Assembly (NCBI GenBank): GCA_963708025.1 | Contig: CAVPSB010000014.1 | Span: 160,001 to 224,000, forward strand | Length of the DNA stretch: 64,000 bases | From: an uncultured Candidatus Rokubacteria bacterium | GTDB lineage: Bacteria > Methylomirabilota > Methylomirabilia > Rokubacteriales > DASRDR01 | Direction: 5' to 3' | In this document: positions 1-64,000 of the stretch, piece after piece | Position numbering within the stretch: position 1 is the first letter of the stretch | How the letters are laid out: each line of letters begins with the position of its first letter | Translations under genes and position numbers: made by a program | Notes under the pieces: model-generated | Told to the model about the DNA's origin: nothing | What the model saw: the letters and a program-made list of their open reading frames with translations, nothing else | The model's database searches: none

Positions 1-2
1 GG

Positions 3-665
3 CGTGCTCGCGGTCGCGAGGTCCCACTTCGTGAAGACGACGTCGACGAAGGACGACCGGCCCAGCATCTCCGCGTCCAGGCAGCTCCGGACGAGCAGCG
101 CCGCGTCGTTCGCCGTCGTGAACCGGTGCTGCCGTTGCCCCAGCCTCGCCCCGTCCACGAGGATGACGAAGTGGTCGGCCCGGCGACTCAGGGTCATCCG
201 GCGGCACTCGTCGGTGGAGTCCTTGGCCAGCCGGACCAGGTCCCCCGGGATCTCCGTCAGCAACAGGTCCCGCCCCGGCCCGTCCAGGGCGGCGGGCCGG
301 ACCCGGAGGTGGAGCCACCGTGGCTCGGCGGTGGCCGCCGTCCGAGCGGTATCGGGAGTCACCCGCCCGGACTCGATGCGGGCCAGGTGACAGCGCCGCT
401 CGAAGCCGAGCAGGCTCCGGGAGCCCGCGAAGAGGTAGCCGGCGAACGGCCCACGCTGGAAGGACTCGTAGAGGGTCGTGAGTAGCATCGTCTTGCCGCT
501 GTCCGGCGGACCGGCCAGGACGACCACCCGGGTGACGGCGGCGCGCACCAAGCTCTCGGCGGCCGCCAGCCCGAGATCCCCCCCATCCGGCAGCTCCAGC
601 CAGTTACCGAGCTGAACGGACTCGCTCCTCGTTACCCCATCACCCGATGACCGACCCTCACTCAC
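3..665 (-). CDS. TRAFAC-clade GTPase of GTPase/GASH conflict systems (double-GTPase-2-like); 3' end runs off the window
   Basis: Not in the ORF track because it has no stop in the window. Manual translation from GTG 665: ...TRVVVLAGPPDSGKTMLLTTLYESFQRGPFAGYLFAGSRSLLGFERRCHLAR...DTART...LLLTEIPGD...ADHFVILVDG...VDVVFTKWD (G1, G2-Thr, G3-like and G4 motifs). Confidence 0.85.
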   Translation of the reverse strand, partial: MSEGRSSGDGVTRSESVQLGNWLELPDGGDLGLAAAESLVRAAVTRVVVLAGPPDSGKTMLLTTLYESFQRGPFAGYLFAGSRSLLGFERRCHLARIESGRVTPDTARTAATAEPRWLHLRVRPAALDGPGRDLLLTEIPGDLVRLAKDSTDECRRMTLSRRADHFVILVDGARLGQRQHRFTTANDAALLVRSCLDAEMLGRSSFVDVVFTKWDLATAST

Positions 666-679
666 GGGGCAACCTCGCT

Positions 680-901
680 GGGGCAGGGCCGAGGAGCGAG
701 CAGCGCCCACAGGCCGAAGGCCGTCCAATGGACGCAGGGAGTCGCCGACCGGAGGCGTACTCCTCGTACGCCGAGGATCGGCGACGACCCCAAAGGCCGA
801 AGGCCGTCCGAACGACGACCGTAGGTCGGGACGGACGCGAGGCCGCAGGCCGAGCGCGTCCCGACCGAGATGAACGTTGCGAAGCTCATCGGCCCTGCCC
901 C
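680..901. mobile_element. MITE-like palindromic element with 13-bp perfect terminal inverted repeats
   Basis: GGGGCAGGGCCGA at 680-692 and its reverse complement at 889-901 (17/18 when extended). Internal hairpins and two AGGCCGAAGGCCGTCC copies. A partial end copy lies at 44237-44261. Confidence 0.7.
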
Positions 902-902
902 C

Positions 903-2069
903 TCAGGACTGGCGCGTCAGGGCCCCTATGAAGAGCGCCTCCTCGTACACCTGCGTGGCCAGGTCCAGCGGACCCACCTGGGCGTAGAGGTTGACGCCCG
1001 TGACCTTGCGCACCGACGGGACCCAGTCATCGGGGCCGTCGCTGTCGATCGAGCGCCGCACGGCGCAGATCACGGGGCAGAGGTCCTCCACTGGCTCCGC
1101 GTTCAGGCCTGCCAGCCAGCGGCTCCGCCACTCCCGCGGCGCCTCGTTCACCGCCTGGTGCACCGTGGTTCCCCCCCGCAGCTCGCGCTCGACGACCCGG
1201 AGCATCTTGTCGAGCACGCCCATCGCCGCCAGCGGGCCGGGCAACACGTCGGTGAGGTCGGCCAGCTCCTTGCCGGCCACCAGGCACGCGGCCGGCAGCG
1301 GCAAGGCGGCCATCGCGTGCCCCAGGTCACGGCTGTGCTCGGCGAACAGCCACCACAGGATGTTCGTCTCCTCGCGCTGGAGCCGGAGCCGCTCCGCGTG
1401 CTCCTGCGTCACCTCGGCCGCGGCGGCCGCGATCTCGAGCAGGGCCGAGGCGACGTTCTGGATCGCCTCCATGGCGTTCCCGGTGGCGAAGGCCTGCTTC
1501 GTCTGCCCGACCGACTGGAAGGGCTCCAGGACGCGGTCGAAGTCGGCGTCCCGCGCCGGCTTGCCCGACGCTCCCGACGACCGGGGCTCCAGGAGGCCCT
1601 CCAGGTCGACGCTGGGTCGGGTCAGGCTCTTGACGTGCTTCGGGGCGCGGAGGCCGCCCGAGCGCGCCGCCAGGTAGCTCCGCGACTCGCGCAGGATGTC
1701 GGCCACTCGCTCCCCGGGGCGGAGCCCGCGGCAGTCGGCGCACGCCATGGCCAGTGCAGCCATGTCCGCCACCGGCCCGCTCCGGACGTCGAGGAGCGAG
1801 ACGATGGTGGCTCCGGCCAGCACCCGGAGCTCGGCGTCGTTGTCGCGCATCGGGAAGGTCAGGTCCCGCGTCTTGAAGCTGTCGCGGTACCGCTCGACGA
1901 AGCGGTGGTCGGTGCGTGGGGAGCCGTAGAAGAGGCGCACGACCTCCAGGGCCTCGGCGGCGTCGAGCGAGTAGACGAGGCTCGAGATCGCCTCCCACCG
2001 CTTGGCCAGGACGTCGGGCTGGGGCTCGATCGCGGCGGTGCGGTACCAATCCGCAAAGTATCGGTGCAA
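903..2069 (-). CDS. GTPase-associated system all-helical protein (GASH-like)
   Basis: 388 aa and helical. N-terminus FADWYR...LAKRWEAI, plus FPMRDNDAELRVLAG, LQREETNILWWLF and C-terminal LATQVYEEAL. Directly upstream of the TRAFAC GTPase. Confidence 0.8.
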   Translation of the reverse strand: MHRYFADWYRTAAIEPQPDVLAKRWEAISSLVYSLDAAEALEVVRLFYGSPRTDHRFVERYRDSFKTRDLTFPMRDNDAELRVLAGATIVSLLDVRSGPVADMAALAMACADCRGLRPGERVADILRESRSYLAARSGGLRAPKHVKSLTRPSVDLEGLLEPRSSGASGKPARDADFDRVLEPFQSVGQTKQAFATGNAMEAIQNVASALLEIAAAAAEVTQEHAERLRLQREETNILWWLFAEHSRDLGHAMAALPLPAACLVAGKELADLTDVLPGPLAAMGVLDKMLRVVERELRGGTTVHQAVNEAPREWRSRWLAGLNAEPVEDLCPVICAVRRSIDSDGPDDWVPSVRKVTGVNLYAQVGPLDLATQVYEEALFIGALTRQS

Positions 2070-2081
2070 GATCGTGCCCTC

Positions 2082-2321
2082 CTACGCGGCTCCGAAAGGA
2101 TTGGAGGTTGTGTCGCCGTCAGGATGCAGCGCCTCGACCTCGCGCCACACCCCGGCCAGCATGTTCCCCTCCCTGGCTCTCCGGAAGAACCGACGAAACC
2201 GCTCCATGTCGGAGACGCCGCCGTCGTCGGGCTCGGCCAGCCCCAGGGCTTCGATCACCACCATGCGCTGCTGGTGCGGAAGGGAGAAGAACCGGTAGAC
2301 GAGCCGTCTACCCGGATCCAC
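2082..2321 (-). CDS. Stand-alone GTPase-associated adaptor domain (GAAD-like) protein
   Basis: 79 aa, RRLVYRFFSLPHQQRMVVIEALGL...FRRFFRRAREGNMLAGVWREVE. Ends 12 bp before the GASH start. An in-frame stop lies upstream at 2352-2354. Confidence 0.65.
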   Translation of the reverse strand: MDPGRRLVYRFFSLPHQQRMVVIEALGLAEPDDGGVSDMERFRRFFRRAREGNMLAGVWREVEALHPDGDTTSNPFGAA

Positions 2322-2595
2322 GGGGGCCCTCGCGGCTGTCGTCGCCGTCCCTCATTGCGTGACGATTATGCTCCCGAAGGGAGCCTGTCATAAACAAAAA
2401 CCCTCCGCCTGTGGCCCGCGGCCGGCTCGCCGCCTGTGAAGCAAATGCCGACGGTTCCCGTGCCGTCGCCCGTCGGCTTCTCGCAACCCTCGGGCTCTGG
2501 CCACGCGGCCGTGGCGTTCCACTTCGAGCCGCGGCTTCTCCGCGGCCTCCGAGGGGGGAATCGGGGGGGTCTTCCGAGACCCCCCCCGGATCCTG

Positions 2596-3432
2596 TCATC
2601 GGGGCGAGCGCAGCGCCGGGTCGAGCGCGTCGCGGAGCCCGTCCCCGAAGAGGTTGAAGCCGAGCACGGTGAGGAAGATGGCCAGCCCCGGGAAGGTGGC
2701 GATCCACCAGGCGGAGGCCAGGAACTGGCGGCCCTCGACGACCATGTTGCCCCAGCTCGGGAGCGGCGGCTGGGCGCCCAGGCCCAGGTAGCTCAGGCCC
2801 GACTCGATGAGGATCGTCTGGCCGAGCAGGAGCGTGGCCTGGACGATGATGACGGGCAGGGCGTTGACCAGGAGGTGGCGGCCGAGGATCCGCCGGTGGC
2901 TGGCGCCGAGGGCGCGGGCGGCGTCCACGAACTCGCGGGCCCGGAGGCTCAGGCACTCGCCGCGGACGACGCGGGCGACGGGCGCCCAGGTGACGAGCCC
3001 GACGACGAGCGCGGTGTTGGCGACGCTGGCGCCGTAGAGGGCGACGACGACCAGGATGAGGAAGAGGGAGGGCACCGCCAGGAAGACGTCGGCGACGCGC
3101 ATGAGGCCGGTGTCCACCGGGCCCGCGAAGTAGCCGGCGGCGCCGCCGAGCGCGGTCCCGACCAGGATCGACAGGCCGGTGGCGACGAAGCCGATCTCGA
3201 GCGACACGCGACTCCCCCAGATGACCCGCGTGAGCACGTCGCGCCCGTAGCCGTCGGTCCCGAGCCAGTGACTCCCGCTCGGCGCCTGGAGCCGCTGGAG
3301 CAGGGATTGGGTCGAGTAGCTGTAGGGCGCGATGGCCGAGGCCAGGACGCCGGTCACGACCATGAGCGCCACCACGATCCCCCCCAGGAGGCCCCGGCGG
3401 TGGTGGAGCAGGCGCGCCGCCGCCGCCCTCAC
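2596..3432 (-). CDS. Peptide/nickel ABC transporter permease (DppC/OppC family)
   Basis: HWLGTDGYGRDV, EFVDAARALGAS (EAA loop), ESGLSYLGLG, FNLFGDGLRDALDP. The GTG start overlaps the upstream stop. Confidence 0.93.
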   Translation of the reverse strand: MRAAAARLLHHRRGLLGGIVVALMVVTGVLASAIAPYSYSTQSLLQRLQAPSGSHWLGTDGYGRDVLTRVIWGSRVSLEIGFVATGLSILVGTALGGAAGYFAGPVDTGLMRVADVFLAVPSLFLILVVVALYGASVANTALVVGLVTWAPVARVVRGECLSLRAREFVDAARALGASHRRILGRHLLVNALPVIIVQATLLLGQTILIESGLSYLGLGAQPPLPSWGNMVVEGRQFLASAWWIATFPGLAIFLTVLGFNLFGDGLRDALDPALRSPR

Positions 3433-4379
3433 CGGTAAGAGATCCGCGGATCGATCAGGCAGTACACGAGGTCGGTCAGCAGATTCGCCGTGATCACGAT
3501 CGCCCCCACCAGCAGGTTGACGCCCATGATCACCGGATAGTCCCGCTCGAAGACCGCCCCGACCGCCAGCCGCCCGATCCCGGGCCAGGCGAAGACGGTC
3601 TCGGTGAGGACGGCGCCGCCGACCAGGGTCGGCAGCGACAGGCCGACCACGGTGACGACGGGAATGAGCGCGTTGCGGAGGGCGTGGCGCCAGACGACGC
3701 GCCCGCCGGACAGCCCCTTCGCCCGGGCGGTGCGCACGTAGTCCTGGCGGAGGGCCTCCAGCAGGCTCGACCGGGTGAAGCGCATGAACGCCGCCATCTG
3801 GATCAGGCCGAGGGTCAGGGTGGGGAGGATCGCGTGGCGGAGGCGCGCGGCCAGGTCGCCCTCCCGGCCGTACTCGCTGAGCCCCGACGGCGGGAGCCAG
3901 CGCAGCAATTCGGAGAAGAGGAGGATCAGCATGATCCCCAGCCAGAAGCTCGGGAACGAGATGCCGAAGAGCGAGACCGCCGAGCCGAGCGTGTCCCAGA
4001 CCGTGTTCCGCCGGACCGCGGCCAGGACGCCCAGCGGGACGGCGACCACGAGGGCGAGGGCGAGGGCCCCGCCGGTGAGCTGGAGCGTGGAGGGCAAGCG
4101 GTCCCAGATCAGCGTGGCCACCGGGTCGCCGGTCTTGAAGGAGCGCCCGAGGTCGCCCTGGAGCGCGGCCAGGGCCCAGCTTCCGTACTGGACCAGGAGC
4201 GGCCGGTCGAGACCGAGCCGGTGGCGGATGCGGGCGGCCACCTCCTGGGAGAACTCGCCGCCGATGAGGACCGCCTCGGGGCCGCCGGGGGCCAGCCGCA
4301 TCAGGGTGAAGAGGATGAGCGACACCCCGATCAGCATGAGGGCGGCGAATCCGAGCCGCTTGACGATGTAGCGCGTCAG
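3429..4379 (-). CDS. Peptide/nickel ABC transporter permease (DppB/OppB family), probable CTG start
   Basis: TRYIVKRL..., GDLGRSF, DYVRTARAKGL, ETVFAWPGIG, LVYCLIDPRI. Confidence 0.93.
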   Translation of the reverse strand: MTRYIVKRLGFAALMLIGVSLILFTLMRLAPGGPEAVLIGGEFSQEVAARIRHRLGLDRPLLVQYGSWALAALQGDLGRSFKTGDPVATLIWDRLPSTLQLTGGALALALVVAVPLGVLAAVRRNTVWDTLGSAVSLFGISFPSFWLGIMLILLFSELLRWLPPSGLSEYGREGDLAARLRHAILPTLTLGLIQMAAFMRFTRSSLLEALRQDYVRTARAKGLSGGRVVWRHALRNALIPVVTVVGLSLPTLVGGAVLTETVFAWPGIGRLAVGAVFERDYPVIMGVNLLVGAIVITANLLTDLVYCLIDPRISYR

Positions 4380-4404
4380 GCTCCCTGCCCTCCGGGACCT
4401 TCGG

Positions 4405-4490
4405 GACCTCCCACCCACCCGATCTTTCGAAGGCCTTCGGCCCTTGGCCCCCTCCCCCACCCACCGGGGGGAGGGGGGCGTCGGGAGAGG
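4405..4490. repeat. REP-like G/C-tract palindromic intergenic repeat (copy 1)
   Basis: CCTCCC.CCCACCC...GGCCTTCGGCC...CCCCCTCCCCCACCCACCGGGGGGAGGGGG. Related copies lie near 43.1, 49.4, 56.2 and 62.5 kb. Confidence 0.7.
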
Positions 4491-4530
4491 GCGGCTTCCT
4501 CGCCTCCGCGTGCGGTGAGGGAGAGGAACT

Positions 4531-5952
4531 CTAGGCCGCTAGCGTGCCGATCAGGGTGGTCGCGGTGACCCGCTCGACGCGTACTGAGACCAGCTCGCCG
4601 ATGCGCGAGTCGGGCCCGTCAGAGACGACGTTGACGTTGGTGCGGGTGTGGCCCGCGAGCTGGCCGCGCCGGTTCCGCTCCTCGACGAGCACCTCGACCT
4701 CCCGCTCCACCCAGCGCTCGAGCTTCCGCCGGGAGATCCCGGCCTGGAGCGCGAGGATGGCCTGGTTGCGCGCCTCCTTGACGGCCCGGGGCACGTCGTC
4801 CGCCCACGTCGCCGCCTCGGTGCCCGGGCGGGGCGAGTACTTGAAGACGAAGGCGCTGTCGTACTCGATGGCCGCCATCAGGGCGGTCGTCGCCTCGAAG
4901 TCGGACTCCGTCTCGCCGGGGAAGCCGACGATGATGTCGGTCGAGAGCGCGACGTCCGGGACCAGCGCCCGAAGCCGCGCGACCTTGGCCGTGTACGACT
5001 CGACCGTGTAGCCGCGGCGCATCGCGCGGAGGACCCGGTCGGAGCCCGACTGGATCGGTAGGTGGAGGAACTCGCAGACCGCCCGGCAGTCGGCCATCGC
5101 CCGGAAGAGCTCCTCGTGAGCGTCGAAGGGGTGGCTCGTCGTGAACTTGACCCGCTCGATCGACGTCTTCGCGTCGATCTGCCGGAGGAGCGTCGGGAAG
5201 TCGACCAGCCGCGGCGTGTCGTCCCCGCCGCCGTCGCCGGCCGCCTCGGCCAGGAGCTGCCGCCGGAGGGCCGGCCCCCGGTAGCCCGAGCCGTCGGGGA
5301 ACCGCTTGCCGTACGAGTTCACGTTCTGGCCCAGGAGGGTGACTTGCCGGTAACCGGCGCGGGCGAGCTGCTGCACCTCCTCCAGGACCTCGCCGAGCGG
5401 CCGTGACACCTCCTGCCCCCGGGTCATCGGCACGATGCAGTAGGCACACCGCTTGTCGCAGCCTTCCATGATCGTGACGAACGCGGTGGCGCCCGGGCGC
5501 CGCCAGTCGCCGGCCGGCCGCCGGTCGAGTGGGCGCACCGCCCGGTCGACCGCCAGGATCTGCGCGCCCACCGGATCCACGGCACCCTGGCGCGACTCGG
5601 CCACCCGGGCCAGGAGATCGGGCAGGTCGTAGATCTCGGCCGGGCCGGCGACCAGGTCGACCTGGGGCAGCCGCCGGAAGACCTCCTCCCGCTGGGCCTT
5701 CGCCATGCAGCCGAGGATGCCGAGGACGAGGTCGGGGCGCTCGCGCTTCCGCTGCTGGAGGATGGCCATCTTCCCGAACGCCCGCTCCTCGGCGTGGGCC
5801 CGCACCGAGCAGGTATTGAGGAGGACGACGTCGGCCTCGTCCTCGCGCGCGACGGGCGTGTAGCCCTGGGCGGTCAGGATCCCGAGGATCTCCTCGGAGT
5901 CGCGCTCGTTCATCTGACAGCCGTAGGTCTGGAGATAGACGCGCCGGCTCAT
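4531..5952 (-). CDS. miaB: tRNA-2-methylthio-N6-dimethylallyladenosine synthase
   Basis: TYGCQMNERDSE, NTCSVR, radical-SAM CDKRCAYC, LLGQNVNSYG, DIIVGFPGET, YSPRPGT and a C-terminal TRAM domain. Confidence 0.95.
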   Translation of the reverse strand: MSRRVYLQTYGCQMNERDSEEILGILTAQGYTPVAREDEADVVLLNTCSVRAHAEERAFGKMAILQQRKRERPDLVLGILGCMAKAQREEVFRRLPQVDLVAGPAEIYDLPDLLARVAESRQGAVDPVGAQILAVDRAVRPLDRRPAGDWRRPGATAFVTIMEGCDKRCAYCIVPMTRGQEVSRPLGEVLEEVQQLARAGYRQVTLLGQNVNSYGKRFPDGSGYRGPALRRQLLAEAAGDGGGDDTPRLVDFPTLLRQIDAKTSIERVKFTTSHPFDAHEELFRAMADCRAVCEFLHLPIQSGSDRVLRAMRRGYTVESYTAKVARLRALVPDVALSTDIIVGFPGETESDFEATTALMAAIEYDSAFVFKYSPRPGTEAATWADDVPRAVKEARNQAILALQAGISRRKLERWVEREVEVLVEERNRRGQLAGHTRTNVNVVSDGPDSRIGELVSVRVERVTATTLIGTLAA

Positions 5953-6020
5953 CGAGCTTCGATTGTAGCAGAGGGATCCCCGCGGCGCGGGAGCCGGCCG
6001 GCCGGGACCCGGCGGCTCCT

Positions 6021-6962
6021 CTAGAGCGCCACGCCGAGCGCGAACAGGAACGAGTAGGCGAGCAGGACCTGGCCGGCCTGCGGGCTCATCGGAATCAGCG
6101 CCTCGTGCGTCCGGGCCCGCCAAACCCGCCGCGCGACCAGCAGGCCGTACGGCAGCGACACCAGCGGCAAGAGCACCCACGGGCCGAACCCCGCCCTCAG
6201 CCAGAACCAGAAGGGTATCAGGTAGGCGAACGCCAGCAGCGCGGCGTACTCGATCCGCGTCCAGCTGGCGCCGATGATGACGGCCAGGGTCCGCTCGCCC
6301 TTCGAGCGGTCGTAGTCGAGGTCGCGGATGTTGTCCACGAGCAGGATGGTCGTCGTGAGCGCCCCGACGGCCAGACCGGCGGCCAGGGCCGTCCCCGTCA
6401 CCGTGCCGGCGGGAAGGCCGAGCGTCCACGGCGGGGCGAGCTTCGCGGCCGCCTGCACGTAATAGGAGGCGACGACGGACACCGGACCGAAGAAGATGAG
6501 GAAGAGCGGGTCGCCCAGCCCATGGTCGCCCAGGGGAAAGGGGTTCGAGGAGTACGCGAGACTCGCGGCGGCGCTCGCCAGTCCAACGAGCGCGACCGGG
6601 AGACCGCCGACGTACAGGAGGTAGATCCCGACGAGTGCGGCGCCGACATAGCAGGCGTAGATCGCCCGGCGCAGCTCGGTCATGGTCACGACGCCACGGC
6701 GCAGCGCCTCGACGAAGAGCGCGTGCTCCACGTCATCCGGATGGCGGGTCAGGTTGTGGTAATTGTCCGTGATGACGCCGCCGAGCTGGATGAGCCAGCC
6801 CGACACGAGCGCCGCGAGCGCCGGCCAGGGCGCGAGGATGCCGTCGTGAGCGGCGAGGCCCACGGCCACCGCCACCGGAGCGAGGGCGGTCGGGAGCGTG
6901 TGCCGAGGGTACAGCAGCATCCCCACCCACACGGCGCGGCGGGTGACGACATCCGGACACAT
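6021..6962 (-). CDS. menA: 1,4-dihydroxy-2-naphthoate polyprenyltransferase (UbiA family)
   Basis: Multi-TM protein with HTLPTALAPV, DNYHN..., GLGD and DNIRDLDYDRSKGERTLAVIIG. Confidence 0.85.
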   Translation of the reverse strand: MCPDVVTRRAVWVGMLLYPRHTLPTALAPVAVAVGLAAHDGILAPWPALAALVSGWLIQLGGVITDNYHNLTRHPDDVEHALFVEALRRGVVTMTELRRAIYACYVGAALVGIYLLYVGGLPVALVGLASAAASLAYSSNPFPLGDHGLGDPLFLIFFGPVSVVASYYVQAAAKLAPPWTLGLPAGTVTGTALAAGLAVGALTTTILLVDNIRDLDYDRSKGERTLAVIIGASWTRIEYAALLAFAYLIPFWFWLRAGFGPWVLLPLVSLPYGLLVARRVWRARTHEALIPMSPQAGQVLLAYSFLFALGVAL

Positions 6963-6995
6963 GACCGTGAGACCGAGCTACTCTACCATGCGGAC

Positions 6996-8435
6996 ATGAG
7001 CCGACCGCCGCCCCGGCATCTGCTGACATCCGTCCGGCTGGGCCCGTACGAGCTGCGGAACCGGATCGCCATGGCGCCGATGACGCGCCGCCGCGCCGGT
7101 CCGGACGGCGCGCCGACATCGGCCACGGCGACCTACTACGCCCAGCGCGCCTCCGCCGGGCTCATCGTCACCGAGGCCAGCCTCGTGTCGGCGATGGGTG
7201 CCAGCTACCCCGGCAGCCCCGCCATCTACTCGGACGCTCAGGCTGCCGCCTGGAGCCGCGTGGCGGGGAGCGTGCACGCCCGCGGCGGACGGATCTTCCT
7301 CCAGCTCTGGCACGCGGGGCGCGTGTCGCATCCGTCCATGCTCCCGGGCTCGGCGGCGCCAGTGGCGCCGTCAGCCATCGCGATCCGGGGGGAGATACGG
7401 ACCGCCTCCGGGACGGAGTCCTTCCCGACGCCACGTGCGCTCGAGCCCTCGGAGATCCGACAGATCGTCGCTCAGTTCGCCATGGGCGCTCGACGGGCGC
7501 GCGAGGCGGGGCTGGACGGCGTGGAGGTTCACGCGGCGCAGGGATACCTGATCGACCAGTTCCTGCGCGACGGGTCCAACACCCGGGTCGACGCCTACGG
7601 CGGGTCTGTCGAGGGTCGCGCGCGGCTACTCCTGGAAGTCCTGGAGGCGGTGTGCGGCGCGTGGAGCCCCGGGTGCGTGGGCGTCCAGCTCTCCCCGACG
7701 AGCTCGCTCAACGACATGCGCGACAGCGATCCGGCCGGGACGTTCGGGCACATCGCCGCGCGGCTGAACGAGTTCGGCCTCGCGTACCTGCACGTCTTCG
7801 AGCCGCTCGGGCCGGAGCCCCCGGAAGCACGGATGACGCCGCGCTTGCGGGCCGCGTTCCGGGGAGCCCTGGTCGCCAACGGCGGCTACCGCGGGGAGAC
7901 CGCGGAGGCCTCGATCGCCTCGGGGGCAGCTGACCTGATCTCGTTTGGCCGCCTGTTCATCGCCAATCCCGACCTGCCCGAGCGCTTCGCAGCCGGCGCT
8001 CCCCTCGACGAGCCCGATCCGACGACCTTCTATGGCGGAGGCGAGCGGGGGTACACGGACTACCCGCCATACCGGCCGCCGGGTGACGAGCCACCGCGCG
8101 CGGTTTCGGCCACGATCGGGCAGTCGACCGGCGGGGACGATCGGATCACGGCTCCTCGGAGTCTGCTCGTCCATCTGCAGCCGCGGGTCCGGAGATGCTC
8201 GCGCGCGGCGACGACTCTGGATCCCTCGACGTGGGCGCTTGGCGCAGACCTTGCTGTGGCACGTTCGCCCGGCGTCGGGCCTTTACGCGGCCTTGACGCG
8301 CCAGGGGATGGTCTTGACACCATCTTGATCCGGCGTGGGCGACACTTTCGTCGTGCAGCTCCCGTAGGGCTGGTGAGGCGACCTGGTTGGATGTCGGCGA
8401 CCGAGGGGATTCCCCCGCGACGAGGTGCGTCATGA
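6996..8435 (+). CDS. nemA: Old Yellow Enzyme family alkene reductase (homology ends near 8075; tail likely read-through)
   Basis: NRIAMAPMTR, YYAQRASAGLIVTEA, QLWHAGRVSH, EVHAAQGYLIDQFL, FYGGGERGYTDYP. Confidence 0.9.
   Translation: MSRPPPRHLLTSVRLGPYELRNRIAMAPMTRRRAGPDGAPTSATATYYAQRASAGLIVTEASLVSAMGASYPGSPAIYSDAQAAAWSRVAGSVHARGGRIFLQLWHAGRVSHPSMLPGSAAPVAPSAIAIRGEIRTASGTESFPTPRALEPSEIRQIVAQFAMGARRAREAGLDGVEVHAAQGYLIDQFLRDGSNTRVDAYGGSVEGRARLLLEVLEAVCGAWSPGCVGVQLSPTSSLNDMRDSDPAGTFGHIAARLNEFGLAYLHVFEPLGPEPPEARMTPRLRAAFRGALVANGGYRGETAEASIASGAADLISFGRLFIANPDLPERFAAGAPLDEPDPTTFYGGGERGYTDYPPYRPPGDEPPRAVSATIGQSTGGDDRITAPRSLLVHLQPRVRRCSRAATTLDPSTWALGADLAVARSPGVGPLRGLDAPGDGLDTILIRRGRHFRRAAPVGLVRRPGWMSATEGIPPRRGAS
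8239..8255 (+). promoter_or_regulatory. Sigma-54 -24/-12 promoter motif
   Basis: TTGGCGCAGACCTTGCT has GG-N10-GC spacing. Confidence 0.45.
8281..8350 (+). promoter_or_regulatory. Four-box direct-repeat promoter (KdpE/OmpR-type), copy A
   Basis: TT[TG]A[CT] boxes start at 8282, 8293, 8314 and 8325 (11/21/11 spacing). 56/70 ungapped identity to 27993-28062. Confidence 0.75.
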
Positions 8436-8603
8436 AGACGCTCGAAATCAGCGAAGAGGAGCGGGCCGAGCTGAGGTCCATCGTCACCACCTACCTCTCG
8501 GCACGTGCGGCTGGAGATGGTGGGCACCAACAGCGTCGACTTCCGCGAGGGGCTCGAGCAGCGCGAGACGCTCCTGAAAGGTCTTCTCCGCCAGTTGGGA
8601 TGA
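8432..8603 (+). CDS. Small helical hypothetical protein (about 56 aa) with one frameshift
   Basis: GAGG RBS. MKTLEISEEERAELRSIVTTYLS / RLEMVGTNSVDFREGLEQRETLLKGLLRQLG*. The span is 172 nt, so an indel lies near 8500. Confidence 0.6.
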
Positions 8604-8642
8604 CTGCCGAAAGTGTCGAACCCACGCGATTGGGCATCTGAC

Positions 8643-9526
8643 ATGGAACAACACGATCTGACCTTCGTCATTCCCACCTACCGCCTGGATGTCCGGGAGA
8701 CGCTGCCCCATCACGTCCGGTTGATGGAGCTCGTGTTCAAGGACGTCAGCCGCTTCGACGTGATCCACTTCCACACCGACTACCTGCATTTCCCGCTCGT
8801 GCGACGTCACCGATGCCCGAGCGTCACGACATTACACGGCATGGTCCACCCGCACGATCTGCAGGCACTGCTCGGGGAGTACCGAGACGTTGCGCTGGTG
8901 TCGATCTCGAACGATCAGCGCCGTCCGATTCCCGACGCAAACTGGCAGGCGACCGTCTACCATGGCCTGCCGCGCGAGTCCTTCACATTTCGCGCCGAAC
9001 CAGGGACGTACCTCGCGTATCTCGGGCGGATGTCGCCCGAGAAGCGGGTGGATCGTGCAATTGAGATCGCCCGGCGAGCGGGTGTGCCGCTCAAGATCGC
9101 CGCGAAGATCTACCCGGAGGAGCGGCACTACTTCGACGAGACGCTGGCGCCGCTGATCCACGCGTCACAGTCGCTCGTCGAGTTCGTTGGCGAGATCGGC
9201 AACCGCGAAAGAGACGACCTCCTCGGCAAGGCCGCCGCCCTGCTGTTCCCCATCGAATGGCCTGAGCCATTCGGCCTGGTCATGATCGAGGCCCGGCCTG
9301 CGGAACGCCCGTCGTCGCGTGGCGTCGCGGATCCGTCCCGGAAGTGCTGGAGGAGGGCGTCACCGGACGCATCGTGGACAGCGTCGATGACGCCGTCCGG
9401 GCGGTCGGCAGCATCGAGCGCCTGAGCCGGGCTGCCTGCCGCCGCGCATTCGAACAGCGGTTCGATGCCAGACGCATGGCGATGGACTACCTCGAGGTGT
9501 ATCGCCGCGTCGCTCCGGTCGGCTGA
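8643..9526 (+). pseudogene. GT4 glycosyltransferase lacking its N-terminus (chimeric 5' end), with a frameshift near 9292
   Basis: DVIHFHTDY, TTLHG, YLGRMSPEK, LLFPIEWPEPFGLVMIEA(frameshift)ACGTPV. No MRIAQVAP...GG N-terminal motif. Confidence 0.75.
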
Positions 9527-9732
9527 GCCGGGCATCCCACTTCGAAGGCATTCCTCGGTTCTGGTACGATAGCGGCACGTTGGCCCAGGTACTCGTCCGC
9601 GCGAACGACGCGGGCGCCGGAGAGTCGCGACGTGGATGTGCTGCTATCCGACCCCTCCTGCCCGGCGCCGGCGCTCCGCGTGTCCTCGACGGTCCGCATC
9701 GCTGACGCTCGGGAAAGGGTAGAAGCGATTCG

Positions 9733-12163
9733 ATGGCCACCGTCGTGGTCGCCCTCATGTCGATCCTCGCCGTGGGATTCCTGGGGACCTGGGCCGCGTC
9801 CAGACTCAGGGTCCCTCACAGCGTGTTCCTCGTCGTGCTGGGCGTGGCGGCCGGCATGTCCGTCCGTGGCCACGCGGGCGCCACCTACATCGGCCACCTG
9901 ACGGAACTCTTTCCGGATCTCGTTCTGCTCGTGCTCCTCCCTCCGTTGATCTTCGAAGCGGCCTACGGTCTCGACTTCGATCAGCTCCGCCAGGAACTCC
10001 TTCCCCTGGGTGCTCTCTCGATCGTGGCACTGGTGGTGTCAACGGCGCTGATCGGCTACGGTCTGCACTGGGTGTTTCGCTTCGAGCTGCTACCCGAGCC
10101 TCGTCTTCGGGGCGTTGATCTCCGCGACCGATCCCGTAGCGGTCCTGGCGCTGTTCAAGGAGGTCGGGGCGCCCCGCCGCCTCAACACCCTGGTCGAAGG
10201 CGAGAGCCTCCTCAATGACGGCACGGCCATCGTGCTGTTCAGAGTGCTCCTGGCGGCGACCGCGGCCTCTCAGCTCGGTACGGGCCTCATCGTCCGGGGC
10301 GTCCTGCAGTTCATCGAGGTCGCCCTGGGCGGCGCGCTCGTGGGCCTGGCCATGGCCGCGATGATGAGCCTGCTCCTGAAGCTCACCTCACGTTCCGGGG
10401 CTTCTCAGCTCGGCGTGACCGTGGTCGCGGCCTACCTGAGCTTCATCATCGCCGACCGCTACCTGGGGGTCAGCGGCGTCATCTCGACCTTGGTGGTCGG
10501 CTCTATCTGGGGCGTCGTGCGCGCCTGGAGCTGAACCGGGACGCCCTGGATGGGATGCGGCACGTGTGGCAGTTCCTGGCCCTCAGCGCGAATGTCGTCG
10601 TGTTCGTCGCGGTGGGGTTCGCCGCGGACCCCGCGCTCATCCGCGGCAATCTCGCCGTCATCTCGGCCACGGTGGGGATCGCCTACCTGGCGAGGGCCCT
10701 GTCCGTCTTCCTCACCATTCCCGCCGTCAACGCGCTTCGCCTCTCCCCGCCGATCAGCATCGCTTACCAGGTCGTGCTGTTCTGGGGTGGCCTCCGGGGT
10801 GGGCTCGCCCTGGGCTTGGTGCTTCTCCTGCCCGAGGGATTTCCCCACAAGCAACTCTTCGCCGTCCTGGCGATTGCCGTGGTGACGGCGACACTCCTGA
10901 TCAATGCCCTGACCACGAAGGGGGTCCTGCGCGTCCTCAAGCTGGATCAGCTGGAGCCGGCCGATCGGCGATTCTACGTGGAAGCCCTCGCCCTCGCCCA
11001 AAGGCGCCGCCTTCGATCAGCTCTCGAGAGCCGCGGACACGGGAGGCCTGTCCCGGGCCCTCGTCGAGCAACAACGAACGAGCGCGCGCAAGGCTCTCGG
11101 GGCCGCGCAGGCCACCGGCGACGAGTATCGGCAGGATCCGGACGTCCGATTCAGCGTCAGCGCCCTGCTCCTCCGCGAACGCCGGGTCATATGATCTGCG
11201 GCTCGCGGATGGCGTCCTCTCGAAGGACGCCTACTGGGAATTGCAGCAGCTGGTGACGAAGCGACTCGATGCGTTCCATCGAGAGGGCCTGACGGGACTG
11301 ACGGGATTTGCGTTCGGGCTCGGGGCCCCGGACCGGAATGGAGTGGCGGGCAAGTTCTTGACGAGATATCTCCTGAGCAAGATCGGGGGTCGGCTCCACC
11401 GCTTGACCATCCGTCTGGAGGTCTTGCTCCATCTCAAGCTCACCTTGGAGGAAGTCGCAGCCCTCGTCGCTCACGGTCCCCGTGAGCGGCTTGGTCAGGC
11501 AGTGGCTCGTGGAGGCCGACCGGGAATTGCAGACGTTCTTTCGCGCGTACCCGCACTACGGGGCCGCGGTTCAAACCTCGTTCATTGCCGATGCCGTCAA
11601 GGCCCGCAGCCGCACCGTCATCCAGCAGTTGTTCGAGGCCTCGATCATCAGCGGGTTCGTGCGCGCGAAGGCCGAGCAGCAGGTCGCGGCGATCCATGAG
11701 CAGGGCGTGGCCGGCGCGCGAAACCTGTTGACGCCGACCCGCGCGTACCTGATGGGCCGGGTCCCCTTGTTCCAGGCGCTCCCGCCGAGCCGCGCTCCAG
11801 AAGATCGCGGACTTCTCCAAGAGCGTCGTGGTGGAACCCGGACGTGTCGTGGTCCGCGAGGGGGAGGAAGGGCATTCGTTCTTCGTGGTGACGGCAGGCC
11901 TCCTGGAAGTACAGCGGTCCGGGGAGAGCGGGGAGGAGGGGCGTCCGCGCTTGTTCGCGGGCGACTTCTTCGGGGAGACGTCCCTGCTCTTCGACCAGCC
12001 CCGGAATGCCACGATCATCGCGGTCATGACGACGGAGTTGCTCGAGCTCGACCGGCCGACGTTCGAGTTCATCCTGAAGGAATATCCATTGGTGCGGACG
12101 CAGATCTACGAGACGGCGCAAGCTCGGAGAAGCGCCGGCGGCGACTGGACGCCGCCGAGCTAG
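9733..12163 (+). CDS. CPA1/NhaP cation:proton antiporter with C-terminal cyclic-nucleotide-binding domain (several frameshifts)
   Basis: [33 protein letters not shown] and cNMP cassette [17 protein letters not shown], spread over successive ORF fragments. Confidence 0.85.
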
Positions 12164-12230
12164 GCGATGGTCGCGAAGGACCCGCGCGTCGGTGGCGCCG
12201 CGGGTCTCGGCCACCCCGGCCACCGTGGAA

Positions 12231-12297
12231 CTTGATGACTTCTTGACGGGGCTACGCCCCGGTTTTACGCGTTCTTGATGGCGCGCACGGTATAACT
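12231..12297 (+). promoter_or_regulatory. Four-box direct-repeat promoter, copy B, with TATAAC -10
   Basis: Boxes start at 12232, 12243, 12264 and 12275 (11/21/11). TATAAC at 12291 has the same offset as GACACT in copies A and C. Confidence 0.75.
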
Positions 12298-12381
12298 CTG
12301 TCTGTACGTGACGCCCGCCTGTCCGGACGCCGAAGGGCGGCGTCACAGGGCATCGGACCAAGCGAGACCCGGAGGAGTGAG

Positions 12382-12552
12382 ATGGGCAGGAAGCCGGCCG
12401 AGAGGGAAGTCAAAGTCGCAGCGAAGGCCGCCCTCGGATTCGAATCGACTGCGCCGTGCGGCTGCTGCGGCGCCCCGTCCAGGCGTGTTCGCCAGCAGTG
12501 GCGGGCTTGCGCCAACGGGCACAGGTTCGTCAAGAAGAGCGATCAGCGCTGA
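12382..12552 (+). CDS. 56-aa putative zinc-ribbon microprotein
   Basis: GGAGGAG RBS. MGRKPAEREVKVAAKAALGFESTAPCGCCGAPSRRVRQQWRACANGHRFVKKSDQR*. It has its own promoter upstream and a hairpin downstream. Confidence 0.6.
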   Translation: MGRKPAEREVKVAAKAALGFESTAPCGCCGAPSRRVRQQWRACANGHRFVKKSDQR

Positions 12553-12563
12553 TCGCCCGAGCG

Positions 12564-12597
12564 GCGTGGCGCTTGGCCTCCAGGCCAAGCGCCACGC
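12564..12597 (+). terminator. 15-bp perfect hairpin after the microprotein gene
   Basis: GCGTGGCGCTTGGCC-TCCA-GGCCAAGCGCCACGC, with no U-tract. Confidence 0.5.
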
Positions 12598-12623
12598 TGG
12601 CGGGCCGATTCTGCGAGACAATT

Positions 12624-12800
12624 CCCGTAGTGTCCGAAAACCCATTCCACGCCTGGGCCGGCCCTGCAGTAGTCGCGCAGCCCCCCCAACTGCCCAGGGT
12701 GACGAACGTGGCTGGCCCGGAGAGCGCGGTTGTCGGGCGTGAGTAACTCGTCGCCGATCCCCTGATGGTTCCGCTCCTCGTGGTAATGCGCCACGAGCTT
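12624..12800 (-). mobile_element. 3' remnant of an IS (integrase-core/DDE transposase C-terminus)
   Basis: Minus-strand translation HYHEERNHQGIGDELL...LGGLRDY. IS-end-like sequence CCCGTAGTGTCCGAAAA near 12624. Confidence 0.6.
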
Positions 12801-12879
12801 TCGCGCTATGATCGAGGCGCGCGGGCCTCGTCGCCGGGCGACCGCGTGCGCCTTTCCTTCTTCGCCATGGAGATTGCCG

Positions 12880-13320
12880 ATGGCCACGCCCGCTGCCTTC
12901 AAGCGCATTCTCGCCGCCGTGGACGGGAGCGACCACGCACTCGGCGCCGCCCGGGCGGCCGCCCGGATGGCCCGGGCCCTGGGCGCCCGGCTGACCCTGT
13001 TGGCCGTCTACCACCAGCCGTCGGCCGCTCTCGGCGAGCCGAACTACTCGACGGCGCTCTCCGAGGCGCTCGCCCAGGCCCGCGCCATCATCGAGCGCGC
13101 CCGCGCGGCGGTCCACGAGGCCAGCGGGCTGGAGCCGGAGACCGAGTTGCTCGGGGGCGCTCCGGCCGAGACGATCATCGCGGCAGCCCGCGATGGCGGC
13201 TACGATCTCGTCGTCGTGGGCACCCGCGGGCGCGGAGCCGTGAAGGCGGCGCTGCTCGGCTCGGTCTCGACCACGGTCGCCGCGCACGCCGGGCGCCCGG
13301 TCCTGGTGGTCGGGGACTGA
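12880..13320 (+). CDS. Universal stress protein
   Basis: FKRILAAVDGSDHA; DLVVVGTRGRG...LLGSVS...PVLVV. Confidence 0.92.
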   Translation: MATPAAFKRILAAVDGSDHALGAARAAARMARALGARLTLLAVYHQPSAALGEPNYSTALSEALAQARAIIERARAAVHEASGLEPETELLGGAPAETIIAAARDGGYDLVVVGTRGRGAVKAALLGSVSTTVAAHAGRPVLVVGD

Positions 13321-13358
13321 GCGATCGACCGCCACGCCCTGCCTCACGCGCACGGCGA

Positions 13359-15821
13359 ATGAGCCACGTTCGAGACGATCTCCCGGTGTCGGCGGCCGCG
13401 TTGCGGGAATCCATCCAGCGGCACGCCAGGTACTCGCTGGCTCAGGCGTGGGGAACGCTTTCTCCGCACCAGCTCTTCGAGTGCGTCGGGCTCGCCGTGC
13501 GGGATCTCCTCGTCGACCGGCTGCTCGAGACCGGCGCACGCCATCGGCAGGCGGATGCCAAGCACGTCGCCTACCTCTCCATCGAGTATCTGCTCGGACG
13601 GTGCCTGACCAACAATCTGGTCAATCTGGGCATCTACGAGCTCTGTCGGGACACGCTCGGAAGCATCGGCGTGGACCTCGGGCTCGTGGAGGAGAGCGAG
13701 CGGGATGCCGCGCTTGGCAACGGCGGGCTCGGCCGGCTCGCCGCCTGCTTCCTGGACTCGCTGGCCACGCTCGGCATGCCGGGGGCCGGCTACGGCATCA
13801 ACTACGACTACGGGGTGTTCCGCCAGGAGATCGACAACGGCGACCAGAGGGAAAGGCTGGACAACTGGCGCGCCCTCCCGACACCCTGGGAGATCGAGCG
13901 GCCCGAGGAGGCCTGTCTCGTTCCGGTCTATGGCCGAATCGAGCACGGCGTGGACCGCCGGGGACAGTACAACCCGATGTGGCTGGAGTGGCGGCTCCTG
14001 ATCGGCGTGCCCCACGACTTCCCCGTCGTCGGCTACGGAGGCCGGACGGTGAACCTCCTCCGGCTGTTCTCCGCACGGGCGTCGCATGACTTCGACATGC
14101 AGATCTTCAACACCGGCGACTACGTGAAGGCCGTGGAACAGAAGATCGCCTCGGAGACCGTCTCCAAGATCCTCTATCCGTCCGACGCCGTGCCCCCCGG
14201 CCAGGAGCTCCGGCTGGTCCAGGAGTACTTCCTCGTCGCCTGCGCCCTGCGAGACATCGTCGCGCGATACGAGCGGGATCACCCCGGCGGCTTCGACGCG
14301 TTCCCGGACAAGGTCGCCATCCAGCTCAACGACACTCATCCCGCCCTCGCCGTGGCCGAGCTGATGCGCATCTTGGTCGATGAGCGAGATCTCCCGTGGG
14401 ACACCGCCTGGGACATCACGCAAGCGACCATGGCGTACACGAACCACACGCTGCTGCCGGAGGCGCTCGAGAAGTGGCCCGTCTTCCTGCTGGAGCGGGT
14501 CGTGCCCCGGCACCTGCAGATCATCTACGAGATCAACCGGCGCTTCCTGCGACACGTCGCGGCCCTCTGGCCCGGTGACGACGCCCGCCTGCAGCGGATG
14601 TCGCTCGTCGAGGAATGGCCGTCGAAGCAGGTGCGAATGGCCCACCTGAGCATCGTCGGCAGCCACTCCATCAATGGCGTGTCCGCGCTTCACAGCCGGC
14701 TCGTCCAGACGACGCTGGCGCCCGACTTCTACCGGCTCTGGCCGGAGCGGTTCAACAACAAGACGAACGGCGTCACGCCCCGCCGGTGGCTGGTCCAGGC
14801 CAATCCCCTGCTGTCGGGTCTGATCAGCCGGACGATCGGCGATCGATGGATCACCGACCTCGACCGCCTGCGCGAGCTCACGCCATGGGCGAGCGACGCC
14901 GCCTTCCAGCGCGAGTTCCTGGCCATCAAGCGGTCCAACAAGGAGAGACTGGCCCGCGTGATCGAGGAGACGACCGGGATCACCGTCGATCCGGAGTCGC
15001 TCTTCGACGTGCAGATCAAGCGGATCCACGAGTACAAGCGGCAGTTGCTGCGGGTCATGCACATCGTTCACGAGTATCTCGGCCTCGTCGAGGACGGCAC
15101 GGACCCGCCCGTGCCGAGGACGTGCATCTTCGCGGGAAAGGCGGCGCCAGGGTACCAGGTCGCCAAGCAGATCATCAAGGTGATCTGCAGCGTCGCCTCG
15201 GTGATCAACCACGATCCGCGGGTGAAGGGCCGGCTCCGGGTCGTCTTCGTACCCGACTACCGCGTGTCGCTGGCGGAGAAGATCATCCCCGGCGCCGATC
15301 TGAGCGAGCAGATCTCGACCGCCGGAACGGAGGCCTCCGGGACCGGCAACATGAAGCTCGCCATGAACGGCGCGCTGACGATCGGGACGCTCGACGGCGC
15401 GAACGTCGAGATCCGGGCCGAGGTGGGCGCCGAGAACATCTTCATCTTCGGCCTGACCGCGGACGAGATCCAGGCTTTGCGCGACGGCAGGCGTTACCGC
15501 CCACGCGACCTCTACGAGCAGAACGCCTCCGTGAGACGGATCGTCGACGCGTTCGACTCCGGCCTGTTCTGTCGGCAGGAGCCCGGGCTTTTTCGCTGGA
15601 TCACCCGGTCCATCCTGGACGGCGGAGACGTCTACTTCCATCTCGCCGACCTGCCCGCGTACATCGAGACACAGGACCGAGTGGCCGGCGAGTTCAGGCA
15701 CCCGGCGGCGTGGGCGTCCAAGGCGATCCTGAATGTCGCCCGGATCGGCCGATTCTCCAGCGATCGCACGGTCAGCGAGTACGCCCGGGACATCTGGAGG
15801 ATCGGCCGGGTCGAGGGCTAG
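13359..15821 (+). CDS. glgP: Glycogen/alpha-glucan phosphorylase
   Basis: LGNGGLGRLAACFLDS, QLNDTHP, NKTNGVTPRRW, and PLP-lysine motif EASGTGNMK. Confidence 0.96.
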   Translation: MSHVRDDLPVSAAALRESIQRHARYSLAQAWGTLSPHQLFECVGLAVRDLLVDRLLETGARHRQADAKHVAYLSIEYLLGRCLTNNLVNLGIYELCRDTLGSIGVDLGLVEESERDAALGNGGLGRLAACFLDSLATLGMPGAGYGINYDYGVFRQEIDNGDQRERLDNWRALPTPWEIERPEEACLVPVYGRIEHGVDRRGQYNPMWLEWRLLIGVPHDFPVVGYGGRTVNLLRLFSARASHDFDMQIFNTGDYVKAVEQKIASETVSKILYPSDAVPPGQELRLVQEYFLVACALRDIVARYERDHPGGFDAFPDKVAIQLNDTHPALAVAELMRILVDERDLPWDTAWDITQATMAYTNHTLLPEALEKWPVFLLERVVPRHLQIIYEINRRFLRHVAALWPGDDARLQRMSLVEEWPSKQVRMAHLSIVGSHSINGVSALHSRLVQTTLAPDFYRLWPERFNNKTNGVTPRRWLVQANPLLSGLISRTIGDRWITDLDRLRELTPWASDAAFQREFLAIKRSNKERLARVIEETTGITVDPESLFDVQIKRIHEYKRQLLRVMHIVHEYLGLVEDGTDPPVPRTCIFAGKAAPGYQVAKQIIKVICSVASVINHDPRVKGRLRVVFVPDYRVSLAEKIIPGADLSEQISTAGTEASGTGNMKLAMNGALTIGTLDGANVEIRAEVGAENIFIFGLTADEIQALRDGRRYRPRDLYEQNASVRRIVDAFDSGLFCRQEPGLFRWITRSILDGGDVYFHLADLPAYIETQDRVAGEFRHPAAWASKAILNVARIGRFSSDRTVSEYARDIWRIGRVEG

Positions 15822-15911
15822 ACGCTGGGCATCGCCACCCTGGAAGACGTCCTGGAATCCCTGGTGGGCGACGTGCGGGAAGCCCCCCGCGGAGGTGGCC
15901 CGTCATGCTAG
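15822..15911 (+). pseudogene. C-terminal remnant of a CBS-pair (CorC/HlyC-like) gene
   Basis: TLGIATLEDVLESLVGDVRE... begins directly after the glgP stop and resembles the GIVTLED.LE.LVG motif. Confidence 0.5.
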
Positions 15912-18900
15912 TCGACATCTCGCACCGACGAGGCGCCGGATACTGGGCGGCGATCTTGGGCGTCGCTGTCGTGACGGCCATCTTCGCGCCGCTTCACGCC
16001 ACGCTCAGCCCCACGACCGTGGCGCTGGCGTATCTGCTCGTCGTCCTCTTCGTGGCGACCGTCCGGGGCAGCAGGCCCGCGACGGTGGCGTCGGTGCTCG
16101 GCATGCTCTGCTTCAACTTCTTCTTCTTGCCGCCCATCTACAGCTTGACCATCGCCGATCCGCAGAACTGGGTTGCGCTCACCGCCTTTCTCGTCACGGC
16201 CGTCACCGCGGGGCAACTCTCGGACCGGGCAAAGCGGCGCGCCGCCGAGGCCGAGGCCGGGAGGTCGGCGAGCGCCTACAACCGAAGCCTGATCGAGGCG
16301 AGCCTCGACCCGCTCGTGACCATCGGGTTCGACGGCCGGATCATCGACGTGAATGCCGCCATCGAGTCGGTGACCGGCCGCCCGCGAGCCCAGCTCATCG
16401 GGACGGACTTCTCCGGCTATTTCACCGAGCCGGAGCGGGCCCGGGCCGGGTACCAGCAGGCGTGGCGCGCTGGCTTCGTGCGCGACCATGCCCTGGAGCT
16501 CCGACACCGCGACGGGCACAGCACGTCGGTCCTGTACAGCGCGTCGGTCTATCGGGACGACCGCGGACACGTCATCGGGGTGGTCGCGGCCGCCCGCCCC
16601 ATCCGCACGTCCGCCGGACAGCCCGCGCGCGCGCTGGCGGATCCCGAAGTGGTCAGAGGCCTGCGTCGCTTCATCGCGTTCACGAGCGTGGCGTCCGCCG
16701 CCGTCGGAGTGCTGGGACTCGCCGGCTGGATGTTTCGCATTCCCGTCCTCAAGAGCGTCATCCCGGGCCAGGTGGTCATCAAGCCCAACACCGCCGTCTG
16801 TCTGGTGTCGATCGGCCTCTCGCTGTGGCTGATGCGGAAAGTGGACGATCGCCCCGTCCCCAGAGCCCGGAAGCTCGGCGGTCAGCTGCTGGCGGCCCTC
16901 ACCGCGGCGGTGGGCCTGCTGAGCCTGACCGAGCACGTGATCGGCTGGGACCTGGGGATCGATCAGTGGCTGTTCCAGGAAACCGCCGCGGACGCGATTG
17001 GAAGCGTTCGTCCGGGCCTGATGGCGCCGATCACCGCCCTGGACTTCCTGCTCCTGGGGCTCGCGCTGCTGGGGCTGGACTGGACGATCTGGTGGCGATC
17101 GCGCCGGTATTCTCCCGCCCAGGTCTTGGCGGGTGTGGCGGGAGTCGCCTCGATCGTGGGTTTGCTCGACTTCGTGCTCAAGTCAGCGATCTCCTACACT
17201 CACGTCGCGCTGCAGACGGCGGTCACCCTGTGTCTCTTGTCTCTCGGCGTGGTCTGTGCGCGCACCGAACGGGGGGTCCCGGCCCTGTTCGTCAGCTCCA
17301 GTGTGGGCGGAACGCTCGTCCGGCGCCTGCTGCCCGCGGCCATCGTCATTCCGATCCTGATCGGCGCCCTGTGGTGGAAAGCCTTGTCCGCGGGTCTCGC
17401 CTCCGCGTGGAGCGGGGGCACCCTGATGATCGTGGCGATGATCGCCCTGCTGGGAAACCTCACGGTGCTGGTCGGATTCCTCATCGATCGCGCCGACGTG
17501 GAACGCCGGAAAGCGGAGGGAGGTCTGCACCGGCGGGAGGAGGAGCTCAGAGAGGCGCAGCGGCTCGCCCGAGTAGGCAGCTGGTCGTGGGAGCCAGCGA
17601 CCGACAGGGTCACCTGGTCCGAGGGGCTGTACCGCATCGTCGGCCGCGATCCGAAGCTGCCTCCCCCCGTCTACCGCGAGCACTCCCGCTTCTATACGGC
17701 CGAGAGCTTCGCTCGGCTGGACGCGGCGGTGCAAGAGGCCCTGCGGACGGGAGCCCCGTACGAGCTGGACCTGGAGCTGGTGACGGCCGACAGGGCTCGG
17801 CGCTCGATCACGGGCCGCGGGGAAGTGGAGCGCGATGCCGATGGCCGCGTCGTGCTCGTGCGCGGCACCGTGCACGACATCACCGAGCGCAAGCAGGCGG
17901 AGGAGGCCCTGCAGAGATCGGCGGACGAGACCCGCGATCTCTACAACCACGCGCCCTGCGGGTATCACTCCGTCGACAAGGACGGCGTCTTCGTCCGGAT
18001 CAACGATACCGAGCTGGAGTGGCTGGGATATGCGCGCGAGGACGTGATCGGAAAGGTGAAGTTCCCCGATCTCCTCGCGCCGAGGAGCCGGAGCACCTTC
18101 GAGGCCGCGTTCCCGCGACTGAAGACGGAAGGCACGGTGCGCGACATCGAGTTCGACCTGGTCCGCAAGGACGGCACGATCCTGCCCGTGCTCCTCAGCG
18201 CGACGGCGATCACCGATCCCGACGGGCAACTATCTGATGAGCCGCTCGATGGTCTACGACATGACCGAGCGCAGGCGGGCGGAGGAGGCCTTGCGGCAGG
18301 CGAGTGCCTACAACCGGAGCCTGATCGAGGCCGCGCTGGACCCGCTGGTGACCATCGGCCCGGACGGGCGGATCACCGACGTGAATGCGGCCACCGAGGC
18401 GGCGACCGGGCATCCTCGCGGGGTGCTGATCGGCACGGACTTCTCGGAGTACTTCACCGACCCGGAGAAGGCCCGGACGGGTTATCGGCAGGTGTTTCAG
18501 GAAGGCTTCGTGCGGGACTACGCCCTCGAGCTTCGCCACCGCGACGGGCGCCTCACGTCGGTCCTGTACAACGCCTCGGTCTACCGGGACAGCGGGGGAC
18601 GGGTGATCGGCGTCTTCGCCGCGGCGCGTGACATCACCGCGCGCAAGCAAGCCGAGGAAGCGCTGCGCGCGAGCGAGGCCAACCTGAATCGAGCGCAAGA
18701 GATCGCGCACCTCGGGAGCTGGCATCTGGACGTCGCCCGCGATCGACTCACCTGGTCCGATGAAGTGTTTCGCATCTTCGGAGTCTCCAGGGGCACGGCC
18801 CTGACCTACGAGGCCTTCCTCGATTCGCTGCACCCCGAGGACCGGGAAGCCGTCGATCAGGCATGGGCCGCCGCCCTGCGCGGAGCCCCGTACGACATCG

Positions 18901-21280
18901 AGCACCGCATCGTCGTTGGCGGCGAGCTGAAATGGGTGCGGGAGCGGGCGCAGGTCGAGTTCGACGCGGATGGCCGCGCCGTGAGGCGGAATCGGCACGG
19001 TCCAGGACATCACCGAGCGGAAGCGGGCGGAGGACGAGATCCGCCGGCTGGCTCGCCTGCAGGCGGAAGCCGCCGAGCTGGGGCAAGACGCCCTGCGCGG
19101 CGCGCCCTTGCAGGAGGTGCTGGACGGCGCGGTCACGCGGGTGGCCCGGGCTCTCGGCGTCGATTACTGCAACGTCGCGGAGATGCTCCCGGGCGGCGAC
19201 GAGTTCCTCCTGCGCGCGGGCGTCGGCTGGAAGGAAGGGGTCGTGGGGCGAGCGACGGTGAAGAGCCGTGGCTCCCAGCCCGGATACACCGTCCTCAGCG
19301 ACCGCCCGGTGATCGTCGAGAACGCGGCGACGGAAACACGCTTCGCCCCGCTGCCGCGGCTGCTCGGTGAAGAGGTCGGGAGCGCGATGAGCGTGGTCAT
19401 CTCCACCGCGGAAGGCCCCTACGGCGCCCTGGGCGCCCATAGCCGGCGTCGGCGGGTGTTCACGGGAGACGAGGTCAACTTCCTCCAGGCGGTCGCCAAC
19501 GTGCTCGGCATGGCCATCGAGCGCCGGCGCGCGGAGGAACGGCTCCGTCGCGTCAATCGCGCGCATCGTGCCCTCAGCACGTCCAACGAGGCCCTGGTCC
19601 GCGCCACCGACGAGTCCGCGCTGCTGCGGCAGATCTGCCAGATCATCGTCGAGGAGGCGGGGTATCGACTCTGCTGGGTCGGCTATGCGGAAGGGGACGC
19701 CGCCCGGACCGTGCGGCCCATCGCGCAAGCGGGGTTCGACGAAGGGTACCTGAAGGCGGCGAACATCACCTGGGCGGACTCCGAGCGCGGCCGCGGGCCG
19801 ACGGGGACCTGCATCCGCACGGGCCAGATCCAGATCGCGAAGAACATCGGCACGGACCCGAAGCTGGCGCCGTGGCGCGCGGATGCGCTCCGGCGCGGAT
19901 ACGCCTCGTGCATCGCCATCCCGCTCGTGGCCGAGGGCCAGCCGTTCGGCGCGCTGACGATCTACTCCCCGGAGATCGAGGCGTTCGGGGACGAGGAGGT
20001 GAGGCTCCTGAGCGAGCTGGCCGGCGATCTGGGCTATGGCATCGTGTCGCTGCGCACGCAGGCCGATCGAAAGAGGGCCGAGGTGGAAGAGGTGGCCCGT
20101 GAGCGCGAGGTCGCGATCGGCTTCAAGATCCAGCAGATGCTGCTCCTGGACGAGCCGCCCCGGGACATCCCCGGACTGCGCGTGGCCGCGCTCGACCGTC
20201 CCCTCGCAGCGGATCGCCGGCGATTTCTACGACTTCTTCACCCACCAGGACGAGAGCCTCGACCTCATCGTCGCGGACGTGATGGGCAAGGGAATCCCTG
20301 CCGCGCTCCTGGGCGCGGCGACCAAGAGCCATTTCACGGAGGCCCTGTGCCACCTGATTGCGCTGTCCCCGGTCGGGGCACTTCCGGAGCCCCGGGAGGT
20401 CGTGACCCTGGCCCATGCGGGCATGGCGCGGCATCTGATCGAGCTCGAGAGCTTCGTGACCCTGTGCTACGCCCGCGTGGACCTGACCCGCCGCCGCCTC
20501 GACCTCGTCGATTGCGGACATACGGGAGTCATCCACGTGCGGGGCGGGACCGATCGCTGCGAGATGGTCCACGGAGACAACCTGCCGCTCGGCATCCGCG
20601 AGGGCGAGATCTACGATCAGATCACCGTCCCGTTCGAGGCCGGAGACGCCTTCCTCTTCTACTCGGACGGGGTCACGGAGGCGTCCAATCCCGCCGGAGA
20701 GCGGTTCGGCGCGGACCGTCTGATGGCTTGTGTCCAGACGAACGCGAATCTCGCGCCCGACGCGCTGGTGGGCGCGATCCGCACGGCCGTCCTCGCATTT
20801 GCCGGCTCGGACCGGCTGACCGATGACCTCACGTGTGTGGCCGTCGAGGTCGGAGAGCGCCGGCGTCCGCTCGCGCGAGGGGAGACGGAGATTCGCAGCG
20901 ACCTCAAAGATCTGAGCCGGGCCCGCGAATTCGTGCGCACCTTCTGCCGCGCACTTCCCGGGCCACCGCTCGACGAGGACCGCGTGGCCGAGCTTGAGCT
21001 GGCGGTGAACGAGGCAGCCAGCAACGTCATGAAGCACGCCTACCATGGGCGCGCCGATCAGCGGATTCATCTCGAGGCCGAAGCGTTTCCGGACCATGTC
21101 GCGGTCCGGCTGCACCATCTCGGAGATCCCTTCGATCCGTCGGCGGTGCCCCCGCCCGCTTTCGATGGCTCCCGCGAGTCCGGATTCGGCGTCTATCTGA
21201 TCACGAGGAGCGTCGACGACGTCCGCTACTATCGCGACGAGCGCGGGGGCAACTGTATCGCCCTGGTCAAGATGCGCTGA
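15905..21280 (+). CDS. Giant membrane sensor: DUF4118-PAS-TM-multiple PAS-GAF-GAF-SpoIIE/PP2C phosphatase-RsbW-like HATPase (frameshifts near 18228, 18985, 20193)
   Basis: FNFFFLPPIYSLTIADPQNW (KdpD-type TM), PAS/PAC ends such as DITERKQAEE, PP2C motifs GDFYD/ADVMGKG/YSDGVTEA/DDLT, and anti-sigma kinase motifs LAVNEAASNVMKHAY...GFGVYLI. Confidence 0.85.
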
Positions 21281-21303
21281 ACCCGAGGTGAGGGACGAAC
21301 ACG

Positions 21304-21632
21304 ATGGCAATCGCATTCGACCGGATGGGCGACGTGACCGTGGCCCTGGTGCCCATGGAGGAGCTCGACGCGGGCAACGCGGCGGAGTTCAAGAGTGACG
21401 TCGCCCCGTTGCTCGAGACCACGACGAGGCTCGTGTTCGACCTGAGCCGGCTGCGCTTCGTGGACAGCTCCGGACTGGGCGCCTTCATCTCGTGCCTGCG
21501 GAAGCTGAACGCCAAGGGCGGCGACGTGAAGCTCTGCGGAGTGTCCAAGCCGGTCCGGGCGGTGTTCGAGCTCGTGCGCATGCACCGGATCTTCGATATC
21601 TGCGGAACGCGAGAGGAGGCCGTGCGGATGTT

Positions 21633-21642
<10 letters not shown>
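21304..21642 (+). CDS. STAS-domain anti-sigma factor antagonist (RsbV/SpoIIAA-like)
   Basis: FDLSRLRFVDSSGLGAF with the phosphoacceptor Ser. Confidence 0.93.
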
Positions 21643-23835
<2,193 letters not shown>

Positions 23836-24056
23836 CGAGGCCTCCTCAGAGCGGCGATCGCCGGAGGCGCGATCGCGGCGGCCGCTCACATCGCCCCCGA
23901 TCCCGCTTGATGTGGACTGCGGCGGTCCGCGATCGTAGCACACACGGTGTCGTGATCTCGTGCCCCGCCTCAGCCTGCACGAATGCGGCATCATGAGAGG
24001 ATGGAACCACGTGAAATGAGGACCGGCCTCTTTCGCGCGTTCAGGGGCGGGACGTC

Positions 24057-24878
24057 GTGACCGTCCTCCTCTGCCCAGTCCGGGGTTGCTGCCGACCACT
24101 GGTGCGCGAGGAGAGTCGCCTGGCCTGCCCGCGCCGACATTCCTTCGATATCGCCCGCAGCGGCTACGTCAACCTCCTTCAGCCACAGGACCGCAAGGCC
24201 GCCCGTCCCGGCGACTCGGCCCACGTCCTGGCGGCGCGGCGGCGATTGCTCGCCCGGGGATTCGAGACGCCGCTCACGGAGGCGATCGTCAGGCTCCTCA
24301 CGCTCGGCCCGGGCGACGCCGCCCTCGAGGTCGGGTGCGGCGAGGGCCATCACCTTGCGGCGATCGCCGCGCGATTCACGTGCGAGGGACACGGCCTCGA
24401 CATCTCCGCGGCCGCGATCGACGCCGCGGCCAGGCGGTATCCCGGGCTTCACTGGGTCGTGGCGAACGCCGACCGCTTCCTGCCGTACGCCGACGCGTCG
24501 TTTCGCGTCGTGGCCTCCATCACGGCGCGACGGAACGCGGCCGAGTTCCGGCGCGTCCTCCGCGATGACGGCACTCTCCTCGTCGTCGTCCCCGGGCCCG
24601 ACGATCTCATCGAGCTGCGCCACGCGATCCTCGGCGAGGGCATCGTGCGGGATCGCGTGGAGAGCGCGATCGCGGCGTTCGCGCCGCTCTTCACGCTCGC
24701 GCGCCGCCAGCGCATCCGTCACGTCGCGCGCCTCGACGCCGCTTCCATCCGCGACGTCATGACCACCTCGTATCGCGCCGGTCGCGCAAGCCGGCGCGGG
24801 CGTCTGGCGTCGATCGGCGCCCTCGACGTCACGCTGAGCCGCGACGCGCTGCTCTTCCAGCCGGCCCGGCCCGTTTGA
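24057..24878 (+). CDS. RlmA-like SAM-dependent RNA methyltransferase with N-terminal Zn finger
   Basis: CPVRGC...CPRRHSFDIARSGYVNLL; EVGCGEG. Confidence 0.8.
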   Translation: MTVLLCPVRGCCRPLVREESRLACPRRHSFDIARSGYVNLLQPQDRKAARPGDSAHVLAARRRLLARGFETPLTEAIVRLLTLGPGDAALEVGCGEGHHLAAIAARFTCEGHGLDISAAAIDAAARRYPGLHWVVANADRFLPYADASFRVVASITARRNAAEFRRVLRDDGTLLVVVPGPDDLIELRHAILGEGIVRDRVESAIAAFAPLFTLARRQRIRHVARLDAASIRDVMTTSYRAGRASRRGRLASIGALDVTLSRDALLFQPARPV

Positions 24879-24946
24879 CACGGGCTCTCCTGGCGCCGAT
24901 GGGGGGATCGAGCATGTGGAGCAGAGGGCGACCGGCTCCCTTGATC

Positions 24947-27623
24947 CTAGCGCCCGCCCGCTTCCCGCAGTCGCTGCAACAGCTCGCCCAGGCGGCGAAG
25001 CTCTTCGCTCGCGCGCGTGAGGGCGGAGGCCGCGGCATCCAGCAGCGTCTTCACCGAGCCCTCGGCCCCCACCGGGGGACTCGGCGCCACCTCGGCCCCC
25101 GCCCGCGGCGCCGGTCCACCGAACACCCGCGCCATCGCGCCCGTCCAGCGTCTCCTCCATGGCGATCCGGTCCCCGAAGCCGACGATCACGCGCTTGAGC
25201 TCCGGGAGCTGCCCCTTCTCGGCGGCGATGTAGAGCGGCTCGACATACACGAGGGAGCGCTCGATGGGGATGACCAGGAGATTCCCCCGGATCACCTGGG
25301 AGCCCCGCTGGTTCCAGAGGGAGAGCTGCTGGGAGATGAACGAGTCCTGGTCGATCCGGGCCTCGATCTGCCGGGGTCCGTAGATCAGTTTCTGCTTGGG
25401 GAAGTTGTAGACGACGAGCTTCCCATAGTGGGGCGGGTCGCTCCGCGCCGCCAGCCACGCGGACAGGTTGTCCTTCTTGCTGGGAGTGAAGGGGATGAGG
25501 AGGACGAACTCCTCCTTCGGCTCGCCGGGCAGGCGCAAGATGAGGTAGTAGGGCTCCATGGCCTGATCCTGCCCACCCACGGGGCGGACCGGGATGCTCC
25601 AGAGGTCCTCCTTGTTGTAGAAGACCTGGGTGTCGCGCATGTGGTAGACGGCGTACATCCCCGCCTGGATCCGGAACAGCCCCTCGGGGTAGCGGATATG
25701 GGCGCGGAGGTCGGCCGGCATGGCGTCGAGCGGCTGGAGCAGCCCGGGGAAGATCCGCGCGATCGTGCGGATCAGGGGATCCGCCGGATCCGCGACATAG
25801 AAGTGCACCGTCCCGTCGTAGGCGTCCACGGTCACCTTGACGGCGTTGCGCACGTAGTTGCCCAGCCCGCGCGTCGGCGTCGAGTACGGGAACCGGTCGG
25901 AGACCGTGTAGCCATCCAGGAGCCAGACGATGCGCCCCGCCGCCGAGATCACCATGTAGGGATCGTCGTCGTACCGGAAGAACGGGGCGATCCGCTGGAC
26001 CCGCTCCCGGATGTTCCGGTAGATCAGCACCCGGCTTTCCGTGGTCAGGTCGTTCGACAGGAGGAGCTTGAGGTCCCCCAGGTGCGCCGCGAACAGCGCC
26101 TTGCGCCAGAAGGACCCCAGCGGGATCCCGCCCTGTCCCTCGTACGTGGTGTAGACGTTCTGGTCCCCCGCCGGGTAGTCGAATTCCTTGGCCCGGGTCT
26201 TCACGAAGACATAGTCGGTGGCCAGCTCGCTGAAGTAGAGCTCCGGGCGGGAGATCCGGAGATCGCTGGAGGCCACCGGAGGGATGTCCTTGACCCAGAA
26301 CTCGGGGAGCCCCTCGCGCGTCACCCGGTTCACCGGGCTCACCACGGCGCCGTAGCCGTGCGTGTACGTCAACCGCTCGTTGATCCAGATCCGGCTCGGC
26401 AGATCCTTCGCGGAGAGCTCCCGCGGCGACAGGGTCACCTGCCGGTACTCCCCGTTGATGGTGTACCGATCGATATCGATATCCGTGAACTTGTAGTAGG
26501 TCCGGATCTCTTGGAGCTGGCTGTAGGTGGCGAGCAGGGGCCGGGTGTCCCACAAGCGGATATTCTTGATGGTCGCGTCGTTCTTGCGCAGGTCCTGAAG
26601 CGTCAGCGTCTGCTCGGCCGGGAACTCCCGCTCCTCGATGTTGTCCAGGCCGTAGGCCAGGCGGGTGTAGCGGATGTTGAAGTCGATGTACGGCTTCTCC
26701 TTGACGATCTCGTTCGGGGACACCTGGTACCGCTGGATCAGACCCGGGTACGCGACCCCGCCCAGGATCGCCACGCCCACCAGCGCGGCGACGCTCCACA
26801 GGAGGGGGCGCCAGCTCCGGAGACGGATCGTGACCAGGCACAGGACGGCGACCAGGCCGGCCAGGACCATCAGGGCCTTCAGGACCGGGAGCTGGGCGTG
26901 GACGTCGGCATAGCCGGCGCCGAAGGCCACGCCCCGCTGGGAGAAGAGGAGGTCGAACATGGCCAGACGGTACCCGGCGGCCTTCAGGAGGAGCAGCAGG
27001 GCCGCCAGGACCAGGAGGTGACCCCGGGCCCGTCGGGAGATCGAGACGGCCCTCGGGGGAGACCTGAATGCCCCGGGTGCAGAAGTACACGGCGATCGCG
27101 GCCAGACCCGAGAGGATGAGGACCCCCATCAGCCAGCCATAGAGGGAGCTCCAGAGCGGGAGCTGGAACACGTAGAAGGCCACATCCTGGTCGAAGAGCG
27201 GGTCCCGGATGCCGAACGGCGTGGGATTCAGAGCCTTCAGGACCAGCTCCCATCGGCCCGTCCCCAGCCAGCCGGCGAGGAGGGCCAGGATCACGCTCAC
27301 GGGCAAGGCCAGACGGCGGAGGTAGGGCTCCAGGATCTCTGGACTGGGCAGCCCGAGGGCGTCGTCCGCCGCCACGAGGACCTCGCGCGGGGCGAGCCGC
27401 CGGGCGAGGATCACGTTGCCGTACAGGATCAGGAAGAACGCGGCGCCCGTGACCACCCCGAGGAGGACCTGCGTCCGGAGCACGGTGACGAAGACCGACG
27501 TGAACTGCACCTCGCGGAACCAGAGCCAGTCGGTGTAGAGGCCGAGGATCTGGCCGGCCGTGCTCAGAAGGGCGATGGCGGCGATGACGAGGATCAGCCA
27601 CGATGAGACCACGGAACACGCAT
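24947..27623 (-). CDS. UPF0182 family membrane protein (frameshifts near 27610, 27055, 25143)
   Basis: YTDWLWF, DPLFDQDVAFYVFQLP, GAGYADV, NIRLWD, YTHGYG, NYVRNAVK, GNLLVIPI, YVEPLY. Confidence 0.9.
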
Positions 27624-27850
27624 GGGACGGCCCTCCCTCCCGAGGTTCACCGACGGGCGATGGATCCTGCCCGCCGGACCAGGACCGAATCGCGAATCAC
27701 GGAGAGCTCGGCAGCACTCCGATCCGATGCATTTTCCCCGCCGTGCCTCGGCGGCGAGCGGCGGCGCGGCGTGGAGGCTGAGGGCCGAGCGAACGAGGCG
27801 GGTAATGGCCCTGAGGTGTCTCCAGGCCTCCTGAACCGGCGAGTGCGGCG

Positions 27851-27879
27851 AGTGTAGGCCGGAGGCCAGTCGGGGTCAA
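27851..27879 (-). promoter_or_regulatory. Sigma-70 promoter for UPF0182
   Basis: TTGACC-N17-TACACT on the minus strand. Confidence 0.6.
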
Positions 27880-27992
27880 GCCGGCCGGGGACGCTGCCTC
27901 CCCAGTTGGGGCGCCCGGTCCCCGATGGGGCGGCGACGCCACATGTGGTCCCCGAGGCTGCCGCCGGGCCGGGGCGTCCGAACTTACCGGGT

Positions 27993-28062
27993 CTTTACGC
28001 GCCCTTGATGCCCCAGGGCATGGATTTGACGCCATCTTGACCTGGTATGGACGACACTTCGG
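27993..28062 (+). promoter_or_regulatory. Four-box direct-repeat promoter (KdpE-type), copy C, upstream of porin-kdp
   Basis: Boxes start at 27994, 28005, 28026 and 28037 (11/21/11). GACACT at 28053. Confidence 0.8.
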
Positions 28063-28118
28063 AGTGCGGATTCCTGGAGGGCCGTTGAGGCGACCCGCTT
28101 GGCGCCGCCGTGGGTCCG

Positions 28119-28134
28119 TGGCACCGCTGTTGCG
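28119..28134 (+). promoter_or_regulatory. Sigma-54 -24/-12 promoter motif
   Basis: TGGCACCGCTGTTGCG matches TGGCAC-N5-TTGC. Confidence 0.55.
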
Positions 28135-28275
28135 CGCTCCCGCACCTCGGCGCCGAGGGCCCTCGCGGGATCCGACGCCTCCCCGGAGATTCCCGGGAGG
28201 GTTCCTGCTGGCGCCGGACCCGGCCGTGGGCCGGGAGTCGGACGCCCTGGCATGACGCCAGGAAGGGAGGGGACC

Positions 28276-29478
28276 GTGGCCGAGCGTGAGGACGGGACAC
28301 CCTGGATCGTGGCGGGCGCTGACCGCCGCCGGGGCGCGTGGCGAGCGGGGCGGGCCGTGCTGGCGGTGGGCGCCGTCCTCGTGGCGGCGACTGGCGCCTT
28401 CGGCCAGACGACGGGCGCCGAGCCGCCCAAGGAGGCGCCCAAGACGCTGTTCCAGGAGCTGGTCTGGTTCGCCTACGTGGAGAACAGCGGCACGTTCAAC
28501 CTCCGCGGGGACGCCACCGACGGGACCAACGAGCTGCGCTTCTACGACGTCAACCGGGGGTACACCTTCAACATCGCGGAGTTCAGCGTGAAGAAGGAGC
28601 CCTCGGAGCGCTACCCCTTCGGCTTCGGGCTGGTCCTCACCGGGGGCGAGGACTCCCAGTTCAACCACGCGATCGGCATCTTCCGGGACGCGGACGAGGC
28701 CCCCACCGACACCGACAAGTTCGACGTCCAGGAGGCGTACCTCTCCTACAAGGTCCCGGTGGGCGCCGGGCTCACGCTCAAGGGCGGGAAGTTCGTCACG
28801 CCGATCGGCTACGAGGTCATCGAGTCGCCGAACGACCTGAACTTCTCGCGGGGCTTCCTCTTCACCTTCGCGACGCCGCTCACGCACGTCGGGCTGCTCG
28901 GCCTCTACCCGGTGAGCGACGCGCTCACGGTCACCGCCGGGCCGGTCCTCGGCTGGGACGTGGCCACCGACCGCAACGGCGCGCCCTCCGGGCTGGTCTC
29001 GGTCGCCTACACGGGCGTGAAGGACCTGTCGACGACCCTGAACTTCATCGTGGGCCCGGAGAAGACGGGGGACCAGACGAACCTGCGGGCGCTCCTCGAC
29101 CTGGTCGTCGCCTACACGGGGATCAAGAACGTGACGCTCGCCGCCGAGCTCGACGTCGCCGGGGAGGAGGACGCCGCGCCGGACGGCGGCACCGCCACCT
29201 GGTGGGGAATCGCCGGCTACGCGGCCTACGACTGGACCGAGAAGCTCCGCACGGCGGTGCGGCTCGAGTACTTCGACGACGCGGACGGCGTCCGCACCGG
29301 GTTCGGCTCCCAGCTCGGCCTCTTCGAGGTGACCGCGACGCTCCAGTACAAGATCTGGCGGGGGCTGGTCGGGCGCCTGGAGTACCGGCACGACCAGGCC
29401 GACGAGCGCGTGTTCTCCGGCGGGACGAACAAGAGCCAGGACACGTTCTCGGTGTCGGTCTACTACTCCTTCTTCTGA
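28276..29478 (+). CDS. Outer-membrane beta-barrel porin associated with the kdp operon
   Basis: Signal-like N-terminus, GKFVTPIGYEVIES..NLNFSRG.LF, RLEYRHD and C-terminal YYSFF. Confidence 0.85.
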   Translation: MAEREDGTPWIVAGADRRRGAWRAGRAVLAVGAVLVAATGAFGQTTGAEPPKEAPKTLFQELVWFAYVENSGTFNLRGDATDGTNELRFYDVNRGYTFNIAEFSVKKEPSERYPFGFGLVLTGGEDSQFNHAIGIFRDADEAPTDTDKFDVQEAYLSYKVPVGAGLTLKGGKFVTPIGYEVIESPNDLNFSRGFLFTFATPLTHVGLLGLYPVSDALTVTAGPVLGWDVATDRNGAPSGLVSVAYTGVKDLSTTLNFIVGPEKTGDQTNLRALLDLVVAYTGIKNVTLAAELDVAGEEDAAPDGGTATWWGIAGYAAYDWTEKLRTAVRLEYFDDADGVRTGFGSQLGLFEVTATLQYKIWRGLVGRLEYRHDQADERVFSGGTNKSQDTFSVSVYYSFF

Positions 29479-29490
29479 GGAGGGCATTCC

Positions 29491-29574
29491 ATGCTCGACG
29501 TCTTGTACCTCGGGATCATCGTCGGGTTCCTGGCCCTGTCGTGGGGCCTGATCGAGCTGTGTGACCGACTCTAG
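29491..29574 (+). CDS. 27-aa single-TM peptide preceding kdpF
   Basis: GAGGAGG RBS. MLDVLYLGIIVGFLALSWGLIELCDRL*. Confidence 0.75.
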   Translation: MLDVLYLGIIVGFLALSWGLIELCDRL

Positions 29575-29598
29575 GCCCGAAGACCGGAGGATCGCGCC

Positions 29599-29688
29599 AT
29601 GGCGCTCTACGTGATCGGCGGAATCGTGTCGCTCGGACTCCTCGTCTACCTGGTGGTGGCGCTGCTGAAGCCGGAGGTGTTCTCATGA
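29599..29688 (+). CDS. kdpF: K+-transporting ATPase subunit F
   Basis: [29 protein letters not shown]. Its stop overlaps the kdpA ATG. Confidence 0.9.
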   Translation: MALYVIGGIVSLGLLVYLVVALLKPEVFS

Positions 29689-31486
29689 CCGCGAACGGGT
29701 ACCTGCAGATCGCGCTCTACCTCGTCGTCCTGCTGGCGCTGGCGAAGCCGCTCGGCGGTACATGGCGCGGGTCTACGAGGGCCAGCCGCTCGGCCTCGAC
29801 CGCGTGCTCGGGCCGCTCGAGCGGCTGATCTACCGGCTGTGCCGGCGTCCGGCCCGGACGAGGAGATGGGCTGGAAGACCTACGCCCTCGCGATGCTGCT
29901 CTTCAACGTCGCGGGCTTCGCTCGCCGTCTACGCTGCTGCAGCGCCTCCAGGGCCTGCTGCCGCTCAACCCGCAGGGCCTCGGCGCGGTCTCGCCCGGAC
30001 TCGTCGTTCAACACCGCCGTCAGCTTCGCCACCAACACCAACTGGCAGGGCTACGGCGGCGAGACGACGCATGAGCTACCTGACCCAGATGCTCGGGCTG
30101 ACGGTGCAGAACTTCGTCTCGGCCGCCGACCGGCATGGCGGTGCTGGTCGCCTTCATCCGCGGCTTCGTCGCGCCGCACGGCCGAGCACCATCGGCAACT
30201 TCTGGGTCGACCTGACGCGCAGCACGCTCTACATCCTGCTGCCGCTGTCGCTCGTGCTGGCGCTCGTCGCTGGTCTCGCAGGGCGTGGTGCAGACCTTCG
30301 CGGCCCTACGCGAGCACGGTCGTCCAGACTACGAGTGCCGAGACGACGGACGGCAAGCCGGTCCGGACGAGGCAGCCCAGCGCGAAGTGCGACCGAGCAG
30401 ATGCTCGCCGTCGGCCCGGCCGCCTCGCAGATCGCCATCAAGCAGCTCGGCACCAACGGCGGCGGCTTCTTCAACGTCAACTCGGCGCACCCGTTCGAGA
30501 ACCCGACGCCGCTCTCGAACTTCCTCGAGATGCTGGCGATCCTCCTGATCCCGGCGCGCCCTCTGCTACACGTTCGGCAGGATGGTCGGCGACACGCGCC
30601 AGGGCTGGGCGCGTGCTGGCGGCGATGACGGTCGTGCTTCGTGCCGTCCTGCTGGCGCCTGTGCTGGCGGCCGAGCAGCGCGGCAACCCGCGCCTCGGCC
30701 GCGCTCGGCGTCGACCAGCCAGGCGAGCGCCCTCCAGCCGGGCGGCAACATGGAGGGCAAGGAGGTGCGCTTCGGCATCGCCAACTCCGCGCTCTGGGCG
30801 ACGGCGACGACCGCCGCCTCCAACGGCTCGGTCAACTCGATGCACGACTCGTTCACGCCGCTCGGCGGCCTGGTGCCGCATGTGGCTGATGCAGCTCGGC
30901 GAGGTGATCTTCGGCGGCGTCGGCTCGGGCCTCTACGGCATGCTGATCTTCGCCATCGTCGCGGTGTTCGTCGCCGGGCTGATGGTCGGCCGCACGCCGG
31001 AGTACCTCGGCAAGAAGATCGAGGCCTACGAGATGAAGATGGCGTCGCTGGTCATCCTGATCCCGCCCGTCGCTGGTGCTGATCGGCACCGCGGTCGCGG
31101 TGGTCGACGCGCCGGGCGGCAAGGCCACGCATCTTCAACCCCGGCGCCGCACGGCTTCAGCGAGATGCTCTACGCCTTCTCGTCGGCCGGCAACAACAAC
31201 GGCAGCGCGTTCGCCGGGCCTCGGCGCGAACACGCCCGTTCTACAACACGGCCCTCGGGCTCGCGATGCTCTTCGGCCGCTTCTGGCTGGCGATCCCGGC
31301 GCTGGCGATCGCCGGCTCGCTGGCCGCGCAAGAAGAACGTGCCCGCCGGCGCCGGCACGCTGCCGACGCACACGCCGCTGTTCGTCGTGCTGCTGGTCGC
31401 GCGTGGTCGTGCTCGTGGGCGCGCTGACCTTCATCCCCGCGCTCTGGCGCTCGGACCGATCGTCGAGCACCTGCATGATCGACTGA
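29685..31486 (+). CDS. kdpA: K+-transporting ATPase subunit A (many frameshifts)
   Basis: Fragments [58 protein letters not shown]. Confidence 0.9.
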
Positions 31487-31522
31487 GCGTCGAAGCCTGT
31501 AGCGACGGAGGTCGCAGCTACC

Positions 31523-33631
31523 ATGGCGACACGACGTCAAGCGCGTCCGCTGTTCGAGTCGCGCCGATCGTCGCGCCGCGCGCATGGTCGACTCGTTCCG
31601 CAAGCTCGACCCGCGCCATGCAGGTGCGCAACCCGGTGATGTTCGTCGTCGAGGTCGGCAGCGTCCTGACGACCGGCGCTGTGCGTCCAGGCGCTGGTCG
31701 GCCACGGCGAGGCGCCGGCCGGGTTCATCCTCGGCGGTCTCGGTCGTGGCTGTGGTTCACCGTGCTGTTCGCCAACTTCGCCGAGGCGATGGCCGAGGGC
31801 CGCGGCAAGGCGCAGGCCGACGCGCTGCGCAGCGCGCGCGCAGCGACGTCCAGGCCAAGAAGCTGCATCGAGCCGCGACGCGGCGGCCGACGTCACGCAC
31901 GGTCACCGTGCCGGCGTCGCTGCGCAAGGGCGACGTCGTCCTCGTCGAGGCCGGCGACGTCATCCCCGGCGACGGCGAGGTCATCGAGGGCGTCGCCTCG
32001 GTCGACGAGAGCGCGATCACCGGCGAGAGCGCGCCGGTGATCCGCGAGAGCGGCGGCGACCGCAGCGCCGTCACCGGCGGCACCCGCGTGCTCTCGGACT
32101 GGCTGATCGTCCGCATCACCGCCAACCCGGGCGAGACCTTCCTCGACCGCATGATCGCCCTGGTCGAGGGCGCCAAGCGCCAGAAGACGCCGAACGAGAT
32201 CGCGCTCAACATCCTGCTGGCGGCGCTGACGATCATCTTCCTGCTCGCCACGCGCGACGCTGCTGCCGTTCTCGCATCTACAGCGTGAGGCGGCGCGGCC
32301 AGGGCACGCCGGTCACGGTGACCGTGCTGGTCGCGCTGCTGGTCTGCCTGATCCCGACGACGATCGGCGGGCTGCTGTCGGCGATCGGCATCGCCGGCAT
32401 GGACCGCATGATCCAGGCCAACGTCATCGCCATGTCGGGCCGCGCGGTCGAGGCGGCCGGCGACGTGGACGTGCTGCTGCTCGACAAGACCGGCACGATC
32501 ACGCTGGGCAACCGCCAGGCGACCGCGTTCATCCCCGCCGCCGGGCGTCGACGAGCGGGAGCCTGGCCGACGCGGCCCAGCTCGCCTCGCTGGCCGACGA
32601 GACGCCCGAGGGGCGCAGCATCGTCGTCCTGGCCAAGGAGAAGTACGGCCTCCGCGAGCGCGACGTCCACGAGACTCGGCGCCACGTTCGTTCCCTTCAC
32701 GCGCGCAGACCCGGATGAGCGGCGTCGACCTGGACGGCCGCGCAGATCCGCAAGGGCGCCGCCGACGCCGATCGAGGCCTACGTGCGGCAGCCAGGGCGG
32801 CGACGTTCCCGGCCGACGTGCGGCACGATGGTCGAGCGGATCGCCAAGCGAGGGCGGCGACGCCCGCTGGTCGTCGCCGACGGCGCGCACGGTGCTCGGC
32901 GTCATCCAGCTCAAGGACATCGTCAAGGGCGGCATCCGGAGCGCTTCGCCGAGCTGCGCCGGATGGGCATCAAGACGGTGATGATCACCGGCGACAACCC
33001 GCTGACCGCCGCGGCCATCGCCGCCGAGGCCGGCGTCGACGACTTCCTGGCCGAGGCCACGCCCGAGGCCAAGCTGAAGCTGATCCGCGAGCTACCAGGC
33101 CGGCGGGCGGCTGGTGGCGATGACCGGCGACGGCACCAACGACGCGCCGGCGCTGGCCCAGGCCGACGTGGCGGTGGCGATGAACACCGGCACCCAGGCC
33201 GCCAAGGAAGCCGGCAACATGGTCGACCTCGACTCCAACCCGACCAAGCTGATCGAGATCGTCGAGATCGGCAAGCAGCTGCTGATGACGCGCGGCGCGC
33301 TGACGACGTTCAGCATCGCCAACGACGTCGCCAAGTACTTCGCGATCATCCCGGCGGCCTTCGCCACCACCTACCCGGCGCTCGAACGCGCTGAACGTCA
33401 TGCACCTGGCCACGCCCGCAGAGCGCGATCCTGTCGGCGGTGATCTTCAACGCGCTGATCATCATCGCGCTGATCCCGCTGGCGCTGCGCGGCGTGCGCT
33501 ACCGGCCGCTCGGCGCCGTCGGCGCTGCTGCGCCGCAACCTGCTGATCTACGGCGTCGGCGGCGCTGATCGCGCCGTTCATCGGCATCAAGCTGATCGAC
33601 CTGCTCCTGGTCGCCCTGCGGCCTGGCCTGA
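31523..33631 (+). CDS. kdpB: K+-transporting P-type ATPase subunit B (many frameshifts)
   Basis: [39 protein letters not shown]. Confidence 0.92.
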
Positions 33632-33645
33632 GCGACGCCGAAGCG

Positions 33646-34239
33646 ATGCCACGACACATGCGACCAGCTCGACCCGGCGCTCGTGATCCTGGTGCTGCTC
33701 ACGCGTCATCACCGGCGTCGTCTATCCGCTGCTGGTCACCGGCATCGCCCAGGTCGTCGTTCCCGCGCCAGGCCAACGGCAGCCTGATCGTGCGGGACGG
33801 CAAGGCGGTCGGCTCGGAGCCTGATCGGCCAGCCGTTCGCCGACCCGAAGTACTTCTGGGGCCGGCCTCTCGGCCACCGCGCCGTTCGCCGTACAACGCC
33901 GGCGCCTCGACCGGCTCGAACCTCGGGCCGCTCCAACCCGGCGCTCGACGACGCGGCGCAAGGCGCGATCGACGCGCTGCGGGCGGCCGATCCCGGCAAC
34001 ACGGCGCCGATCCCGGTCGACCTGGTCACCGCCTCCGGCAGCGGGCTCGACCCGCACATCAGCCCGGCCGCGGCGCTGCTACCAGGTGCGGCGGGTCGCG
34101 AAGGCGCGCGGGCTGGACGAGGCGGCGGTCCGCCAGCTCGTCGAGCAGCACATCGAGGGCCGCCAGCTCGGCGTGCTCGGCGAGCCGCGCGTCAACGTCC
34201 TCGCGCCTGAACCTGGCGCTCGACGGCGCCGCGGGCTGA
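33646..34239 (+). CDS. kdpC: K+-transporting ATPase subunit C (many frameshifts)
   Basis: [43 protein letters not shown]. Confidence 0.88.
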
Positions 34240-34369
34240 CCGCGCGCGAGAGGAGCCCGAGCATGGCCCGCCCCGGCCGTAGGCACGGGACGGCCGGGTC
34301 CCCACGCCGAGCGGGGGCCGGCCCGGACGGGCGAGGCCCGGCGGGCCGAGCCCGGCCGGAGGGCGCAGC

Positions 34370-36216
34370 GTGAATCCCTTCAGCCTCTGCAGTACGCCCT
34401 GTTCCTCGGCCTCGTGCTCCTGCTCGTCCGGCCGGTCGGCCGGTACCTGGAGCGCGTCTTCGCCGGCGAGCGGACGTTCCTCGATCCCGTGATGCGTCCG
34501 CTCGAGCGGGCGATCTATCGGTGGGCCGGCGTCGATCCGCGCGAGGAGATGGACTGGAAGCGATACGCCACCGCGTTCCTGCTGTTCAGCCTCGCCGGGA
34601 CGCTGCTCCTCTACGTGATCCTGCGCCTCCAGCCCGTCCTCCACACCTTCGACCCGGCGTTCCGGCCCGACCCGGTGGCGCCCGACCTGGCGATGAACAC
34701 GGCCATCAGCTTCGCGACCACGACCACGTGGCAGGCCTACGGCGGCGAGACCACCATGAGCTACTTCAGCCAGATCGTGGGACTGGCGGCCCAGAACTTC
34801 CTGGCCGGCGCGGCGGGGCTGGCCGTCGGGATCGCGTTCATCCGCGGGCTGGCCCGCGAGCGACGACGGCCGCTGGGCAACTTCTGGGTGGACCTGGTGC
34901 GGGCGATCCTGTGGGTGCTGCTGCCGCTCTGCGTCGTGGGCAGCCTGGTGCTCGTCTGGCAGGGGGTGCCGCTCAACTTCAACCCCTACCAGGCGGTGCC
35001 GCTGCTCCAGTCGACGAAGGCCGCGGACGGGCGGCCGTCACGACGCAGGTCCTGCCCAGGGGCCGGTCGCGGCGCTCGAGTTCATCAAGAACCTGGGCAC
35101 CAACGGCGGCGGCTTCTTCAATGCGAACGGCGCGCACCCCTACGAGAACCCGACGCCGCTGACGAACTTGCTCGAGATGCTGGCCATCGTGGTGCTGCCG
35201 GCCGCGCTGACCCACACCTTCGGGCGGATGGTCGGGCGCCCGCGCCAGGGCTGGCTGCTGTTCGGGGTCATGGTCGTGCTCTTCGTGGCGGGCCTCGTCG
35301 CGTGTGAGTGGGCCGAGCAGCGCGGGAACCCGCATCTGGCCGGGCTCGGCGTGGACATCGTGGCCAGCGATGCCCAGCCGGGCGGCAACATGGAGGGCAA
35401 GGAGACACGGTTCGGCATCGGGGGCTCGGTGCTGGCGGCGGTCACCACCTCGAACGGCGCGACAGGCTCGTACAACTCGATGCACGACAGCTATACGCCG
35501 CTCGGCGGAGCGGTGCCGCTCGTCAACATGCTGCTGGGCGAGATCGTCTTCGGCGGGCTCGGCACCGGCCTGTACAGCATGATCATGATGGCCCTGATCG
35601 GGGTCTTCGTGGCCGGGCTCATGGTCGGGCGGACCCCGGAGTACCTGGGCAAGCAGATCACCATTCCGGAGATGAAGCTGATCGCGCTGTACACGATCGT
35701 GGCGCCCTTGGTGATCCTGCCGCTCACCGCGCTGGCGGTGGTGACGGACTGGGACTGGGCACGCTCTACCGGCCGGCGCGGCGTTCGACGATCTCGAACC
35801 CCGGCGCGCACGGCTTCACCGAGATGCTCTTCGCGTACGCGAGCTGCTTTGCCAACAACGGCCAGAACTTCGCCGGCCTCGGCGCCAACACCCCGTTCTA
35901 CAACGTCACCATCGCGCTGGCGATGATCGCCGGGCGCTTCGGCCTGGCGATCCCGGCGCTCGCGCTGGCCGGGCGCTTCGCGCAGCAGCAGCGCCGGCCC
36001 CCCGGGCACGGGACGCTGCCGACGGAGACGCCGCTGTTCGGCGCCCTGGTCATCGGCACGATCCTGATCGTCGGCGCCTTGAGCTACTTCCCGGCCCTCG
36101 CCCTGGGGCCGATCGTCGAGCATCTGCTGCTTGATCCCGGGACCATGATTCGGATCCACGCCGGACGGGGTCCCGACCGGATGGCAGGTGGCCGTGATCC
36201 AGGCGGGTGGAGGTGA
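34370..36216 (+). CDS. kdpA: Second, divergent KdpA paralogue (a few frameshifts)
   Basis: [70 protein letters not shown]. Confidence 0.88.
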
Positions 36217-36221
36217 GCGGG

Positions 36222-37196
36222 ATGCTGACGATCTTCACGAACCCGGCCTACGACTTCATCGGGAAGCGGCGCTGGGCCTACGCGGTCTCCATCGCCGTCA
36301 TGCTCCTCGGACTCGGCTCGATGCTCGTCAAGGGCGGACTGCTGTACGACATCGACTTCACCGGCGGGACGCTGGTGGAGGTGCGGCTGGCACAGCCGGC
36401 GCCGATCGCGACGGTCCGCTCGCGCCTGGCCACGGTCGGACTCGGCGAGAGCATCCTCCAGGTCTTCGATGATCCGCGGGATGTCCTGATCCGGACCCAC
36501 TCCACCTCGACGAGCCCGACGGAGCTGAGTCGACGGATCGTCGAGGCGCTGGATCCGGACGGGACGAGCCCCACCGAGGTCCGGCGCGTGGAGTTCATCG
36601 GGCCCCAGATCGGCGGCGAGCTGCGCTGGCAGGCGGCGTACGCCGTCCTCGCCGCGCTCGGCGGGATTCTCCTCTACGTCTGGCTGCGCTTCGACTTCCG
36701 GGGTGGGGTGGTGACGATCATCAGCCTGGCGCACGACGTGTTCATCTGCCTGGGGGCGCTCTCCCTGACGAACCGGGAGTTCTCCCTGTCGGTGCTGGCC
36801 GCCCTCCTGACCGTGATCGGATTCTCCGTCAACGACCGGATCGTGATGTACGACCGGCTGCGGGAGATCCGGTCCCGGACGACGCAGGCGAAGGTCCCGT
36901 TCGCCCAGCAGGTGAACCTCGCGGTGAATCAGACGCTGTCCCGAACGGTGCTGACGGTCGCGACCATCGTCCTCTCGGCCGGAATGCTCTTCGTGTTCGG
37001 CGGCCGGGCTCTCGAGAGCTTCGGCTTCGTGATCCTGGTGGGAGCGGTGACGGGCGTCACGTCCACGGTCTACGTGGCGGGGGCCCTGGACGTGGACTGG
37101 TCGGCCTGGGCCGACCGCCTCCGGGCGCAGCGTCCCGGAGCCGGAGGGTCCGGCCGCCCGCGCCGGGCCGCGGCCAGGCCCCGGGCCTCCTCGTGA
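36222..37196 (+). CDS. secF: SecF-family membrane protein with no adjacent SecD
   Basis: YDFIGKRR, IDFTGGT, IGPQIGGEL, LAHDV, GFSVNDRIVMYDRLRE, NQTLSRT. Confidence 0.88.
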   Translation: MLTIFTNPAYDFIGKRRWAYAVSIAVMLLGLGSMLVKGGLLYDIDFTGGTLVEVRLAQPAPIATVRSRLATVGLGESILQVFDDPRDVLIRTHSTSTSPTELSRRIVEALDPDGTSPTEVRRVEFIGPQIGGELRWQAAYAVLAALGGILLYVWLRFDFRGGVVTIISLAHDVFICLGALSLTNREFSLSVLAALLTVIGFSVNDRIVMYDRLREIRSRTTQAKVPFAQQVNLAVNQTLSRTVLTVATIVLSAGMLFVFGGRALESFGFVILVGAVTGVTSTVYVAGALDVDWSAWADRLRAQRPGAGGSGRPRRAAARPRASS

Positions 37197-38317
37197 GCCC
37201 GGCGAGCGGTCTCTTCCTGGGCGTCGGCCCGGTCCTGGGCGTCCCGCTTCGCGTGCACGCGAGCTGGTTCGTCACCGTGCCGCTCCTCGCCGCGGTCCTC
37301 GCGACCGGATCGTTTCCCCGGCACCTGCCCGCCAGCCCGCCGGCGGTGCACTGGGTCTACGGGCTGATCGGAGCACTCCTCCTCTTCGCGTCGGTGCTGC
37401 TGCACGAGCTCTCCCACGCGCTGATGGCGCGGCGGCGGGGGCTGCCCGTGGCCCGGATCACGCTGCACGGCCTGGGCGGGGTGGCGGAGCTCGAGCGCGA
37501 GCCCGCGTCGCCGCCGGACGAGCTCTGGATCACGATCGCCGGTCCCATGACGAGCTACGCGCTGGCGCTGGCCGGCGGGGTCGCCTTGCTCGTGCCCGGG
37601 GCACCGCCCGGCGTGACGTCGGTGCTCGGCCACTTCGTGGTCATGAACCTCACGGTGGGCACCTTCAACCTGGTGCCGGGCTTTCCGCTCGACGGCGGCC
37701 GGCTGCTGCGCGCGGCGCTGTGGGCGTGGCACGGCGACCACGACCGGGCCACCCGGTCGGCGAGCCGGGTCGGTGCGGTCGTGGCCATGGCGCTGGTCGG
37801 GCTGGGCATCGTGTCGACGGCGCGCACCGGCGCGATCGCCGGACTCTGGCTCGTCGCGGTCGGGCTCTACCTCCGGCGAGCCGCGGGCGCCGCCGGGGTC
37901 CGGCTGGCCGTCCAGCGGGCGCTCGAGCCCATTCCGGTCCGTGTCGCGATGACCTTCGAGAGCGCCGCCGTGCCGGCCGACACCACCGTCGACGAGCTGG
38001 TCCGCGATCACTTCTCGCCCGAGGGCACCGGCTCCGCCGTCCTCGGTGCCGGCGGCGCCGTCGTCGGCATCGTGACCTACCGCGAGGTGGGGGCGGTGCC
38101 CGAGGAGGAGCGGTCGACCACCACCGTGTCCGACGTCATGGTGGGCCTCGCGGATGACCTGACGACGGCGCCGGCCGCCTCCTGCTGGGACGCCTTTTGC
38201 CGGCTGCAGCGCGTGGCCGGCGGCCGCCTCCTGGTGCTCGAGGACGGGCGCCTGGTCGGGACGCTCGGTCTCGACGACCTGGCCCCGCTGCTGGCGTGGT
38301 CGCGCCGGCGGCCGTGA
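37193..38317 (+). CDS. Site-2 protease (peptidase M50) with CBS pair
   Basis: HELSH, AGP, FNLVPGFPLDGG and C-terminal CBS-like repeats. Confidence 0.9.
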   Translation: MSPASGLFLGVGPVLGVPLRVHASWFVTVPLLAAVLATGSFPRHLPASPPAVHWVYGLIGALLLFASVLLHELSHALMARRRGLPVARITLHGLGGVAELEREPASPPDELWITIAGPMTSYALALAGGVALLVPGAPPGVTSVLGHFVVMNLTVGTFNLVPGFPLDGGRLLRAALWAWHGDHDRATRSASRVGAVVAMALVGLGIVSTARTGAIAGLWLVAVGLYLRRAAGAAGVRLAVQRALEPIPVRVAMTFESAAVPADTTVDELVRDHFSPEGTGSAVLGAGGAVVGIVTYREVGAVPEEERSTTTVSDVMVGLADDLTTAPAASCWDAFCRLQRVAGGRLLVLEDGRLVGTLGLDDLAPLLAWSRRRP

Positions 38318-38496
38318 CCGCCCGCGCCAGGACGCGCCTGGGCGGCGCGGTCTGGCTCCGGACGGCTTCGCGTACAATGCACCCGGGCACCGAGTCCCGT
38401 GCTGGCTCACGTGATCCCGGAAGGGCGGCGGTCCGGCCGCCGCGCCGAGGAGGGCCCGATGTCGACAGACCCTGACCGCGCGCCGGGAGGTGGCCG

Positions 38497-39330
38497 GTGA
38501 TCCGCCGGCTCCTGGTCGCCATGGACGGCACGGCTCACGCCGACGCCGCTGCCGCGCTCGCGATCGACTGGGGGCGCCGCTTCGGCCCCGAGCTCGTCGG
38601 CCTGGGTGTCTTCGACGAGCTCTCGATCTCCCCCCGGGAGGCCGTCCCGCTGGGCGGGACCGCGTACAAGCGCCATCGCGACGAGGTGCGCCGCGCCGAG
38701 GCCCACGAGCGCATCACGCAGTTCCTCGCGGAGTTCGGGCGACGCTGCGTCGAGGCGGGCGTCCGGTGTGGGGTCGTGGAGGAGATCGGTCGACCGGACG
38801 AGCAGATCGTCCGGGAAGCGGAGAGCTGTGACGCCGTCGTGCTGGGCCGGGAGGCCAACTTCCAGTTCGAGAAGCCGGACCGGCCCGACCCGACGCTGAG
38901 CCACCTCCTCCGCCAGAGCCCGCGTCCCGTCGTGGTCGTCCCGCGCGAGCCGGTGACCGGTGGGGGCATGCTCGTCGCCTACGGCGCAGGCCGCGAGGTC
39001 ATGCGGACGCTCCAGACCTTCGTGCTCCTCGGGCTGGCGGGCGACGAGATCGTCGACCTGCTCGCGATCCACCCCGAGTACGCGGAGGCCGAGCGGCGCC
39101 TCCGGGGCCCGGCGCGGTTCCTGGCCGGGCACGGCGTGCGGAGCCGCCTGCAGCCGCTGGCCTCCGACCAGGCGCCCGCCGAGGTGATCCTCCAGGAAGT
39201 CCGGCGCCTGCGGTCGGGCCTCCTCGTCATGGGGGCCCACGGCCACCATCCGCTCCGCGACCTCTTCTTCACCTCGGTGACGCGGGCGGTCCTGAAGGAG
39301 GCGCCGGTGCCGGTGTTCGTGGGGGCGTGA
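38497..39330 (+). CDS. Tandem-domain universal stress protein
   Basis: IRRLLVAMDG; LLVMGAHG...SVTRAVLKEAPVPV. Confidence 0.88.
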   Translation: MIRRLLVAMDGTAHADAAAALAIDWGRRFGPELVGLGVFDELSISPREAVPLGGTAYKRHRDEVRRAEAHERITQFLAEFGRRCVEAGVRCGVVEEIGRPDEQIVREAESCDAVVLGREANFQFEKPDRPDPTLSHLLRQSPRPVVVVPREPVTGGGMLVAYGAGREVMRTLQTFVLLGLAGDEIVDLLAIHPEYAEAERRLRGPARFLAGHGVRSRLQPLASDQAPAEVILQEVRRLRSGLLVMGAHGHHPLRDLFFTSVTRAVLKEAPVPVFVGA

Positions 39331-39352
39331 GGCGGCCGGAGGGCCTCCGCCG

Positions 39353-41408
39353 GTGATCGAGCACCGACCCGACCCGGACGCGCTGCTGGAGCGGGTGCGC
39401 CAGGAGGAGGCCCGGCGCGCCCGCGGCCGGCTCAAGGTGTTCTTCGGCGCCGCCGCCGGGGTGGGGAAGACCTACGCCATGCTCGTGGAGGCCCGGGAGC
39501 GGCGGGCCGCCGGCGTCGACGTGCTGGTCGGGTACGTCGAGCCCCACGCCCGGCCGGAGACCCAGGCGCTGCTCGACGGGCTCGAGCAGCTGCCGCCCCG
39601 GACGGTGGAGCACCGGGGTGCGCGGCTCCAGGAATTCGACCTGGACGCGGCCCTCGCCCGACGCCCCGCCGCTGGTCCTGGTCGACGAGCTGGCGCACAC
39701 CAACGCCCCCGGCGCTCGCCACGCCAAGCGCTGGCAGGACGTGCTCGAGCTGCTGAAGGCGGGCATCGACGTCTACACGACCTGCAACGTGCAGCACATC
39801 GAGAGCCTGAACGACGTGGTCGCCAAGATCACCGGCGTCCAGGTGCGGGAGACCGTGCCGGACTCGGTCCTGGAGGAGGCGGACGAGGTCGAGCTGGTCG
39901 ACCTCCCGCCCGACGACCTGCTCCAGCGCCTGCGGGAGGGCAAGATCTACCTCCCCGAGCAGGCGGAGCGGGCGGTCGAGAAGTTCTTCCGCAAGGGGAA
40001 CCTGATCGCGCTCCGCGAGCTGGCCCTGCGGACCACCGCCGCCCGCGTGGACGCCCAGATGGACGTCTACCGCCGGGACCACGCCATCCCGACGCCGTGG
40101 CCGGTGACCGAGCGCATCCTGGTCTGCGTCAGCCCCAGCCCGTCCGCCGCCCGCGTGGTGCGGGCCGCTCGCCGGATGGCGGCCGGGCTGCGGGCCGAGT
40201 GGGTCGTGGCCTACGTGGAGACGCCGGCGCAGGCGCGCCTTCCCCAGGCCGAGCGCGACCGCGCGACACAGCACCTCCGGCTCGCGGAGCAGCTCGGGGC
40301 GGAGACGGTCACGCTCACCGGCCACAGCGTGGCCGACGAGGTCGTCGCCCACGCCCGGCAGAAGAACGTCAGCAAGATCGTGATCGGCAAGCCCGCCGGG
40401 TCCCGGTGGCGGGAGGTCCTTTTCGGCTCGGTGGTCAACGACCTGGTCCGGAAGAGCGGCGACATCGACGTCTACCTGATCACCGGAGAGCAGGAAGCGC
40501 CGCGCGCGGCCACCCCGCAGCCCCGTCCCGAGCGGATCGACTGGCGAGCGTACGGCCTGGCGCTCGGGGTCGTGGCCCTCTGTACCGGCGTGAGCGCGGT
40601 CGTCTTCCCGTACCTCGAGCTCGTCAATCTGGTCATGGTCTATCTGCTCGGCGTGGTGCTGGTCGCCACCCGGTCGGGGCGCGGCCCATCGATCCTGGCG
40701 TCGATCCTCAGCGTGGGCGCCTTCGACTTCTTCTTCGTGCCGCCCTATCTCAGCTTCGCGGTGTCCGACACCCAGTACCTCGTGACCTTCGCCGTCATGC
40801 TCCTGGTCGCCGCGGTCATCAGCACGCTGACGGTCCGGGTTCGCCAGCGGGCGGAGTCGGCCCGCGAGCGCGAGCGCCGGACGGCCGCGCTCTACGCGAT
40901 CAGCCGCGAGTTCGCCGGAACGCGCGGGGTGGACGAGCTGGTGCGGGTGGCGGTCCGTCACGTCGGCGACGTCTTCTCGAGCGAGGTGGGAGTCCTCCTG
41001 CCCGACGCCGCCGGCCGTCTGGCTCCCCGGGCGGTCGCGCAGTCGATGGCGGAGGCGGATTCGAGCGAGCGCGGGGTGAGCCAGTGGGTCTACGAGCACG
41101 GCCAGATGGCCGGTCTCGGGAGCGACACCCTGCCGGGCGCCCGGGCGCTCTACCTGCCCCTGGTGGCTTCCCGGGGCACGATCGGGGTCCTGGGGGTGCA
41201 GCCCGCGAGCCCGCAGGCTCTGGCGGCGCCCGAACAGCTCCACCTGCTCGAGACCTTCGCCGCCCAGACCGCCCTGGCGATCGAGCGGGCCATCCTGGCG
41301 GAGGCGGCGCAGCAGGCGCAGCTCCGCGCGGAGTCGGAGCGACTCCGGAGCGCGCTCGGTGCGGGCTCACACGAGAAGCCACCGGAGGTCCGGCTCGACG
41401 CGGGTTAG
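39353..41408 (+). CDS. kdpD: KdpD sensor lacking the HisKA/HATPase kinase core (frameshift near 39668)
   Basis: RPDPDALL, GAAAGVGKTYAML, DELAHTN, USP, four-TM DUF4118 and GAF. Ends ESERLRSAL-GAGSHEKPPEVRLDAG* with no SHDLRTPL H-box. Confidence 0.85.
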
Positions 41409-41653
41409 CCGGCGGGCAGCGTTCCGCGAGGAGGGATCCATGAGTCGAGAAGACCCGATCGAGTGTGGCTGGCCGTCGCCGGGCTGGGCGCCGTCGCGCT
41501 CGGAGTCGCGCTGATCCTGCTCCGAGCGGTCACGTCGGCGTCGAACCTGGCCTTCGTGTTCCTGGCGTTCCCCCACGTCGGGATCTCTTCTTCACGTCGG
41601 TCACGCGCGCGGTGCTGAAGGAGGCGCCGGTGCCGGTGATGGTCGGCGCCTGA
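41374..41653 (+). pseudogene. Mosaic remnant: kdpD tail plus 5' end of the DUF4118 gene fused to the 3' end of a USP gene
   Basis: 41374-41570 aligns with 43248-43445, and 41579-41653 aligns with 39256-39330. Confidence 0.8.
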
Positions 41654-41745
41654 ACGACGGATCCGGGACCAGCTGACCGAGGAGAGTTAGCGGCGGTCAC
41701 GTCGGAGGTCCATCTCAACCTGTACAATACGGGCGAGGCCCAGGA

Positions 41746-43089
41746 ATGGACGAAGCCGCCAGCCTGCGCGAAGCGATGGAGAGCCTGGTCAAGGGGACCG
41801 CCGATCCCCGCGACCAGGCCCGGCTCGAGGAGTCGCATCCAGCCGACGTCGCCGCTGCCCTGCGTCAGCTCCCGCTGGCCGATCAGATCGCGGTCGTCCG
41901 CATGCTCTCGCAGGAGCGCGCCGGCGAGGTCCTCTCCGAGCTGGACGACGACGCCCTCCTGGAGCTGGTGCGCGCGCTCGACGAGGTCGAGGTCTCGCGC
42001 ATCCTCGACAAGATGCCGCCCGAGCACGCCGCCGACGTCGTGGACGAGCTGCCCACCGAGCAGGCCGAAAAGATCCTCGACCTCATGCGGGAGGAGAAGT
42101 CCGAAGAGGTCCAGGAGATCCTCGAGTACCCGGAGCACTCCGCGGGCCGCCTCATGTCACCCGACTTCGTCGCCGTGAACGAGCGGGCGACGGTGGAACA
42201 GGCGATCGAGCACATCCGCAAGTCGGTCTCGGAGGAGCGCGCCTTCGAGCTGTACGTGGTAGACGATCACCGCCATCTGGTCGGCGTCGTCCCCCTGCGG
42301 CGGCTCCTCATCGCCAACCCGAGCAGCCCGGTCTTCGCGGTGCGCGAAGCGAACGTGGTGAGCGTCACGCCCGAGATGGACCAGGAAGAGGTGGCGAGGC
42401 TGGTGGCGAAGTACGACCTCGTAGCCGTCCCGGTGGTCGACCGCCGGCATCACCTCGTGGGCACGATCACCGTCGACGACGTCATCGACATCGTCGGCGA
42501 GGAGGCCTCGGAGGACATCTTCCGGATCGCCGGCTCCGACGCCGCCGAGCTGGAGCGGCGCTCCCCGCGGCAGATCGCCCTCATGCGCCTGCCCTGGGTG
42601 CTGGCCACCCTCTTCATCGAGCTGTGCGCCGGGGTGGTGATCCACTATTTCGACGAGACCCTGAGCCGCGTGATCCTCCTGGCCTCCTTCATGCCGGTCA
42701 TCCAGGCGATCTCCGGGAACACGGGACTGCAGTCGGTGACGATGGTCGTCCGGGGTCTCGCGACCGGCCAGGTGCAGCTGGCGCGCTGGTGGGAGGCCCT
42801 GCGGCGGCAGATCCAGACGTCGAGCATCCTCGGCGGAGTGTGTGGCATCCTGGTCGGGATCATCGGCCTCCTCTGGCACTCGCCGGCCTTCGGGCTCGTC
42901 GTCGCCGTGTCCATGTTCATCTCCGTCAACCTCTCCGGCGTGGCCGGTACGGCCATTCCGATGCTCTCCAAGCGGCTCGGCTTCGACCCCGCCCTCACCG
43001 CCGGTCCCTTCGAGACGGCGTTCCAGGACGTGCTGGGGATCACGATCTTCCTCTCGCTCGCCACCGCGCTCCTGCACTGGCTGACGTGA
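41746..43089 (+). CDS. mgtE: Magnesium transporter MgtE
   Basis: N domain, SAGRLM and CBS pair, GNTGLQS, DPALTAGPF...D. Confidence 0.93.
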   Translation: MDEAASLREAMESLVKGTADPRDQARLEESHPADVAAALRQLPLADQIAVVRMLSQERAGEVLSELDDDALLELVRALDEVEVSRILDKMPPEHAADVVDELPTEQAEKILDLMREEKSEEVQEILEYPEHSAGRLMSPDFVAVNERATVEQAIEHIRKSVSEERAFELYVVDDHRHLVGVVPLRRLLIANPSSPVFAVREANVVSVTPEMDQEEVARLVAKYDLVAVPVVDRRHHLVGTITVDDVIDIVGEEASEDIFRIAGSDAAELERRSPRQIALMRLPWVLATLFIELCAGVVIHYFDETLSRVILLASFMPVIQAISGNTGLQSVTMVVRGLATGQVQLARWWEALRRQIQTSSILGGVCGILVGIIGLLWHSPAFGLVVAVSMFISVNLSGVAGTAIPMLSKRLGFDPALTAGPFETAFQDVLGITIFLSLATALLHWLT

Positions 43090-43109
43090 GAGCGTGTGAA
43101 GGAATGGCG

Positions 43110-43172
43110 TCCTCCGACTCCCCCCTCCCCCCAGTGGGTGGGGGAGGGGGCTGGGGGGGTGGGCGGGAGGTC
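43110..43172. repeat. REP-like G/C-tract repeat (inverted copy)
   Basis: CCCCCCTCCCCCCAGTGGGTGGGGGAGGGGG...GGGTGGGCGGGAGG. Confidence 0.7.
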
Positions 43173-43192
43173 TCGAACTGAGGTCTGACGCC

Positions 43193-43282
43193 ATGACCGA
43201 GCAGCGGCCCGATCCCAACGAGGTACCGGAGTGGGTCTGCGCCGCCCAGAAGGCACCCGAGGCCCGGCTCGACGCGAGTTAG
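43193..43282 (+). pseudogene. 29-aa kdpD relic (N-terminal motif joined to C-terminal tail)
   Basis: MTEQRPDPNEVPEWVCAAQKAPEARLDAS* compared with kdpD MIEHRPDP...EKPPEVRLDAG*. Confidence 0.55.
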
Positions 43283-43313
43283 CCGGCGGGCAGGGATCCG
43301 CGAGGAGGCATCG

Positions 43314-44096
43314 ATGAGTCGAGAGGACCCGATCGAGGTGTGGCTGGCGGTCGCCGGGCTGGGCGCGGTCGCGCTCGGAGTCGCGCTGATCCCGCTCCGA
43401 GCGGTCACGTCCGCGTCGAACCTGGCCTTCGTGTTCCTGGCCTTCACGATCGTCGTCGCCGAGATGGGCGGCCGCGGGCCGGCGTTGCTGGCGGCGCTCG
43501 TCTCGGCGATGAGCCTCGACTTCTTTCTCACCGAGCCCTACCTGACGCTGGCGATCAGCAAGACGGACGACGTGATCGCGTTCGCCGGGCTGGTCGGGTG
43601 CGGGCTCATCGCCGCCGCGTTCGGCGCCCGCCGGGCCCGCTGGTCCGAGACCGCCCGCCGCGCGGCCGGGGAGCTGGACGTGCTGAAGGGGGTGAGCGGG
43701 CGACTGGCCGAGGGGGCGTCGCTCGACGGCGTCCTCGAGGACCTGCGCCGGGCCTTCCGCCTGGGGACGGTGGCCCTGCGGGACGCCGACGAGCGCGTCA
43801 TCGCCGTGACGCCACCGGGTGCGGCGGCTCCGGGAGCTCCCACCGCGCGCCTGAACCCCGGCTCGCTGCTGGCGTCCGACGCGACGACGCACCGGTTCGG
43901 CCCCCGGGGCCTCCGCCTCCCCGAAGGGGGCGGGCGCCTGCGCCTCCCGGCCGGGGAGGACGTCGTCTGGCTCGATCTCCAGGAGGGCGATCCGCTGGGC
44001 CTCGACCTCGACGAGCGCGAGACGCTGTCGATCGCGGCCTCGATCCTGGGGCTAGCGCTGGCCCGCGCGCGCCGCCGCCTCGGCCCCGCCGCCTAG
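43314..44096 (+). CDS. Stand-alone DUF4118 (KdpD-type TM) protein with GAF-like tail
   Basis: SNLAFVFL...MSLDFFLTEPYLTLAISKTDD, with no kinase motifs. Confidence 0.8.
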   Translation: MSREDPIEVWLAVAGLGAVALGVALIPLRAVTSASNLAFVFLAFTIVVAEMGGRGPALLAALVSAMSLDFFLTEPYLTLAISKTDDVIAFAGLVGCGLIAAAFGARRARWSETARRAAGELDVLKGVSGRLAEGASLDGVLEDLRRAFRLGTVALRDADERVIAVTPPGAAAPGAPTARLNPGSLLASDATTHRFGPRGLRLPEGGGRLRLPAGEDVVWLDLQEGDPLGLDLDERETLSIAASILGLALARARRRLGPAA

Positions 44097-44303
44097 GGCG
44101 GATCCGAGAGCGTCGCAGTCGGCTGCGACACTGGTCTTAGCCGATCTCGGCCCCACTTGCGGGACCGCCGGCAGGGTCGCGAGTCGCGCGATCCCGACGC
44201 ATGCGGCTCGCCTGCGGACGGCGCTCCGCGTCCTAACGCTGCTCGCTCCTCGGCCCCGCCCAGGGACCGTGACTCTCGAGCCGGAGCCGGCTCTCCCGGA
44301 AGA

Positions 44304-45188
44304 CTAGACCTCGACGACCAGGCCGTCCGCCGCCGCGTAGCACCGGGTGGTCGAGTGCTGGGAGGCCAGGAGCTGCTTGGCCTTGTGGAGCATCTCGGAC
44401 ACGATCTCGTCGGTGTGCATCGGGTCGTGGTGGAACAGGGCCAGTGACCGCACGCGGGCCTGGAGGGCGACCCCGACCGTCGCGCTGAGCGACGAATGGC
44501 CCCAGCCGATCCGGCTCCGGTACTCGTCGTCGGTGTACTGCGCCTCGCCGATGTAGAGGTCGGCGCCGGCGGCGAAGCGCACGATCCCCTCGTCGAGGAG
44601 CTGGCCGAGCTGGTAGCCGCGCTCCCCCCGCTGGCCGACGTTGGGCAGGGTGGAGCGATAGGGCTCGTGGTCGGTCGCGTAGACCAGTGTCTTGCCGTCG
44701 CGCTGCACCTTGTAGCCGAGGTTCATCCCCGGATGGTTCAGGTACATGGCGGCGATCGTCGTGTCGCCGATGCGGAAGTCCTCGCCCCGGAACTCGTGGA
44801 AGACGAGCGACGCGGCGAGGTCGCCGAGCCCGACCGGAAAGTAGTCGGAGTCCATCTGGCCGTGGAGGAGCTTTTCCAGCGACCGTCCCTGGCCCGGTGA
44901 GCCGTAGACGTGCAGGGTCGTCGTCGCCTCGTAGGCTGGCCTGAAGAAGGGGAATCCCTGGATGTGGTCCCAGTGGGTGTGGCTGATGAACAGGTGAAGC
45001 GTGAGCGGCTGGCCGAGAGACTCCCCCATGAGCGCCTGGCCCAGCTCGCGGATGCCGGTGCCGGCGTCGAAGATCAGGATGTCCGGCCCGCACCGCACCT
45101 CGACGCACGCGGTGTTGCCGCCGTACAGCCCGGTGCGGGGGCCCGGCGCGGGAATCGAGCCGCGCGTCCCCCAGAAGGTGACTTTCAC
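44304..45188 (-). CDS. MBL-fold metallohydrolase (putative phosphodiesterase)
   Basis: FWGTRGSIP, YGGNTAC, DAGTG, SHTHWDHIQG, GWGHS, FHHDP. Confidence 0.9.
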   Translation of the reverse strand: MKVTFWGTRGSIPAPGPRTGLYGGNTACVEVRCGPDILIFDAGTGIRELGQALMGESLGQPLTLHLFISHTHWDHIQGFPFFRPAYEATTTLHVYGSPGQGRSLEKLLHGQMDSDYFPVGLGDLAASLVFHEFRGEDFRIGDTTIAAMYLNHPGMNLGYKVQRDGKTLVYATDHEPYRSTLPNVGQRGERGYQLGQLLDEGIVRFAAGADLYIGEAQYTDDEYRSRIGWGHSSLSATVGVALQARVRSLALFHHDPMHTDEIVSEMLHKAKQLLASQHSTTRCYAAADGLVVEV

Positions 45189-45595
45189 AGCGCGCCCCTC
45201 GAGGCGTCGCGCTCGCCGAGCCGGCGCTGGACCAGCTCGAACAGCTCCTCGATCTGGAAGGGCTTCACGACGTAGTCGGTGGCGCCGAGCGTGCGGACCC
45301 GGTCCTGGTCCGACTTGTAGACCTTCGCCGACATCGCGATCACGATGGCCTCGCCGAGCGCCGGGTCGGCCCGGACCTGCCGGATCAGCTCGAAGCCGTG
45401 CATCTGGCCCATCATGAGGTCCGTGATGATGACCGGAGGGTGGTGGCGGCGCGCCAGGTCGATCGCCTCCACGCCGTCCCGGGCGGTGTGGACCTCGAAG
45501 CCCTTGTCCTCGAAGAAGAAGGCCAGGAAGCCGAGCAGACTGGCGTCGTCGTCGACGATCAGGACCGAGCGGGAGGGCGCGGCGGGGTCGCTCAC
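45185..45595 (-). CDS. Single-domain response regulator (CheY-like)
   Basis: VLIVDDD, ITDLMM, DYVVKPF. Confidence 0.88.
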   Translation of the reverse strand: MSDPAAPSRSVLIVDDDASLLGFLAFFFEDKGFEVHTARDGVEAIDLARRHHPPVIITDLMMGQMHGFELIRQVRADPALGEAIVIAMSAKVYKSDQDRVRTLGATDYVVKPFQIEELFELVQRRLGERDASRGAL

Positions 45596-46026
45596 CGTGG
45601 CGGCGCCGGGCCCTGGCGGAGATCGATCCGGCGGAGCCGCTCCAGGTCGGCGCGGAGCTGGTCGATCTCGGTCTGCCGCGCGGCCAGGTCGGATTGCCGG
45701 ACGTCCAGCTCCCGGCGCAGCCGCTCGTTCTCGGTCTGGACGATCAGGAGCCGCTCGACGAGCGCCCGGGCCGCGCGGGCCCGGGGGGTCGCGGGGTCGT
45801 CGGGATAGGTCTTCAGGAACTCGTCGTAGAGCGCGAGCGCCCCTCGGTACTGGGCCGCCATCAGCCGGTCGTCGGCGCGCGCGAGCAGGCTGCTGCCCGG
45901 GGCCGGAGCCGGGGCCGGGGCCGAGACCGGAGCCGGAGCCGAGACCGGCGGGGGCGCAGACACCGGCGTCGCGGCGCACGCCGGCGCCAGCAAGGACGTC
46001 AGCAGGAGCGGGACCGAGCGCTTCAC
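45592..46026 (-). CDS. Lipoprotein with TPR-like and coiled-coil regions (QseG-like position)
   Basis: GTG KRSVPLLLTSLLAPAC lipobox-like, Pro/Ala linker, ALYDEFLKTYP, DLERLRRIDL. Confidence 0.7.
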   Translation of the reverse strand: MKRSVPLLLTSLLAPACAATPVSAPPPVSAPAPVSAPAPAPAPGSSLLARADDRLMAAQYRGALALYDEFLKTYPDDPATPRARAARALVERLLIVQTENERLRRELDVRQSDLAARQTEIDQLRADLERLRRIDLRQGPAPPR

Positions 46027-47526
46027 ACCGGACCGGTCACCGCGGGCGCGGCGGCGTCGCCGGCCTTCCGGGGCAGGAACACGGTGAACCGGCTGCCGCG
46101 GCCCTCGGTCGAACTCGACGGTCACCCGGCCCCCGTGGGCCTCGACCAGGCCGCGGACGATGGCCAGCCCCAGCCCGGTGCCGCCGTGGCCGGTGTGCGC
46201 CTGGCGGTACCGCTCGAACAGCACGGGCAGCTTGTCGGCCGGGATGCCGGCCCCGGTGTCCTCGACCTGCACCTCGAGGTCGGCCCCGGCGTCCAGGATT
46301 CGCAGGGTCACGGTGCCGCCGGGCGGCGTGAAGCGGATGGCGTTGGCCAGGAGGTTGACGAGCACCTCGACGATCCGGTCCTCGTCGCCGAACATCTCGA
46401 TCGCGCCGGGTGCGCGGTCGTAGGCCAGCGTCACCCCGCGCTCCTTGGCCTGGACGCGCATCTCCTCGACCGCACGGCGGGCCGCGCGGTCGAGGTCAAT
46501 CCAGCTTCGCTCGATCGGCAGGAGCCCGGCCGAGAGCCGGGACAGGTCGAGGACCTGGCTCACCAGGCGCAGCAGCCGCTCGGCGCTGGCGTGAATGATC
46601 CCGACCAGCTTTTCCTGCTTCTCGGTGAGGGGGCCGGGGCCGCCCTGCTGGAGGACGTGCGCCGCCTCGCGGGCCGAGGTGAGCGGGGAGCGCAGCTCGT
46701 GCGACATCGTGGCGTAGAACTGCTCCTTGATCGCGTCAACCTCGCGCAGCCGGGCCGCCATGCTGTTGAACGAGCGGGCCAGCGCCCCGATCTCGTCCGC
46801 GCTCTCGACCGGGACGGGCTCGAAGGAGCCCTCCGCCAGCGACGCGGTGGCGCCGGCCAGGCGGCGGAGCGAGTGCGTCATGCGGTGGGCGATCAGCGCG
46901 GTGCCGGCCAGCGCGGCGAGGAGTGCGACGACGAGGGCGACGACCACGGCCTGCCAGGTCCGATCGCGAAGCTGGGCGACGCCGCTCTGGACCTGGCCGA
47001 GGGCCGCCGAGGCCTGGAGCTGGCTCTGGTTGAGCGCCGCCTGGGTCAGGTCGGTGAGCTGCTCGAGGGCGGCGATGAGCTGACCGTTCGAGGCCTGGCC
47101 CTCCGAGTCGAGCACCTTGGCCGCCCGATCGCGGTCGCCCCGGGCCCGGGCCTCGCGGCTCTTGGCGACCGCCGCCCGGTAGCGGATGAAGGCGTCGATC
47201 GCCTGGCGCCAGGCCCCCCGCTCGGCGTCGCTCGCCAGGAACGTGCCGAGGAGGTCGAGCCCCTGCTGGATCCGGAAGGCCTCGTAGCTCGGGACAGCCA
47301 CGTACTCGCGGTCGGCGAACACGACGGCGCGCATCTCCAGGCGGTGGGCCTCGGCGACCCGCTCCCGGAGGGACGCCTCGAGCCGCAGGGCGTCGGCGGT
47401 CCGGACGGCGATCTGGCGGTCGGCCGTGATGAGCCGGGCCACCTCGGTGAGGGTCCACACCTCCACCCCCACCAGGACCAGGATCACCAGCGAGTTCGCC
47501 AGGAAGATCTTGGGGGCCAGGCGCAT
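46023..47526 (-). CDS. HAMP sensor histidine kinase (indel near 46112 fuses it to the lipoprotein in the ORF track)
   Basis: Two TMs, DEIGALARSFNSM, SHELRSPL, NLLANAIRF, DTGAGI, GTGLGL. Confidence 0.9.
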
Positions 47527-47650
47527 GGTCCACCTAAGCTAGCACGACTGGCCACCGTGGCTGGAGGGTCCTCTGAGGGCCCATTTGGGGCTCCCGGCCC
47601 CCGCCGGGAGCCGCCGTCCGGGCCTGCCTGGCAGCCGGCCGGAGACTCGA

Positions 47651-47679
47651 TTGCCACGCTTCCCGGGGTGTCCTATTCT
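47651..47679 (+). promoter_or_regulatory. Sigma-70 promoter of a probably leaderless gene
   Basis: TTGCCA-N17-TATTCT, then 6 nt to ATG 47686. Confidence 0.6.
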
Positions 47680-47685
47680 GCCGAC

Positions 47686-48816
47686 ATGGCGACTCTGGGT
47701 GAGCCGTTCCGGACCGCGCTGTGCGACCTGCTGGGGATCGAGTACCCGATCATCCAGTCGGGCATGGGCAACGTCGCCGGGCCGGAGCTGGCCGCCGAGG
47801 TGTCGCGGGCCGGGGCACTCGGCATCATCGCGGGCCTGAACGTGCCGCTCGACGAGCTGCGCCGCCGCATCCGCCGGATCCGGGAGCTGACCGACCGGCC
47901 CTTCGGCGTCAACCTGTGGCTTCACTCCGAGCTACGACCGCCCGCCGACGTGCAGCGCCTGCCGGAGGAGACGATCCGGGCCGTCCAGGGGACGCTCAAC
48001 CGATTCCGCGAGCGCCTGGAGATCCCGACGACGCTGGCCCGCCCCGCCCAGGTGCCGGATCTCATCGAGGCGTCCCTCGGCGTGATCCTGGACGAGCGCG
48101 TCCCGGTGTTCAGCGCGGGCATCGGCCTGCCGGACGCGGACATGATCCGGCGGTGCCACGAGCGGGGCGTCAAGGTCATGGCCATGGTCGCGACCGTCGA
48201 GGACGCCCGGGCCGCCGCCGGCGCCGGGGCCGACGCCGTGATCGCCCAGGGCAGCGAGGCGGGCGGCCACCGGTCGGTGGGCGTGAAGCCGGCCGCGCCC
48301 GACACGGTGAGCGTCGGGACGGTGTCGTTCGTGCCCCAGGTGGTGGACGCCGTCCGGGTGCCGGTGGTGGCCGCCGGCGGCCTTGCCGACGGGCGCGGCC
48401 TGGTGGCGGCCCTGGCGCTGGGGGCGAGCGGCGTGCTGCTCGGCACCCGCTTCGTCGCCACCCGGGAGTCGATGGCGCCGGAGTTCTGGAAGAAGAGCCT
48501 GCTCGAGGCGGACGGCACGGCCACGACCATGACCGAGGCCTTCACCGGGCAGTGGGCCCGCACGCTCCGGAACACGCTCCAGCGGGAGTACGGGGCCGCC
48601 GGGGCGCCCGTGCTGCCGAGCCTGCTCCAGACCAGCGCGGCCCAGGACGTGTACCAGGCGGCGGTCGCCCGGGCGGATCGCGAGTACTTCCCGATGTACG
48701 CGGGGCAGGGCGTCGGCCTGGTCCACGACCTGCCCGGCGCCGGCGAGGTCGTGGCGGCGATCGTCCGCGAGGCCCGCGCGGTGCTGGCCTCGCTGCCCCG
48801 CCGCGTCCGGACCTGA
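47686..48816 (+). CDS. Nitronate monooxygenase / FabK-like flavin oxidoreductase
   Basis: YPIIQSGM, PFGVNL, QGSEAGGHR, AAGGLADGRG, GTRF. Confidence 0.9.
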   Translation: MATLGEPFRTALCDLLGIEYPIIQSGMGNVAGPELAAEVSRAGALGIIAGLNVPLDELRRRIRRIRELTDRPFGVNLWLHSELRPPADVQRLPEETIRAVQGTLNRFRERLEIPTTLARPAQVPDLIEASLGVILDERVPVFSAGIGLPDADMIRRCHERGVKVMAMVATVEDARAAAGAGADAVIAQGSEAGGHRSVGVKPAAPDTVSVGTVSFVPQVVDAVRVPVVAAGGLADGRGLVAALALGASGVLLGTRFVATRESMAPEFWKKSLLEADGTATTMTEAFTGQWARTLRNTLQREYGAAGAPVLPSLLQTSAAQDVYQAAVARADREYFPMYAGQGVGLVHDLPGAGEVVAAIVREARAVLASLPRRVRT

Positions 48817-48857
48817 CACCGCCCGGGTGTCGTGCGGCCTGTCGTGCGGCAGTCGCC

Positions 48858-48886
48858 TTGACGCCCGGAAACTCACGGGATAGGCT
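48858..48886 (+). promoter_or_regulatory. Sigma-70 promoter
   Basis: TTGACG-N17-TAGGCT upstream of the VOC gene. Confidence 0.6.
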
Positions 48887-48940
48887 CGCGTGTCGTACGG
48901 ATTCCCATCGTCCACCCAGCCCGCACCCGGAGGAGACGGC

Positions 48941-49360
48941 ATGCCATACCGGATCAACCACATCCACCTGAAGGCGCCGGACCCGCGGAAGACGGCCGAC
49001 TGGTACGTCACCGCCTTCCGCTTCAAGATCCTGAGCGACGACGTCCGGGTCTTCGGCGACCGCTTCGTCCGCTGCACCAGCGAGGACGGCGGGTTCTTCG
49101 TCAACATCTCGGGCGCCCGGACCGGCGAGCGCCTCGGCCCCGGCGACGCCGGCGCCCACCACGGGCTCGAGCACTTCGGCTTCGACTCGGAGCACCTCGA
49201 GAGCGACATCACGCGGCTCGAGGGGCTCGGCGCCAAGCTCCTGGAGGGGCCGATCCAGGTGCCGAACGGCCCGCGGATCTGCTTCATGCGGGCGCCCGAC
49301 GACACGCGGATCGAGCTGATCGAGCCGCCGAAGAAGCCAGTGGCGGGCGGCGCGTGCTGA
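48941..49360 (+). CDS. VOC/glyoxalase family protein
   Basis: INHIHL, GLEHFGF, PDDTRIELIE; GGAGGAG RBS. Confidence 0.88.
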   Translation: MPYRINHIHLKAPDPRKTADWYVTAFRFKILSDDVRVFGDRFVRCTSEDGGFFVNISGARTGERLGPGDAGAHHGLEHFGFDSEHLESDITRLEGLGAKLLEGPIQVPNGPRICFMRAPDDTRIELIEPPKKPVAGGAC

Positions 49361-49385
49361 GCGCGGGAGAGGGAATGAGTTCCGC

Positions 49386-49442
49386 CGGCTCCCCCCCCCC
49401 CCGGTGGGTGGGGGAGGGGGGTTGGGGGGGTGGGCGGGAGGT
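49386..49442. repeat. REP-like G/C-tract repeat (inverted copy)
   Basis: C-tract-GGTGGGTGGGGGAGGGGG...GGGTGGGCGGGAGG. Confidence 0.7.
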
Positions 49443-49458
49443 GTCGGAGGTGGACGCG

Positions 49459-50517
49459 ATGACGACGCACCGGATCGCGGTGATTCCCGGTGACGGGATC
49501 GGGAAGGAAGTGGTGCCGGAGGGGATGCGGGTGCTGGAGGCGGCCGGCCGCCGCTTCGGCTTCGACTTCGCCTGGACCCAGTTCGACTGGAGCTGCGAGG
49601 CCTACGCCCGCACCGGCCGGATGATGCCGGAGGACGGGCTCGAGCGCCTGCGGGCGTTCGAGGGCATCTTCCTGGGGGCGATCGGGGCCCCCGGCGTGCC
49701 CGACCACGTCTCGCTGTGGGGCCTCCTCATCCCGATCCGCCGGACCTTCCGCCAGTACGTGAACCTCCGCCCGGTGCGGCTCCTCCGGGGCGTGCGGTCG
49801 CCCCTGGCCGGTCGCGGGCCGGACGACATCGACATGGTCATCATCCGCGAGAACAACGAGGGCGAGTACTCCGAGATCGGCGGCCGGCTCTACAAGGGGA
49901 CCGACGACGAGCTGGCGGTGCAGCAGGCGATCTTCACGCGCCACGGCATCGACCGGATCATGCGCTACGCCTTCGAGCTGGCCCGGCGGCGCCCGGCCCG
50001 GCACCTGACCTCCGCCACCAAGTCGAACGGGATCATCCACAGCATGCCGTACTGGGACGAGCGCTTCGCGGCGATGGCGAAGGAGTACCCGGACGTCAGG
50101 ACCGACCAGTTCCACATCGACATCCTGGTCGCCCACTTCGTCCAGCACCCCGACTGGTTCGACGTCGTGGTGGCCTCGAACCTGTTCGGCGACATCCTCT
50201 CCGACCTCGGCCCGGCCATCGCCGGCTCGATCGGCCTGGCCCCCGGCGCCAACATCAACCCGGAGAAGACGTACCCCTCGATGTTCGAGCCGGTGCACGG
50301 CTCCGCTCCAGACATCGCGGGAAAGGGGCTCGCCAACCCGATCGGCCAGATCTGGACCGGGGCGATGATGCTGGAGCACCTGGGCCACCCCGAGGCGGCG
50401 GCGGCCATCGTCGGTGCCATCGAGCGCCTGGTCGCCGAGGGGAAGACGCTGACCCGCGACCTCGGCGGCAAGGCGTCCACGACGGAGGTGGGGGAGACGA
50501 TCGCCTCGCTGATTTAG
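49459..50517 (+). CDS. Tartrate dehydrogenase/decarboxylase (D-malate dehydrogenase family)
   Basis: IPGDGIGKEV, VPDHVSLWGLL, RENNEGEY, ATKSNG, SNLFGDILSD, EPVHGSAPDI. Confidence 0.92.
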   Translation: MTTHRIAVIPGDGIGKEVVPEGMRVLEAAGRRFGFDFAWTQFDWSCEAYARTGRMMPEDGLERLRAFEGIFLGAIGAPGVPDHVSLWGLLIPIRRTFRQYVNLRPVRLLRGVRSPLAGRGPDDIDMVIIRENNEGEYSEIGGRLYKGTDDELAVQQAIFTRHGIDRIMRYAFELARRRPARHLTSATKSNGIIHSMPYWDERFAAMAKEYPDVRTDQFHIDILVAHFVQHPDWFDVVVASNLFGDILSDLGPAIAGSIGLAPGANINPEKTYPSMFEPVHGSAPDIAGKGLANPIGQIWTGAMMLEHLGHPEAAAAIVGAIERLVAEGKTLTRDLGGKASTTEVGETIASLI

Positions 50518-50743
50518 CCGGGGTGCCGGAGCGGTCGAGACGCTCGACCGCGGGGGCTCGATCATCGTTCCCGCCCGGCGCACCGGCGGGTTGTCCATCT
50601 CGAATACGCGGCCAGCGAGCTACCGGGAGGACTCGAGTGGCACGAGCGCCTCGCGTGAGGGATCAGACTCCGTCGCCCTGAGGCTGCGTCACTCACGGCA
50701 TGCGGCCCTTCCGGATTGATAAGATTGAAAGGCCTGACCCCCT

Positions 50744-51655
50744 ATGCCGGAGCTACCGAATATCCTCGTCTACCTCCAGGCCCTCGAGCCTCGGATCGTC
50801 GGCCGGGTCCTCGATCGGGTGCGGCTGGCCAACCCCTTCCTGCTCCGATCGGTCGAGCCCCCGCTCGACGCGGTGACCGGACGCCCCGTGCTCGCCCTCC
50901 GCCGCGCCGGCAAGCGGATCGTCCTGGCGTTCCCCGAGGAGGTCTTCCTGCTCGTCCACCTCATGATCGCCGGGCGCCTCCACTGGAGGCCGGCTGGCAT
51001 CAAGATTCCCGGGAAGATCGGGCTCGCTGCCTTCGACTTCGCTTCAGGCACGTTGCTCTTCACCGAGGCCGGCTCGACCCGCCGGGCGTCGCTCCACCTC
51101 GTCCGGGGCGAGGCCGCGCTCCGCGAGCACGACCCGGGGGGCCTGGAGGTGCTGGAGGCCGACCTCCCCGCGTTTCGGGCCGCGCTCCTCCGGGAGAGCC
51201 ACACGCTCAAGCGCGTCCTCACCGACCCGCGACTGTTCAGCGGGATCGGCAACGCGTTCTCCGACGAGATCCTCCACCGGGCCCGCCTGTCGCCGGTGCG
51301 GCTGACCCGGCGGCTCACCGCCGGCGAGATCGAGGCGCTCCACGCCGCGACCCGGGAGACGCTCCTCGAGTGGACGGCCCGGCTCGGGCGCGAGGCCGGG
51401 GAGGGCTTTCCCGAGCACGTGACCGCGTTTCATCCGGAGATGGCGGTCCACGGCCGCTACGGGAAGCCCTGCCCGGTGTGCGGGACGCCGATCCAGCGGA
51501 TCGTCCACGCCGAGAACGAGACCAACTACTGCCCGCGCTGCCAGACGGGCGGCAAGCTCCTCGCCGACCGGGCGTTGTCACGCCTCCTCAAGCAGGACTG
51601 GCCGCGTACGCTCGAGGAGCTGGAAGAGCGCCGCGCTACCGGGAAGCGAGGATGA
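50744..51655 (+). CDS. Fpg/Nei family DNA glycosylase
   Basis: N-terminal PELP, H2[14 protein letters not shown], Zn finger CPVC...CPRCQ. Confidence 0.92.
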
Positions 51656-52406
51656 AGAGCCGGCGGAAGGGGAAGAGCGTGCGTCCCCCGGCGCGCCGTG
51701 GGTACGCGGCCGCCATGCGCGCGGCGTAGTCGGCGAGGAACGCCTCGCGCTCGGGCGCATCGAGGGCGTCCAGCAGCGGCTTGAGCGCGCTGCCCCGTGT
51801 CCACTCGACCACCGGACGCTCGCCCTCGAGCACATGGAGGTATTCCGTCTCCCAGATGTCGAGCCGCGCCGCGTGGGGGGCCAGCCAGTCGTAGTACGCG
51901 CTCGGGGCGGCGGTCGGCGCCCGGCGGAGAAGCGGCGCCAGCCGCTCGCGCCAGGGGCCGCCCTCGGCGGCGCGGACCATCTCGGCGTGGGACGGGGCCG
52001 CGTGGTTGCGCGGCATCTGGACCGCGAGGACCCCGCCGGGCGCGAGCCCCGCGAGCAGGCGGGGGAAGAGCCGCGCGTGGTCGTCGAGCCAGTGGAGCGC
52101 CGCGTTGGAGAAGATCAGGTCGGCCGGGCGGGGAGGCGTCCAGGTCTGCAGGTCCGCCTCGATCCACCGGACGCCGGGCGCTGCCCCGGCCGCCGCCTCC
52201 AGCATGGCGGCGGAGGCATCGACACCCGTCACCGCGGCGCCGGGCCAGCGCTGGCCGAGGAGGCGGGTGACGTTCCCCGCCCCGCACCCCAGATCGTAGA
52301 CGGTGGCCGGCGCCGCGAGCGGCACGCGGACCAGGAGGTCGAGCGCCGGCTGGAGCCGCGGCCCGGCGAACTCGAGGTACTTCGCCGGATCCCACTCGGC
52401 CCTCAC
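51636..52406 (-). CDS. tam: Trans-aconitate 2-methyltransferase
   Basis: [36 protein letters not shown]. Confidence 0.9.
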
Positions 52407-52789
52407 TCGGTCCACTCGCCGCGCTCCACCAGGACGGCCTTGAACGTTTCCAGGGCGTCCACCACGACGGGCATCCCGCCATAGGTCACCATCTGGAAGA
52501 TCACCTCCGCCACTTCCTGACGGGTGGCCCCGACGTTGAGCGCGGCGTGGAGGTGGGCACGCAGCTCCGGCCGCCGGTTGAGCACGGTGAGGGCGGCGAC
52601 GGCGCAGAGCTCCCGGTCGCGCTGCGGGATCACCTCGCGGCTGTAGAGTGTGCCCGTGAAGAACATCGACAGCTCCCGGGCCAGGTCCTTGTCGAATCGC
52701 TTCCACAGCTCGAACCCGGTGCCGCCCCGGAGCGTGTGGAAGAGGCGGGCGGCCGTTCGCCGGGTGGTCTCTCGGAGCTCGTCGCTCAT
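52403..52789 (-). CDS. Carboxymuconolactone decarboxylase family protein
   Basis: RDRELCAVAAL, LRAHLHAALNVG, YGGMP. Confidence 0.85.
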   Translation of the reverse strand: MSDELRETTRRTAARLFHTLRGGTGFELWKRFDKDLARELSMFFTGTLYSREVIPQRDRELCAVAALTVLNRRPELRAHLHAALNVGATRQEVAEVIFQMVTYGGMPVVVDALETFKAVLVERGEWTE

Positions 52790-54033
52790 CGTTTCCTCGC
52801 GGTGCCCGCGGCGGGACAGACCACCGGCGCCAGGTGGCCCACCTGGGCCTCGGCGGCTACCCGGTTCCCGCGCACAGTCCAGTGCAAGTCTCGCACCTTG
52901 TAGAGCGGCTCGGGCGATTCCTGGCTGGCCCGGATGAATGTCGCCGTCAGATCGAAGCAGGACACGTCCCGCGCTCGGCAGTACTGGGCCAGCACCCGGT
53001 TCGGGAGCGTGGCGTCGATGTCGGCGCCGGTCAGCTCGGCATAGCGCCGCCGGGTCCGCAGGCGATCGATCAGCTCGGCGCGAAGCCGCGCGTCGACCTG
53101 GAGGATCGAGGGATAGAGCGCGACGACGAGCCGACCACCGTGTTCGGTGACGTGGGCCCGCGTGGCCTCCAGCGCCTCCAGCCGCAATCGCCAGGCGCGC
53201 TCCACCTCGTGCGGATCGGCCGGTACGTACAGCCGCCCCAGCTCGCGCCCGAGCATGCCGGTGAACGCACTCTCCTCGAACAGCGGTCCGACCAGCGAGG
53301 GGTCGTCGTCGGGCAGCCGGTAGTGCGGGTCGACTACGTGCCCGCCGCGAGGCTTGGCGTTGGCCGGCGCCCAAGCCGCCGCCGGACTCTGGGTGCGGCC
53401 GGCGAGGGCGTTGGAGACCAGGCTCCACCGCAGCCGGAGCGCGTTGCGGGCGTACGTCCAGAGGTAGGAATGGGGGAGCAACGAGCGCGACATCCCGCCC
53501 TCCCGCTCGCCGAAGTAGAGATTGGGGCCGTCGTTGCCGACGTAGAAGTTGAGCAAGACGAGATCCGGTTCGTAGGTCGTGGCGCCCAGCTCGACGATCG
53601 TCCGATAGTCCGGGACGCCCGCCCCCACGATCCCGAAGTTGAGGAGGTCGAGGTCGCGCTCCGGACAGGCCACGCGCAGCCCTCCCTCCAGCAGGGTCAT
53701 GGCGGTCCGGGGATACGGGACCAGCCCGTACGTGAACGAATCGCCCACCGCCATGATCCGGAATCGCCCCGGCGGCTTCGGCACGACGAACTCCTCGTCG
53801 TGGAAGCCCAGGCCGTTGGTCCAGTGGTTGAACGACGTGCGATGGGGCACGACGCTGTCCGACTTGGAGGCGAGGTACTGCGTGAGGCTCGTGAACCGCG
53901 GAGTGGCCTGGCTGCCCCGGGCCCTCGCCAGGTAGCGCACGTCGGGGCTGAAGAGGGCCAGGACCCGAAGCGCCAGCTCCCCGATCGGGAGCGCCAGCAG
54001 GACCCCGAGTCCCACCGCGGCGACCCGGAGCAT
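52786..54033 (-). CDS. Membrane-anchored SGNH/GDSL (AlgJ/AlgX-like) hydrolase
   Basis: N-terminal TM, GDSFTYG, FYVGND, DLHWTVRGN. Confidence 0.8.
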   Translation of the reverse strand: MLRVAAVGLGVLLALPIGELALRVLALFSPDVRYLARARGSQATPRFTSLTQYLASKSDSVVPHRTSFNHWTNGLGFHDEEFVVPKPPGRFRIMAVGDSFTYGLVPYPRTAMTLLEGGLRVACPERDLDLLNFGIVGAGVPDYRTIVELGATTYEPDLVLLNFYVGNDGPNLYFGEREGGMSRSLLPHSYLWTYARNALRLRWSLVSNALAGRTQSPAAAWAPANAKPRGGHVVDPHYRLPDDDPSLVGPLFEESAFTGMLGRELGRLYVPADPHEVERAWRLRLEALEATRAHVTEHGGRLVVALYPSILQVDARLRAELIDRLRTRRRYAELTGADIDATLPNRVLAQYCRARDVSCFDLTATFIRASQESPEPLYKVRDLHWTVRGNRVAAEAQVGHLAPVVCPAAGTARKR

Positions 54034-54053
54034 CACGCGCCGGCCGAGTCTTC

Positions 54054-54578
54054 TCACGCCGTGCCGCACCGCGGCCCGTAGTTGTCCCGCCAGAGGGCGA
54101 GGTACTCGCGGGCGTTCTCCCGGATCTCCTCCGCCTCCTCCGGGCTCATCTGACGGACCGGCTTGGCCGGGACGCCCATGACCAGCCACCCCGCCCGCAC
54201 GACCTTGCCCGGCGGCACCAGCGCGCCGGCCCCGACCTGCGCGCCCTCCTCGACGACCGATCCGTTGAGGACGACGGCGCCGATGCCGATGCGGGCGTGG
54301 TCGTGGATCGTGCACGCGTGGACGACGGCCCGGTGGCCGATCGTCACGCCGGCTCCCACGACGCACGGGTACCGCGGCGTGACGTGAAGGATCGAGCCGT
54401 CCTGGACGTTCGAGTCGCGACCGAGCCGCACGTAGTTGTCCTGGTCGCCCCGCAACACCGCCGTCGGCCAGACGCTGGCCCCGGCCTCGATCGTGACGTC
54501 GCCGATCACCTCGGCCGCCGGGTGGACCCAGGCCTCGGGATCGACGCGCGGCGTGCGGCCGGGCAGGGGCCGGATCAT
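54054..54578 (-). CDS. Gamma carbonic anhydrase family protein
   Basis: Hexapeptide repeats, LRGD, NVQDGSILH, GHRAVVH. Confidence 0.92.
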   Translation of the reverse strand: MIRPLPGRTPRVDPEAWVHPAAEVIGDVTIEAGASVWPTAVLRGDQDNYVRLGRDSNVQDGSILHVTPRYPCVVGAGVTIGHRAVVHACTIHDHARIGIGAVVLNGSVVEEGAQVGAGALVPPGKVVRAGWLVMGVPAKPVRQMSPEEAEEIRENAREYLALWRDNYGPRCGTA

Positions 54579-54585
54579 GGCCGGA

Positions 54586-55456
54586 TCACGCGGCGAGCCC
54601 CATCTGGCGCTGGATGGCGCGGCTCAGCTCGCTCTTCGGGTCCTCGAGCTGGGTGATGATCGAGAAGTGGTTGATGCCCGCCATGTCCAGCACCTCGCAC
54701 GGCACGCCCTGCTTCCGCCACACCGCGGCCAGCGTCTCGGTCTGGCGGTGGTACTCGGGGCCCTCGTCCCCGCCGACCGGGATCAGCAGCGGGGAGCGGG
54801 TTCGCGGCGCCAGGTAAATCGGGCTGTTGCGGCGCGCCTCCTCAGGCGTCAGCTTCAAGGTGTCGTTGAGGTAGCAGAGGCGGATCGGGTCGAGGTCGTG
54901 GAGCCCGCTGATCGCGCAGCCGCCCTTGATCGGATCGGGCGGGAGCCCGAAGGCCGGCCAGTCGGCGGCCAGCAGCATCGCCACCAGGTGGCCGCCGGCC
55001 GAGTGCCCGGAGACGAAGATGCGCTCCCGGTCGCCTCCGAACGAGGCGGCGTTCGCGTGGACCCAGGCGATCGACGCCCGGCACTGCCGGACCAGCTCGT
55101 CCATGTCGACCGTCGGGATCAGGGCGTAGTTGATCACGACGACCGCGGCCCCGGCCGGCTGGAGCCCCCGGGCCACGAAGCTGAAGTCCGCGCTTGTCGA
55201 GGGCCATCCAGTAGCCGCCGTGGACGAAGACGTGGACCGGCGCCGGGCCGCGGCCGGGGGCGGGGAACACGTCGAGCGTCTCGCTCGGCTTCGGGCCGTA
55301 CGCCACGTCGAGCCGGCCGGGGAGGGCCTGTCGCGTCGCCTCGCTCTCCCGGGTGTAGCGGGCGAGGTAGTCGGCGAAGTCGGCGACCTTGGCGCGGTTG
55401 TTGTACTCGCGGTCGAGCGCCGCGCGGTCGTAGCCGAGGAAGATCGGAGCGGGCAT
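54586..55456 (-). CDS. Alpha/beta hydrolase (arylformamidase/esterase-like), frameshift near 55191
   Basis: LDREYNNRA, HGGYW, GHSAGGHL, NHF. Confidence 0.88.
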
Positions 55457-55481
55457 TTGAAACCTCCCTCCTACCGTTGGA

Positions 55482-56208
55482 TCAGATTTGCTTCCAGAGG
55501 AACTCGGCCTTGGCCATGCGCCGCTGGATCCGCTCGACGTGGCGCCGATAGGCGCGACTGCGCGGAGCCGGGGTGCCAGGCCGTGGGATTCGGCAGGCTG
55601 GCGGCGAGCTGGGCCGCCTCGTCCGGTGTCAGCTCGGCCGCCGCCTTGCCGAAGTAGTGCCGGCTGGCCGCCTCCGCCCCGTAGATGCCGCGCCCGAACT
55701 CCACCACGTTCAGGTACAGCTCGAGGATGCGTCGCTTGTCGAGCCTCCGCTCGATCTGCCAGGTCAGGATGGCCTCCTTCACCTTGCGGAGCGGGTTCCG
55801 CGAGGGCGAGAGCCAGAGGTTCTTGACGAGCTGCTGGGTGATGGTCGAGGCGCCGCGGCGCAGCTCGCCCTCCTCGAGGGCCTGCTCCAGGACGTTCCGG
55901 ATCTCCGTCAGCTCGAAGCCGCGGTGCGAGAAGAAGTTGATGTCCTCGGCGACCAGCACCGCGCGCTTGAGATGCGGCGAGATGGCGCCGTATGGCACCC
56001 AGATGCGCCGCACCCGGGGGTCCCGTCCCGCCGCGCGCTCCTGGCGCTTGTACACTTCGATGAACGCGGTCGTGGTCGGGTTCCGGCGGGCGAGCGCCCC
56101 GACATCGGGCCACGTCCACGCCTCGTACGCGAGCCACAGGCCGAGGGCGGCGAGCCCGAGCCAGAGGATCCTGACCCACCACTGGCGTTTCGCTCGGCGG
56201 GCCGTCAC
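55482..56208 (-). CDS. mtgA: Monofunctional peptidoglycan transglycosylase (indel near 55555)
   Basis: AEDINFFSHRG, GASTITQQLVKNL, RKVKE, YLNVVEFG. Confidence 0.9.
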
Positions 56209-56220
56209 GCCGATGTTCGG

Positions 56221-56360
56221 GACCTCCCGCCCAGATCCTTTGACGGCCTTCGGCCTTTGGCCCCCCTCGGTTGACCGGATCGCCGGGACGGCTCGGGCCT
56301 GCGGCCCTCGCGGCGTCCCGCCCCTCCGGTGGCCACCCGGGGAGGGGGGTGTCGGAGGCC
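56221..56360. repeat. Composite REP-like repeat
   Basis: CCTCCCGCCCA...GACGGCCTTCGGCCTTTGGCCCCCC...GGGGAGGGGGGTGTCGGAGG. Confidence 0.65.
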
Positions 56361-56380
56361 CTCGACTGCTCCACTTGCCG

Positions 56381-56986
56381 TCAGGCCGGGGCACGGTCGC
56401 GACCGTAGAGCCAGGCGGTGACGGCCAGCCGGGTCGCGAAGGTCGGCCGCACCTCGTGCTCCAGCCGCTCGCTCAGGAAGACCACGAGGCGGTCGAGGAT
56501 CGGCGCGACGTCCACCGGCCCGTCCGGGAGGTGAAAGCGAAGCGCCCCCCCGTGGTCCTCGCGCCACGCCGGGTTGGCGTAGTAGATGGCGGTGACCCGG
56601 CGGCTCCCGCGGCCCGCGACGGCGTCGCGATGACGGCGGTAGCGCGCGCCGCCTCCGGCGTACCGGGCGAGCTGCAGCTCCAGGTGATCGAGACCCAGGT
56701 AGGCCTCGCGGTTGAGCGCGTCGCGGAGGGCCACCAGCTCCGCGACCAGCGCCGTCACCGCGGGCGGGCTGTCCTCGGGCGTGAGCCAGAGGATCGCGTC
56801 GCCCCGCGTGGCGGCGTCCACGCGATAGCCGGCGCCGCGACTCACCCCGGCCGGTCGCAGTCGCCCGTCCACCGCCAGGGTCTCCAGCTCGCGATGGACG
56901 GCCAGGGCCGGCTCCCGGCCGAGCCAGTCGTCGTGGACGAAGAAGCCGCGCTCGCCGAGCGCGACGACGTCGGGGCTGGCCAGCAC
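56381..56986 (-). CDS. 2OG-Fe(II) oxygenase (EGLN/PHD-like)
   Basis: RGD, YRRHRD (HxD), YYANPAW, HGGALR, HEV, RLAVTAW. Confidence 0.85.
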   Translation of the reverse strand: MLASPDVVALGERGFFVHDDWLGREPALAVHRELETLAVDGRLRPAGVSRGAGYRVDAATRGDAILWLTPEDSPPAVTALVAELVALRDALNREAYLGLDHLELQLARYAGGGARYRRHRDAVAGRGSRRVTAIYYANPAWREDHGGALRFHLPDGPVDVAPILDRLVVFLSERLEHEVRPTFATRLAVTAWLYGRDRAPA

Positions 56987-57062
56987 GCCCCTCAAGATAG
57001 ACCCCCGGGTCCTCCGAGACAAGGCGCTCCGGCTCCGCCCGGCTTCCAGCGCCGCCCGCGGA

Positions 57063-57818
57063 TCAGAAGAGGGAGACGGTCGTCCCGTCGTCCAGCCGGC
57101 CGCTTGGCTGGGGGCGGCGGCGCGACACGCCGAAGAGGGTCTGCCATTCGGGCGCCAGGCCCCGGCTCGAGACGCGGCCGATCGGTCCGCGGGCGCGCGG
57201 GGCGCTCCACTGGGACAAGATGTCCGCCCAGGCGGTTGGCCGCTGGCTCTTCCGGACATGGATGGTGTCGCGGCCGTACCAGTGGGGCTGGGGCGCGACG
57301 AGGGTGAGGCCGCGCTCGCCGGCCAGCGCCGCCAGGCGCGCGTTCACCTCGGCGACGTGGGCGTGGAGCGTCCTGAACGGCAGCCGCCGCCCCGGGAACA
57401 GGAGGCTCTTCACCAGGTGGTACTGCCAGCGGCTGAGACGGGCGAGGCTCTGCGCCGGCAGGAGCGTGACGACGATCTCGGCGCCCAGCTCCCCCAGATG
57501 GTCGAGGCAGGCGGTGACCCAGCCACTCAGCTCCGCCGGCGAGGCGCCGTAGGCGAGGTCGTTGCCGATGTCGGTGACCAGCGCGTAGGTCCGACCGCTG
57601 GCCGGTCGCCGCGCGGCGGGCCAGAGGCCACAGCCGAGGATCGCCGGGAGCCCCCGGAAGAAGACGCGGCTCCACCGGCCATAGGACCGCCCGTGGCCGG
57701 CGGCGACGAGGACCTCCAGGGGGCCGGGCCCGAGCCGCGCGCGCGCCGTGGCCAGCACGGTCGGGAGGCCCAGGGTGAGGTTGCTGGCACCGAGCAGGAC
57801 GACGCGCGTCTGGCTCAC
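57063..57818 (-). CDS. SGNH-like hypothetical protein
   Basis: VLLGASNL, GHGRSYG, TDIGNDL, DTIH. Confidence 0.65.
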   Translation of the reverse strand: MSQTRVVLLGASNLTLGLPTVLATARARLGPGPLEVLVAAGHGRSYGRWSRVFFRGLPAILGCGLWPAARRPASGRTYALVTDIGNDLAYGASPAELSGWVTACLDHLGELGAEIVVTLLPAQSLARLSRWQYHLVKSLLFPGRRLPFRTLHAHVAEVNARLAALAGERGLTLVAPQPHWYGRDTIHVRKSQRPTAWADILSQWSAPRARGPIGRVSSRGLAPEWQTLFGVSRRRPQPSGRLDDGTTVSLF

Positions 57819-57829
57819 GGGCTCCCAGG

Positions 57830-58747
57830 TTACCAGCCGCCGGCCACTTCGCCAGGCTTCCAGAGCCAGGCGGCGCCGCGAGCGCCGCTGGCGTCGCCGT
57901 GGCCCGGCGGCACCAGGCGGGTGTCGACGCGGTCCGAGAAGACGTGGCGGCCCCACAGGCGCGGCACCGCGTCGTAGAGGCGAGCGAGGTTCGACATCCC
58001 GCCGCCCAGCACGATCACGTCCGGATCGACGACGTTGATGACGCTCGCCAGCGCGCGCGCCATCCGCTCCTCGTAGCGGACCAGGCTCGCCTCGGCAGCC
58101 GGGTCGCCGCGCGCCGCCCGGGCCGCGATCTCGAGGGCGTCCAGTCGCGCCTCCGTGGTCTCTTGGTGATCGCGGACCAGGCCCGGCCCCGACAGGAAGG
58201 TCTCGATGCAGGCCGTCTTCCCGCAGTAGCAGGCAGGGCCGGGCCACTCCCCCTCGCGCGGCCAGGGCAGGGGGTTGTGGCCCCACTCCCCGGCGATGGC
58301 GTTGGGCCCCGTCCAGACGCGGCCGTCCACCACGAGGCCGCCCCCGGTCCCGGTGCCGACGATCACGCCGAAGACGACCCGGGCGCCGGCGGCGGCGCCG
58401 TCGCGTGCCTCCGAGAGGGCGAAGCAGTTGGCGTCGTTCGCGAGGCGAAGGCGGCGGCCCAGCCGCCGCTCGAGATCGGCGGTCAGCGGCCGCCCGTTGA
58501 GCCAGACGCTGTTGGCGTTCTTGACGAGTCCGGTCGCCGGCGAGACGGCCCCCGGCGTCCCGATCCCCACGGCCGCCCGGACGCCCAGCTCGCGCTCGAA
58601 GGCCTCGACGAGGCCGGCGACCGTCTCGAGCGTCGCGGCGTAGTCGTCGCGCGGCGTCGGCACCCGGCGGCGGAGCGCCACCTTCCCGTCGTCGCCGAGG
58701 GCGATCGCCTCGATCTTGGTCCCGCCCAGGTCCACCCCGATGCGCAT
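57830..58747 (-). CDS. ROK family sugar kinase (fructokinase/Mak-like)
   Basis: GVDLGGTK, ANDANC, GTGTGGG, GEWGH, CYCGKTACIE. Confidence 0.92.
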   Translation of the reverse strand: MRIGVDLGGTKIEAIALGDDGKVALRRRVPTPRDDYAATLETVAGLVEAFERELGVRAAVGIGTPGAVSPATGLVKNANSVWLNGRPLTADLERRLGRRLRLANDANCFALSEARDGAAAGARVVFGVIVGTGTGGGLVVDGRVWTGPNAIAGEWGHNPLPWPREGEWPGPACYCGKTACIETFLSGPGLVRDHQETTEARLDALEIAARAARGDPAAEASLVRYEERMARALASVINVVDPDVIVLGGGMSNLARLYDAVPRLWGRHVFSDRVDTRLVPPGHGDASGARGAAWLWKPGEVAGGW

Positions 58748-58881
58748 CGCGCCTCATGATAGCCCCGGCCGTCCGTCGCGACGGGGTGTCGGCGCCGGCC
58801 GGCGCCGACAGGCCGCGCCGGAGGATTCGCGTTGGGTCCGGCCCCGGGCTCACGCTACCCTGGGCCGGCCGGGCCACCCCC

Positions 58882-59127
58882 ATGATATTCCTGACCTACC
58901 GGTTCGTGATCTTCGGCGGCACGGCGCTTCCGCTTTTCTGGCTCGCGACGCGGCCTCGGCTCCGTCTCCTCCTGCTGGTGGTGAGCTGCGCGGTGTTCCA
59001 CACCCACTTCGCGGGACCGGCCGGTGTGCTGCCGATCCTGGTCCTGGGCGCGGTCACCTACCTGATCGGCCTGACGCAGGATCGCCGCCTGTGTCGGCTG
59101 GGCATCGTTCTGACCGTGGCGTTCTGA
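58882..59127 (+). pseudogene. Truncated membrane protein resembling an MBOAT/AlgI N-terminus
   Basis: MIFLTYRFVIF...LFWL..., three TMs, then a stop after 81 aa. Confidence 0.45.
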
Positions 59128-59228
59128 ACACGGTGCTCCCGATGGCGTGGCGGACGCGGTGGAGGTCGGGCGGCGGTGGTCTCGGCTCGTGGCCCGGTCG
59201 GACTGGACACCGCGGTATACTCTCGAGC

Positions 59229-59960
59229 ATGCGCCTGACGGCTCGGATCGCGCTCGGATCGCTCCTGTTGCCCATCATCGCGAGCTGCTCGGCGCTCCAG
59301 CGCGACCCGAACTGGTGGGCGGCCCGCCGCGATTCGTCCGAGCAGGCGCCGGATCCCGTGACGACGCCCGAGGCCGTCATCCAGGTCTACGCGGCCCGCG
59401 CCGTCGGCTGGAAGGGTGTTCTTGGCGTCCATACCTGGGTCGCGATGAAGCCGACCGGGGCGGCCGACTACACCCGCTACGAGGTCATGGGCTGGGGCGT
59501 GAATCGCGGCGCCCCCGCGATCCGGAAGAACCGGACGATCGCCGACGGCTACTGGTTCGGCGTGAAGCCCGATCTTCTGGTCGATCGGCGCGGCGCCGGC
59601 GTGGACGAGCTGATCGCCAGGGTCGAGGCTGCCGTCGCCGCCTACCCGTACCCGGACAGCTACCGGACGTGGCCTGGCCCCAACAGCAACACGTTCACCG
59701 CCTACATCGGCCGCGCCGTCCCGGAGCTACGGCTGCGGATGCCGCCGACCGCGATCGGGAAGGACTACCTCCCGGGCGGCGCTCCGGCCGGTCTCGCCCC
59801 GAGCGGCACCGGCGTCCAGGTTTCGCTGCTCGGGCTGGCAGGGGTCCTCGTCGGGTGGGACGACGGGATCGAGGTCAACTTGCTCGGCCTGACGTTCGGC
59901 GTGGACGTCCGCCGGCCGGCGCTGAAGCTCCCCGGGGTCGGGCGGCTCGGCGTCCCGTGA
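59229..59960 (+). CDS. DUF3750 family lipoprotein
   Basis: Lipobox-like IASC, HTWVA, RYEVMGW, YRTWPGPNSNTF, AIGKDY. Confidence 0.8.
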   Translation: MRLTARIALGSLLLPIIASCSALQRDPNWWAARRDSSEQAPDPVTTPEAVIQVYAARAVGWKGVLGVHTWVAMKPTGAADYTRYEVMGWGVNRGAPAIRKNRTIADGYWFGVKPDLLVDRRGAGVDELIARVEAAVAAYPYPDSYRTWPGPNSNTFTAYIGRAVPELRLRMPPTAIGKDYLPGGAPAGLAPSGTGVQVSLLGLAGVLVGWDDGIEVNLLGLTFGVDVRRPALKLPGVGRLGVP

Positions 59961-60070
59961 TCCCGCGCCGATAGACCGGGCATGGACCGGGCGGGACGGA
60001 GCGGACCGCGCCGGCGACCGGCTCGGAACAATTCCGCTCGTGTTCACGGCCCCGCGGCGTAGGAGCCTCC

Positions 60071-60421
60071 ATGCGCATCCACAACCTGTACACCGACGCG
60101 AGCGGCGAGTCGCACTTCCGGGACATCGAGGTCGAGTGGGTCGAGGAGACCCGCTCCGGCAAGCTGTCCCGTCGCCTTCCGGCCACCGGGATCATCTTCC
60201 GCCAGGTGCCGCCGACCTATGACCTCGACTGGCACCCGGCACCTCGGCGCCAGTACATCATCAACCTCGACGCCGGGGTGCGGATCACGGCCAGCGACGG
60301 GGAGAGCCGGGTCATCGGTGCCGGCGAGGTGATCCTGGTCGAGGACACGACCGGCCGCGGGCACCTCTCGAAGGCCGTGGACGGCACGCTCCGCCACTGC
60401 ATCTTCGTCCCGATCGACTAG
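60071..60421 (+). CDS. Cupin-like conserved protein
   Basis: GESHF, WHPAPRRQ, EDTTGRGH. Confidence 0.75.
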   Translation: MRIHNLYTDASGESHFRDIEVEWVEETRSGKLSRRLPATGIIFRQVPPTYDLDWHPAPRRQYIINLDAGVRITASDGESRVIGAGEVILVEDTTGRGHLSKAVDGTLRHCIFVPID

Positions 60422-60466
60422 CTCGCGAAGCTCCGCAGGTGATCCGACGGCATCAGGGCCTGCATC

Positions 60467-61297
60467 GTGAACGATCTCTGTCTGTCGCTCGGTTGGCTCA
60501 CCGTCTCCGGCGCCCATCCGCTGGAGCACATCGACGCTGCGGTGGCAGGCCGGTTCAACGCGGTGGGGCTGCGTCTCGTGCCTCCGACTCCCGGGGACCC
60601 CCTGGTTCCGGTCGTGGGCAACGAGCCGCTGATCCGCGCCATCCGGGCCCGGCTCGCCGACGCCGGCGTCACGGTGCTGGACGTCGAAACGGTATGGATC
60701 GGGCCGGACATCGACATCGCGGCTCTTCGCCCCGCGCTCGAGGCGGCGCAACGACTTGGGACGCGCAACCTGCTGACGATGGGCCACGACCCCGACGAGG
60801 CGCGCCTCACCGACAGCTTCGCCCGGCTGTGCGAGGAAGCCGCGAAGTTCGGCCTGCGAGTAGGGATGGAGTTCGCGGCGTACACGAAGGTGCCGACGAT
60901 CCGGGCCGCTCACCGATTGGTCAAGGCGGCGGGCCGGTCGAACGGCCGGGTGCTGATCGACGCGTTGCACTTCGCGCGCTCCGGCGGCACGCCATCGCAC
61001 ATCGCCGAGCTCGATCAGAGCTGGTTGGCCTATTGCCAGCTCGCCGATGCCCGCGGCCCGCGGCCGGAGAGCAACGATGCTCTGAAAGCCGAAGCCCGTG
61101 GCGGCCGCTACCTGCCAGGCGAGGGCGAGTTGCCTCTGGTCGAGCTTCTGGATGCCCTGCCTGCCGGTCTACCGGTCGGCGTCGAAGCGCCGTGCCGCGA
61201 GCATGCGGCGAAGTCCGTTATCGAGCGGGGACGCTTGGCAGGTATCGCCGCGCATCGATTGCTCGACAACTACACGCGGCATGCAGCGCGGCGTTAG
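60467..61297 (+). CDS. Sugar phosphate isomerase/epimerase (TIM barrel)
   Basis: MEF, IDALHFARSGG, QLAD, RYLPGEGELPL, VEAP. Confidence 0.85.
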   Translation: MNDLCLSLGWLTVSGAHPLEHIDAAVAGRFNAVGLRLVPPTPGDPLVPVVGNEPLIRAIRARLADAGVTVLDVETVWIGPDIDIAALRPALEAAQRLGTRNLLTMGHDPDEARLTDSFARLCEEAAKFGLRVGMEFAAYTKVPTIRAAHRLVKAAGRSNGRVLIDALHFARSGGTPSHIAELDQSWLAYCQLADARGPRPESNDALKAEARGGRYLPGEGELPLVELLDALPAGLPVGVEAPCREHAAKSVIERGRLAGIAAHRLLDNYTRHAARR

Positions 61298-61310
61298 GGT
61301 TGTCCACACG

Positions 61311-62489
61311 CTAGGGGCGGGGCACCAGGAAGTAGAGGCGGCCCGGCTGCCGCATGAGGCCGGCTGCCAGCTCGGCGTCGTCGCCCCGGCCCCAGAAGAG
61401 GTCGACCCGGCCGGGTCCGCGCATCGCGCCGCCCGTGTCCTGGTTCAGCACGAAGCGCGCCAGCGGGATCCACGCGATCTGGCCGTCAGGGGCGCGACGC
61501 GGCCGCTCGGTCACCAGGAACGCGAGGGCGCCCGGCGGGAAGAGGCGGCGGTCGGTAGCGATCGAGCGCTCCGGCGTCACCGGCACCCCGAGGTAGCCGA
61601 CCGGCGGGCCGTCGAGGCGGCGGAAGAAGACGTAGGACTCGTTGTACCGGAGGACGCGGGCCCGCTCCTCCGGATGGGCGGCCAGCCACGCGCGGAGCGC
61701 GGGCAGGGAGACGGCCTCGCGCGCGAGCTGGCCCTCGTCCACGAGGAGTCGGCCGATCGGCCGATAGGGGCGGCCGTTGGCGGCGGCATAGCCCACCCGC
61801 ACCTCGCGGCCGTCGGGCAGCCGGAGGGCGCCGCTGCCCTGGATCTCCAGGACGAAGGCGTCCACGGGATCGCGGGCCCAGTAGAGCTCGAGCCCGCGCG
61901 CCGCCAGCCGGCCGGCCTCGATCTCGGCGCGGCTCCAGTAGGGGACCAGGCGGCCCTTCTCGACGCGCCCGCTGATCCGCTCGCCCCGCCACCGCGAGTC
62001 GAAGGCTTCGAGCGACACCTCGACCAGATCGTCGGGCACGCGCAGGATCGGGACCGCGTACTCGGCGCTCGGCGCCTCCGCGGCCGCGATCACCGGCTCG
62101 TAGTAACCGGTGACCAGCATCGCCCCGTCCGGACCACCCACGCTTTCCAGCACCTCGAAGCGCTCGACGATCCAGGCGGCGAGCGCGGCGGGGGGTGGGT
62201 CGTCGGCCAGCCGGGCGCGGAGGACCTCGAGGGCCCGGCGCTGCTCGGCCGCCGTCACGGTGCGCGGCCCGAAGACGAGGAGCCGGGCCGGCGGCTCGGT
62301 GGCCAGCCAGCTCAGGCTGTGCTCGACGGCCTGGCGCAGCGACGCGAGGTCGCCGTCGTCGCGGAGGGCGGGGCCGGGCGCCGGCCGCAGCGCGAGCGCG
62401 GGCTCGGTGACGGGGCGGGCCAGCCGCGGGGCGCACCCCGCGGCCCCGAGGAGACAGAGCGTGGCCAGGGCGGCCCGGGCCAGCTGCAT
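61311..62489 (-). CDS. mltA: Membrane-bound lytic murein transglycosylase A
   Basis: Lipobox AAGC, TGYYEP, EIQGSG, SYVFF, QDTGGAMRG, DLFWG. Confidence 0.92.
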   Translation of the reverse strand: MQLARAALATLCLLGAAGCAPRLARPVTEPALALRPAPGPALRDDGDLASLRQAVEHSLSWLATEPPARLLVFGPRTVTAAEQRRALEVLRARLADDPPPAALAAWIVERFEVLESVGGPDGAMLVTGYYEPVIAAAEAPSAEYAVPILRVPDDLVEVSLEAFDSRWRGERISGRVEKGRLVPYWSRAEIEAGRLAARGLELYWARDPVDAFVLEIQGSGALRLPDGREVRVGYAAANGRPYRPIGRLLVDEGQLAREAVSLPALRAWLAAHPEERARVLRYNESYVFFRRLDGPPVGYLGVPVTPERSIATDRRLFPPGALAFLVTERPRRAPDGQIAWIPLARFVLNQDTGGAMRGPGRVDLFWGRGDDAELAAGLMRQPGRLYFLVPRP

Positions 62490-62497
62490 GATTCGCA

Positions 62498-62582
62498 ACC
62501 TCCCGCCCACCCCCCCAACCCCCCTCCCCCACCGTTCGACGGCCTTCGGCCTTTGGCCGGGGGGAGGGGGGTGCCGGAGGGA
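62498..62582. repeat. REP-like G/C-tract repeat
   Basis: CCTCCCGCCCACCCCCCCAACCCCCCTCCCCCACC...GACGGCCTTCGGCCTTTGGCCGGGGGGAGGGGGG. Confidence 0.7.
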
Positions 62583-62613
62583 CCCAGTGGCTCACGCACT
62601 CTCGGTCCCAGGC

Positions 62614-62970
62614 TCAGTCGCCAAGACGGTGATAGAGGACGTGGCGGCGGTTCTTCGTGTAGGGCCGCACCTCGCCCGGCCAGCGGCCCTGGTCCACCGC
62701 GCGCGCCCAGGCGTCGCTCACCAGCACCTCGGGGCTCGCCAGCTCGTAGAGCGCGGTGTAGGCCGGCTCGCGCGGGAGCTCGATCGTCCGGCGCTGGCCG
62801 CCGATGACCATCGTCAGCTCGCGGCGCTCGAAGCGCGCCACCGACACGACGCCCGGGACCTGGAGCAGCAGCGGCACGTGCTCCCGGTCGTAGACCTCGT
62901 TGAAGAGCGCCTCGCGCTCGGGCTCGACGTCCATGGCGGCGGTGAAGAGATAGCGGCTCTGGATCGGCAT
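62614..62970 (-). CDS. EthD/Dabb-like dimeric alpha-beta barrel protein
   Basis: MDVEPEREALFNEVYDREHVP.L..VPGV, YTALYEL; GAGGAGG RBS. Confidence 0.75.
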   Translation of the reverse strand: MPIQSRYLFTAAMDVEPEREALFNEVYDREHVPLLLQVPGVVSVARFERRELTMVIGGQRRTIELPREPAYTALYELASPEVLVSDAWARAVDQGRWPGEVRPYTKNRRHVLYHRLGD

Positions 62971-63077
62971 GGGGGCCTCCTCAGCGGACACGATGACGCA
63001 TCGCGAACCACCAGCCCGGCTCGACACCGAAAGCCTGCCGGGTGGCGTCGTCGAGCGGAACGGGTCCCACCGGGCCG

Positions 63078-64000
63078 TCAGCGTCCGACGGGGCGGGTGG
63101 CCTCGGTCAGCCAGGCGGCGGTATCCGGGTTGACCAGCGGGGTGATCTCCTCGCGGACCCGCGCGTGATAGGCGTCGAGCCACGCGATCTCGTCGGGGCC
63201 GAGCGCGGCCGGCTCGACCAGCGCGAGGTCGATGGGGGCCAGGGTGAGCGTCTCGAAGCCGAAGAGCTCCAGCTCGCCTCCGGCCGGACGCGCGGGCGGC
63301 GTCACCGCGACCAGGCTCTCGATCCGGATGCCGTACTCGCCGGTCTTGTAGTACCCGGGCTCGTTCGAGACGATCATCCCCGGCCGGAGCCCCACCGTCG
63401 AGGGGTACTTCGAGATCCGGTGCGGGCCTTCGTGAACGCCGAGGTAGCTGCCGACCCCGTGGCCGGTGCCGTGGTCGAAGTCGAGGCCGGCCTCCCAGAG
63501 CGGGCGGCGGGCGAGCACGTCGAGCTGGGAGCCGCTGGTCTCCTTCGGAAAGCGCGCCGTGGCCAGGACGATGTGGCCCCGGAGGACCCGCGTGAAGCGG
63601 TCGCGCTGCTCGGCGGTCGGCGACCCGATCGCCACCGTGCGGGTGACGTCGGTGGTGCCGTCGAGGTACTGGCCGCCCGAGTTGACCAGGTACAGCATGC
63701 CGGGGCCGAGCGCCCGGTCCGTCGCCGGCGTCGCGCGGTAGTGGACGATGGCCCCGTTCGGCCCGGCACCGGAGATCGTCGGAAAGCTCGGCTCCTTGAA
63801 GAGCGGCTGCTCGGCCCGGAAGGCGTCGAGCCGATCGGCGGCGCCGGTCTCGGTGAGCCCGCCCCGCGGCGCCTCGCGGGCGATCCAGGCCAGGAACCGG
63901 CAGAGGGCGGCGCCGTCCTTGCGATGGGCCGACCGGGCCCCGGCCAGCTCCACCTCGTTCTTGCAGCCCTTGGGCAGGCTGCACGGATCGACGCCCCGCA
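63078..64000 (-). CDS. Xaa-Pro aminopeptidase (M24B), 5' end outside the window
   Basis: NGAIVHY, GGQYLDGTTDVTRT, HGTGHGVG, VHEGP, SNEPGYY, GIRIE. Confidence 0.93.
   Translation of the reverse strand, partial: RGVDPCSLPKGCKNEVELAGARSAHRKDGAALCRFLAWIAREAPRGGLTETGAADRLDAFRAEQPLFKEPSFPTISGAGPNGAIVHYRATPATDRALGPGMLYLVNSGGQYLDGTTDVTRTVAIGSPTAEQRDRFTRVLRGHIVLATARFPKETSGSQLDVLARRPLWEAGLDFDHGTGHGVGSYLGVHEGPHRISKYPSTVGLRPGMIVSNEPGYYKTGEYGIRIESLVAVTPPARPAGGELELFGFETLTLAPIDLALVEPAALGPDEIAWLDAYHARVREEITPLVNPDTAAWLTEATRPVGR

Follow-up and report, generated by a model that had tools for sequence, protein, structure and literature searches.

A probable GAP1-N1-type DO-GTPase conflict operon with a free, enzyme-less GAAD protein in an uncultured Rokubacteria bacterium

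The left end of a 64,000-nt stretch of DNA from an uncultured Candidatus Rokubacteria bacterium (GenBank assembly GCA_963708025.1, contig CAVPSB010000014.1, positions 160,001 to 224,000; hereafter the window) very probably carries, at positions 3-2321, the promoter-proximal part of a GAP1-N1-type DO-GTPase conflict operon. These “GTPase-centric” systems, as set out in the text of Kaur, Burroughs, Iyer and Aravind in eLife (Kaur et al., 2020; PMC7159879), are a widespread, computationally predicted immune module. Our best explanation of the locus takes this copy to be, in all likelihood, a derived subtype common to a Rokuibacteriota-related clade, in which the GAAD adaptor is made as a free protein of 79 residues.

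Three co-oriented minus-strand reading frames are present in the ORF listing, as the original prediction described (2321..2082, 2069..903 and at most 728..3). Together with the non-coding stretches beside them, they give the following features, in order of transcription:

2322..2470, minus strand: upstream non-coding stretch, with a terminator-like hairpin (2468..2449) past the ABC permease gene and then a locally A+T-richer stretch before GAAD
2082..2321, minus strand: GAAD gene, 79 aa, Pfam PF19976, no effector domain; start codon GTG, with GAGG 7 nt before it
903..2069, minus strand: GASH gene, 388 aa, Pfam PF19994; TTG start after a GGAGG that shares bases with the GAAD stop codon
680..901, minus strand: structured spacer between GASH and DO-GTPase2, 222 nt, with repeats and an RNA fold
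3..728 (longest ORF), minus strand: 5' part of the DO-GTPase2 gene, at most 242 aa, Pfam PF19993, a P-loop GTPase of the TRAFAC type, truncated at the window edge

The assignment to the GAAD, GASH and DO-GTPase families, for which Pfam matches had been proposed as the check, held for all three proteins above the gathering scores. The 79-aa protein matches PF19976 over residues 5-63 (E = 9.8e-16, 58 bits, cut-off 23.6), the 388-aa protein matches PF19994 over residues 4-379 (E = 3e-28, 99.6 bits, cut-off 27), and the third ORF matches PF19993 (E = 1.2e-35, 123.7 bits, cut-off 27) up to about profile position 173 of 226, where the window ends. Because these matches exceed curated cut-offs, the three ORFs are not a chance pattern in DNA of 72% G+C. 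A search returned 132 GASH homologues, with PF19994 on 120 of 120 among the matches listed. The GASH protein had been called all-helical, and its AlphaFold2 model consists of helices throughout (mean pLDDT 86.3, pTM 0.81; low confidence at residues 163-194); helicity of the GAAD protein is taken from the family description in the text of Kaur et al. (2020; PMC7159879). Both motifs of the predicted P-loop GTPase are present in the third ORF, GPPDSGKT (Walker A, G1) at residues 73-80 and TKWD (G4) at residues 233-236 of 242, and line up with conserved columns in an alignment with 18 relatives. This gene more likely starts at the GTG at 665 than at the TTG at 728, because the GTG has GAGG 7 nt upstream and lies just outside the large RNA structure of the spacer. 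The TTG start of GASH lies 12 nt past the GAAD stop. Upstream of GAAD, the stretch 2322..2470 is probably the operon's own promoter region; a sigma-70 promoter scan gave no site above threshold.

Related loci place these genes in a larger unit. The order GAAD > GASH > DO-GTPase2 recurs in 23 of 23 related loci, which bears out the predicted co-occurrence as an operon. The original prediction had named the genes a GTPase-centred conflict triad: the families stand, but the system has five genes, and all five, DO-GTPase1 and GAP1 included, occur in 21 of the 23 loci, the other two being cut by contig ends (before DO-GTPase1 in L007, within it in L011). DO-GTPase1 directly follows DO-GTPase2 in 22 of the 23, and GAP1, with a GAP1-N1 domain, is present in all 21 loci whose contigs extend to it. 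The closest relative, a Rokuibacteriota MAG (L001), encodes a 79-aa GAAD and then GASH, DO-GTPase2, the directly adjoining DO-GTPase1, and GAP1-N1; in a 17-row GASH tree it is the sister of the window copy (100/100), and the pair is nested among effector-bearing systems. From the constant gene order we infer that the operon, as had been predicted, almost certainly runs on past the left end of the window, and that a second GTPase and GAP1 follow there. The last gene and a half of the unit (GAAD > GASH > DO-GTPase2 > DO-GTPase1 > GAP1) would thus lie beyond the left edge; no second DO-GTPase copy or GAP1 was found elsewhere in the window.

The GAAD gene lies directly upstream of GASH, as in all 23 related loci, and has no enzyme part: 79 aa leave no room for one, and the stretch upstream to the permease gene is non-coding. 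An enzyme is fused to GAAD or split from it in 22 of the 23 relatives, and GAAD is bare in one. A wider search for bare homologues gave 20 clusters. Nineteen contain proteins of 79-103 aa (59-91% identity) and one a 65-aa protein (47%); the contigs that carry them reach 131,120 nt, the long ones spanning 18-131 kb. Between the window and the closest relative, GAAD is 65% identical with a dN/dS of 0.19, GASH is 64% identical with a dN/dS of 0.34, and DO-GTPase2 has a dN/dS of 0.33. Sequence comparison indicates that the free 79-aa form is kept under purifying selection. According to the text of Kaur et al. (2020; PMC7159879), the GAAD adaptor domain is restricted to GAP1-N1-type systems, whose effectors are coupled through GAP1 fusion, EAD1 or GAAD. 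Bare GAADs might already be among the architectures in their Figure 1-source data 1; their text supplement contains neither “GAAD” nor “GASH.”

The GAP1 proteins of the bare-GAAD clade (n = 10, 692-832 aa) have GAP1-N1 as their sole Pfam domain, all ten without an effector domain, and their extra length is a proline/alanine-rich insert, a linker. In the AlphaFold2 model of a clade GAP1, residues 4-88 run strand-strand-helix-strand-strand-strand, which we take to be the order of a longin domain. This model is a weak lead toward the eukaryotic longin/DENN small-GTPase regulators (DENND1B-Rab35, C9orf72-SMCR8, FLCN-FNIP): Foldseek with the clade GAP1, a protein encoded outside the window, ranked 3tw8_C (probability 0.96, E = 0.07, target-normalised TM 0.38) and also 7mge_C and 6nzd_I, but no PDB fold match reached E <= 0.001, and no DENN or longin Pfam family matched any of 66 GAP1 proteins even at E <= 10.

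We suggest a working scheme that draws on the text of Kaur et al. (2020; PMC7159879) and on the anatomy of the locus. The two paralogous GTPases would form a GTP-dependent switch, GAP1 would link invader sensing to that switch, and GASH would serve as a helical scaffold. GAAD would dock an enzyme, be it a calcineurin-like phosphoesterase, a purine-nucleoside-phosphorylase-like domain or a SIR2 domain, onto this core, and switching would unleash the enzyme; its published, conjectural docking partner is GAP1. Because GAAD is free here and the GAP1 of the clade has no enzyme domain, the part that kills or blocks may be encoded beyond GAP1, or the free GAAD may have a role of its own. A conserved subtype without an enzyme raises the question of what the core (two GTPases, GAP1, GASH and GAAD) does alone and what GAAD binds. 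If the bare-GAAD clade is active, sensing and switching would be separated from the killing enzyme, and the mechanism would be easier to dissect.

The window copy departs from its relatives in two further places. In DO-GTPase2, the G3 motif reads ExxGD, against ExxSD in the closest relative and DxxGE in the remaining 17 of 17 aligned relatives; a Walker B motif of the DxxGE form, its glutamate conserved, is given as a trait of DO-GTPases in the text of Kaur et al. (2020; PMC7159879). Both acidic residues are retained but exchanged. The N-terminus of the window protein has no zinc-ribbon set of Cys/His ligands in the alignment with 18 relatives; a remnant can still be aligned with the zinc ribbon of the closest relative, the cysteines gone. 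The same text reports an N-terminal zinc ribbon for 60% of DO-GTPases, so the ribbon is typical and not obligatory; in our alignment it is present in L001, L002, L003, L005 and L021. The second departure is the gap between GASH and the GTPase, 174-237 nt here against 27 nt in the closest relative and 0-30 nt in relatives. Within it, at 680..901, lies a multi-hairpin domain closed by an 18-nt inverted repeat. The domain contains an imperfect 29-nt direct repeat (spacing 83) and a REP-like hairpin motif in two copies; the motif occurs five times in the window against 0.15 expected. The predicted RNA fold has a free energy of -149.3 kcal/mol (z = -5.47), and none of 200 shuffles was equally stable; window positions 1-3000 gave no Rfam match at E <= 1. 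The spacer cannot be called a mobile element, because other copies of the 18-nt inverted-repeat arm in the window do not exceed chance. A 75-aa ORF in another frame (662..889, starting 14 nt past the GASH stop) was considered as the original start of the GTPase gene, displaced by the 83-nt repeat, and was rejected, as it has no zinc-ribbon-like cysteine pattern.

The case for defence comes from the relatives. Across the 23 related loci the core is constant, and the effectors comprise 12 Metallophos domains (one split from GAAD), one PNP, one SIR2, eight unassigned and one bare. Effector halves of relatives match PADLOC models, a SIR2 domain in L021 at E = 2.2e-16 (ThsA/LmuA) and a PNP domain in L005 at E = 2.1e-18 (CBASS-type). 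Among flanking ORFs of the relatives, taken as crude longest-ORF calls, 27 of 148 in 15 of 21 loci were PADLOC-positive (E <= 1e-10), several of them through generic matches (kinase, methyltransferase, group-II-intron-like reverse transcriptase), against none of 36 ordinary ORFs of the window (Fisher p = 0.0017). The neighbours include DISARM DrmABC, type I and type III restriction-modification, DruE (Druantia-type), BrxHI, bSEFIR and PD-T4-6. Around the window copy, the 36 ORFs in the remaining 61 kb to the right of the operon include no defence or mobile-element genes (PADLOC E <= 1e-10, Pfam). The claim of a defence locus has indirect support only: Thoeris- and CBASS-like effector domains and neighbouring defence genes are found in relatives, whereas the window copy shows neither an effector domain nor, over those 61 kb, a defence neighbour.

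Two alternatives would take the locus out of active defence. It could be a decaying remnant: a formerly canonical system, now deprived of effector and zinc ribbon, that received a repeat insertion before the GTPase and is nearing a pseudo-operon. The altered G3 motif, the lost zinc-ribbon cysteines and the 222-nt spacer could be signs of decay, as could the missing enzyme that 22 of 23 relatives have, and several relatives have split genes (L002, L004, L014, L020 and L022). We consider this quite improbable, as the visible frames of GAAD, GASH and DO-GTPase2 contain no stops or frameshifts, comparison with a relative about 64% identical gives dN/dS values of 0.19-0.34, the bare GAAD is retained in that relative and in the 20 clusters, most of the aligned relatives (13 of 18) have no zinc ribbon either, and the two acidic G3 residues are swapped and not lost. 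The locus could also be a chromosomal signalling or housekeeping GTPase module with no conflict role. Its neighbours are housekeeping genes for transport and tRNA modification (Opp/Dpp-type ABC permeases and miaB, encoding MiaB), neither a defence match nor an effector is visible in the window, and Table 1 of Kaur et al. (2020; PMC7159879) gives GAP1-N1 systems no association with a multicellular habit. To this we give hardly any credence, given that at least eight phyla contain related loci, that flanks differ even between close relatives (rph-rdgB upstream in L001, ABC permeases and miaB here), that the flanks of the relatives are enriched in defence genes, and that the relatives' effectors are of the NADase, nucleosidase and phosphoesterase types common to Thoeris and CBASS.

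A further alternative keeps the conflict role and changes that of GAAD: in most systems an internal start at the effector-GAAD boundary would yield a free GAAD that competes with the effector-GAAD protein for the docking site as a regulatory subunit, and the bare clade would have kept the regulator, with the effector supplied elsewhere. Start codons at the boundary hint at such a hidden subunit. Of 20 fused genes, 12 have an ATG, GTG or TTG within two codons of the boundary and a Shine-Dalgarno (SD)-like core 5-16 nt upstream of it, where the other in-frame positions of these genes predict 0.43, although the loci are not independent and the signal lies in about seven lineages. The SD-like core accompanies 12 of the 15 fused genes with a boundary start codon and none of the five without. 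Fused representatives, one from each of 85 clusters at 50% identity, have at the residue aligned with the window initiator Met 44 times, Val 13 times and Leu four times, against a background of 1.1% Met; the position also takes Phe, Ile and Tyr, so the residue may be merely hydrophobic and structural. Bare proteins of at most 96 aa make up 34 of the best 150 GAAD representatives, some of which may be gene-calling artefacts from fragmented or frameshifted contigs. We regard this regulatory reading as very unlikely. In its broadest form, the free GAAD would be a general rule: started internally in most DO-GTPase systems, it would set a threshold by competing for effector docking, and the Rokuibacteriota-type clade would have kept the regulator and moved or dropped the enzyme. 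With a possibly longin/DENN-like N-terminal half of GAP1, the system would then parallel, in prokaryotes, the regulated modules built around small GTPases, and would include a safety subunit resembling an antitoxin, a generalization that we think rather doubtful.

Returning to the reading that we prefer, a derived subtype of the GAP1-N1-type systems, the window shares with them the GAAD, GASH and DO-GTPase2 families, the G1 and G4 motifs and the gene order of the 23 related loci. It differs in its free 79-aa GAAD with no fused effector, in a clade GAP1 with neither a fused effector nor EAD1 and only the P/A-rich insert, in a DO-GTPase2 with no N-terminal zinc ribbon and with ExxGD for DxxGE, in the structured 222-nt spacer, and in its host clade (closest relative Rokuibacteriota), which lies outside the commonest phyla named in the text of Kaur et al. 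(2020; PMC7159879). According to that text, GAP1-N2-type DO-GTPase systems also pair TRAFAC GTPases with a GAP1 protein, but use FNIII-repeat proteins in place of GASH, have no GAAD and are often membrane-linked, whereas the window has GASH and GAAD and its relatives have GAP1-N1. The arrangement is reminiscent of the MoxR-vWA ternary systems (VMAP, iSTAND), which also combine a constant NTPase switch and a constant third component with a variable effector from an overlapping repertoire (Kaur et al., 2020; PMC7159879), but are built from AAA+ ATPase and vWA proteins and not from GTPases and GAP1; we found no sequence relation. The SIR2 domains of Thoeris ThsA and Lamassu LmuA and the purine-nucleosidase-type effectors of CBASS resemble the enzyme halves of the relatives' effector-GAAD proteins, but the window GAAD has no such domain, and the sensing and switching parts are unrelated.

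The original prediction had also noted little experimental characterisation of these systems. A full-text literature search found no experiments on any member of a DO-GTPase system; a 2026 preprint calls DO-GTPases “recently characterized.” PDB sequence searches found no solved structure of any component: the GASH, GAAD and GAP1 profiles gave no matches, and the GTPase profile gave marginal P-loop matches only. For GASH, Foldseek gave no PDB fold match at E <= 0.001 (best E = 0.27), and no usable match was found in the ESM Atlas, which also contains no model of it. PADLOC-DB 2.0.0 and NCBIfam hold no models for the core proteins; the three window proteins gave P-loop noise only, and no PADLOC model matched the GASH, GTPases and GAP1 of a canonical relative. 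The nearest protein matches had 97% and 65% identity. As annotation the locus is ordinary: Pfam already includes its families, and such proteins already carry names from some source pipelines.

Three minus-strand open reading frames occupy the leftmost 2.3 kb of the window (72% G+C), in agreement with the original prediction of three co-oriented genes forming a GAAD-GASH-GTPase system. In Pfam searches all three matched the families proposed, each scoring above the curated cut-off (3/3):

2321..2082, minus strand: GAAD, 79 aa (PF19976, E = 9.8e-16)
2069..903, minus strand: GASH, 388 aa (PF19994, E = 3e-28)
at most 728 down to 3, minus strand: DO-GTPase2, at most 242 aa, running off the left edge (PF19993, E = 1.2e-35)

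The DO-GTPase2 match spans profile positions 2-173 of 226, and the Walker A and TKWD motifs quoted in the prediction are both present. Start-site signals fit an operon: for GAAD, a GAGG precedes the GTG start by 7 nt; GASH begins with a TTG 12 nt past the GAAD stop, with a preceding GGAGG overlapping that stop; and the candidate GTG start of DO-GTPase2 at 665 likewise has a GAGG 7 nt before it. Going upstream from GAAD, a terminator-like hairpin (2468..2449) comes first, and beyond it, on the same strand, two ABC permease genes of the Opp/Dpp type and one gene of the MiaB type.

These families were named by Kaur, Burroughs, Iyer and Aravind (eLife 2020; PMC7159879), the only paper naming GAAD, GASH or DO-GTPase2 found in a full-text literature search. 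The paper describes a system of two paralogous DO-GTPases, a three-domain GAP1, a helical GASH and a variable effector, linked by fusion to GAP1, by EAD1 recruitment, or by fusion with the small adaptor GAAD. We aligned 36 GASH homologues and fetched 23 related loci from reference genomes, typing neighbour genes by a Pfam scan of 120 ORFs and a six-frame profile scan. GAAD-bearing gene, GASH, DO-GTPase2, DO-GTPase1 and GAP1 followed one another in this order in 23/23 loci, with all five present in 21 and contig ends cutting the other two; the six-frame profiles were made from the same 23 loci, and show order and presence rather than independent detection. The predicted co-occurrence as an operon is thus confirmed and, with the Pfam matches, supports the assignment to this system. 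From this shared gene order, the locus almost certainly continues left of the window, as had been proposed; the part beyond the edge, well supported by these homologues, would comprise the remaining ~110 codons of DO-GTPase2 followed by DO-GTPase1 and GAP1. Elsewhere in the 64-kb window none of the components has a second copy. The locus is a member, only partly in view, of a described, experimentally untouched family: the literature search found no experiments on DO-GTPase systems and a PDB sequence search no solved structures of their components, bearing out the scant characterisation originally noted. It represents a conserved subtype with no recognisable effector, in which GTPase2 is modified and a structured spacer has been inserted. 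Among the relatives, genes (GAAD, GASH, GTPase1 or GAP1) are split over at least two frames in L002 (13092-15427) and L004 (8608-9983), and further split genes occur in L014 (9992-11039 and 12932-15024), L020 (9989-14966) and L022 (10001-12724), reflecting either MAG assembly errors or real decay.

Sorting GAAD architectures over the 23 loci by Pfam, we found that in 11 GAAD forms the last ~75 residues of a calcineurin-like phosphoesterase and in one it lies in a separate frame behind such an enzyme (L004, probably a frameshift); it is fused with a PNP_UDP_1 enzyme in one, with a SIR2 enzyme in one, and with a 160-280-aa region lacking a Pfam match in eight. It stands alone in one, L001; this MAG of Candidatus Rokuibacteriota is the closest relative (GASH identity 64%) and shares the free 79-aa GAAD with the window. 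Upstream of GAAD L001 has rph and a Ham1-family gene, and the window permeases; since these genes differ, the shared unit starts at the bare GAAD in both. The bare form is more than an accident of a single assembly: 20 bare GAAD protein clusters (65-103 aa) have 47-91% identity with the window's GAAD, 19 of them at least 59%, and some lie on contigs of 18, 26, 118 and 131 kb. Of 304 GAAD representatives, the best 150 divide into 34 bare proteins of at most 96 aa, some of which may be gene-calling artefacts, 26 with a short extension at the N-terminus, 85 in which more than 70 residues precede GAAD, and five that carry GAAD N-terminally. Between window and L001, dN/dS is 0.19 for GAAD against 0.34 for GASH and 0.33 for the GTPase, so constraint on the free GAAD is no weaker than on the genes beside it. 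A GASH tree was built from 17 rows, leaving out L004, L006, L008, L012, L014, L020 and L022 (split genes, duplicates, doubtful ORF calls); in it window and L001 are sisters (support 100/100) and nest, at modest support (83-84), among systems bearing a phosphoesterase or PNP enzyme; with midpoint rooting only, the bare state looks derived. Near the GAAD C-terminus an Asn-Pro-Phe/Tyr motif (window residues 74-76), kept in at least 90% of 23 GAAD sequences, may be a docking peptide.

Fused genes carry a start-codon signal at the effector-GAAD boundary. ATG, GTG or TTG lies within two codons of the aligned window-GAAD start point in 15/20 fused genes (4.4 expected), and in 12/20 such a codon follows a Shine-Dalgarno-like core at a distance of 5-16 nt (L002, L003, L007, L009-L011, L013, L015-L018 and L020; for example L003 at 9738), where the remaining in-frame positions of these genes predict 0.43. 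The core accompanies 12 of the 15 boundary start codons and none of the five genes without one (random-codon background 0.22). Met occupies the boundary position in 44 of the 85 fused representatives, with Val in 13 and Leu in four; Met makes up 1.1% of upstream parts. These data, from loci representing only about seven independent lineages, are compatible with translation starting inside fused genes, which would yield free GAAD, and also with a position that is simply hydrophobic for structural reasons and follows a purine-rich linker.

GAP1 is the other place where an effector might be carried. The L001 contig ends inside GAP1, and its fragment (8770-9480) is identical to the corresponding part of P0121, a 745-aa database protein. 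P0121 and nine relatives (62-69% identity, 692-832 aa) contain GAP1-N1 alone in Pfam; the extra length of the clade's GAP1 is, by alignment, a P/A-rich insert between the middle and C-terminal parts, varying from 0 to about 130 aa and disordered in the AlphaFold2 model of P0121 (residues 441-520). With a bare GAAD and a GAP1 devoid of an effector domain, neither carries an enzyme in this clade, and an effector encoded by a separate gene after GAP1 is possible. In the GAP1 model (P0121 with 66 sequences; pLDDT 87.3) the first 88 residues run strand-strand-helix-strand-strand-strand, the order of the longin domain. Foldseek gave no PDB match at E <= 0.001; its sub-significance listings, 3tw8_C (probability 0.96), 7mge_C (0.72) and 6nzd_I (0.23), are longin/DENN regulators of small GTPases. 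Pfam found no longin/DENN support in the 66 GAP1 proteins even at E <= 10, and the text of PMC7159879 makes no mention of either term. We take a longin/DENN-like N-terminal unit, as the model suggests, as a lead only.

Aligned with 18 relatives, the window's DO-GTPase2 retains G1 and G4. Its G3 motif (window ~240-260, minus strand) reads ExxGD, that of L001 ExxSD (about 7290), and those of the 17 other relatives DxxGE, the glutamate being described as characteristic of the family in PMC7159879. The G3 acids are exchanged rather than lost, and activity may or may not be kept. A cysteine-rich N-terminal ribbon occurs in L001, L002, L003, L005 and L021; the window protein has none, only a remnant aligning with L001's ribbon, and absence is the commoner state (13/18 aligned relatives). 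The AlphaFold2 model of GASH is confident and consists of two helical lobes, connected through a disordered linker (163-194) and a helix of 50 residues; Foldseek gave no PDB fold match at E <= 0.001 (best E 0.27, TM 0.2).

Counting from the GASH stop (905..903), the GTPase start is 174 nt away if the TTG at 728 is used and 237 nt away if it is the GTG at 665; the same gap in L001 is 27 nt, and the spacer element is absent there. The 222-nt spacer (901..680, minus strand) is closed by an 18-nt inverted repeat, with further hairpins inside and an imperfect 29-nt direct repeat (706-734 and 789-817, spacing 83). Its predicted RNA fold (-149.3 kcal/mol, z = -5.47) was matched in stability by 0/200 shuffles. 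A 16-nt GC-rich hairpin motif (GGCC-TTC-GGCC core) occurs five times in the window with at most two mismatches (0.15 expected), at 711-726, 794-809, 54944-54959, 56241-56256 and 62537-62552, and resembles a dispersed repeat of REP type in this genome; the spacer has no Rfam match. The structure lacks a following U-tract, unlike a typical terminator. If it acts as intercistronic REP elements do, it may make the GAAD-GASH part of the transcript, upstream of it, more stable and reduce expression of the GTPase and GAP1. We prefer GTG 665 as the DO-GTPase2 start because it lies just outside the structure and TTG 728 within it.

The proposed defence role has indirect support at the level of the family. 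Across the 23 loci the core is constant and the enzyme part varies, matching PADLOC models for ThsA/LmuA SIR2, CBASS-type purine-nucleosidase effectors and PDC-S60. Among 148 ORFs of at least 150 aa around the operon in 21 loci, 27, spread over 15 loci, matched PADLOC at E <= 1e-10, against 0/36 ordinary window ORFs by the same search (Fisher p = 0.0017); flank ORFs are crude longest-ORF calls, some matches are to generic domains, and the control is a single genome region. The matches included:

L018, 15240-20901: DISARM DrmA/B/C cluster, directly adjoining the operon
L016, 12-5677: type III restriction-modification pair and SoFic, adjoining
L021, 12156-14470: type I restriction-modification genes, adjoining
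L015, 15538-20672: DruE-like helicase, adjoining
L014: BrxHI
L005: bSEFIR
L013: PD-T4-6
L012 and L019: reverse transcriptases
L006: TniQ

A 2026 preprint from the group behind PMC7159879 names DO-GTPases among immune GTPases. On indirect evidence of the usual kind, the case for the DO-GTPase family as a defence system is fairly strong. Applied to this copy, the test came out negative: Pfam neighbours and PADLOC revealed no defence or mobile DNA within 61 kb to the right. A decaying system is possible but disfavoured as an account of the window operon, given the selection on its genes seen in dN/dS and the spread of the bare-GAAD clade.

Elsewhere in the window, KdpA and P-type ATPase fragments lie beside a KdpD-like sensor and a second DUF4118 protein (31584-35304 and 39618-44093); these kdp genes show as short ORFs under a strict ORF filter. 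An ordinary partner-switching module lies at 20036-21642 (plus strand): a SpoIIE phosphatase fused with a HATPase_c_2 kinase domain of the anti-sigma type, and after it a STAS protein.

Follow-up and report, generated by a model that had tools for sequence, protein, structure and literature searches.

Few two-component systems are as widespread as KdpD/KdpE, and the KdpE operator is known mainly through two half-sites of Escherichia coli, where KdpE is held to have one target. In PhoB-type promoters the -35 element is replaced by pho boxes, often in tandem, whose direct repeats recur every 11 bp. These promoters lack a -35 consensus, the gap between the proximal site and the -10 is about 10-11 nt, and tandem sites share one face of the helix.

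For E. coli, the parts of the published record available to us give the KdpE half-sites S1 (TTTATA) and S2 (TTTACA), with an 11-bp period, and one target of phosphorylated KdpE in genomic SELEX. A 22-bp KdpE site in the Mycobacterium smegmatis kdpFABC promoter is described, in the accessible sections of that paper, from DNase footprinting and EMSA. Wider regulons are reported in the same partial record: a Caulobacter ChIP-seq/RNA-seq preprint states that KdpE controls more than kdpFABC and gives the ChIP-seq MEME motif TCGAMRACGCSMKC, and in pathogens KdpE has been tied to virulence genes, with a regulon beyond kdpFABC (PMC3610689, PMC3482499).

Three four-box sites compared with known operators

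The window, meaning the whole 64,000-nt stretch of DNA that was analysed, contains the exact pattern TTKAY-N6-TTKAY-N16-TTKAY-N6-TTKAY three times, always on the plus strand. The boxes have the form TT[TG]A[CT] and start at offsets 0, 11, 32 and 43 in all three sites:

8282..8329, + strand: site A, boxes TTTAC / TTGAC / TTGAC / TTGAT at 8282, 8293, 8314 and 8325 (matrix score 32.3 bits)
8341..8346, + strand: -10-like hexamer GACACT of site A, 11 nt beyond the end of box 4
12232..12279, + strand: site B, boxes TTGAT / TTGAC / TTTAC / TTGAT at 12232, 12243, 12264 and 12275 (45.7 bits, the highest of the three)
12291..12296, + strand: -10-like hexamer TATAAC of site B
27994..28041, + strand: site C, boxes TTTAC / TTGAT / TTGAC / TTGAC at 27994, 28005, 28026 and 28037 (33.4 bits)
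28053..28058, + strand: -10-like hexamer GACACT of site C

An earlier note on this DNA had proposed these box positions, and the exact pattern was matched at every one of them; the hexamers that it placed 16 nt from the start of the last box (GACACT, TATAAC and GACACT) were likewise found, at 8341, 12291 and 28053. Each site is intergenic, lies on the coding strand, keeps a constant spacing to its hexamer and consists of two pairs of TTTAYA-class direct-repeat half-sites with an 11-bp period, as in a KdpE operator. The hexamer at +16 from the start of box 4 is TAnnnT-like in all three; GACACT, at sites A and C, is missing the first T of a -10 hexamer, which counts against a promoter reading.

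The pattern occurs above background, with three copies against none in any of 100 dinucleotide-preserving shuffles of the window, and searches with 2 or 3 mismatches still returned only sites A, B and C. Its two-box unit with the 11-bp period is present six times, where 0.01 would be expected, and every copy falls within these sites. When the window was scored with a weight matrix derived from 48 loci of other genomes, the three sites reached 32.3-45.7 bits and every other position scored -6.8 or less, the next best being an offset of site A.

In E. coli K-12, the kdpFABC promoter shares the 0/11/32/43 layout (boxes TTTAT, TTTAC, TTTGC and TTTGC), with TACCCT at 59, the same +16 offset from box 4. 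The published S1 and S2, so far as the available text defines them, fall on boxes 1 and 2, and their period and half-site class (TTTAY/TTGAY) are common to the window sites. In the portions of the E. coli literature at hand, the description of the KdpE site extends to boxes 1-2 only, and boxes 3-4 are degenerate (TTTGC), whereas all four are intact here. Site C stands upstream of porin-kdpFABC at offsets equal to those of E. coli, although here a porin gene precedes kdpF; sites A and B stand upstream of other genes. The site occurs in three promoters within 20 kb, in contrast to the single genomic SELEX target given for phosphorylated E. coli KdpE in the text available.

Read on the complementary strand, the M. 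smegmatis 22-mer is TTGAT-N6-TTTAC with TTTC ahead of it, that is, the two-box unit with the consensus flank, and M. smegmatis is an organism of high G+C content, like the window. The accessible part of that paper, which lacks the full promoter sequence, presents one 22-bp site, calls it unlike other KdpE motifs and does not report a second pair. The MEME motif of the Caulobacter preprint, as given in the part available, is unlike the four-box site, which counts against a KdpE reading. The targets differ as well from those that the accessible texts name for Caulobacter and the pathogens, being here a universal stress protein (Usp), a glycogen phosphorylase (GlgP), an antiporter and two microproteins. 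With PhoB-type promoters the window sites share the period, the -10 spacing, the missing -35 and the helical face, but not the half-site sequence, the regulator or the signal, which there is phosphate rather than K+.

The same pattern in other genomes

A reference-genome scan for the four-box pattern returned at least 120 loci. The scan demanded all four boxes, and the share of kdp promoters with two boxes lies outside it. The matches listed comprise 80 loci with 2-kb flanks (long-flank) and 40 with short flanks. Of the 80 long-flank loci among these matches, at least 49 have kdpA, a kdpD/E-type gene, trkH, kup or a KimA-like gene directly downstream. A Pfam search covering 75 of the 80, with 125 downstream ORFs, found, among the matches listed, KdpA in 22 loci, DUF4118/HisKA/HATPase or KdpD-domain genes in 10 (response regulator adjoining in 5), TrkH in 5, Kup in 3 and AA_permease_2 transporters in 8; for one AA_permease_2 protein, KimA is the sole solved-structure match (E 1e-62). 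Pfam thereby accounts for 48 of the listed long-flank loci with K+-type genes, and locus L023 adds a kdpA by tblastn. In the 38 of 40 listed short-flank loci that were examined, Kup, DUF4118, KdpF or KdpA lies no more than 300 nt away in 9, with one further weak case; locus L115 adds one (blastn and tblastn), for a total of 10-11 of 40 among these matches. Within the matches listed, the motif is thus associated with K+ uptake genes across genomes, as is expected of a KdpE operator.

No K+ gene was seen in 31 of the 80 long-flank loci listed, some of which are plain repeats (L010, L034, L059). Simple tandem repeats among the scan loci (these three, L045 and L072) lend some colour to the idea that the four-box pattern is a chance or repeat-element feature without a regulatory role. 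We regard that idea as extremely improbable, and it is already contradicted: not one of 100 shuffles held even a single match, every copy lies between genes, on the coding strand, with constant spacing to a -10-like hexamer, and of 80 loci elsewhere at least 49 have the pattern ahead of K+ genes.

The 48 loci also conserve positions outside the search pattern, namely ATC 5' of box 1, T ahead of the C that precedes box 2, TC 5' of box 3 and TAnnnT at +16 (positions T1, A2 and T6). Bacteroidota loci have TAnnTTTG at the -10 position, and a Thermoleophilaceae locus (L004) has, upstream of kdpA, the hexamer GACACT, identical to that of site A. Two further loci parallel the window in gene content. 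In Paraburkholderia (L005) the four-box site is followed by Usp and NhaA genes, as a parallel to sites A and B. In a relative from the Methylomirabilota (L009) it is followed by an orthologue of the microprotein encoded behind site B and then by a DUF4118 gene. The convergent regulator gene of L009 has KdpE as its best NCBIfam model (290 bits, against 202 for the second) and E. coli KdpE as its best solved structure (E 1e-77, next 1e-48). Judged by these matches, the relative clearly has a kdpE orthologue beside a site-B-type operon.

On this comparative evidence, the four-box architecture is a widespread form of the predicted KdpE operator and is not peculiar to this genome. The proposal of the earlier note, that a KdpE-like regulator controls porin-kdpFABC, gains support from the comparison, since three independent lines agree: the loci of other genomes, where K+ genes follow the site in at least 49 of 80, the layout of the E. 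coli promoter, and the M. smegmatis site. We therefore consider it likely that sites A, B and C are activator-dependent promoters of the K+-limitation/osmotic KdpD/KdpE two-component system.

Genes downstream of the three sites

Site C is followed by a porin gene and the kdp genes:

28252..29478, + strand: outer-membrane beta-barrel porin (BBP2 / OmpL-like; Pfam BBP2, E 7.5e-70), start codon uncertain
29599..29688, + strand: kdpF (Pfam Potass_KdpF, E 3.2e-9)
29685..34373, + strand: kdpA, kdpB and kdpC, each over at least two frames (Pfam KdpA, E1-E2_ATPase/Hydrolase, KdpC)
34414..36216, + strand: second kdpA in three frames, directly 3' of kdpC (Pfam KdpA profile 8-548 over three ORFs)

The kdpA of the 29685..34373 block is 68-73% identical in nucleotides to kdpA of three scan loci (L044, L051, L007). 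The second kdpA is 78% identical to that of locus L025, which has a four-box site of its own.

Site B is followed by three genes:

12382..12552, + strand: microprotein B, 56 aa, zinc-finger-like, with conserved Cys26, Cys29, Cys43 and His47
12808..13320, + strand: Usp (Pfam Usp, E 1.6e-31, full-length)
13359..15821, + strand: glycogen/alpha-glucan phosphorylase, GlgP, intact (Pfam Phosphorylase; NCBIfam P_ylase, 1105 bits)

Microprotein B matches 38 protein clusters (33-75 aa), and 36 of them align with 98% or more of its length. When 17 of the clusters were aligned, the Cys and His columns showed little or no variation. The L009 copy is 73% identical and lies directly 3' of that locus's own four-box site. 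An AlphaFold model built from 18 sequences has short beta-strands and a mean pLDDT of 68.8; among PDB entries it comes closest to zinc-ribbon ribosomal proteins, at a non-significant E of 0.6 or worse. A transposase remnant on the minus-strand ORF 12543-12908 was considered and dropped, as Pfam is empty there and the plus strand encodes Usp at 12808-13320.

The genes behind site A are the most broken up:

8432..8603, + strand: microprotein A, 56 aa, predicted helical, with a 1-nt indel near 8501-8504; matches metagenome proteins
8613..9523, + strand: GT4-type glycosyltransferase remnant, about 50 N-terminal residues missing, frameshift near 9296-9311 (Pfam Glyco_transf_4, Glycos_transf_1)
9706..12163, + strand: pieces of a CPA1-type Na+/H+ exchanger in several frames, with a cyclic-nucleotide-binding domain near the 3' end (Pfam Na_H_Exchanger in two frames, cNMP_binding; NCBIfam a_cpa1)

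Read through its break (a four-letter step), microprotein A is 89-93% identical to two proteins from metagenomes (56 and 66 aa), and a Shine-Dalgarno-like GAGGTG precedes its ATG. Full-length GT4 homologues align to the window gene only from their own residue 53-82 on. Positions 8505-8600 were rejected as the GT4 N-terminus, because the metagenome proteins span 8432-8600 uninterrupted and GT4 homologues fail to align there. The exchanger pieces and the cyclic-nucleotide-binding domain would together form one antiporter gene, a fusion.

Neither microprotein has a Pfam or NCBIfam family, and their look-alikes in the ESM Atlas (0.87-0.90) are all unnamed clusters that give no functional lead. The earlier note had made the two microproteins members of the regulon. 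Both are genuine, conserved genes, yet more cargo goes with them: Usp and GlgP lie behind site B, and the truncated GT4 and the CPA1-cNMP antiporter behind site A.

Sites A and C resemble each other beyond their boxes. The identity of 56/70 claimed for them was reproduced (8281 aligned with 27993). Outside the boxes they agree at 22 of 28 positions, against 10/28 for A-B and 12/28 for B-C, and the similarity begins exactly at box 1. Their leaders share about 40 nt, with 23/30 identical at +80 to +109 from box 1. With the 22/28 non-box positions and this leader in common, the likeness of A and C partly reflects common descent and not independent selection. The leader element, AGGGCYGKTGAGGCGACC, occurs in the window at those two places only; its core was found in 1 of 121 loci among the matches listed, within a gene, and we read the element as paralogy rather than as a conserved RNA element. 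Rfam returned no match at gathering scores over the whole window and chance-level hits only in E-value mode on the C and A leaders (E 0.8-0.9), which indicates that known riboswitches are absent from these leaders; when the A, B, C and L009 leaders were folded, their z-scores (-0.6 to -1.7) did not set them apart from shuffles.

The same resemblance would be expected if site A had arisen by a recent duplication of the site C promoter and leader, had landed ahead of decayed genes and did not work (or worked no longer), with B and C alone functional. The GT4 without its ~50 N-terminal residues and the frameshifts in microprotein A and the antiporter fit that explanation, but the kdp genes behind site C are equally frameshifted, microprotein A is conserved and has its Shine-Dalgarno-like GAGGTG, and Paraburkholderia also has a cation/proton antiporter behind a four-box site; we think it improbable. 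Frameshifts break the kdp genes, the antiporter, the GT4 and microprotein A alike, and they count against a reading of the three sites as one regulon, which may be decaying unless the assembly is poor.

Regulator and sensor genes

The earlier note had reported no kdpE in the window, and our search of the 64,000 nt for one was empty. Two sensor-type genes lie further downstream:

39296..41440, + strand: KdpD-like sensor (KdpD-N, Usp, DUF4118 and GAF by domain search), with one frameshift
43314..44096, + strand: DUF4118-only membrane protein, 68% nucleotide identity to L009 879-1587

The KdpD-like sensor gene is an addition to what the earlier note described, and neither HisKA nor HATPase was detected in 39296..41440; this result, the frameshift in the gene and the empty search for kdpE all count against regulation by KdpE. 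The L009 counterpart of the DUF4118-only protein comes after the microprotein-B gene. These odd sensor pieces, which include KdpD-N/Usp/DUF4118/GAF without a kinase core, together with the absence of kdpE from the window and the presence behind A and B of genes that are not strictly K+ transporters, could point to another OmpR/PhoB-family regulator of KdpE-like specificity on the boxes, such as a paralogue that partners the kinase-less KdpD-like protein and the DUF4118-only one, so that A and B would answer a non-K+ signal. Against this, a single matrix from the K+-gene promoters of other genomes fits all three sites, the KdpE orthologue of L009 adjoins a site-B-type operon, and no second regulator candidate was seen. 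Regulation by such a protein is in our judgement unlikely, at roughly one chance in ten, and KdpE is the preferred candidate.

Promoter architecture and proposed mechanism

Under regulation by KdpE, two dimers of the phosphorylated protein, a winged-helix regulator of the OmpR/PhoB family, would bind the two direct-repeat pairs. With repeats 11 bp apart within a pair and pair centres 32 bp apart, the four boxes would all face the same side of the helix. The distal pair (boxes 1-2) would be the counterpart of the classical E. coli KdpE site, and the proximal pair, which stops 11 nt short of the -10 hexamer, would stand in for the -35 element in the manner of a pho box bound by PhoB. The arrangement is that of a class II, pho-box-like OmpR/PhoB promoter: 11 nt separate the end of box 4 from the hexamer, TAnnnT is conserved at this offset in the 48 loci, and a scan of 8000-13500, the region of sites A and B, gave no -35/-10 pair of the sigma-70 type.

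When K+ is scarce, site C would drive porin-kdpF-kdpA-kdpB-kdpC and the second kdpA, site B the zinc-finger-like microprotein, Usp and GlgP, and site A the helical microprotein and the Na+/H+ antiporter with its cNMP domain. Together with the Kdp pump, the cell would probably switch on two small conserved proteins, a stress protein, a glycogen phosphorylase and an ion antiporter; the transcription start, operon extents and inducing signal are those that we infer. The regulator and the half-site are already known, and the four-box operator with its added targets is a variant on them; the combination of two-dimer architecture and added targets was not found in the literature open to our search.

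More tentatively, and as a possibility to which we give somewhat less than even weight, the four-box, two-dimer promoter may be the general and probably ancestral KdpE operator (Bacteroidota, Bacillota, Chloroflexota, Actinomycetota, Pseudomonadota), of which the E. coli site would be a form with a decayed proximal pair. It would then mark a pan-bacterial K+ regulon (Kdp, Trk, Kup, KimA-like and kdpDE), joined in this lineage by two conserved microproteins as possible new K+-sensing accessory factors, of which one has a link to kdpE and to a DUF4118 membrane protein of the sensor type.

Implications

If the four-box layout is usual, it would provide a sharp sequence probe, the pattern alone having retrieved K+ uptake genes in many phyla, and KdpE regulons could be read directly from genomes, those of uncultured lineages included. 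It would also suggest a mechanism that can be tested in vitro, with two dimers of which one replaces the -35. For this organism, the sites in the window give two unannotated conserved microprotein families a predicted context, K+ and osmotic stress, and would tie glycogen breakdown, a stress protein and an antiporter with a cyclic-nucleotide domain to K+ homeostasis.

The four-box pattern and its three sites

The pattern TTKAY-N6-TTKAY-N16-TTKAY-N6-TTKAY, four direct repeats starting at offsets 0, 11, 32, and 43, has three exact matches in the window, all on the plus strand, at 8282 (site A), 12232 (site B), and 27994 (site C). In each, precisely 16 nt separate the start of box 4 from that of a −10-like hexamer (GACACT, TATAAC, and GACACT, respectively). 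The boxes, the hexamers, and a 56/70 identity between sites A and C had all been put forward in an earlier note and were recovered by reading the sequence and by direct comparison. The G+C content of the window is 71%, and the pattern appeared in 0 of 100 dinucleotide-preserving shuffles, so its three matches lie above background frequency. The two-box unit occurs six times against 0.01 expected and is confined to the three sites; allowing up to three mismatches revealed no extra four-box site in the window. At site C, a CTTAC at 27983–27987 precedes box 1 by 11 nt and could be a weak in-phase fifth box. A simple sigma-70 scan of 8000–13500 found no −35/−10 pair, which fits activator-dependent promoters.

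Genes behind the sites

Features behind sites A, B, and C
from 8432, plus strand: small ORF (microprotein A), first behind site A
8613–9523, plus strand: GT4-type glycosyltransferase, behind site A
9706–12163, plus strand: pieces of a Na+/H+ exchanger (CPA1) with a cyclic-nucleotide-binding domain near the 3′ end, behind site A, read as one antiporter gene
12382–12552, plus strand: 56-aa ORF (microprotein B), first behind site B
12808–13320, plus strand: Usp gene, behind site B
13359–15821, plus strand: intact glycogen phosphorylase (GlgP), behind site B
28252–29478, plus strand: BBP2-type porin, first behind site C
29491–29574, in the porin–kdpF interval: 27-aa hydrophobic ORF, no Pfam match
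29599–29688, plus strand: kdpF (Pfam Potass_KdpF)
34414–36216, plus strand: second kdpA, directly after kdpC

The porin gene and a minus-strand UPF0182 gene diverge from a common gap, and site C lies in it. Pfam annotation confirmed the porin-kdpFABC group proposed earlier, in the order porin, 27-aa ORF, kdpF, kdpA, kdpB, kdpC, and a second kdpA. The last was unexpected and has no kdpF, kdpB, or four-box site of its own; its closest match among the loci listed is the kdpA of L025 (78% nucleotide identity), a locus in another genome that has a four-box site. Another such locus, L115, has a peptide similar to the 27-aa ORF (50% over 24 aa) ahead of its kdp genes.

Many genes are split over two or three frames: kdpA, kdpB, kdpC, the second kdpA, a KdpD-like gene, the CPA1-cNMP antiporter, GT4, UPF0182, a PAS-GAF-SpoIIE gene, and microprotein A. 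They fall within 8432–12163, 18237–21280, 23991–27612, 29685–36216, and 39296–41440, while GlgP (2.4 kb), an isoamylase gene (2.9 kb), the porin, and Usp are unbroken; such a patchy distribution points to assembly error in parts of the window or to genuine decay of the genes. At 3–2069 on the minus strand, neighboring genes encode Pfam DO-GTPase2 and GASH (GTPase-associated system helical) domains and may form a GTPase-associated conflict system that has no connection with the four-box sites.

Outside the boxes, sites A and C agree at 22/28 positions (A–B 10/28, B–C 12/28) and share 23/30 positions in the leader at +80 to +109 from box 1, and their similarity begins exactly at box 1; by these comparisons they appear to be paralogous copies. 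Compared with its homologues, the GT4 gene behind site A is missing about 50 N-terminal residues, and the microprotein A gene sits where the missing coding sequence would be. Because of the A–C likeness and the truncated GT4, site A may be a duplicated promoter placed before a small gene and a damaged neighborhood.

Both unannotated microproteins named in the earlier note proved to be encoded by real genes with homologues; neither belongs to a Pfam or NCBIfam family or has a useful look-alike. Of 38 clusters related to microprotein B (33–75 aa, all unnamed), 36 match it over 98% or more of its length. When 17 of the 38 are aligned with the window protein, a Cys-x2-Cys … Cys-x3-His set shows little or no variation. 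In L009, a Methylomirabilota locus, a 73%-identical microprotein B lies about 90 nt downstream of a four-box site in which the boxes are conserved relative to site B and the spacers differ. In the microprotein A gene, G+C richness at codon position 3 moves from one frame, up to about 8500, to another from 8505. Read through with one four-letter step, it has 89%–93% identity to two metagenome proteins (56 and 66 aa); since both alignments run unbroken across the frame break, the gene is taken as real and the window as carrying a 1-nt indel.

The pattern in other genomes

A scan of reference genomes with a tightened pattern, requiring C before boxes 2 and 4, yielded at least 120 loci, of which those listed are flanked by 2 kb (80 loci) or 300 nt (40 loci); all four boxes were required, so that the counts below show association, not prevalence. 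The source genome is absent among the loci listed. The two longest downstream ORFs on the motif strand of each long-flank locus were scanned against Pfam; 75 of these loci contributed 125 ORFs in total, the other five having no downstream ORF of at least 90 aa.

Downstream families at the 80 long-flank loci listed (Pfam)
KdpA: 22 loci
DUF4118/HisKA/HATPase or KdpD-domain genes: 10 loci (5 with an adjoining response regulator)
AA_permease_2 transporters: 8 loci
TrkH: 5 loci
Kup (K_trans): 3 loci

These families total 48 of the 80 long-flank loci listed and, with an additional kdpA found by tblastn at locus L023, at least 49 of 80 are K+-linked. One of the eight AA_permease_2 proteins, that of L063, was compared with solved structures, and its sole match was the K+ transporter KimA (E 1e-62). 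Within 300 nt, 9 of 38 short-flank loci examined have Kup, DUF4118, KdpF, or KdpA; L116 is a weak tenth, and L115 a further K+ locus by its likeness to the window kdpF–kdpA junction. Going by the organism names in record titles, from which we assigned phyla, the K+-linked loci presumably span at least 12 phyla. Among the remaining long-flank loci are simple tandem repeats (L010, L034, L045, L059, and L072) and others whose context gave no clear reading. Paraburkholderia bannensis (L005, 2001–4030) has a Usp gene and then NhaA after its four-box site, and therefore offers a case outside the window of a stress protein and a cation/proton antiporter behind this operator.

In Enterobacter genomes (L042 and L043, 2001–3500, and L090) the gene 48 nt downstream of a well-formed four-box site is not kdp but a member of the glutamine-synthetase family (Gln-synt_C); the site may be an unrecognized KdpE target or a chance match. 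Loci L100, L113, and L114 have a second related sequence in common.

Positions that the search pattern left free are conserved across the 48 K+-linked loci: ATC before box 1, TC before box 3, T ahead of the C preceding box 2, and T1, A2, and T6 of the hexamer 16 nt after box 4. Bacteroidota loci have TAnnTTTG in the hexamer's place, which we take to be the −7 element of that phylum. Conservation at these free positions marks the four-box pattern as a probable genuine promoter element and argues against its being a by-product of how the search was framed. A matrix from the same 48 loci scores sites A, C, and B at 32.3, 33.4, and 45.7 bits, the best other position in the 64 kb reaching −6.8 bits.

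The candidate regulator and its proposed binding mode

Regulator-type genes in the window
39296–41440, plus strand: KdpD-like gene with KdpD-N, Usp, DUF4118, and GAF domains; HisKA and HATPase not found by Pfam
43314–44096, plus strand: DUF4118-only gene, 260-aa protein

As had been claimed, the window contains no winged-helix KdpE: with three KdpE proteins as queries, tblastn matched nothing but a hybrid-kinase receiver domain (45185–45979). In L009 the microprotein B gene is followed by an orthologue of the DUF4118-only gene, which adjoins kdpE; by its best matches among NCBIfam models and solved structures, this regulator beside a site-B-type operon is a clear KdpE orthologue.

The kdpFABC promoter of E. 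coli K-12 is like the window sites in its 11/21/11 layout and +16 hexamer, with TTTAT, TTTAC, TTTGC, and TTTGC at 0, 11, 32, and 43 and TACCCT at 59, but its boxes 3–4 are degenerate, unlike those of the window sites, which are intact. Boxes 1–2 correspond to half-sites S1 and S2, which were established through EMSA, mutagenesis, and ultracentrifugation (PMC3264566), and to the “tandem KdpE binding sites” (bioRxiv 10.1101/256826); the accessible parts of these two sources hold no mention of boxes 3–4. DNase footprinting and EMSA have located a KdpE site in M. smegmatis that its authors described as resembling no other KdpE motif (PMC5401905). On the complementary strand, the published 22-bp site contains TTGAT-N6-TTTAC with the consensus TTTC flank, which makes it a two-box unit of the four-box consensus on the opposite strand. 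With these anchors and the K+ genes at other loci, the earlier inference of a KdpE-like regulator at the three sites is supported.

Genomic SELEX, as far as the accessible text goes, describes E. coli KdpE~P as a single-target regulator (PMC5934670), and ChIP-seq peaks in the available portion of a Caulobacter preprint gave a different motif, which counts against the generality of the four-box operator. Within the accessible full text, outside which most subscription journals fall, neither a second, promoter-proximal KdpE box pair nor a cross-phylum four-box operator was found; the regulator and half-site are already known, whereas the proposed two-dimer architecture and these predicted targets were not found described.

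Boxes within a pair lie one helical turn apart, and three turns (32 bp) separate the pair centers. With a transcription start assumed about 7 nt past the hexamer, the boxes would fall near −71/−60 and −39/−28. The distal pair would then occupy the classical E. coli KdpE position, which we take from older literature to be a footprint of about −72 to −50, and the proximal pair would overlap the −35 region in the manner of pho boxes. From these two placements we infer that two KdpE~P dimers would bind each promoter, the proximal dimer substituting for the −35 contact.

Follow-up and report, generated by a model that had tools for sequence, protein, structure and literature searches.

A KdpA subfamily with altered filter loops, normally encoded apart from kdpF and kdpB

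Background

To our knowledge, KdpA is regarded as functional only within KdpFABC, and we know of KdpC as a pump subunit only. KtrB and TrkH are stand-alone channel members of the SKT superfamily and operate without a P-type ATPase. In HKT transporters, the preference for Na+ versus K+ depends on whether Ser or Gly occupies the filter position of D1. Stock 2018 (PMC6255902) places KtrB, TrkH and KdpA in one superfamily (SKT), with an intramembrane D3M2 loop, and reports that E. coli KdpA alone gives no K+ uptake, its pore being sealed toward the cytoplasm in all solved states. Residues E370 and R493 flank the tunnel entrance toward KdpB (PMC12629597). No description of a KdpB-less KdpA, or of the type that we call T-type below, was found in the literature searched; the term 'KdpACD' in a preprint about pH preference denotes Pfam families that are enriched among taxa favouring acid conditions.

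The window analysed here (the whole stretch of 64,000 nucleotides) holds two kdpA genes: kdpA1, within a canonical kdpFA1BC operon, and kdpA2, which is of the T-type. The closest relative of kdpA2 is P0001, an intact protein of 591 aa whose residues 7-585 align to chain residues 10-556 of KdpA from E. coli KdpFABC (PDB 5MRW, 6HRA; E = 1.9e-151). T-type proteins share with E. coli KdpA the four-repeat architecture, the D2 loop TNGGG, the filter glycines and residues Q116, E370, R400 and R493, but differ from it by N112T, N114T, Q222L, A341N, A342G, S343A, C344T, A346S, V347Y, V376L, G382S, N465A, S469Q, A470N and K510Q, and their genes are unlinked to kdpF or kdpB. Working without a P-type ATPase, as KtrB and TrkH do, is what this gene context suggests for the T-type; unlike those channels, T-type proteins match KdpA profiles only, and a scan of 61 ORFs surrounding the eight T-type loci listed, and of 16 ORFs at a further locus in Ralstonia, turned up no gene for an RCK-domain or TrkA-type partner. 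As for HKT transporters, attention falls on D1, the most altered T-type loop (Asn replaced by Thr at positions 112 and 114), although HKT is a separate family and canonical KdpA already has Asn rather than Gly at that position of D1.

Results and discussion

The kdp genes of the window

The features of this region are, by position in the window:

28030..29478, + strand: BBP2-family outer-membrane porin (PF07642, E = 8.7e-70), intact, upstream of kdpF
29599..29688, + strand: kdpF of the canonical operon, 29 aa, its stop overlapping the kdpA1 start
29685..31488, + strand: kdpA1, canonical NTNWQ-type, with 23-25 frameshifts as given and 76% identity to KdpA of loci L040 and L028
31521..33627, + strand: kdpB, with 19 frameshifts as given; DKTGT motif at 32483-32497
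33630..34239, + strand: kdpC, canonical type, with 8 frameshifts and an uncertain start; 70% identity over 200 aligned residues
34370..36148, + strand: kdpA2, T-type KdpA, with a GTG start at 34370 (within GTGA), a probable true stop TGA at 36146-36148 and at least 5 frame breaks
36207..37196, + strand: secF, intact, 95% identical to P0121 with 0 frameshifts

The product of kdpA1 falls in the canonical clade of the KdpA tree, and the closest KdpC to that of the window is the one of L028 (72% over 190 columns). The operon carries 46 single extra bases, mostly at doubled C/G wobble positions; its disruption is far worse than that of kdpA2 and reads as an obvious consensus artefact. No kdpB or kdpC comes after kdpA2, the only ones in the window lying upstream and belonging with kdpA1 by similarity. 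The sequence-only reading had it right that kdpA2 lacks a KdpB and KdpC of its own; it had also called the canonical KdpA adjacent, which does not hold directly, as kdpB and kdpC lie between the two copies.

A spacer of 130 nt separates kdpC from the start of kdpA2, which is read from the same strand and is not preceded by a kdpF-like ORF. A promoter and terminator scan of positions 33900-36500 returned none, an Rfam scan of 27000-37500 gave zero matches, and the kdpC-kdpA2 spacer did not fold into a stable RNA hairpin (z = -0.94); in this window, kdpFA1BC and kdpA2 could therefore share a transcript.

The gene that comes after kdpA2 is secF. Database matches to T-type KdpA and to SecF occur on equal-sized contigs in four pairs (sizes 8767, 18578, 128318 and 131661), while a piece of kdpB has a best match only 86% identical and none on contigs of those sizes. 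It therefore looks as if the variant copy, and not the canonical operon, is the resident gene of this lineage, probably Methylomirabilota, beside secF, a point absent from the sequence-only reading; the complete kdpFA1BC would be a separate, ordinary pump, possibly acquired. Downstream of kdpA2 there are also Usp genes and a gene for a KdpD-like sensor that lacks the kinase domain.

Integrity of kdpA2

The coding sequence of kdpA2 is distributed over several frames:

34387..35031, + strand: piece 1, window frame 1, 76% identical to P0001 residues 4-218
about 35034-35058, + strand: bridge between pieces 1 and 2, a short frame-0 stretch
35060..35752, + strand: piece 2, frame 2, 91% identical to P0001 residues 228-459
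35755..36129, + strand: piece 3, frame 1, 88% identical to P0001
36131-36148, + strand: last six codons, frame 2

The three pieces match positions 2-206, 210-432 and 429-548 of the Pfam KdpA family (PF03814, 548 positions) and score 222.6, 299.1 and 149.3 bits on TIGR00680, each alone below the cut-off of 387.7; piece 2 matches residues 217-439 of the E. coli KdpA chain 6hra_A with E = 1.8e-70. Guided by homology, the frame jumps can be placed near 34385, 35033, 35059, 35754 and 36130, with a possible extra pair of compensating shifts at about 35770-35785. The span 34370-36216, first read as one gene frame, is thus broken and holds ORF fragments only (34414-35307, 35168-35926 and 35308-36216), and homology puts the stop at 36146-36148, not at 36214-36216.

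At least five breaks within 1.78 kb, a rate per kb about 17 times that of the flanking genes (0-2 breaks each), could be taken as the mark of a pseudogene, an inactivated remnant. However, kdpA2 when read through is 85% identical to its intact relative P0001 over 587 aligned residues (with 4 frameshifts and 1 more at the N-terminus), contains 0 in-frame stops and deviates at 3 of the 186 columns conserved in the T-type clade, and for these reasons its frame breaks are probably assembly consensus errors and not decay. Three of the four aligned breaks consist of one base missing within a G or C run, and single missing bases in homopolymer runs are typical long-read consensus errors. With the obvious artefact in the adjoining kdpFA1BC also speaking against it, a pseudogene at this position seems improbable.

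Filter loops and phylogeny of the T-type

The filter loops of kdpA2, and for comparison those of kdpA1, are located as follows:

34720..34734, + strand: kdpA2 loop D1, TTTWQ (E. coli N112-Q116)
35099..35113, + strand: kdpA2 loop D2, TNGGG, the same as in canonical KdpA
35450..35473, + strand: kdpA2 loop D3, SNGATGSY, in which A-T-G-S aligns with E. coli S343-A346
35854..35868, + strand: kdpA2 loop D4, NNGQN (E. coli N466-A470)
30034-30048, 30452-30466, 30819-30833 and 31195-31209: kdpA1 loops NTNWQ, TNGGG, SNGSV and NNGSA

All the filter letters that had been quoted for the two copies are present at these loops, including the retained D2. The pairing of SNGAT with SNGSV at D3 was out of register, the 'SNG' of kdpA2 lying three residues upstream of that of kdpA1; aligned to E. 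coli S343-C344-G345-A346, kdpA2 reads A-T-G-S and kdpA1 S-N-G-S. In E. coli numbering, the T-type signature is N112T, N114T, Q222L, S343A, C344T, V347Y, S469Q and A470N, changes which affect three of the four filter loops and the residues behind them.

These residues are nearly fixed on either side. In the 69 rows of the T clade as against the 75 canonical rows, position 112 is T (66/69) versus N (75/75), 114 is T (68/69) versus N (74/75), 222 is L (69/69) versus Q (75/75), 343 is A (68/69) versus S (75/75), 347 is Y (66/69) versus V (74/75) and 469 is Q (65/69) versus S (75/75), with T at 344 in 69/69 T-type rows. In place of the canonical filter residues N112, N114, S343 and S469, kdpA2 itself has T, T, A and Q. 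What the T-type keeps is equally constant: G232-G234, G345 and G468 are present in 69/69 rows, kdpA2 included, and E370, R400 and R493 (68/69, 69/69 and 68/69) are all found in kdpA2, with G232, G345, G468, E370, R400 and R493 being retained in the T-type and canonical groups alike. Q116 and the KdpA fold are retained as well, and the glycine-rich D3M2 loop is nearly unaltered. As the D3M2 loop, E370 and R493 are kept, a cytoplasmic exit is not evident in the T-type. Just 5 of the positions that canonical KdpA conserves are variable in the T-type, which is too few to map an interface, so that there is no clear sign of a KdpB-facing surface freed from constraint.

The best 120 database matches to kdpA2 are 75-91% identical to it and have its motifs in common (TTTWQ in 101, SNGATGSYN in 108, ANNGQx in 96). 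The T-type clade of 69 rows has a support of 100 in a FastTree analysis of 145 rows; in a tree of 117 rows (representatives at 50% identity), 10 T-type rows are set apart by a branch that has an SH-aLRT value of 100 and a stem of 0.32, the longest internal stem in that tree. The clade branches within ordinary, pump-linked KdpA. Judged by these alignments and trees, kdpA2 truly belongs to a separate and conserved subfamily of KdpA, and its substitutions are not drift, because the same residues recur and define a well-supported clade. The expectation of a distinct TTTWQ/NNGQN clade, as opposed to changes unique to this copy, was therefore borne out.

Intact T-type proteins score 607-666 bits on the TIGR00680 kdpA equivalog (cut-off 387.7), and, kdpA2 aside, eight of nine T-type genes consist of one ORF each, about 560-600 aa long, the exception (L012, 490 aa) being cut. 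A look-up in the cluster atlas returned generic KdpA clusters only, and a structure model of P0001 built from a 16-row alignment was of low confidence (mean pLDDT 51.3, pTM 0.54).

Gene context of T-type kdpA

The context counts cover the flanks of eight T-type loci among the genome-scan matches listed, plus the Ralstonia locus. Among the matches listed, kdpB is present in the flanks of 0/8 T-type loci but of 69/72 canonical loci, where it follows kdpA, and the three canonical loci without it end at a contig edge. A kdpF-like ORF lies upstream of 0/8 T-type genes versus 67/73 canonical kdpA genes (control: 1/540 random segments), and kdpD is found in the flanks of 1/8 T-type loci (L002, next to kdpA) versus 51/72 canonical loci. 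The ninth T-type locus is an intact gene on a complete 1.98-Mb Ralstonia replicon, where it is the sole KdpA-like place in the record and where the 12 kb on either side contain neither kdpB nor kdpC. What is new here is this gene context: T-type genes are normally encoded apart from kdpF and kdpB.

A kdpC gene is found directly upstream of T-type kdpA in three of the eight loci listed (L004, from Ktedonobacter sp. SOSP1-85, L010 and L012), and one protein, P0363, is a KdpC-KdpA fusion with the T-type filter. None of the SecF, M50, Usp, DUF4118, MgtE and BBP2 proteins of the window recurs at the eight T-type loci listed, while its KdpD-like protein recurs at one of them, L002. Among the neighbouring ORFs without an assignment at T-type loci, the only ones related to each other are those for outer-membrane proteins in L005 and L006.

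Having several KdpA copies in a kdp locus is not peculiar to this window. L037 has a variant kdpA ahead of kdpABC, L027 has two kdpABC operons, and P0381 is a canonical KdpC-KdpA fusion. These extra copies differ from kdpA2 in not being T-type, and that of L037 (L037_3663) groups with canonical KdpA in the tree and lies inside a pump operon.

Possible roles of T-type KdpA

We give a little less than even odds to the view that this lineage of KdpA functions independently of the KdpB pump and has had its filter re-tuned. In its fuller form, to which we give a probability of about 0.4, this reading holds that the T-type has left the P-type pump: evolved from a pump subunit, it would serve as a cation channel or uptake protein, either by itself or as one half of a two-part system with KdpC, would have a re-tuned selectivity filter and would be common across soil phyla (Acidobacteriota, Chloroflexota, Planctomycetota, Verrucomicrobiota, Methylomirabilota and some Burkholderiales). 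It would mediate monovalent cation uptake, most likely of K+ with altered affinity or selectivity, and would act like a channel, alone or with KdpC. The pump-independent channel put forward by the sequence-only reading gains support from the context, with kdpB at 0/9 and a kdpF-like ORF at 0/8 T-type loci listed; the coupling residues and D3M2 loop kept in the T-type speak against such independence, as do the inactivity and sealed pore of E. coli KdpA on its own, the role of KdpC as a pump subunit, the small number of positions released from constraint and the possible transcription of kdpA2 together with kdpFA1BC here.

The same conserved residues (E370, R400, R493) and loop favour the main rival, in which T-type KdpA is an alternative entry subunit that joins KdpB, KdpF and KdpC, whose genes would lie elsewhere or, in this window, immediately upstream, giving a pump with another affinity or ion preference than that built on kdpA1. 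The nesting of the T-type inside pump-linked KdpA, the link to KdpC in three of the eight loci listed and in one fusion protein, and the inactivity of E. coli KdpA alone (PMC6255902) all fit it, as does the closeness of kdpA2 to kdpC, both genes being on one strand and neither a terminator-like site nor a stable hairpin lying between them. The absence of kdpB and of kdpF-like ORFs from the sampled T-type loci argues against it, and the canonical operon here has a kdpA of its own; moreover, T-type kdpA was found in the flanks of 0/72 canonical loci among the matches listed, so that the arrangement in the window is an exception. We consider this subunit exchange, likewise proposed from the sequence, somewhat unlikely, the local layout and kept residues agreeing with it and the wider gene context not. 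A simpler view, ordinary lineage variation, would make the T-type the KdpA of a second pump with an unlinked kdpB and filter changes of little functional effect. It has in its favour that D1 is spelled in other ways too (NTDWQ 12, NTNLQ 6 and NTSWQ 5 times in 152 rows, that is 150 representatives, E. coli KdpA and P0001) and that the T-type clears the equivalog cut-off, but the altered positions (N112, S343, S469, Q222) are near-invariant in canonical KdpA and fixed in the T-type, the T-type sits on the longest internal stem, and linkage to kdpF and kdpB is gone in all sampled T-type loci, with kdpD in one of eight; we find it quite unlikely. A non-transporting K+ sensor or regulator, also among the early suggestions, is highly improbable and found no support: the kinase-less KdpD-like sensor and Usp genes downstream of kdpA2 and the kdpD beside T-type kdpA in L002 would suit it, but the full transporter architecture and filter glycines are conserved, no signalling domain is fused to T-type KdpA, and kdpD linkage is confined to that one locus of the eight listed.

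Implications

As T-type genes pass the kdpA equivalog model, annotation labels them as pump subunits also at loci that lack a pump gene in the vicinity. That a conserved clade of KdpA should routinely be encoded without kdpF, kdpB and kdpD would mean either that a pump subunit has returned to independent transport, or newly taken it up, or that pumps can recruit an interchangeable subunit for ion entry from an unlinked gene. In both cases, the T-type supplies coordinated filter substitutions of natural origin where ordinary KdpA is invariant, and with these one can test what determines the affinity and selectivity of this filter.

Gene order and reading frame of the second kdpA

The window has a G+C content of ~70% and carries two kdpA genes: kdpA1, the canonical gene of a kdpFA1BC operon, and the second KdpA gene, kdpA2, which follows that operon in this order:

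28030-29478, + strand, BBP2-family porin, upstream of kdpF
29599-29688, + strand, kdpF
29685-31488, + strand, kdpA1
about 31521-33627, + strand, kdpB
about 33630-34239, + strand, kdpC
130-nt spacer between kdpC and kdpA2
34370-36148, + strand, kdpA2 (GTG start at 34370; stop, by homology, TGA at 36146-36148)
36207-37196, + strand, secF, directly behind kdpA2

A second small hydrophobic ORF (27 aa, 29491-29574) lies just upstream of kdpF, and secD is absent from the window although secF is present. A BBP2-family outer-membrane porin is found directly 5' of kdpF here and also directly 5' of a kdpA of the T-type (defined below) in a Chthoniobacterales locus (L002, 1-909); it might assist K+ entry at the outer membrane.

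The sequence-only reading had taken 34370..36216 as the span of kdpA2, but no open frame covers it: only fragments appear among the predicted ORFs, the KdpA sequence shifts between frames in a three-frame translation, and the stop at 36214-36216 belongs to a shifted frame. When the window DNA was aligned, allowing for frameshifts, to P0001 (591 aa), the intact protein most closely related to it, kdpA2 proved 85% identical across 587 aligned residues; it has four frameshifts and no in-frame stop, with one base missing in G or C runs at 35033, 35059 and 35754 and one base extra at 36130; a fifth frame break lies just past the GTG start. Of the 186 clade columns with conservation of 97% or more, only 3 deviate from the consensus in kdpA2 (clade median 1, range 0-16). 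Broken in the sequence as given, kdpA2 is probably intact in the organism, and that it is a real, recent pseudogene seems improbable.

A KdpA clade with a remodelled filter

The filter letters quoted in the sequence-only reading were all found. Compared with the E. coli protein (locus L081, whose numbering is used here), kdpA2 has TTTWQ versus NTNWQ in D1 and NNGQN versus NNGSA in D4, with D2 as in canonical proteins; the register given for D3 needed correction, since the filter glycine G345 falls within A-T-G-S for kdpA2 and within S-N-G-S for kdpA1. We call the subfamily sharing this altered filter T-type and ordinary NTNWQ-type proteins canonical. The clade-defining changes, counted with the long-branch row L027_KdpA_4434 removed from the canonical set, are N112T, N114T, S140A, A141G, Q222L, T340S, A342G, S343A, C344T, V347Y, V376L, G382S, S469Q and K510Q, and they concentrate in filter loops D1, D3 and D4 or behind them. 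T113, W115, Q116, TNGGG, G345, N466, N467, G468, E370, R400 and R493 are retained. kdpA2 encodes a KdpA-fold protein with its filter glycines and vestibule residues intact and a remodelled filter that is fixed; a structure model of P0001 was of low confidence (mean pLDDT 51.3).

These changes could have been drift unique to this copy, an idea which the database does not bear out. With the middle kdpA2 piece as query, the best 120 of 8000 scored matches were 75-91% identical, and among them TTTWQ occurred in 101 (11 gave no D1 match), TNGGG in 115, SNGATGSYN in 108 and ANNGQx in 96. A FastTree tree of 145 rows (82 KdpA from the 80 loci listed by the genome scan, 60 full-length matches taken from the top of 106, the E. 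coli protein, and kdpA1 and kdpA2 read through their frame breaks) places every TTTWQ-type row in a single clade (n=69, support 100), and kdpA1 in the canonical part, nearest L026, L028 and L040 among the loci listed. When 1.84 billion 50%-identity representatives were searched without a profile, 1765 proteins reached E <= 1e-30, and T-type proteins made up about 12 of the 150 best. In an unrooted IQ-TREE quick tree of 117 rows, excluding representatives below 520 aa and P0425, all 10 T-type rows fall on one side of a branch (SH-aLRT 100, stem 0.32) that is nested among NTNWQ groups.

Against E. coli KdpA chains P0001 gives E = 1.9e-151, and T-type proteins score 607-666 bits against the NCBIfam kdpA equivalog (canonical 784-1008 bits, cut-off 387.7), so that pipelines label them pump subunits. 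In the open full-text literature searched, no account turned up of KdpA proteins forming a clade that lacks KdpB or bears the T-type filter.

Genetic context of T-type genes

The genome scan gave at least 80 loci, at least 8 of them T-type, with 72 canonical loci among those listed. The eight T-type loci listed, with 1.5 to 10 kb of flanks available, come from four Acidobacteriota MAGs, a Terriglobales, a Chthoniobacterales and a Planctomycetaceae MAG, and the isolate Ktedonobacter sp. SOSP1-85.

Genes found at the loci listed
kdpB (tblastn): T-type 0/8; canonical 69/72
kdpF-like small ORF: T-type 0/8; canonical 67/73 kdpA genes
KdpD-like gene: T-type 1/8; canonical 51/72

The three canonical loci without kdpB stop a few bases from kdpA, and among 540 random control segments the kdpF pattern occurred once. 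Pfam detected no P-type ATPase in 61 ORFs neighbouring T-type kdpA at the eight loci. T-type genes are encoded away from kdpB, kdpF and kdpD. Some have kdpC as a neighbour, which lies immediately 5' of T-type kdpA in three loci (L004, L010 and L012); in P0363, a representative protein of 776 aa, KdpC is fused to a KdpA bearing the T-type filter. A canonical KdpC-KdpA fusion also occurs (P0381).

A plasmid collection yielded one more T-type gene (59.4% identity; the remaining 471 records <=52%), intact on a Ralstonia sp. RRA.1 replicon of 1.98 Mb, where it is the sole KdpA-like place in the record, with kdpB and kdpC absent within 12 kb on each side. As none of the 72 canonical loci listed has a flanking T-type gene, the position of kdpA2 beside kdpFA1BC is exceptional. 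Other unusual kdp arrangements were seen in related loci, namely a variant extra kdpA (D1 TNTSWQ) ahead of canonical kdpABC in a Xanthobacteraceae MAG (L037, 3663-5384) and two tandem kdpABC operons (L027, 4434-8730).

Frame breaks and the probable resident copy

Frame breaks are not confined to kdpA2, with 23-25 in kdpA1, 19 in kdpB and 8 in kdpC. Once frame-corrected, these genes contain no in-frame stop and are 76%, 81% and 70% identical, respectively, to homologues in L040 or L028. Almost all of the 46 single extra bases in kdpF-A1-B-C (29676-34236) are doubled C/G at the codon wobble position; wobble plus extra base reads CG (20) or GC (18) in 38 events, the codon is synonymous whichever base is deleted in 39, and the preceding base is copied in only one. 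This pattern does not fit mutational decay; it fits synonymous C/G differences of co-assembled strains, entered as insertions by a consensus step. Extra-base density peaks exactly on the operon, like events being sparse elsewhere (UPF0182 2, KdpD-like gene 1, secF 0), and most flanking genes have their Pfam profile covered end to end by one ORF.

A large sensor gene (15932-21277; DUF4118, PAS repeats, GAF repeats, SpoIIE phosphatase, HATPase_c_2) is split into four overlapping ORFs in differing frames and probably holds more frameshifts. Two more genes, within 8300-11250, appear frame-broken: a glycosyltransferase that matches GT4 and GT1 in part, and a Na+/H+ exchanger whose profile positions 5-102 and 102-239 fall in different ORFs. 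The KdpD-like sensor (39353-41405; KdpD N-terminal, Usp, DUF4118 and GAF domains) has a single frameshift near 39671 and lacks HisKA and HATPase domains, with no space for either ahead of mgtE. Another DUF4118 protein, separate from this sensor, is encoded at 43197-44093, and genes with DO-GTPase2, GASH and GAAD domains (3-2351, - strand) jointly form a GTPase-associated system.

The best SecF match (95%) is on a contig of 8767 nt, and the best KdpA2 match on a contig of equal size and source; three further pairs of equal size (18578, 128318 and 131661), compared by eye, link T-type KdpA and SecF matches, and the named SecF matches are Methylomirabilota. A frameshift-free 140-aa kdpB piece has a best match just 86% identical (Caldilineaceae), and none of its best 120 matches is on contigs of those four sizes. 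In this search the score of one database KdpB (P0241, 744 aa) was inflated by internal duplication of the matched segment. Among the loci listed, kdpA1, kdpB and kdpC share the same closest foreign loci (L026, L028, L029 and L040), kdpC being of canonical type and 72% identical to that of L028. We are moderately confident that kdpA2-secF is native and kdpFA1BC a strain-variable block, possibly acquired, which would explain why consensus artefacts gather there.

Possible function of kdpA2

Among the functions considered for the T-type protein, neutral lineage variation appears improbable, and a role as sensor more improbable still. kdpA2 might serve as an interchangeable entry subunit for a KdpB supplied in cis, as here, or in trans from another site, and the kdpC-kdpA2 interval, in which a promoter/terminator scan and RNA folding found neither a terminator-like site nor a stable hairpin, agrees with this somewhat unlikely arrangement. 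The T-type proteins also retain the glycine-rich D3M2 loop, E370 and R493, which speaks against independence from the pump; E370 and R493 are described as flanking the vestibule toward the tunnel into KdpB (PMC12629597). Also against it, E. coli KdpA by itself is reported to be inactive and sealed on the cytoplasmic side (PMC6255902).

The reading we tentatively prefer, at a probability of roughly 0.45, is that kdpA2 works without the KdpB pump. It would then allow channel-like entry of K+ or a similar monovalent cation. In KdpA the main K+ site is S3, with affinity and selectivity set by Q116 and G232, according to PMC12629597; the remodelled filter of kdpA2 may have changed its affinity or selectivity.
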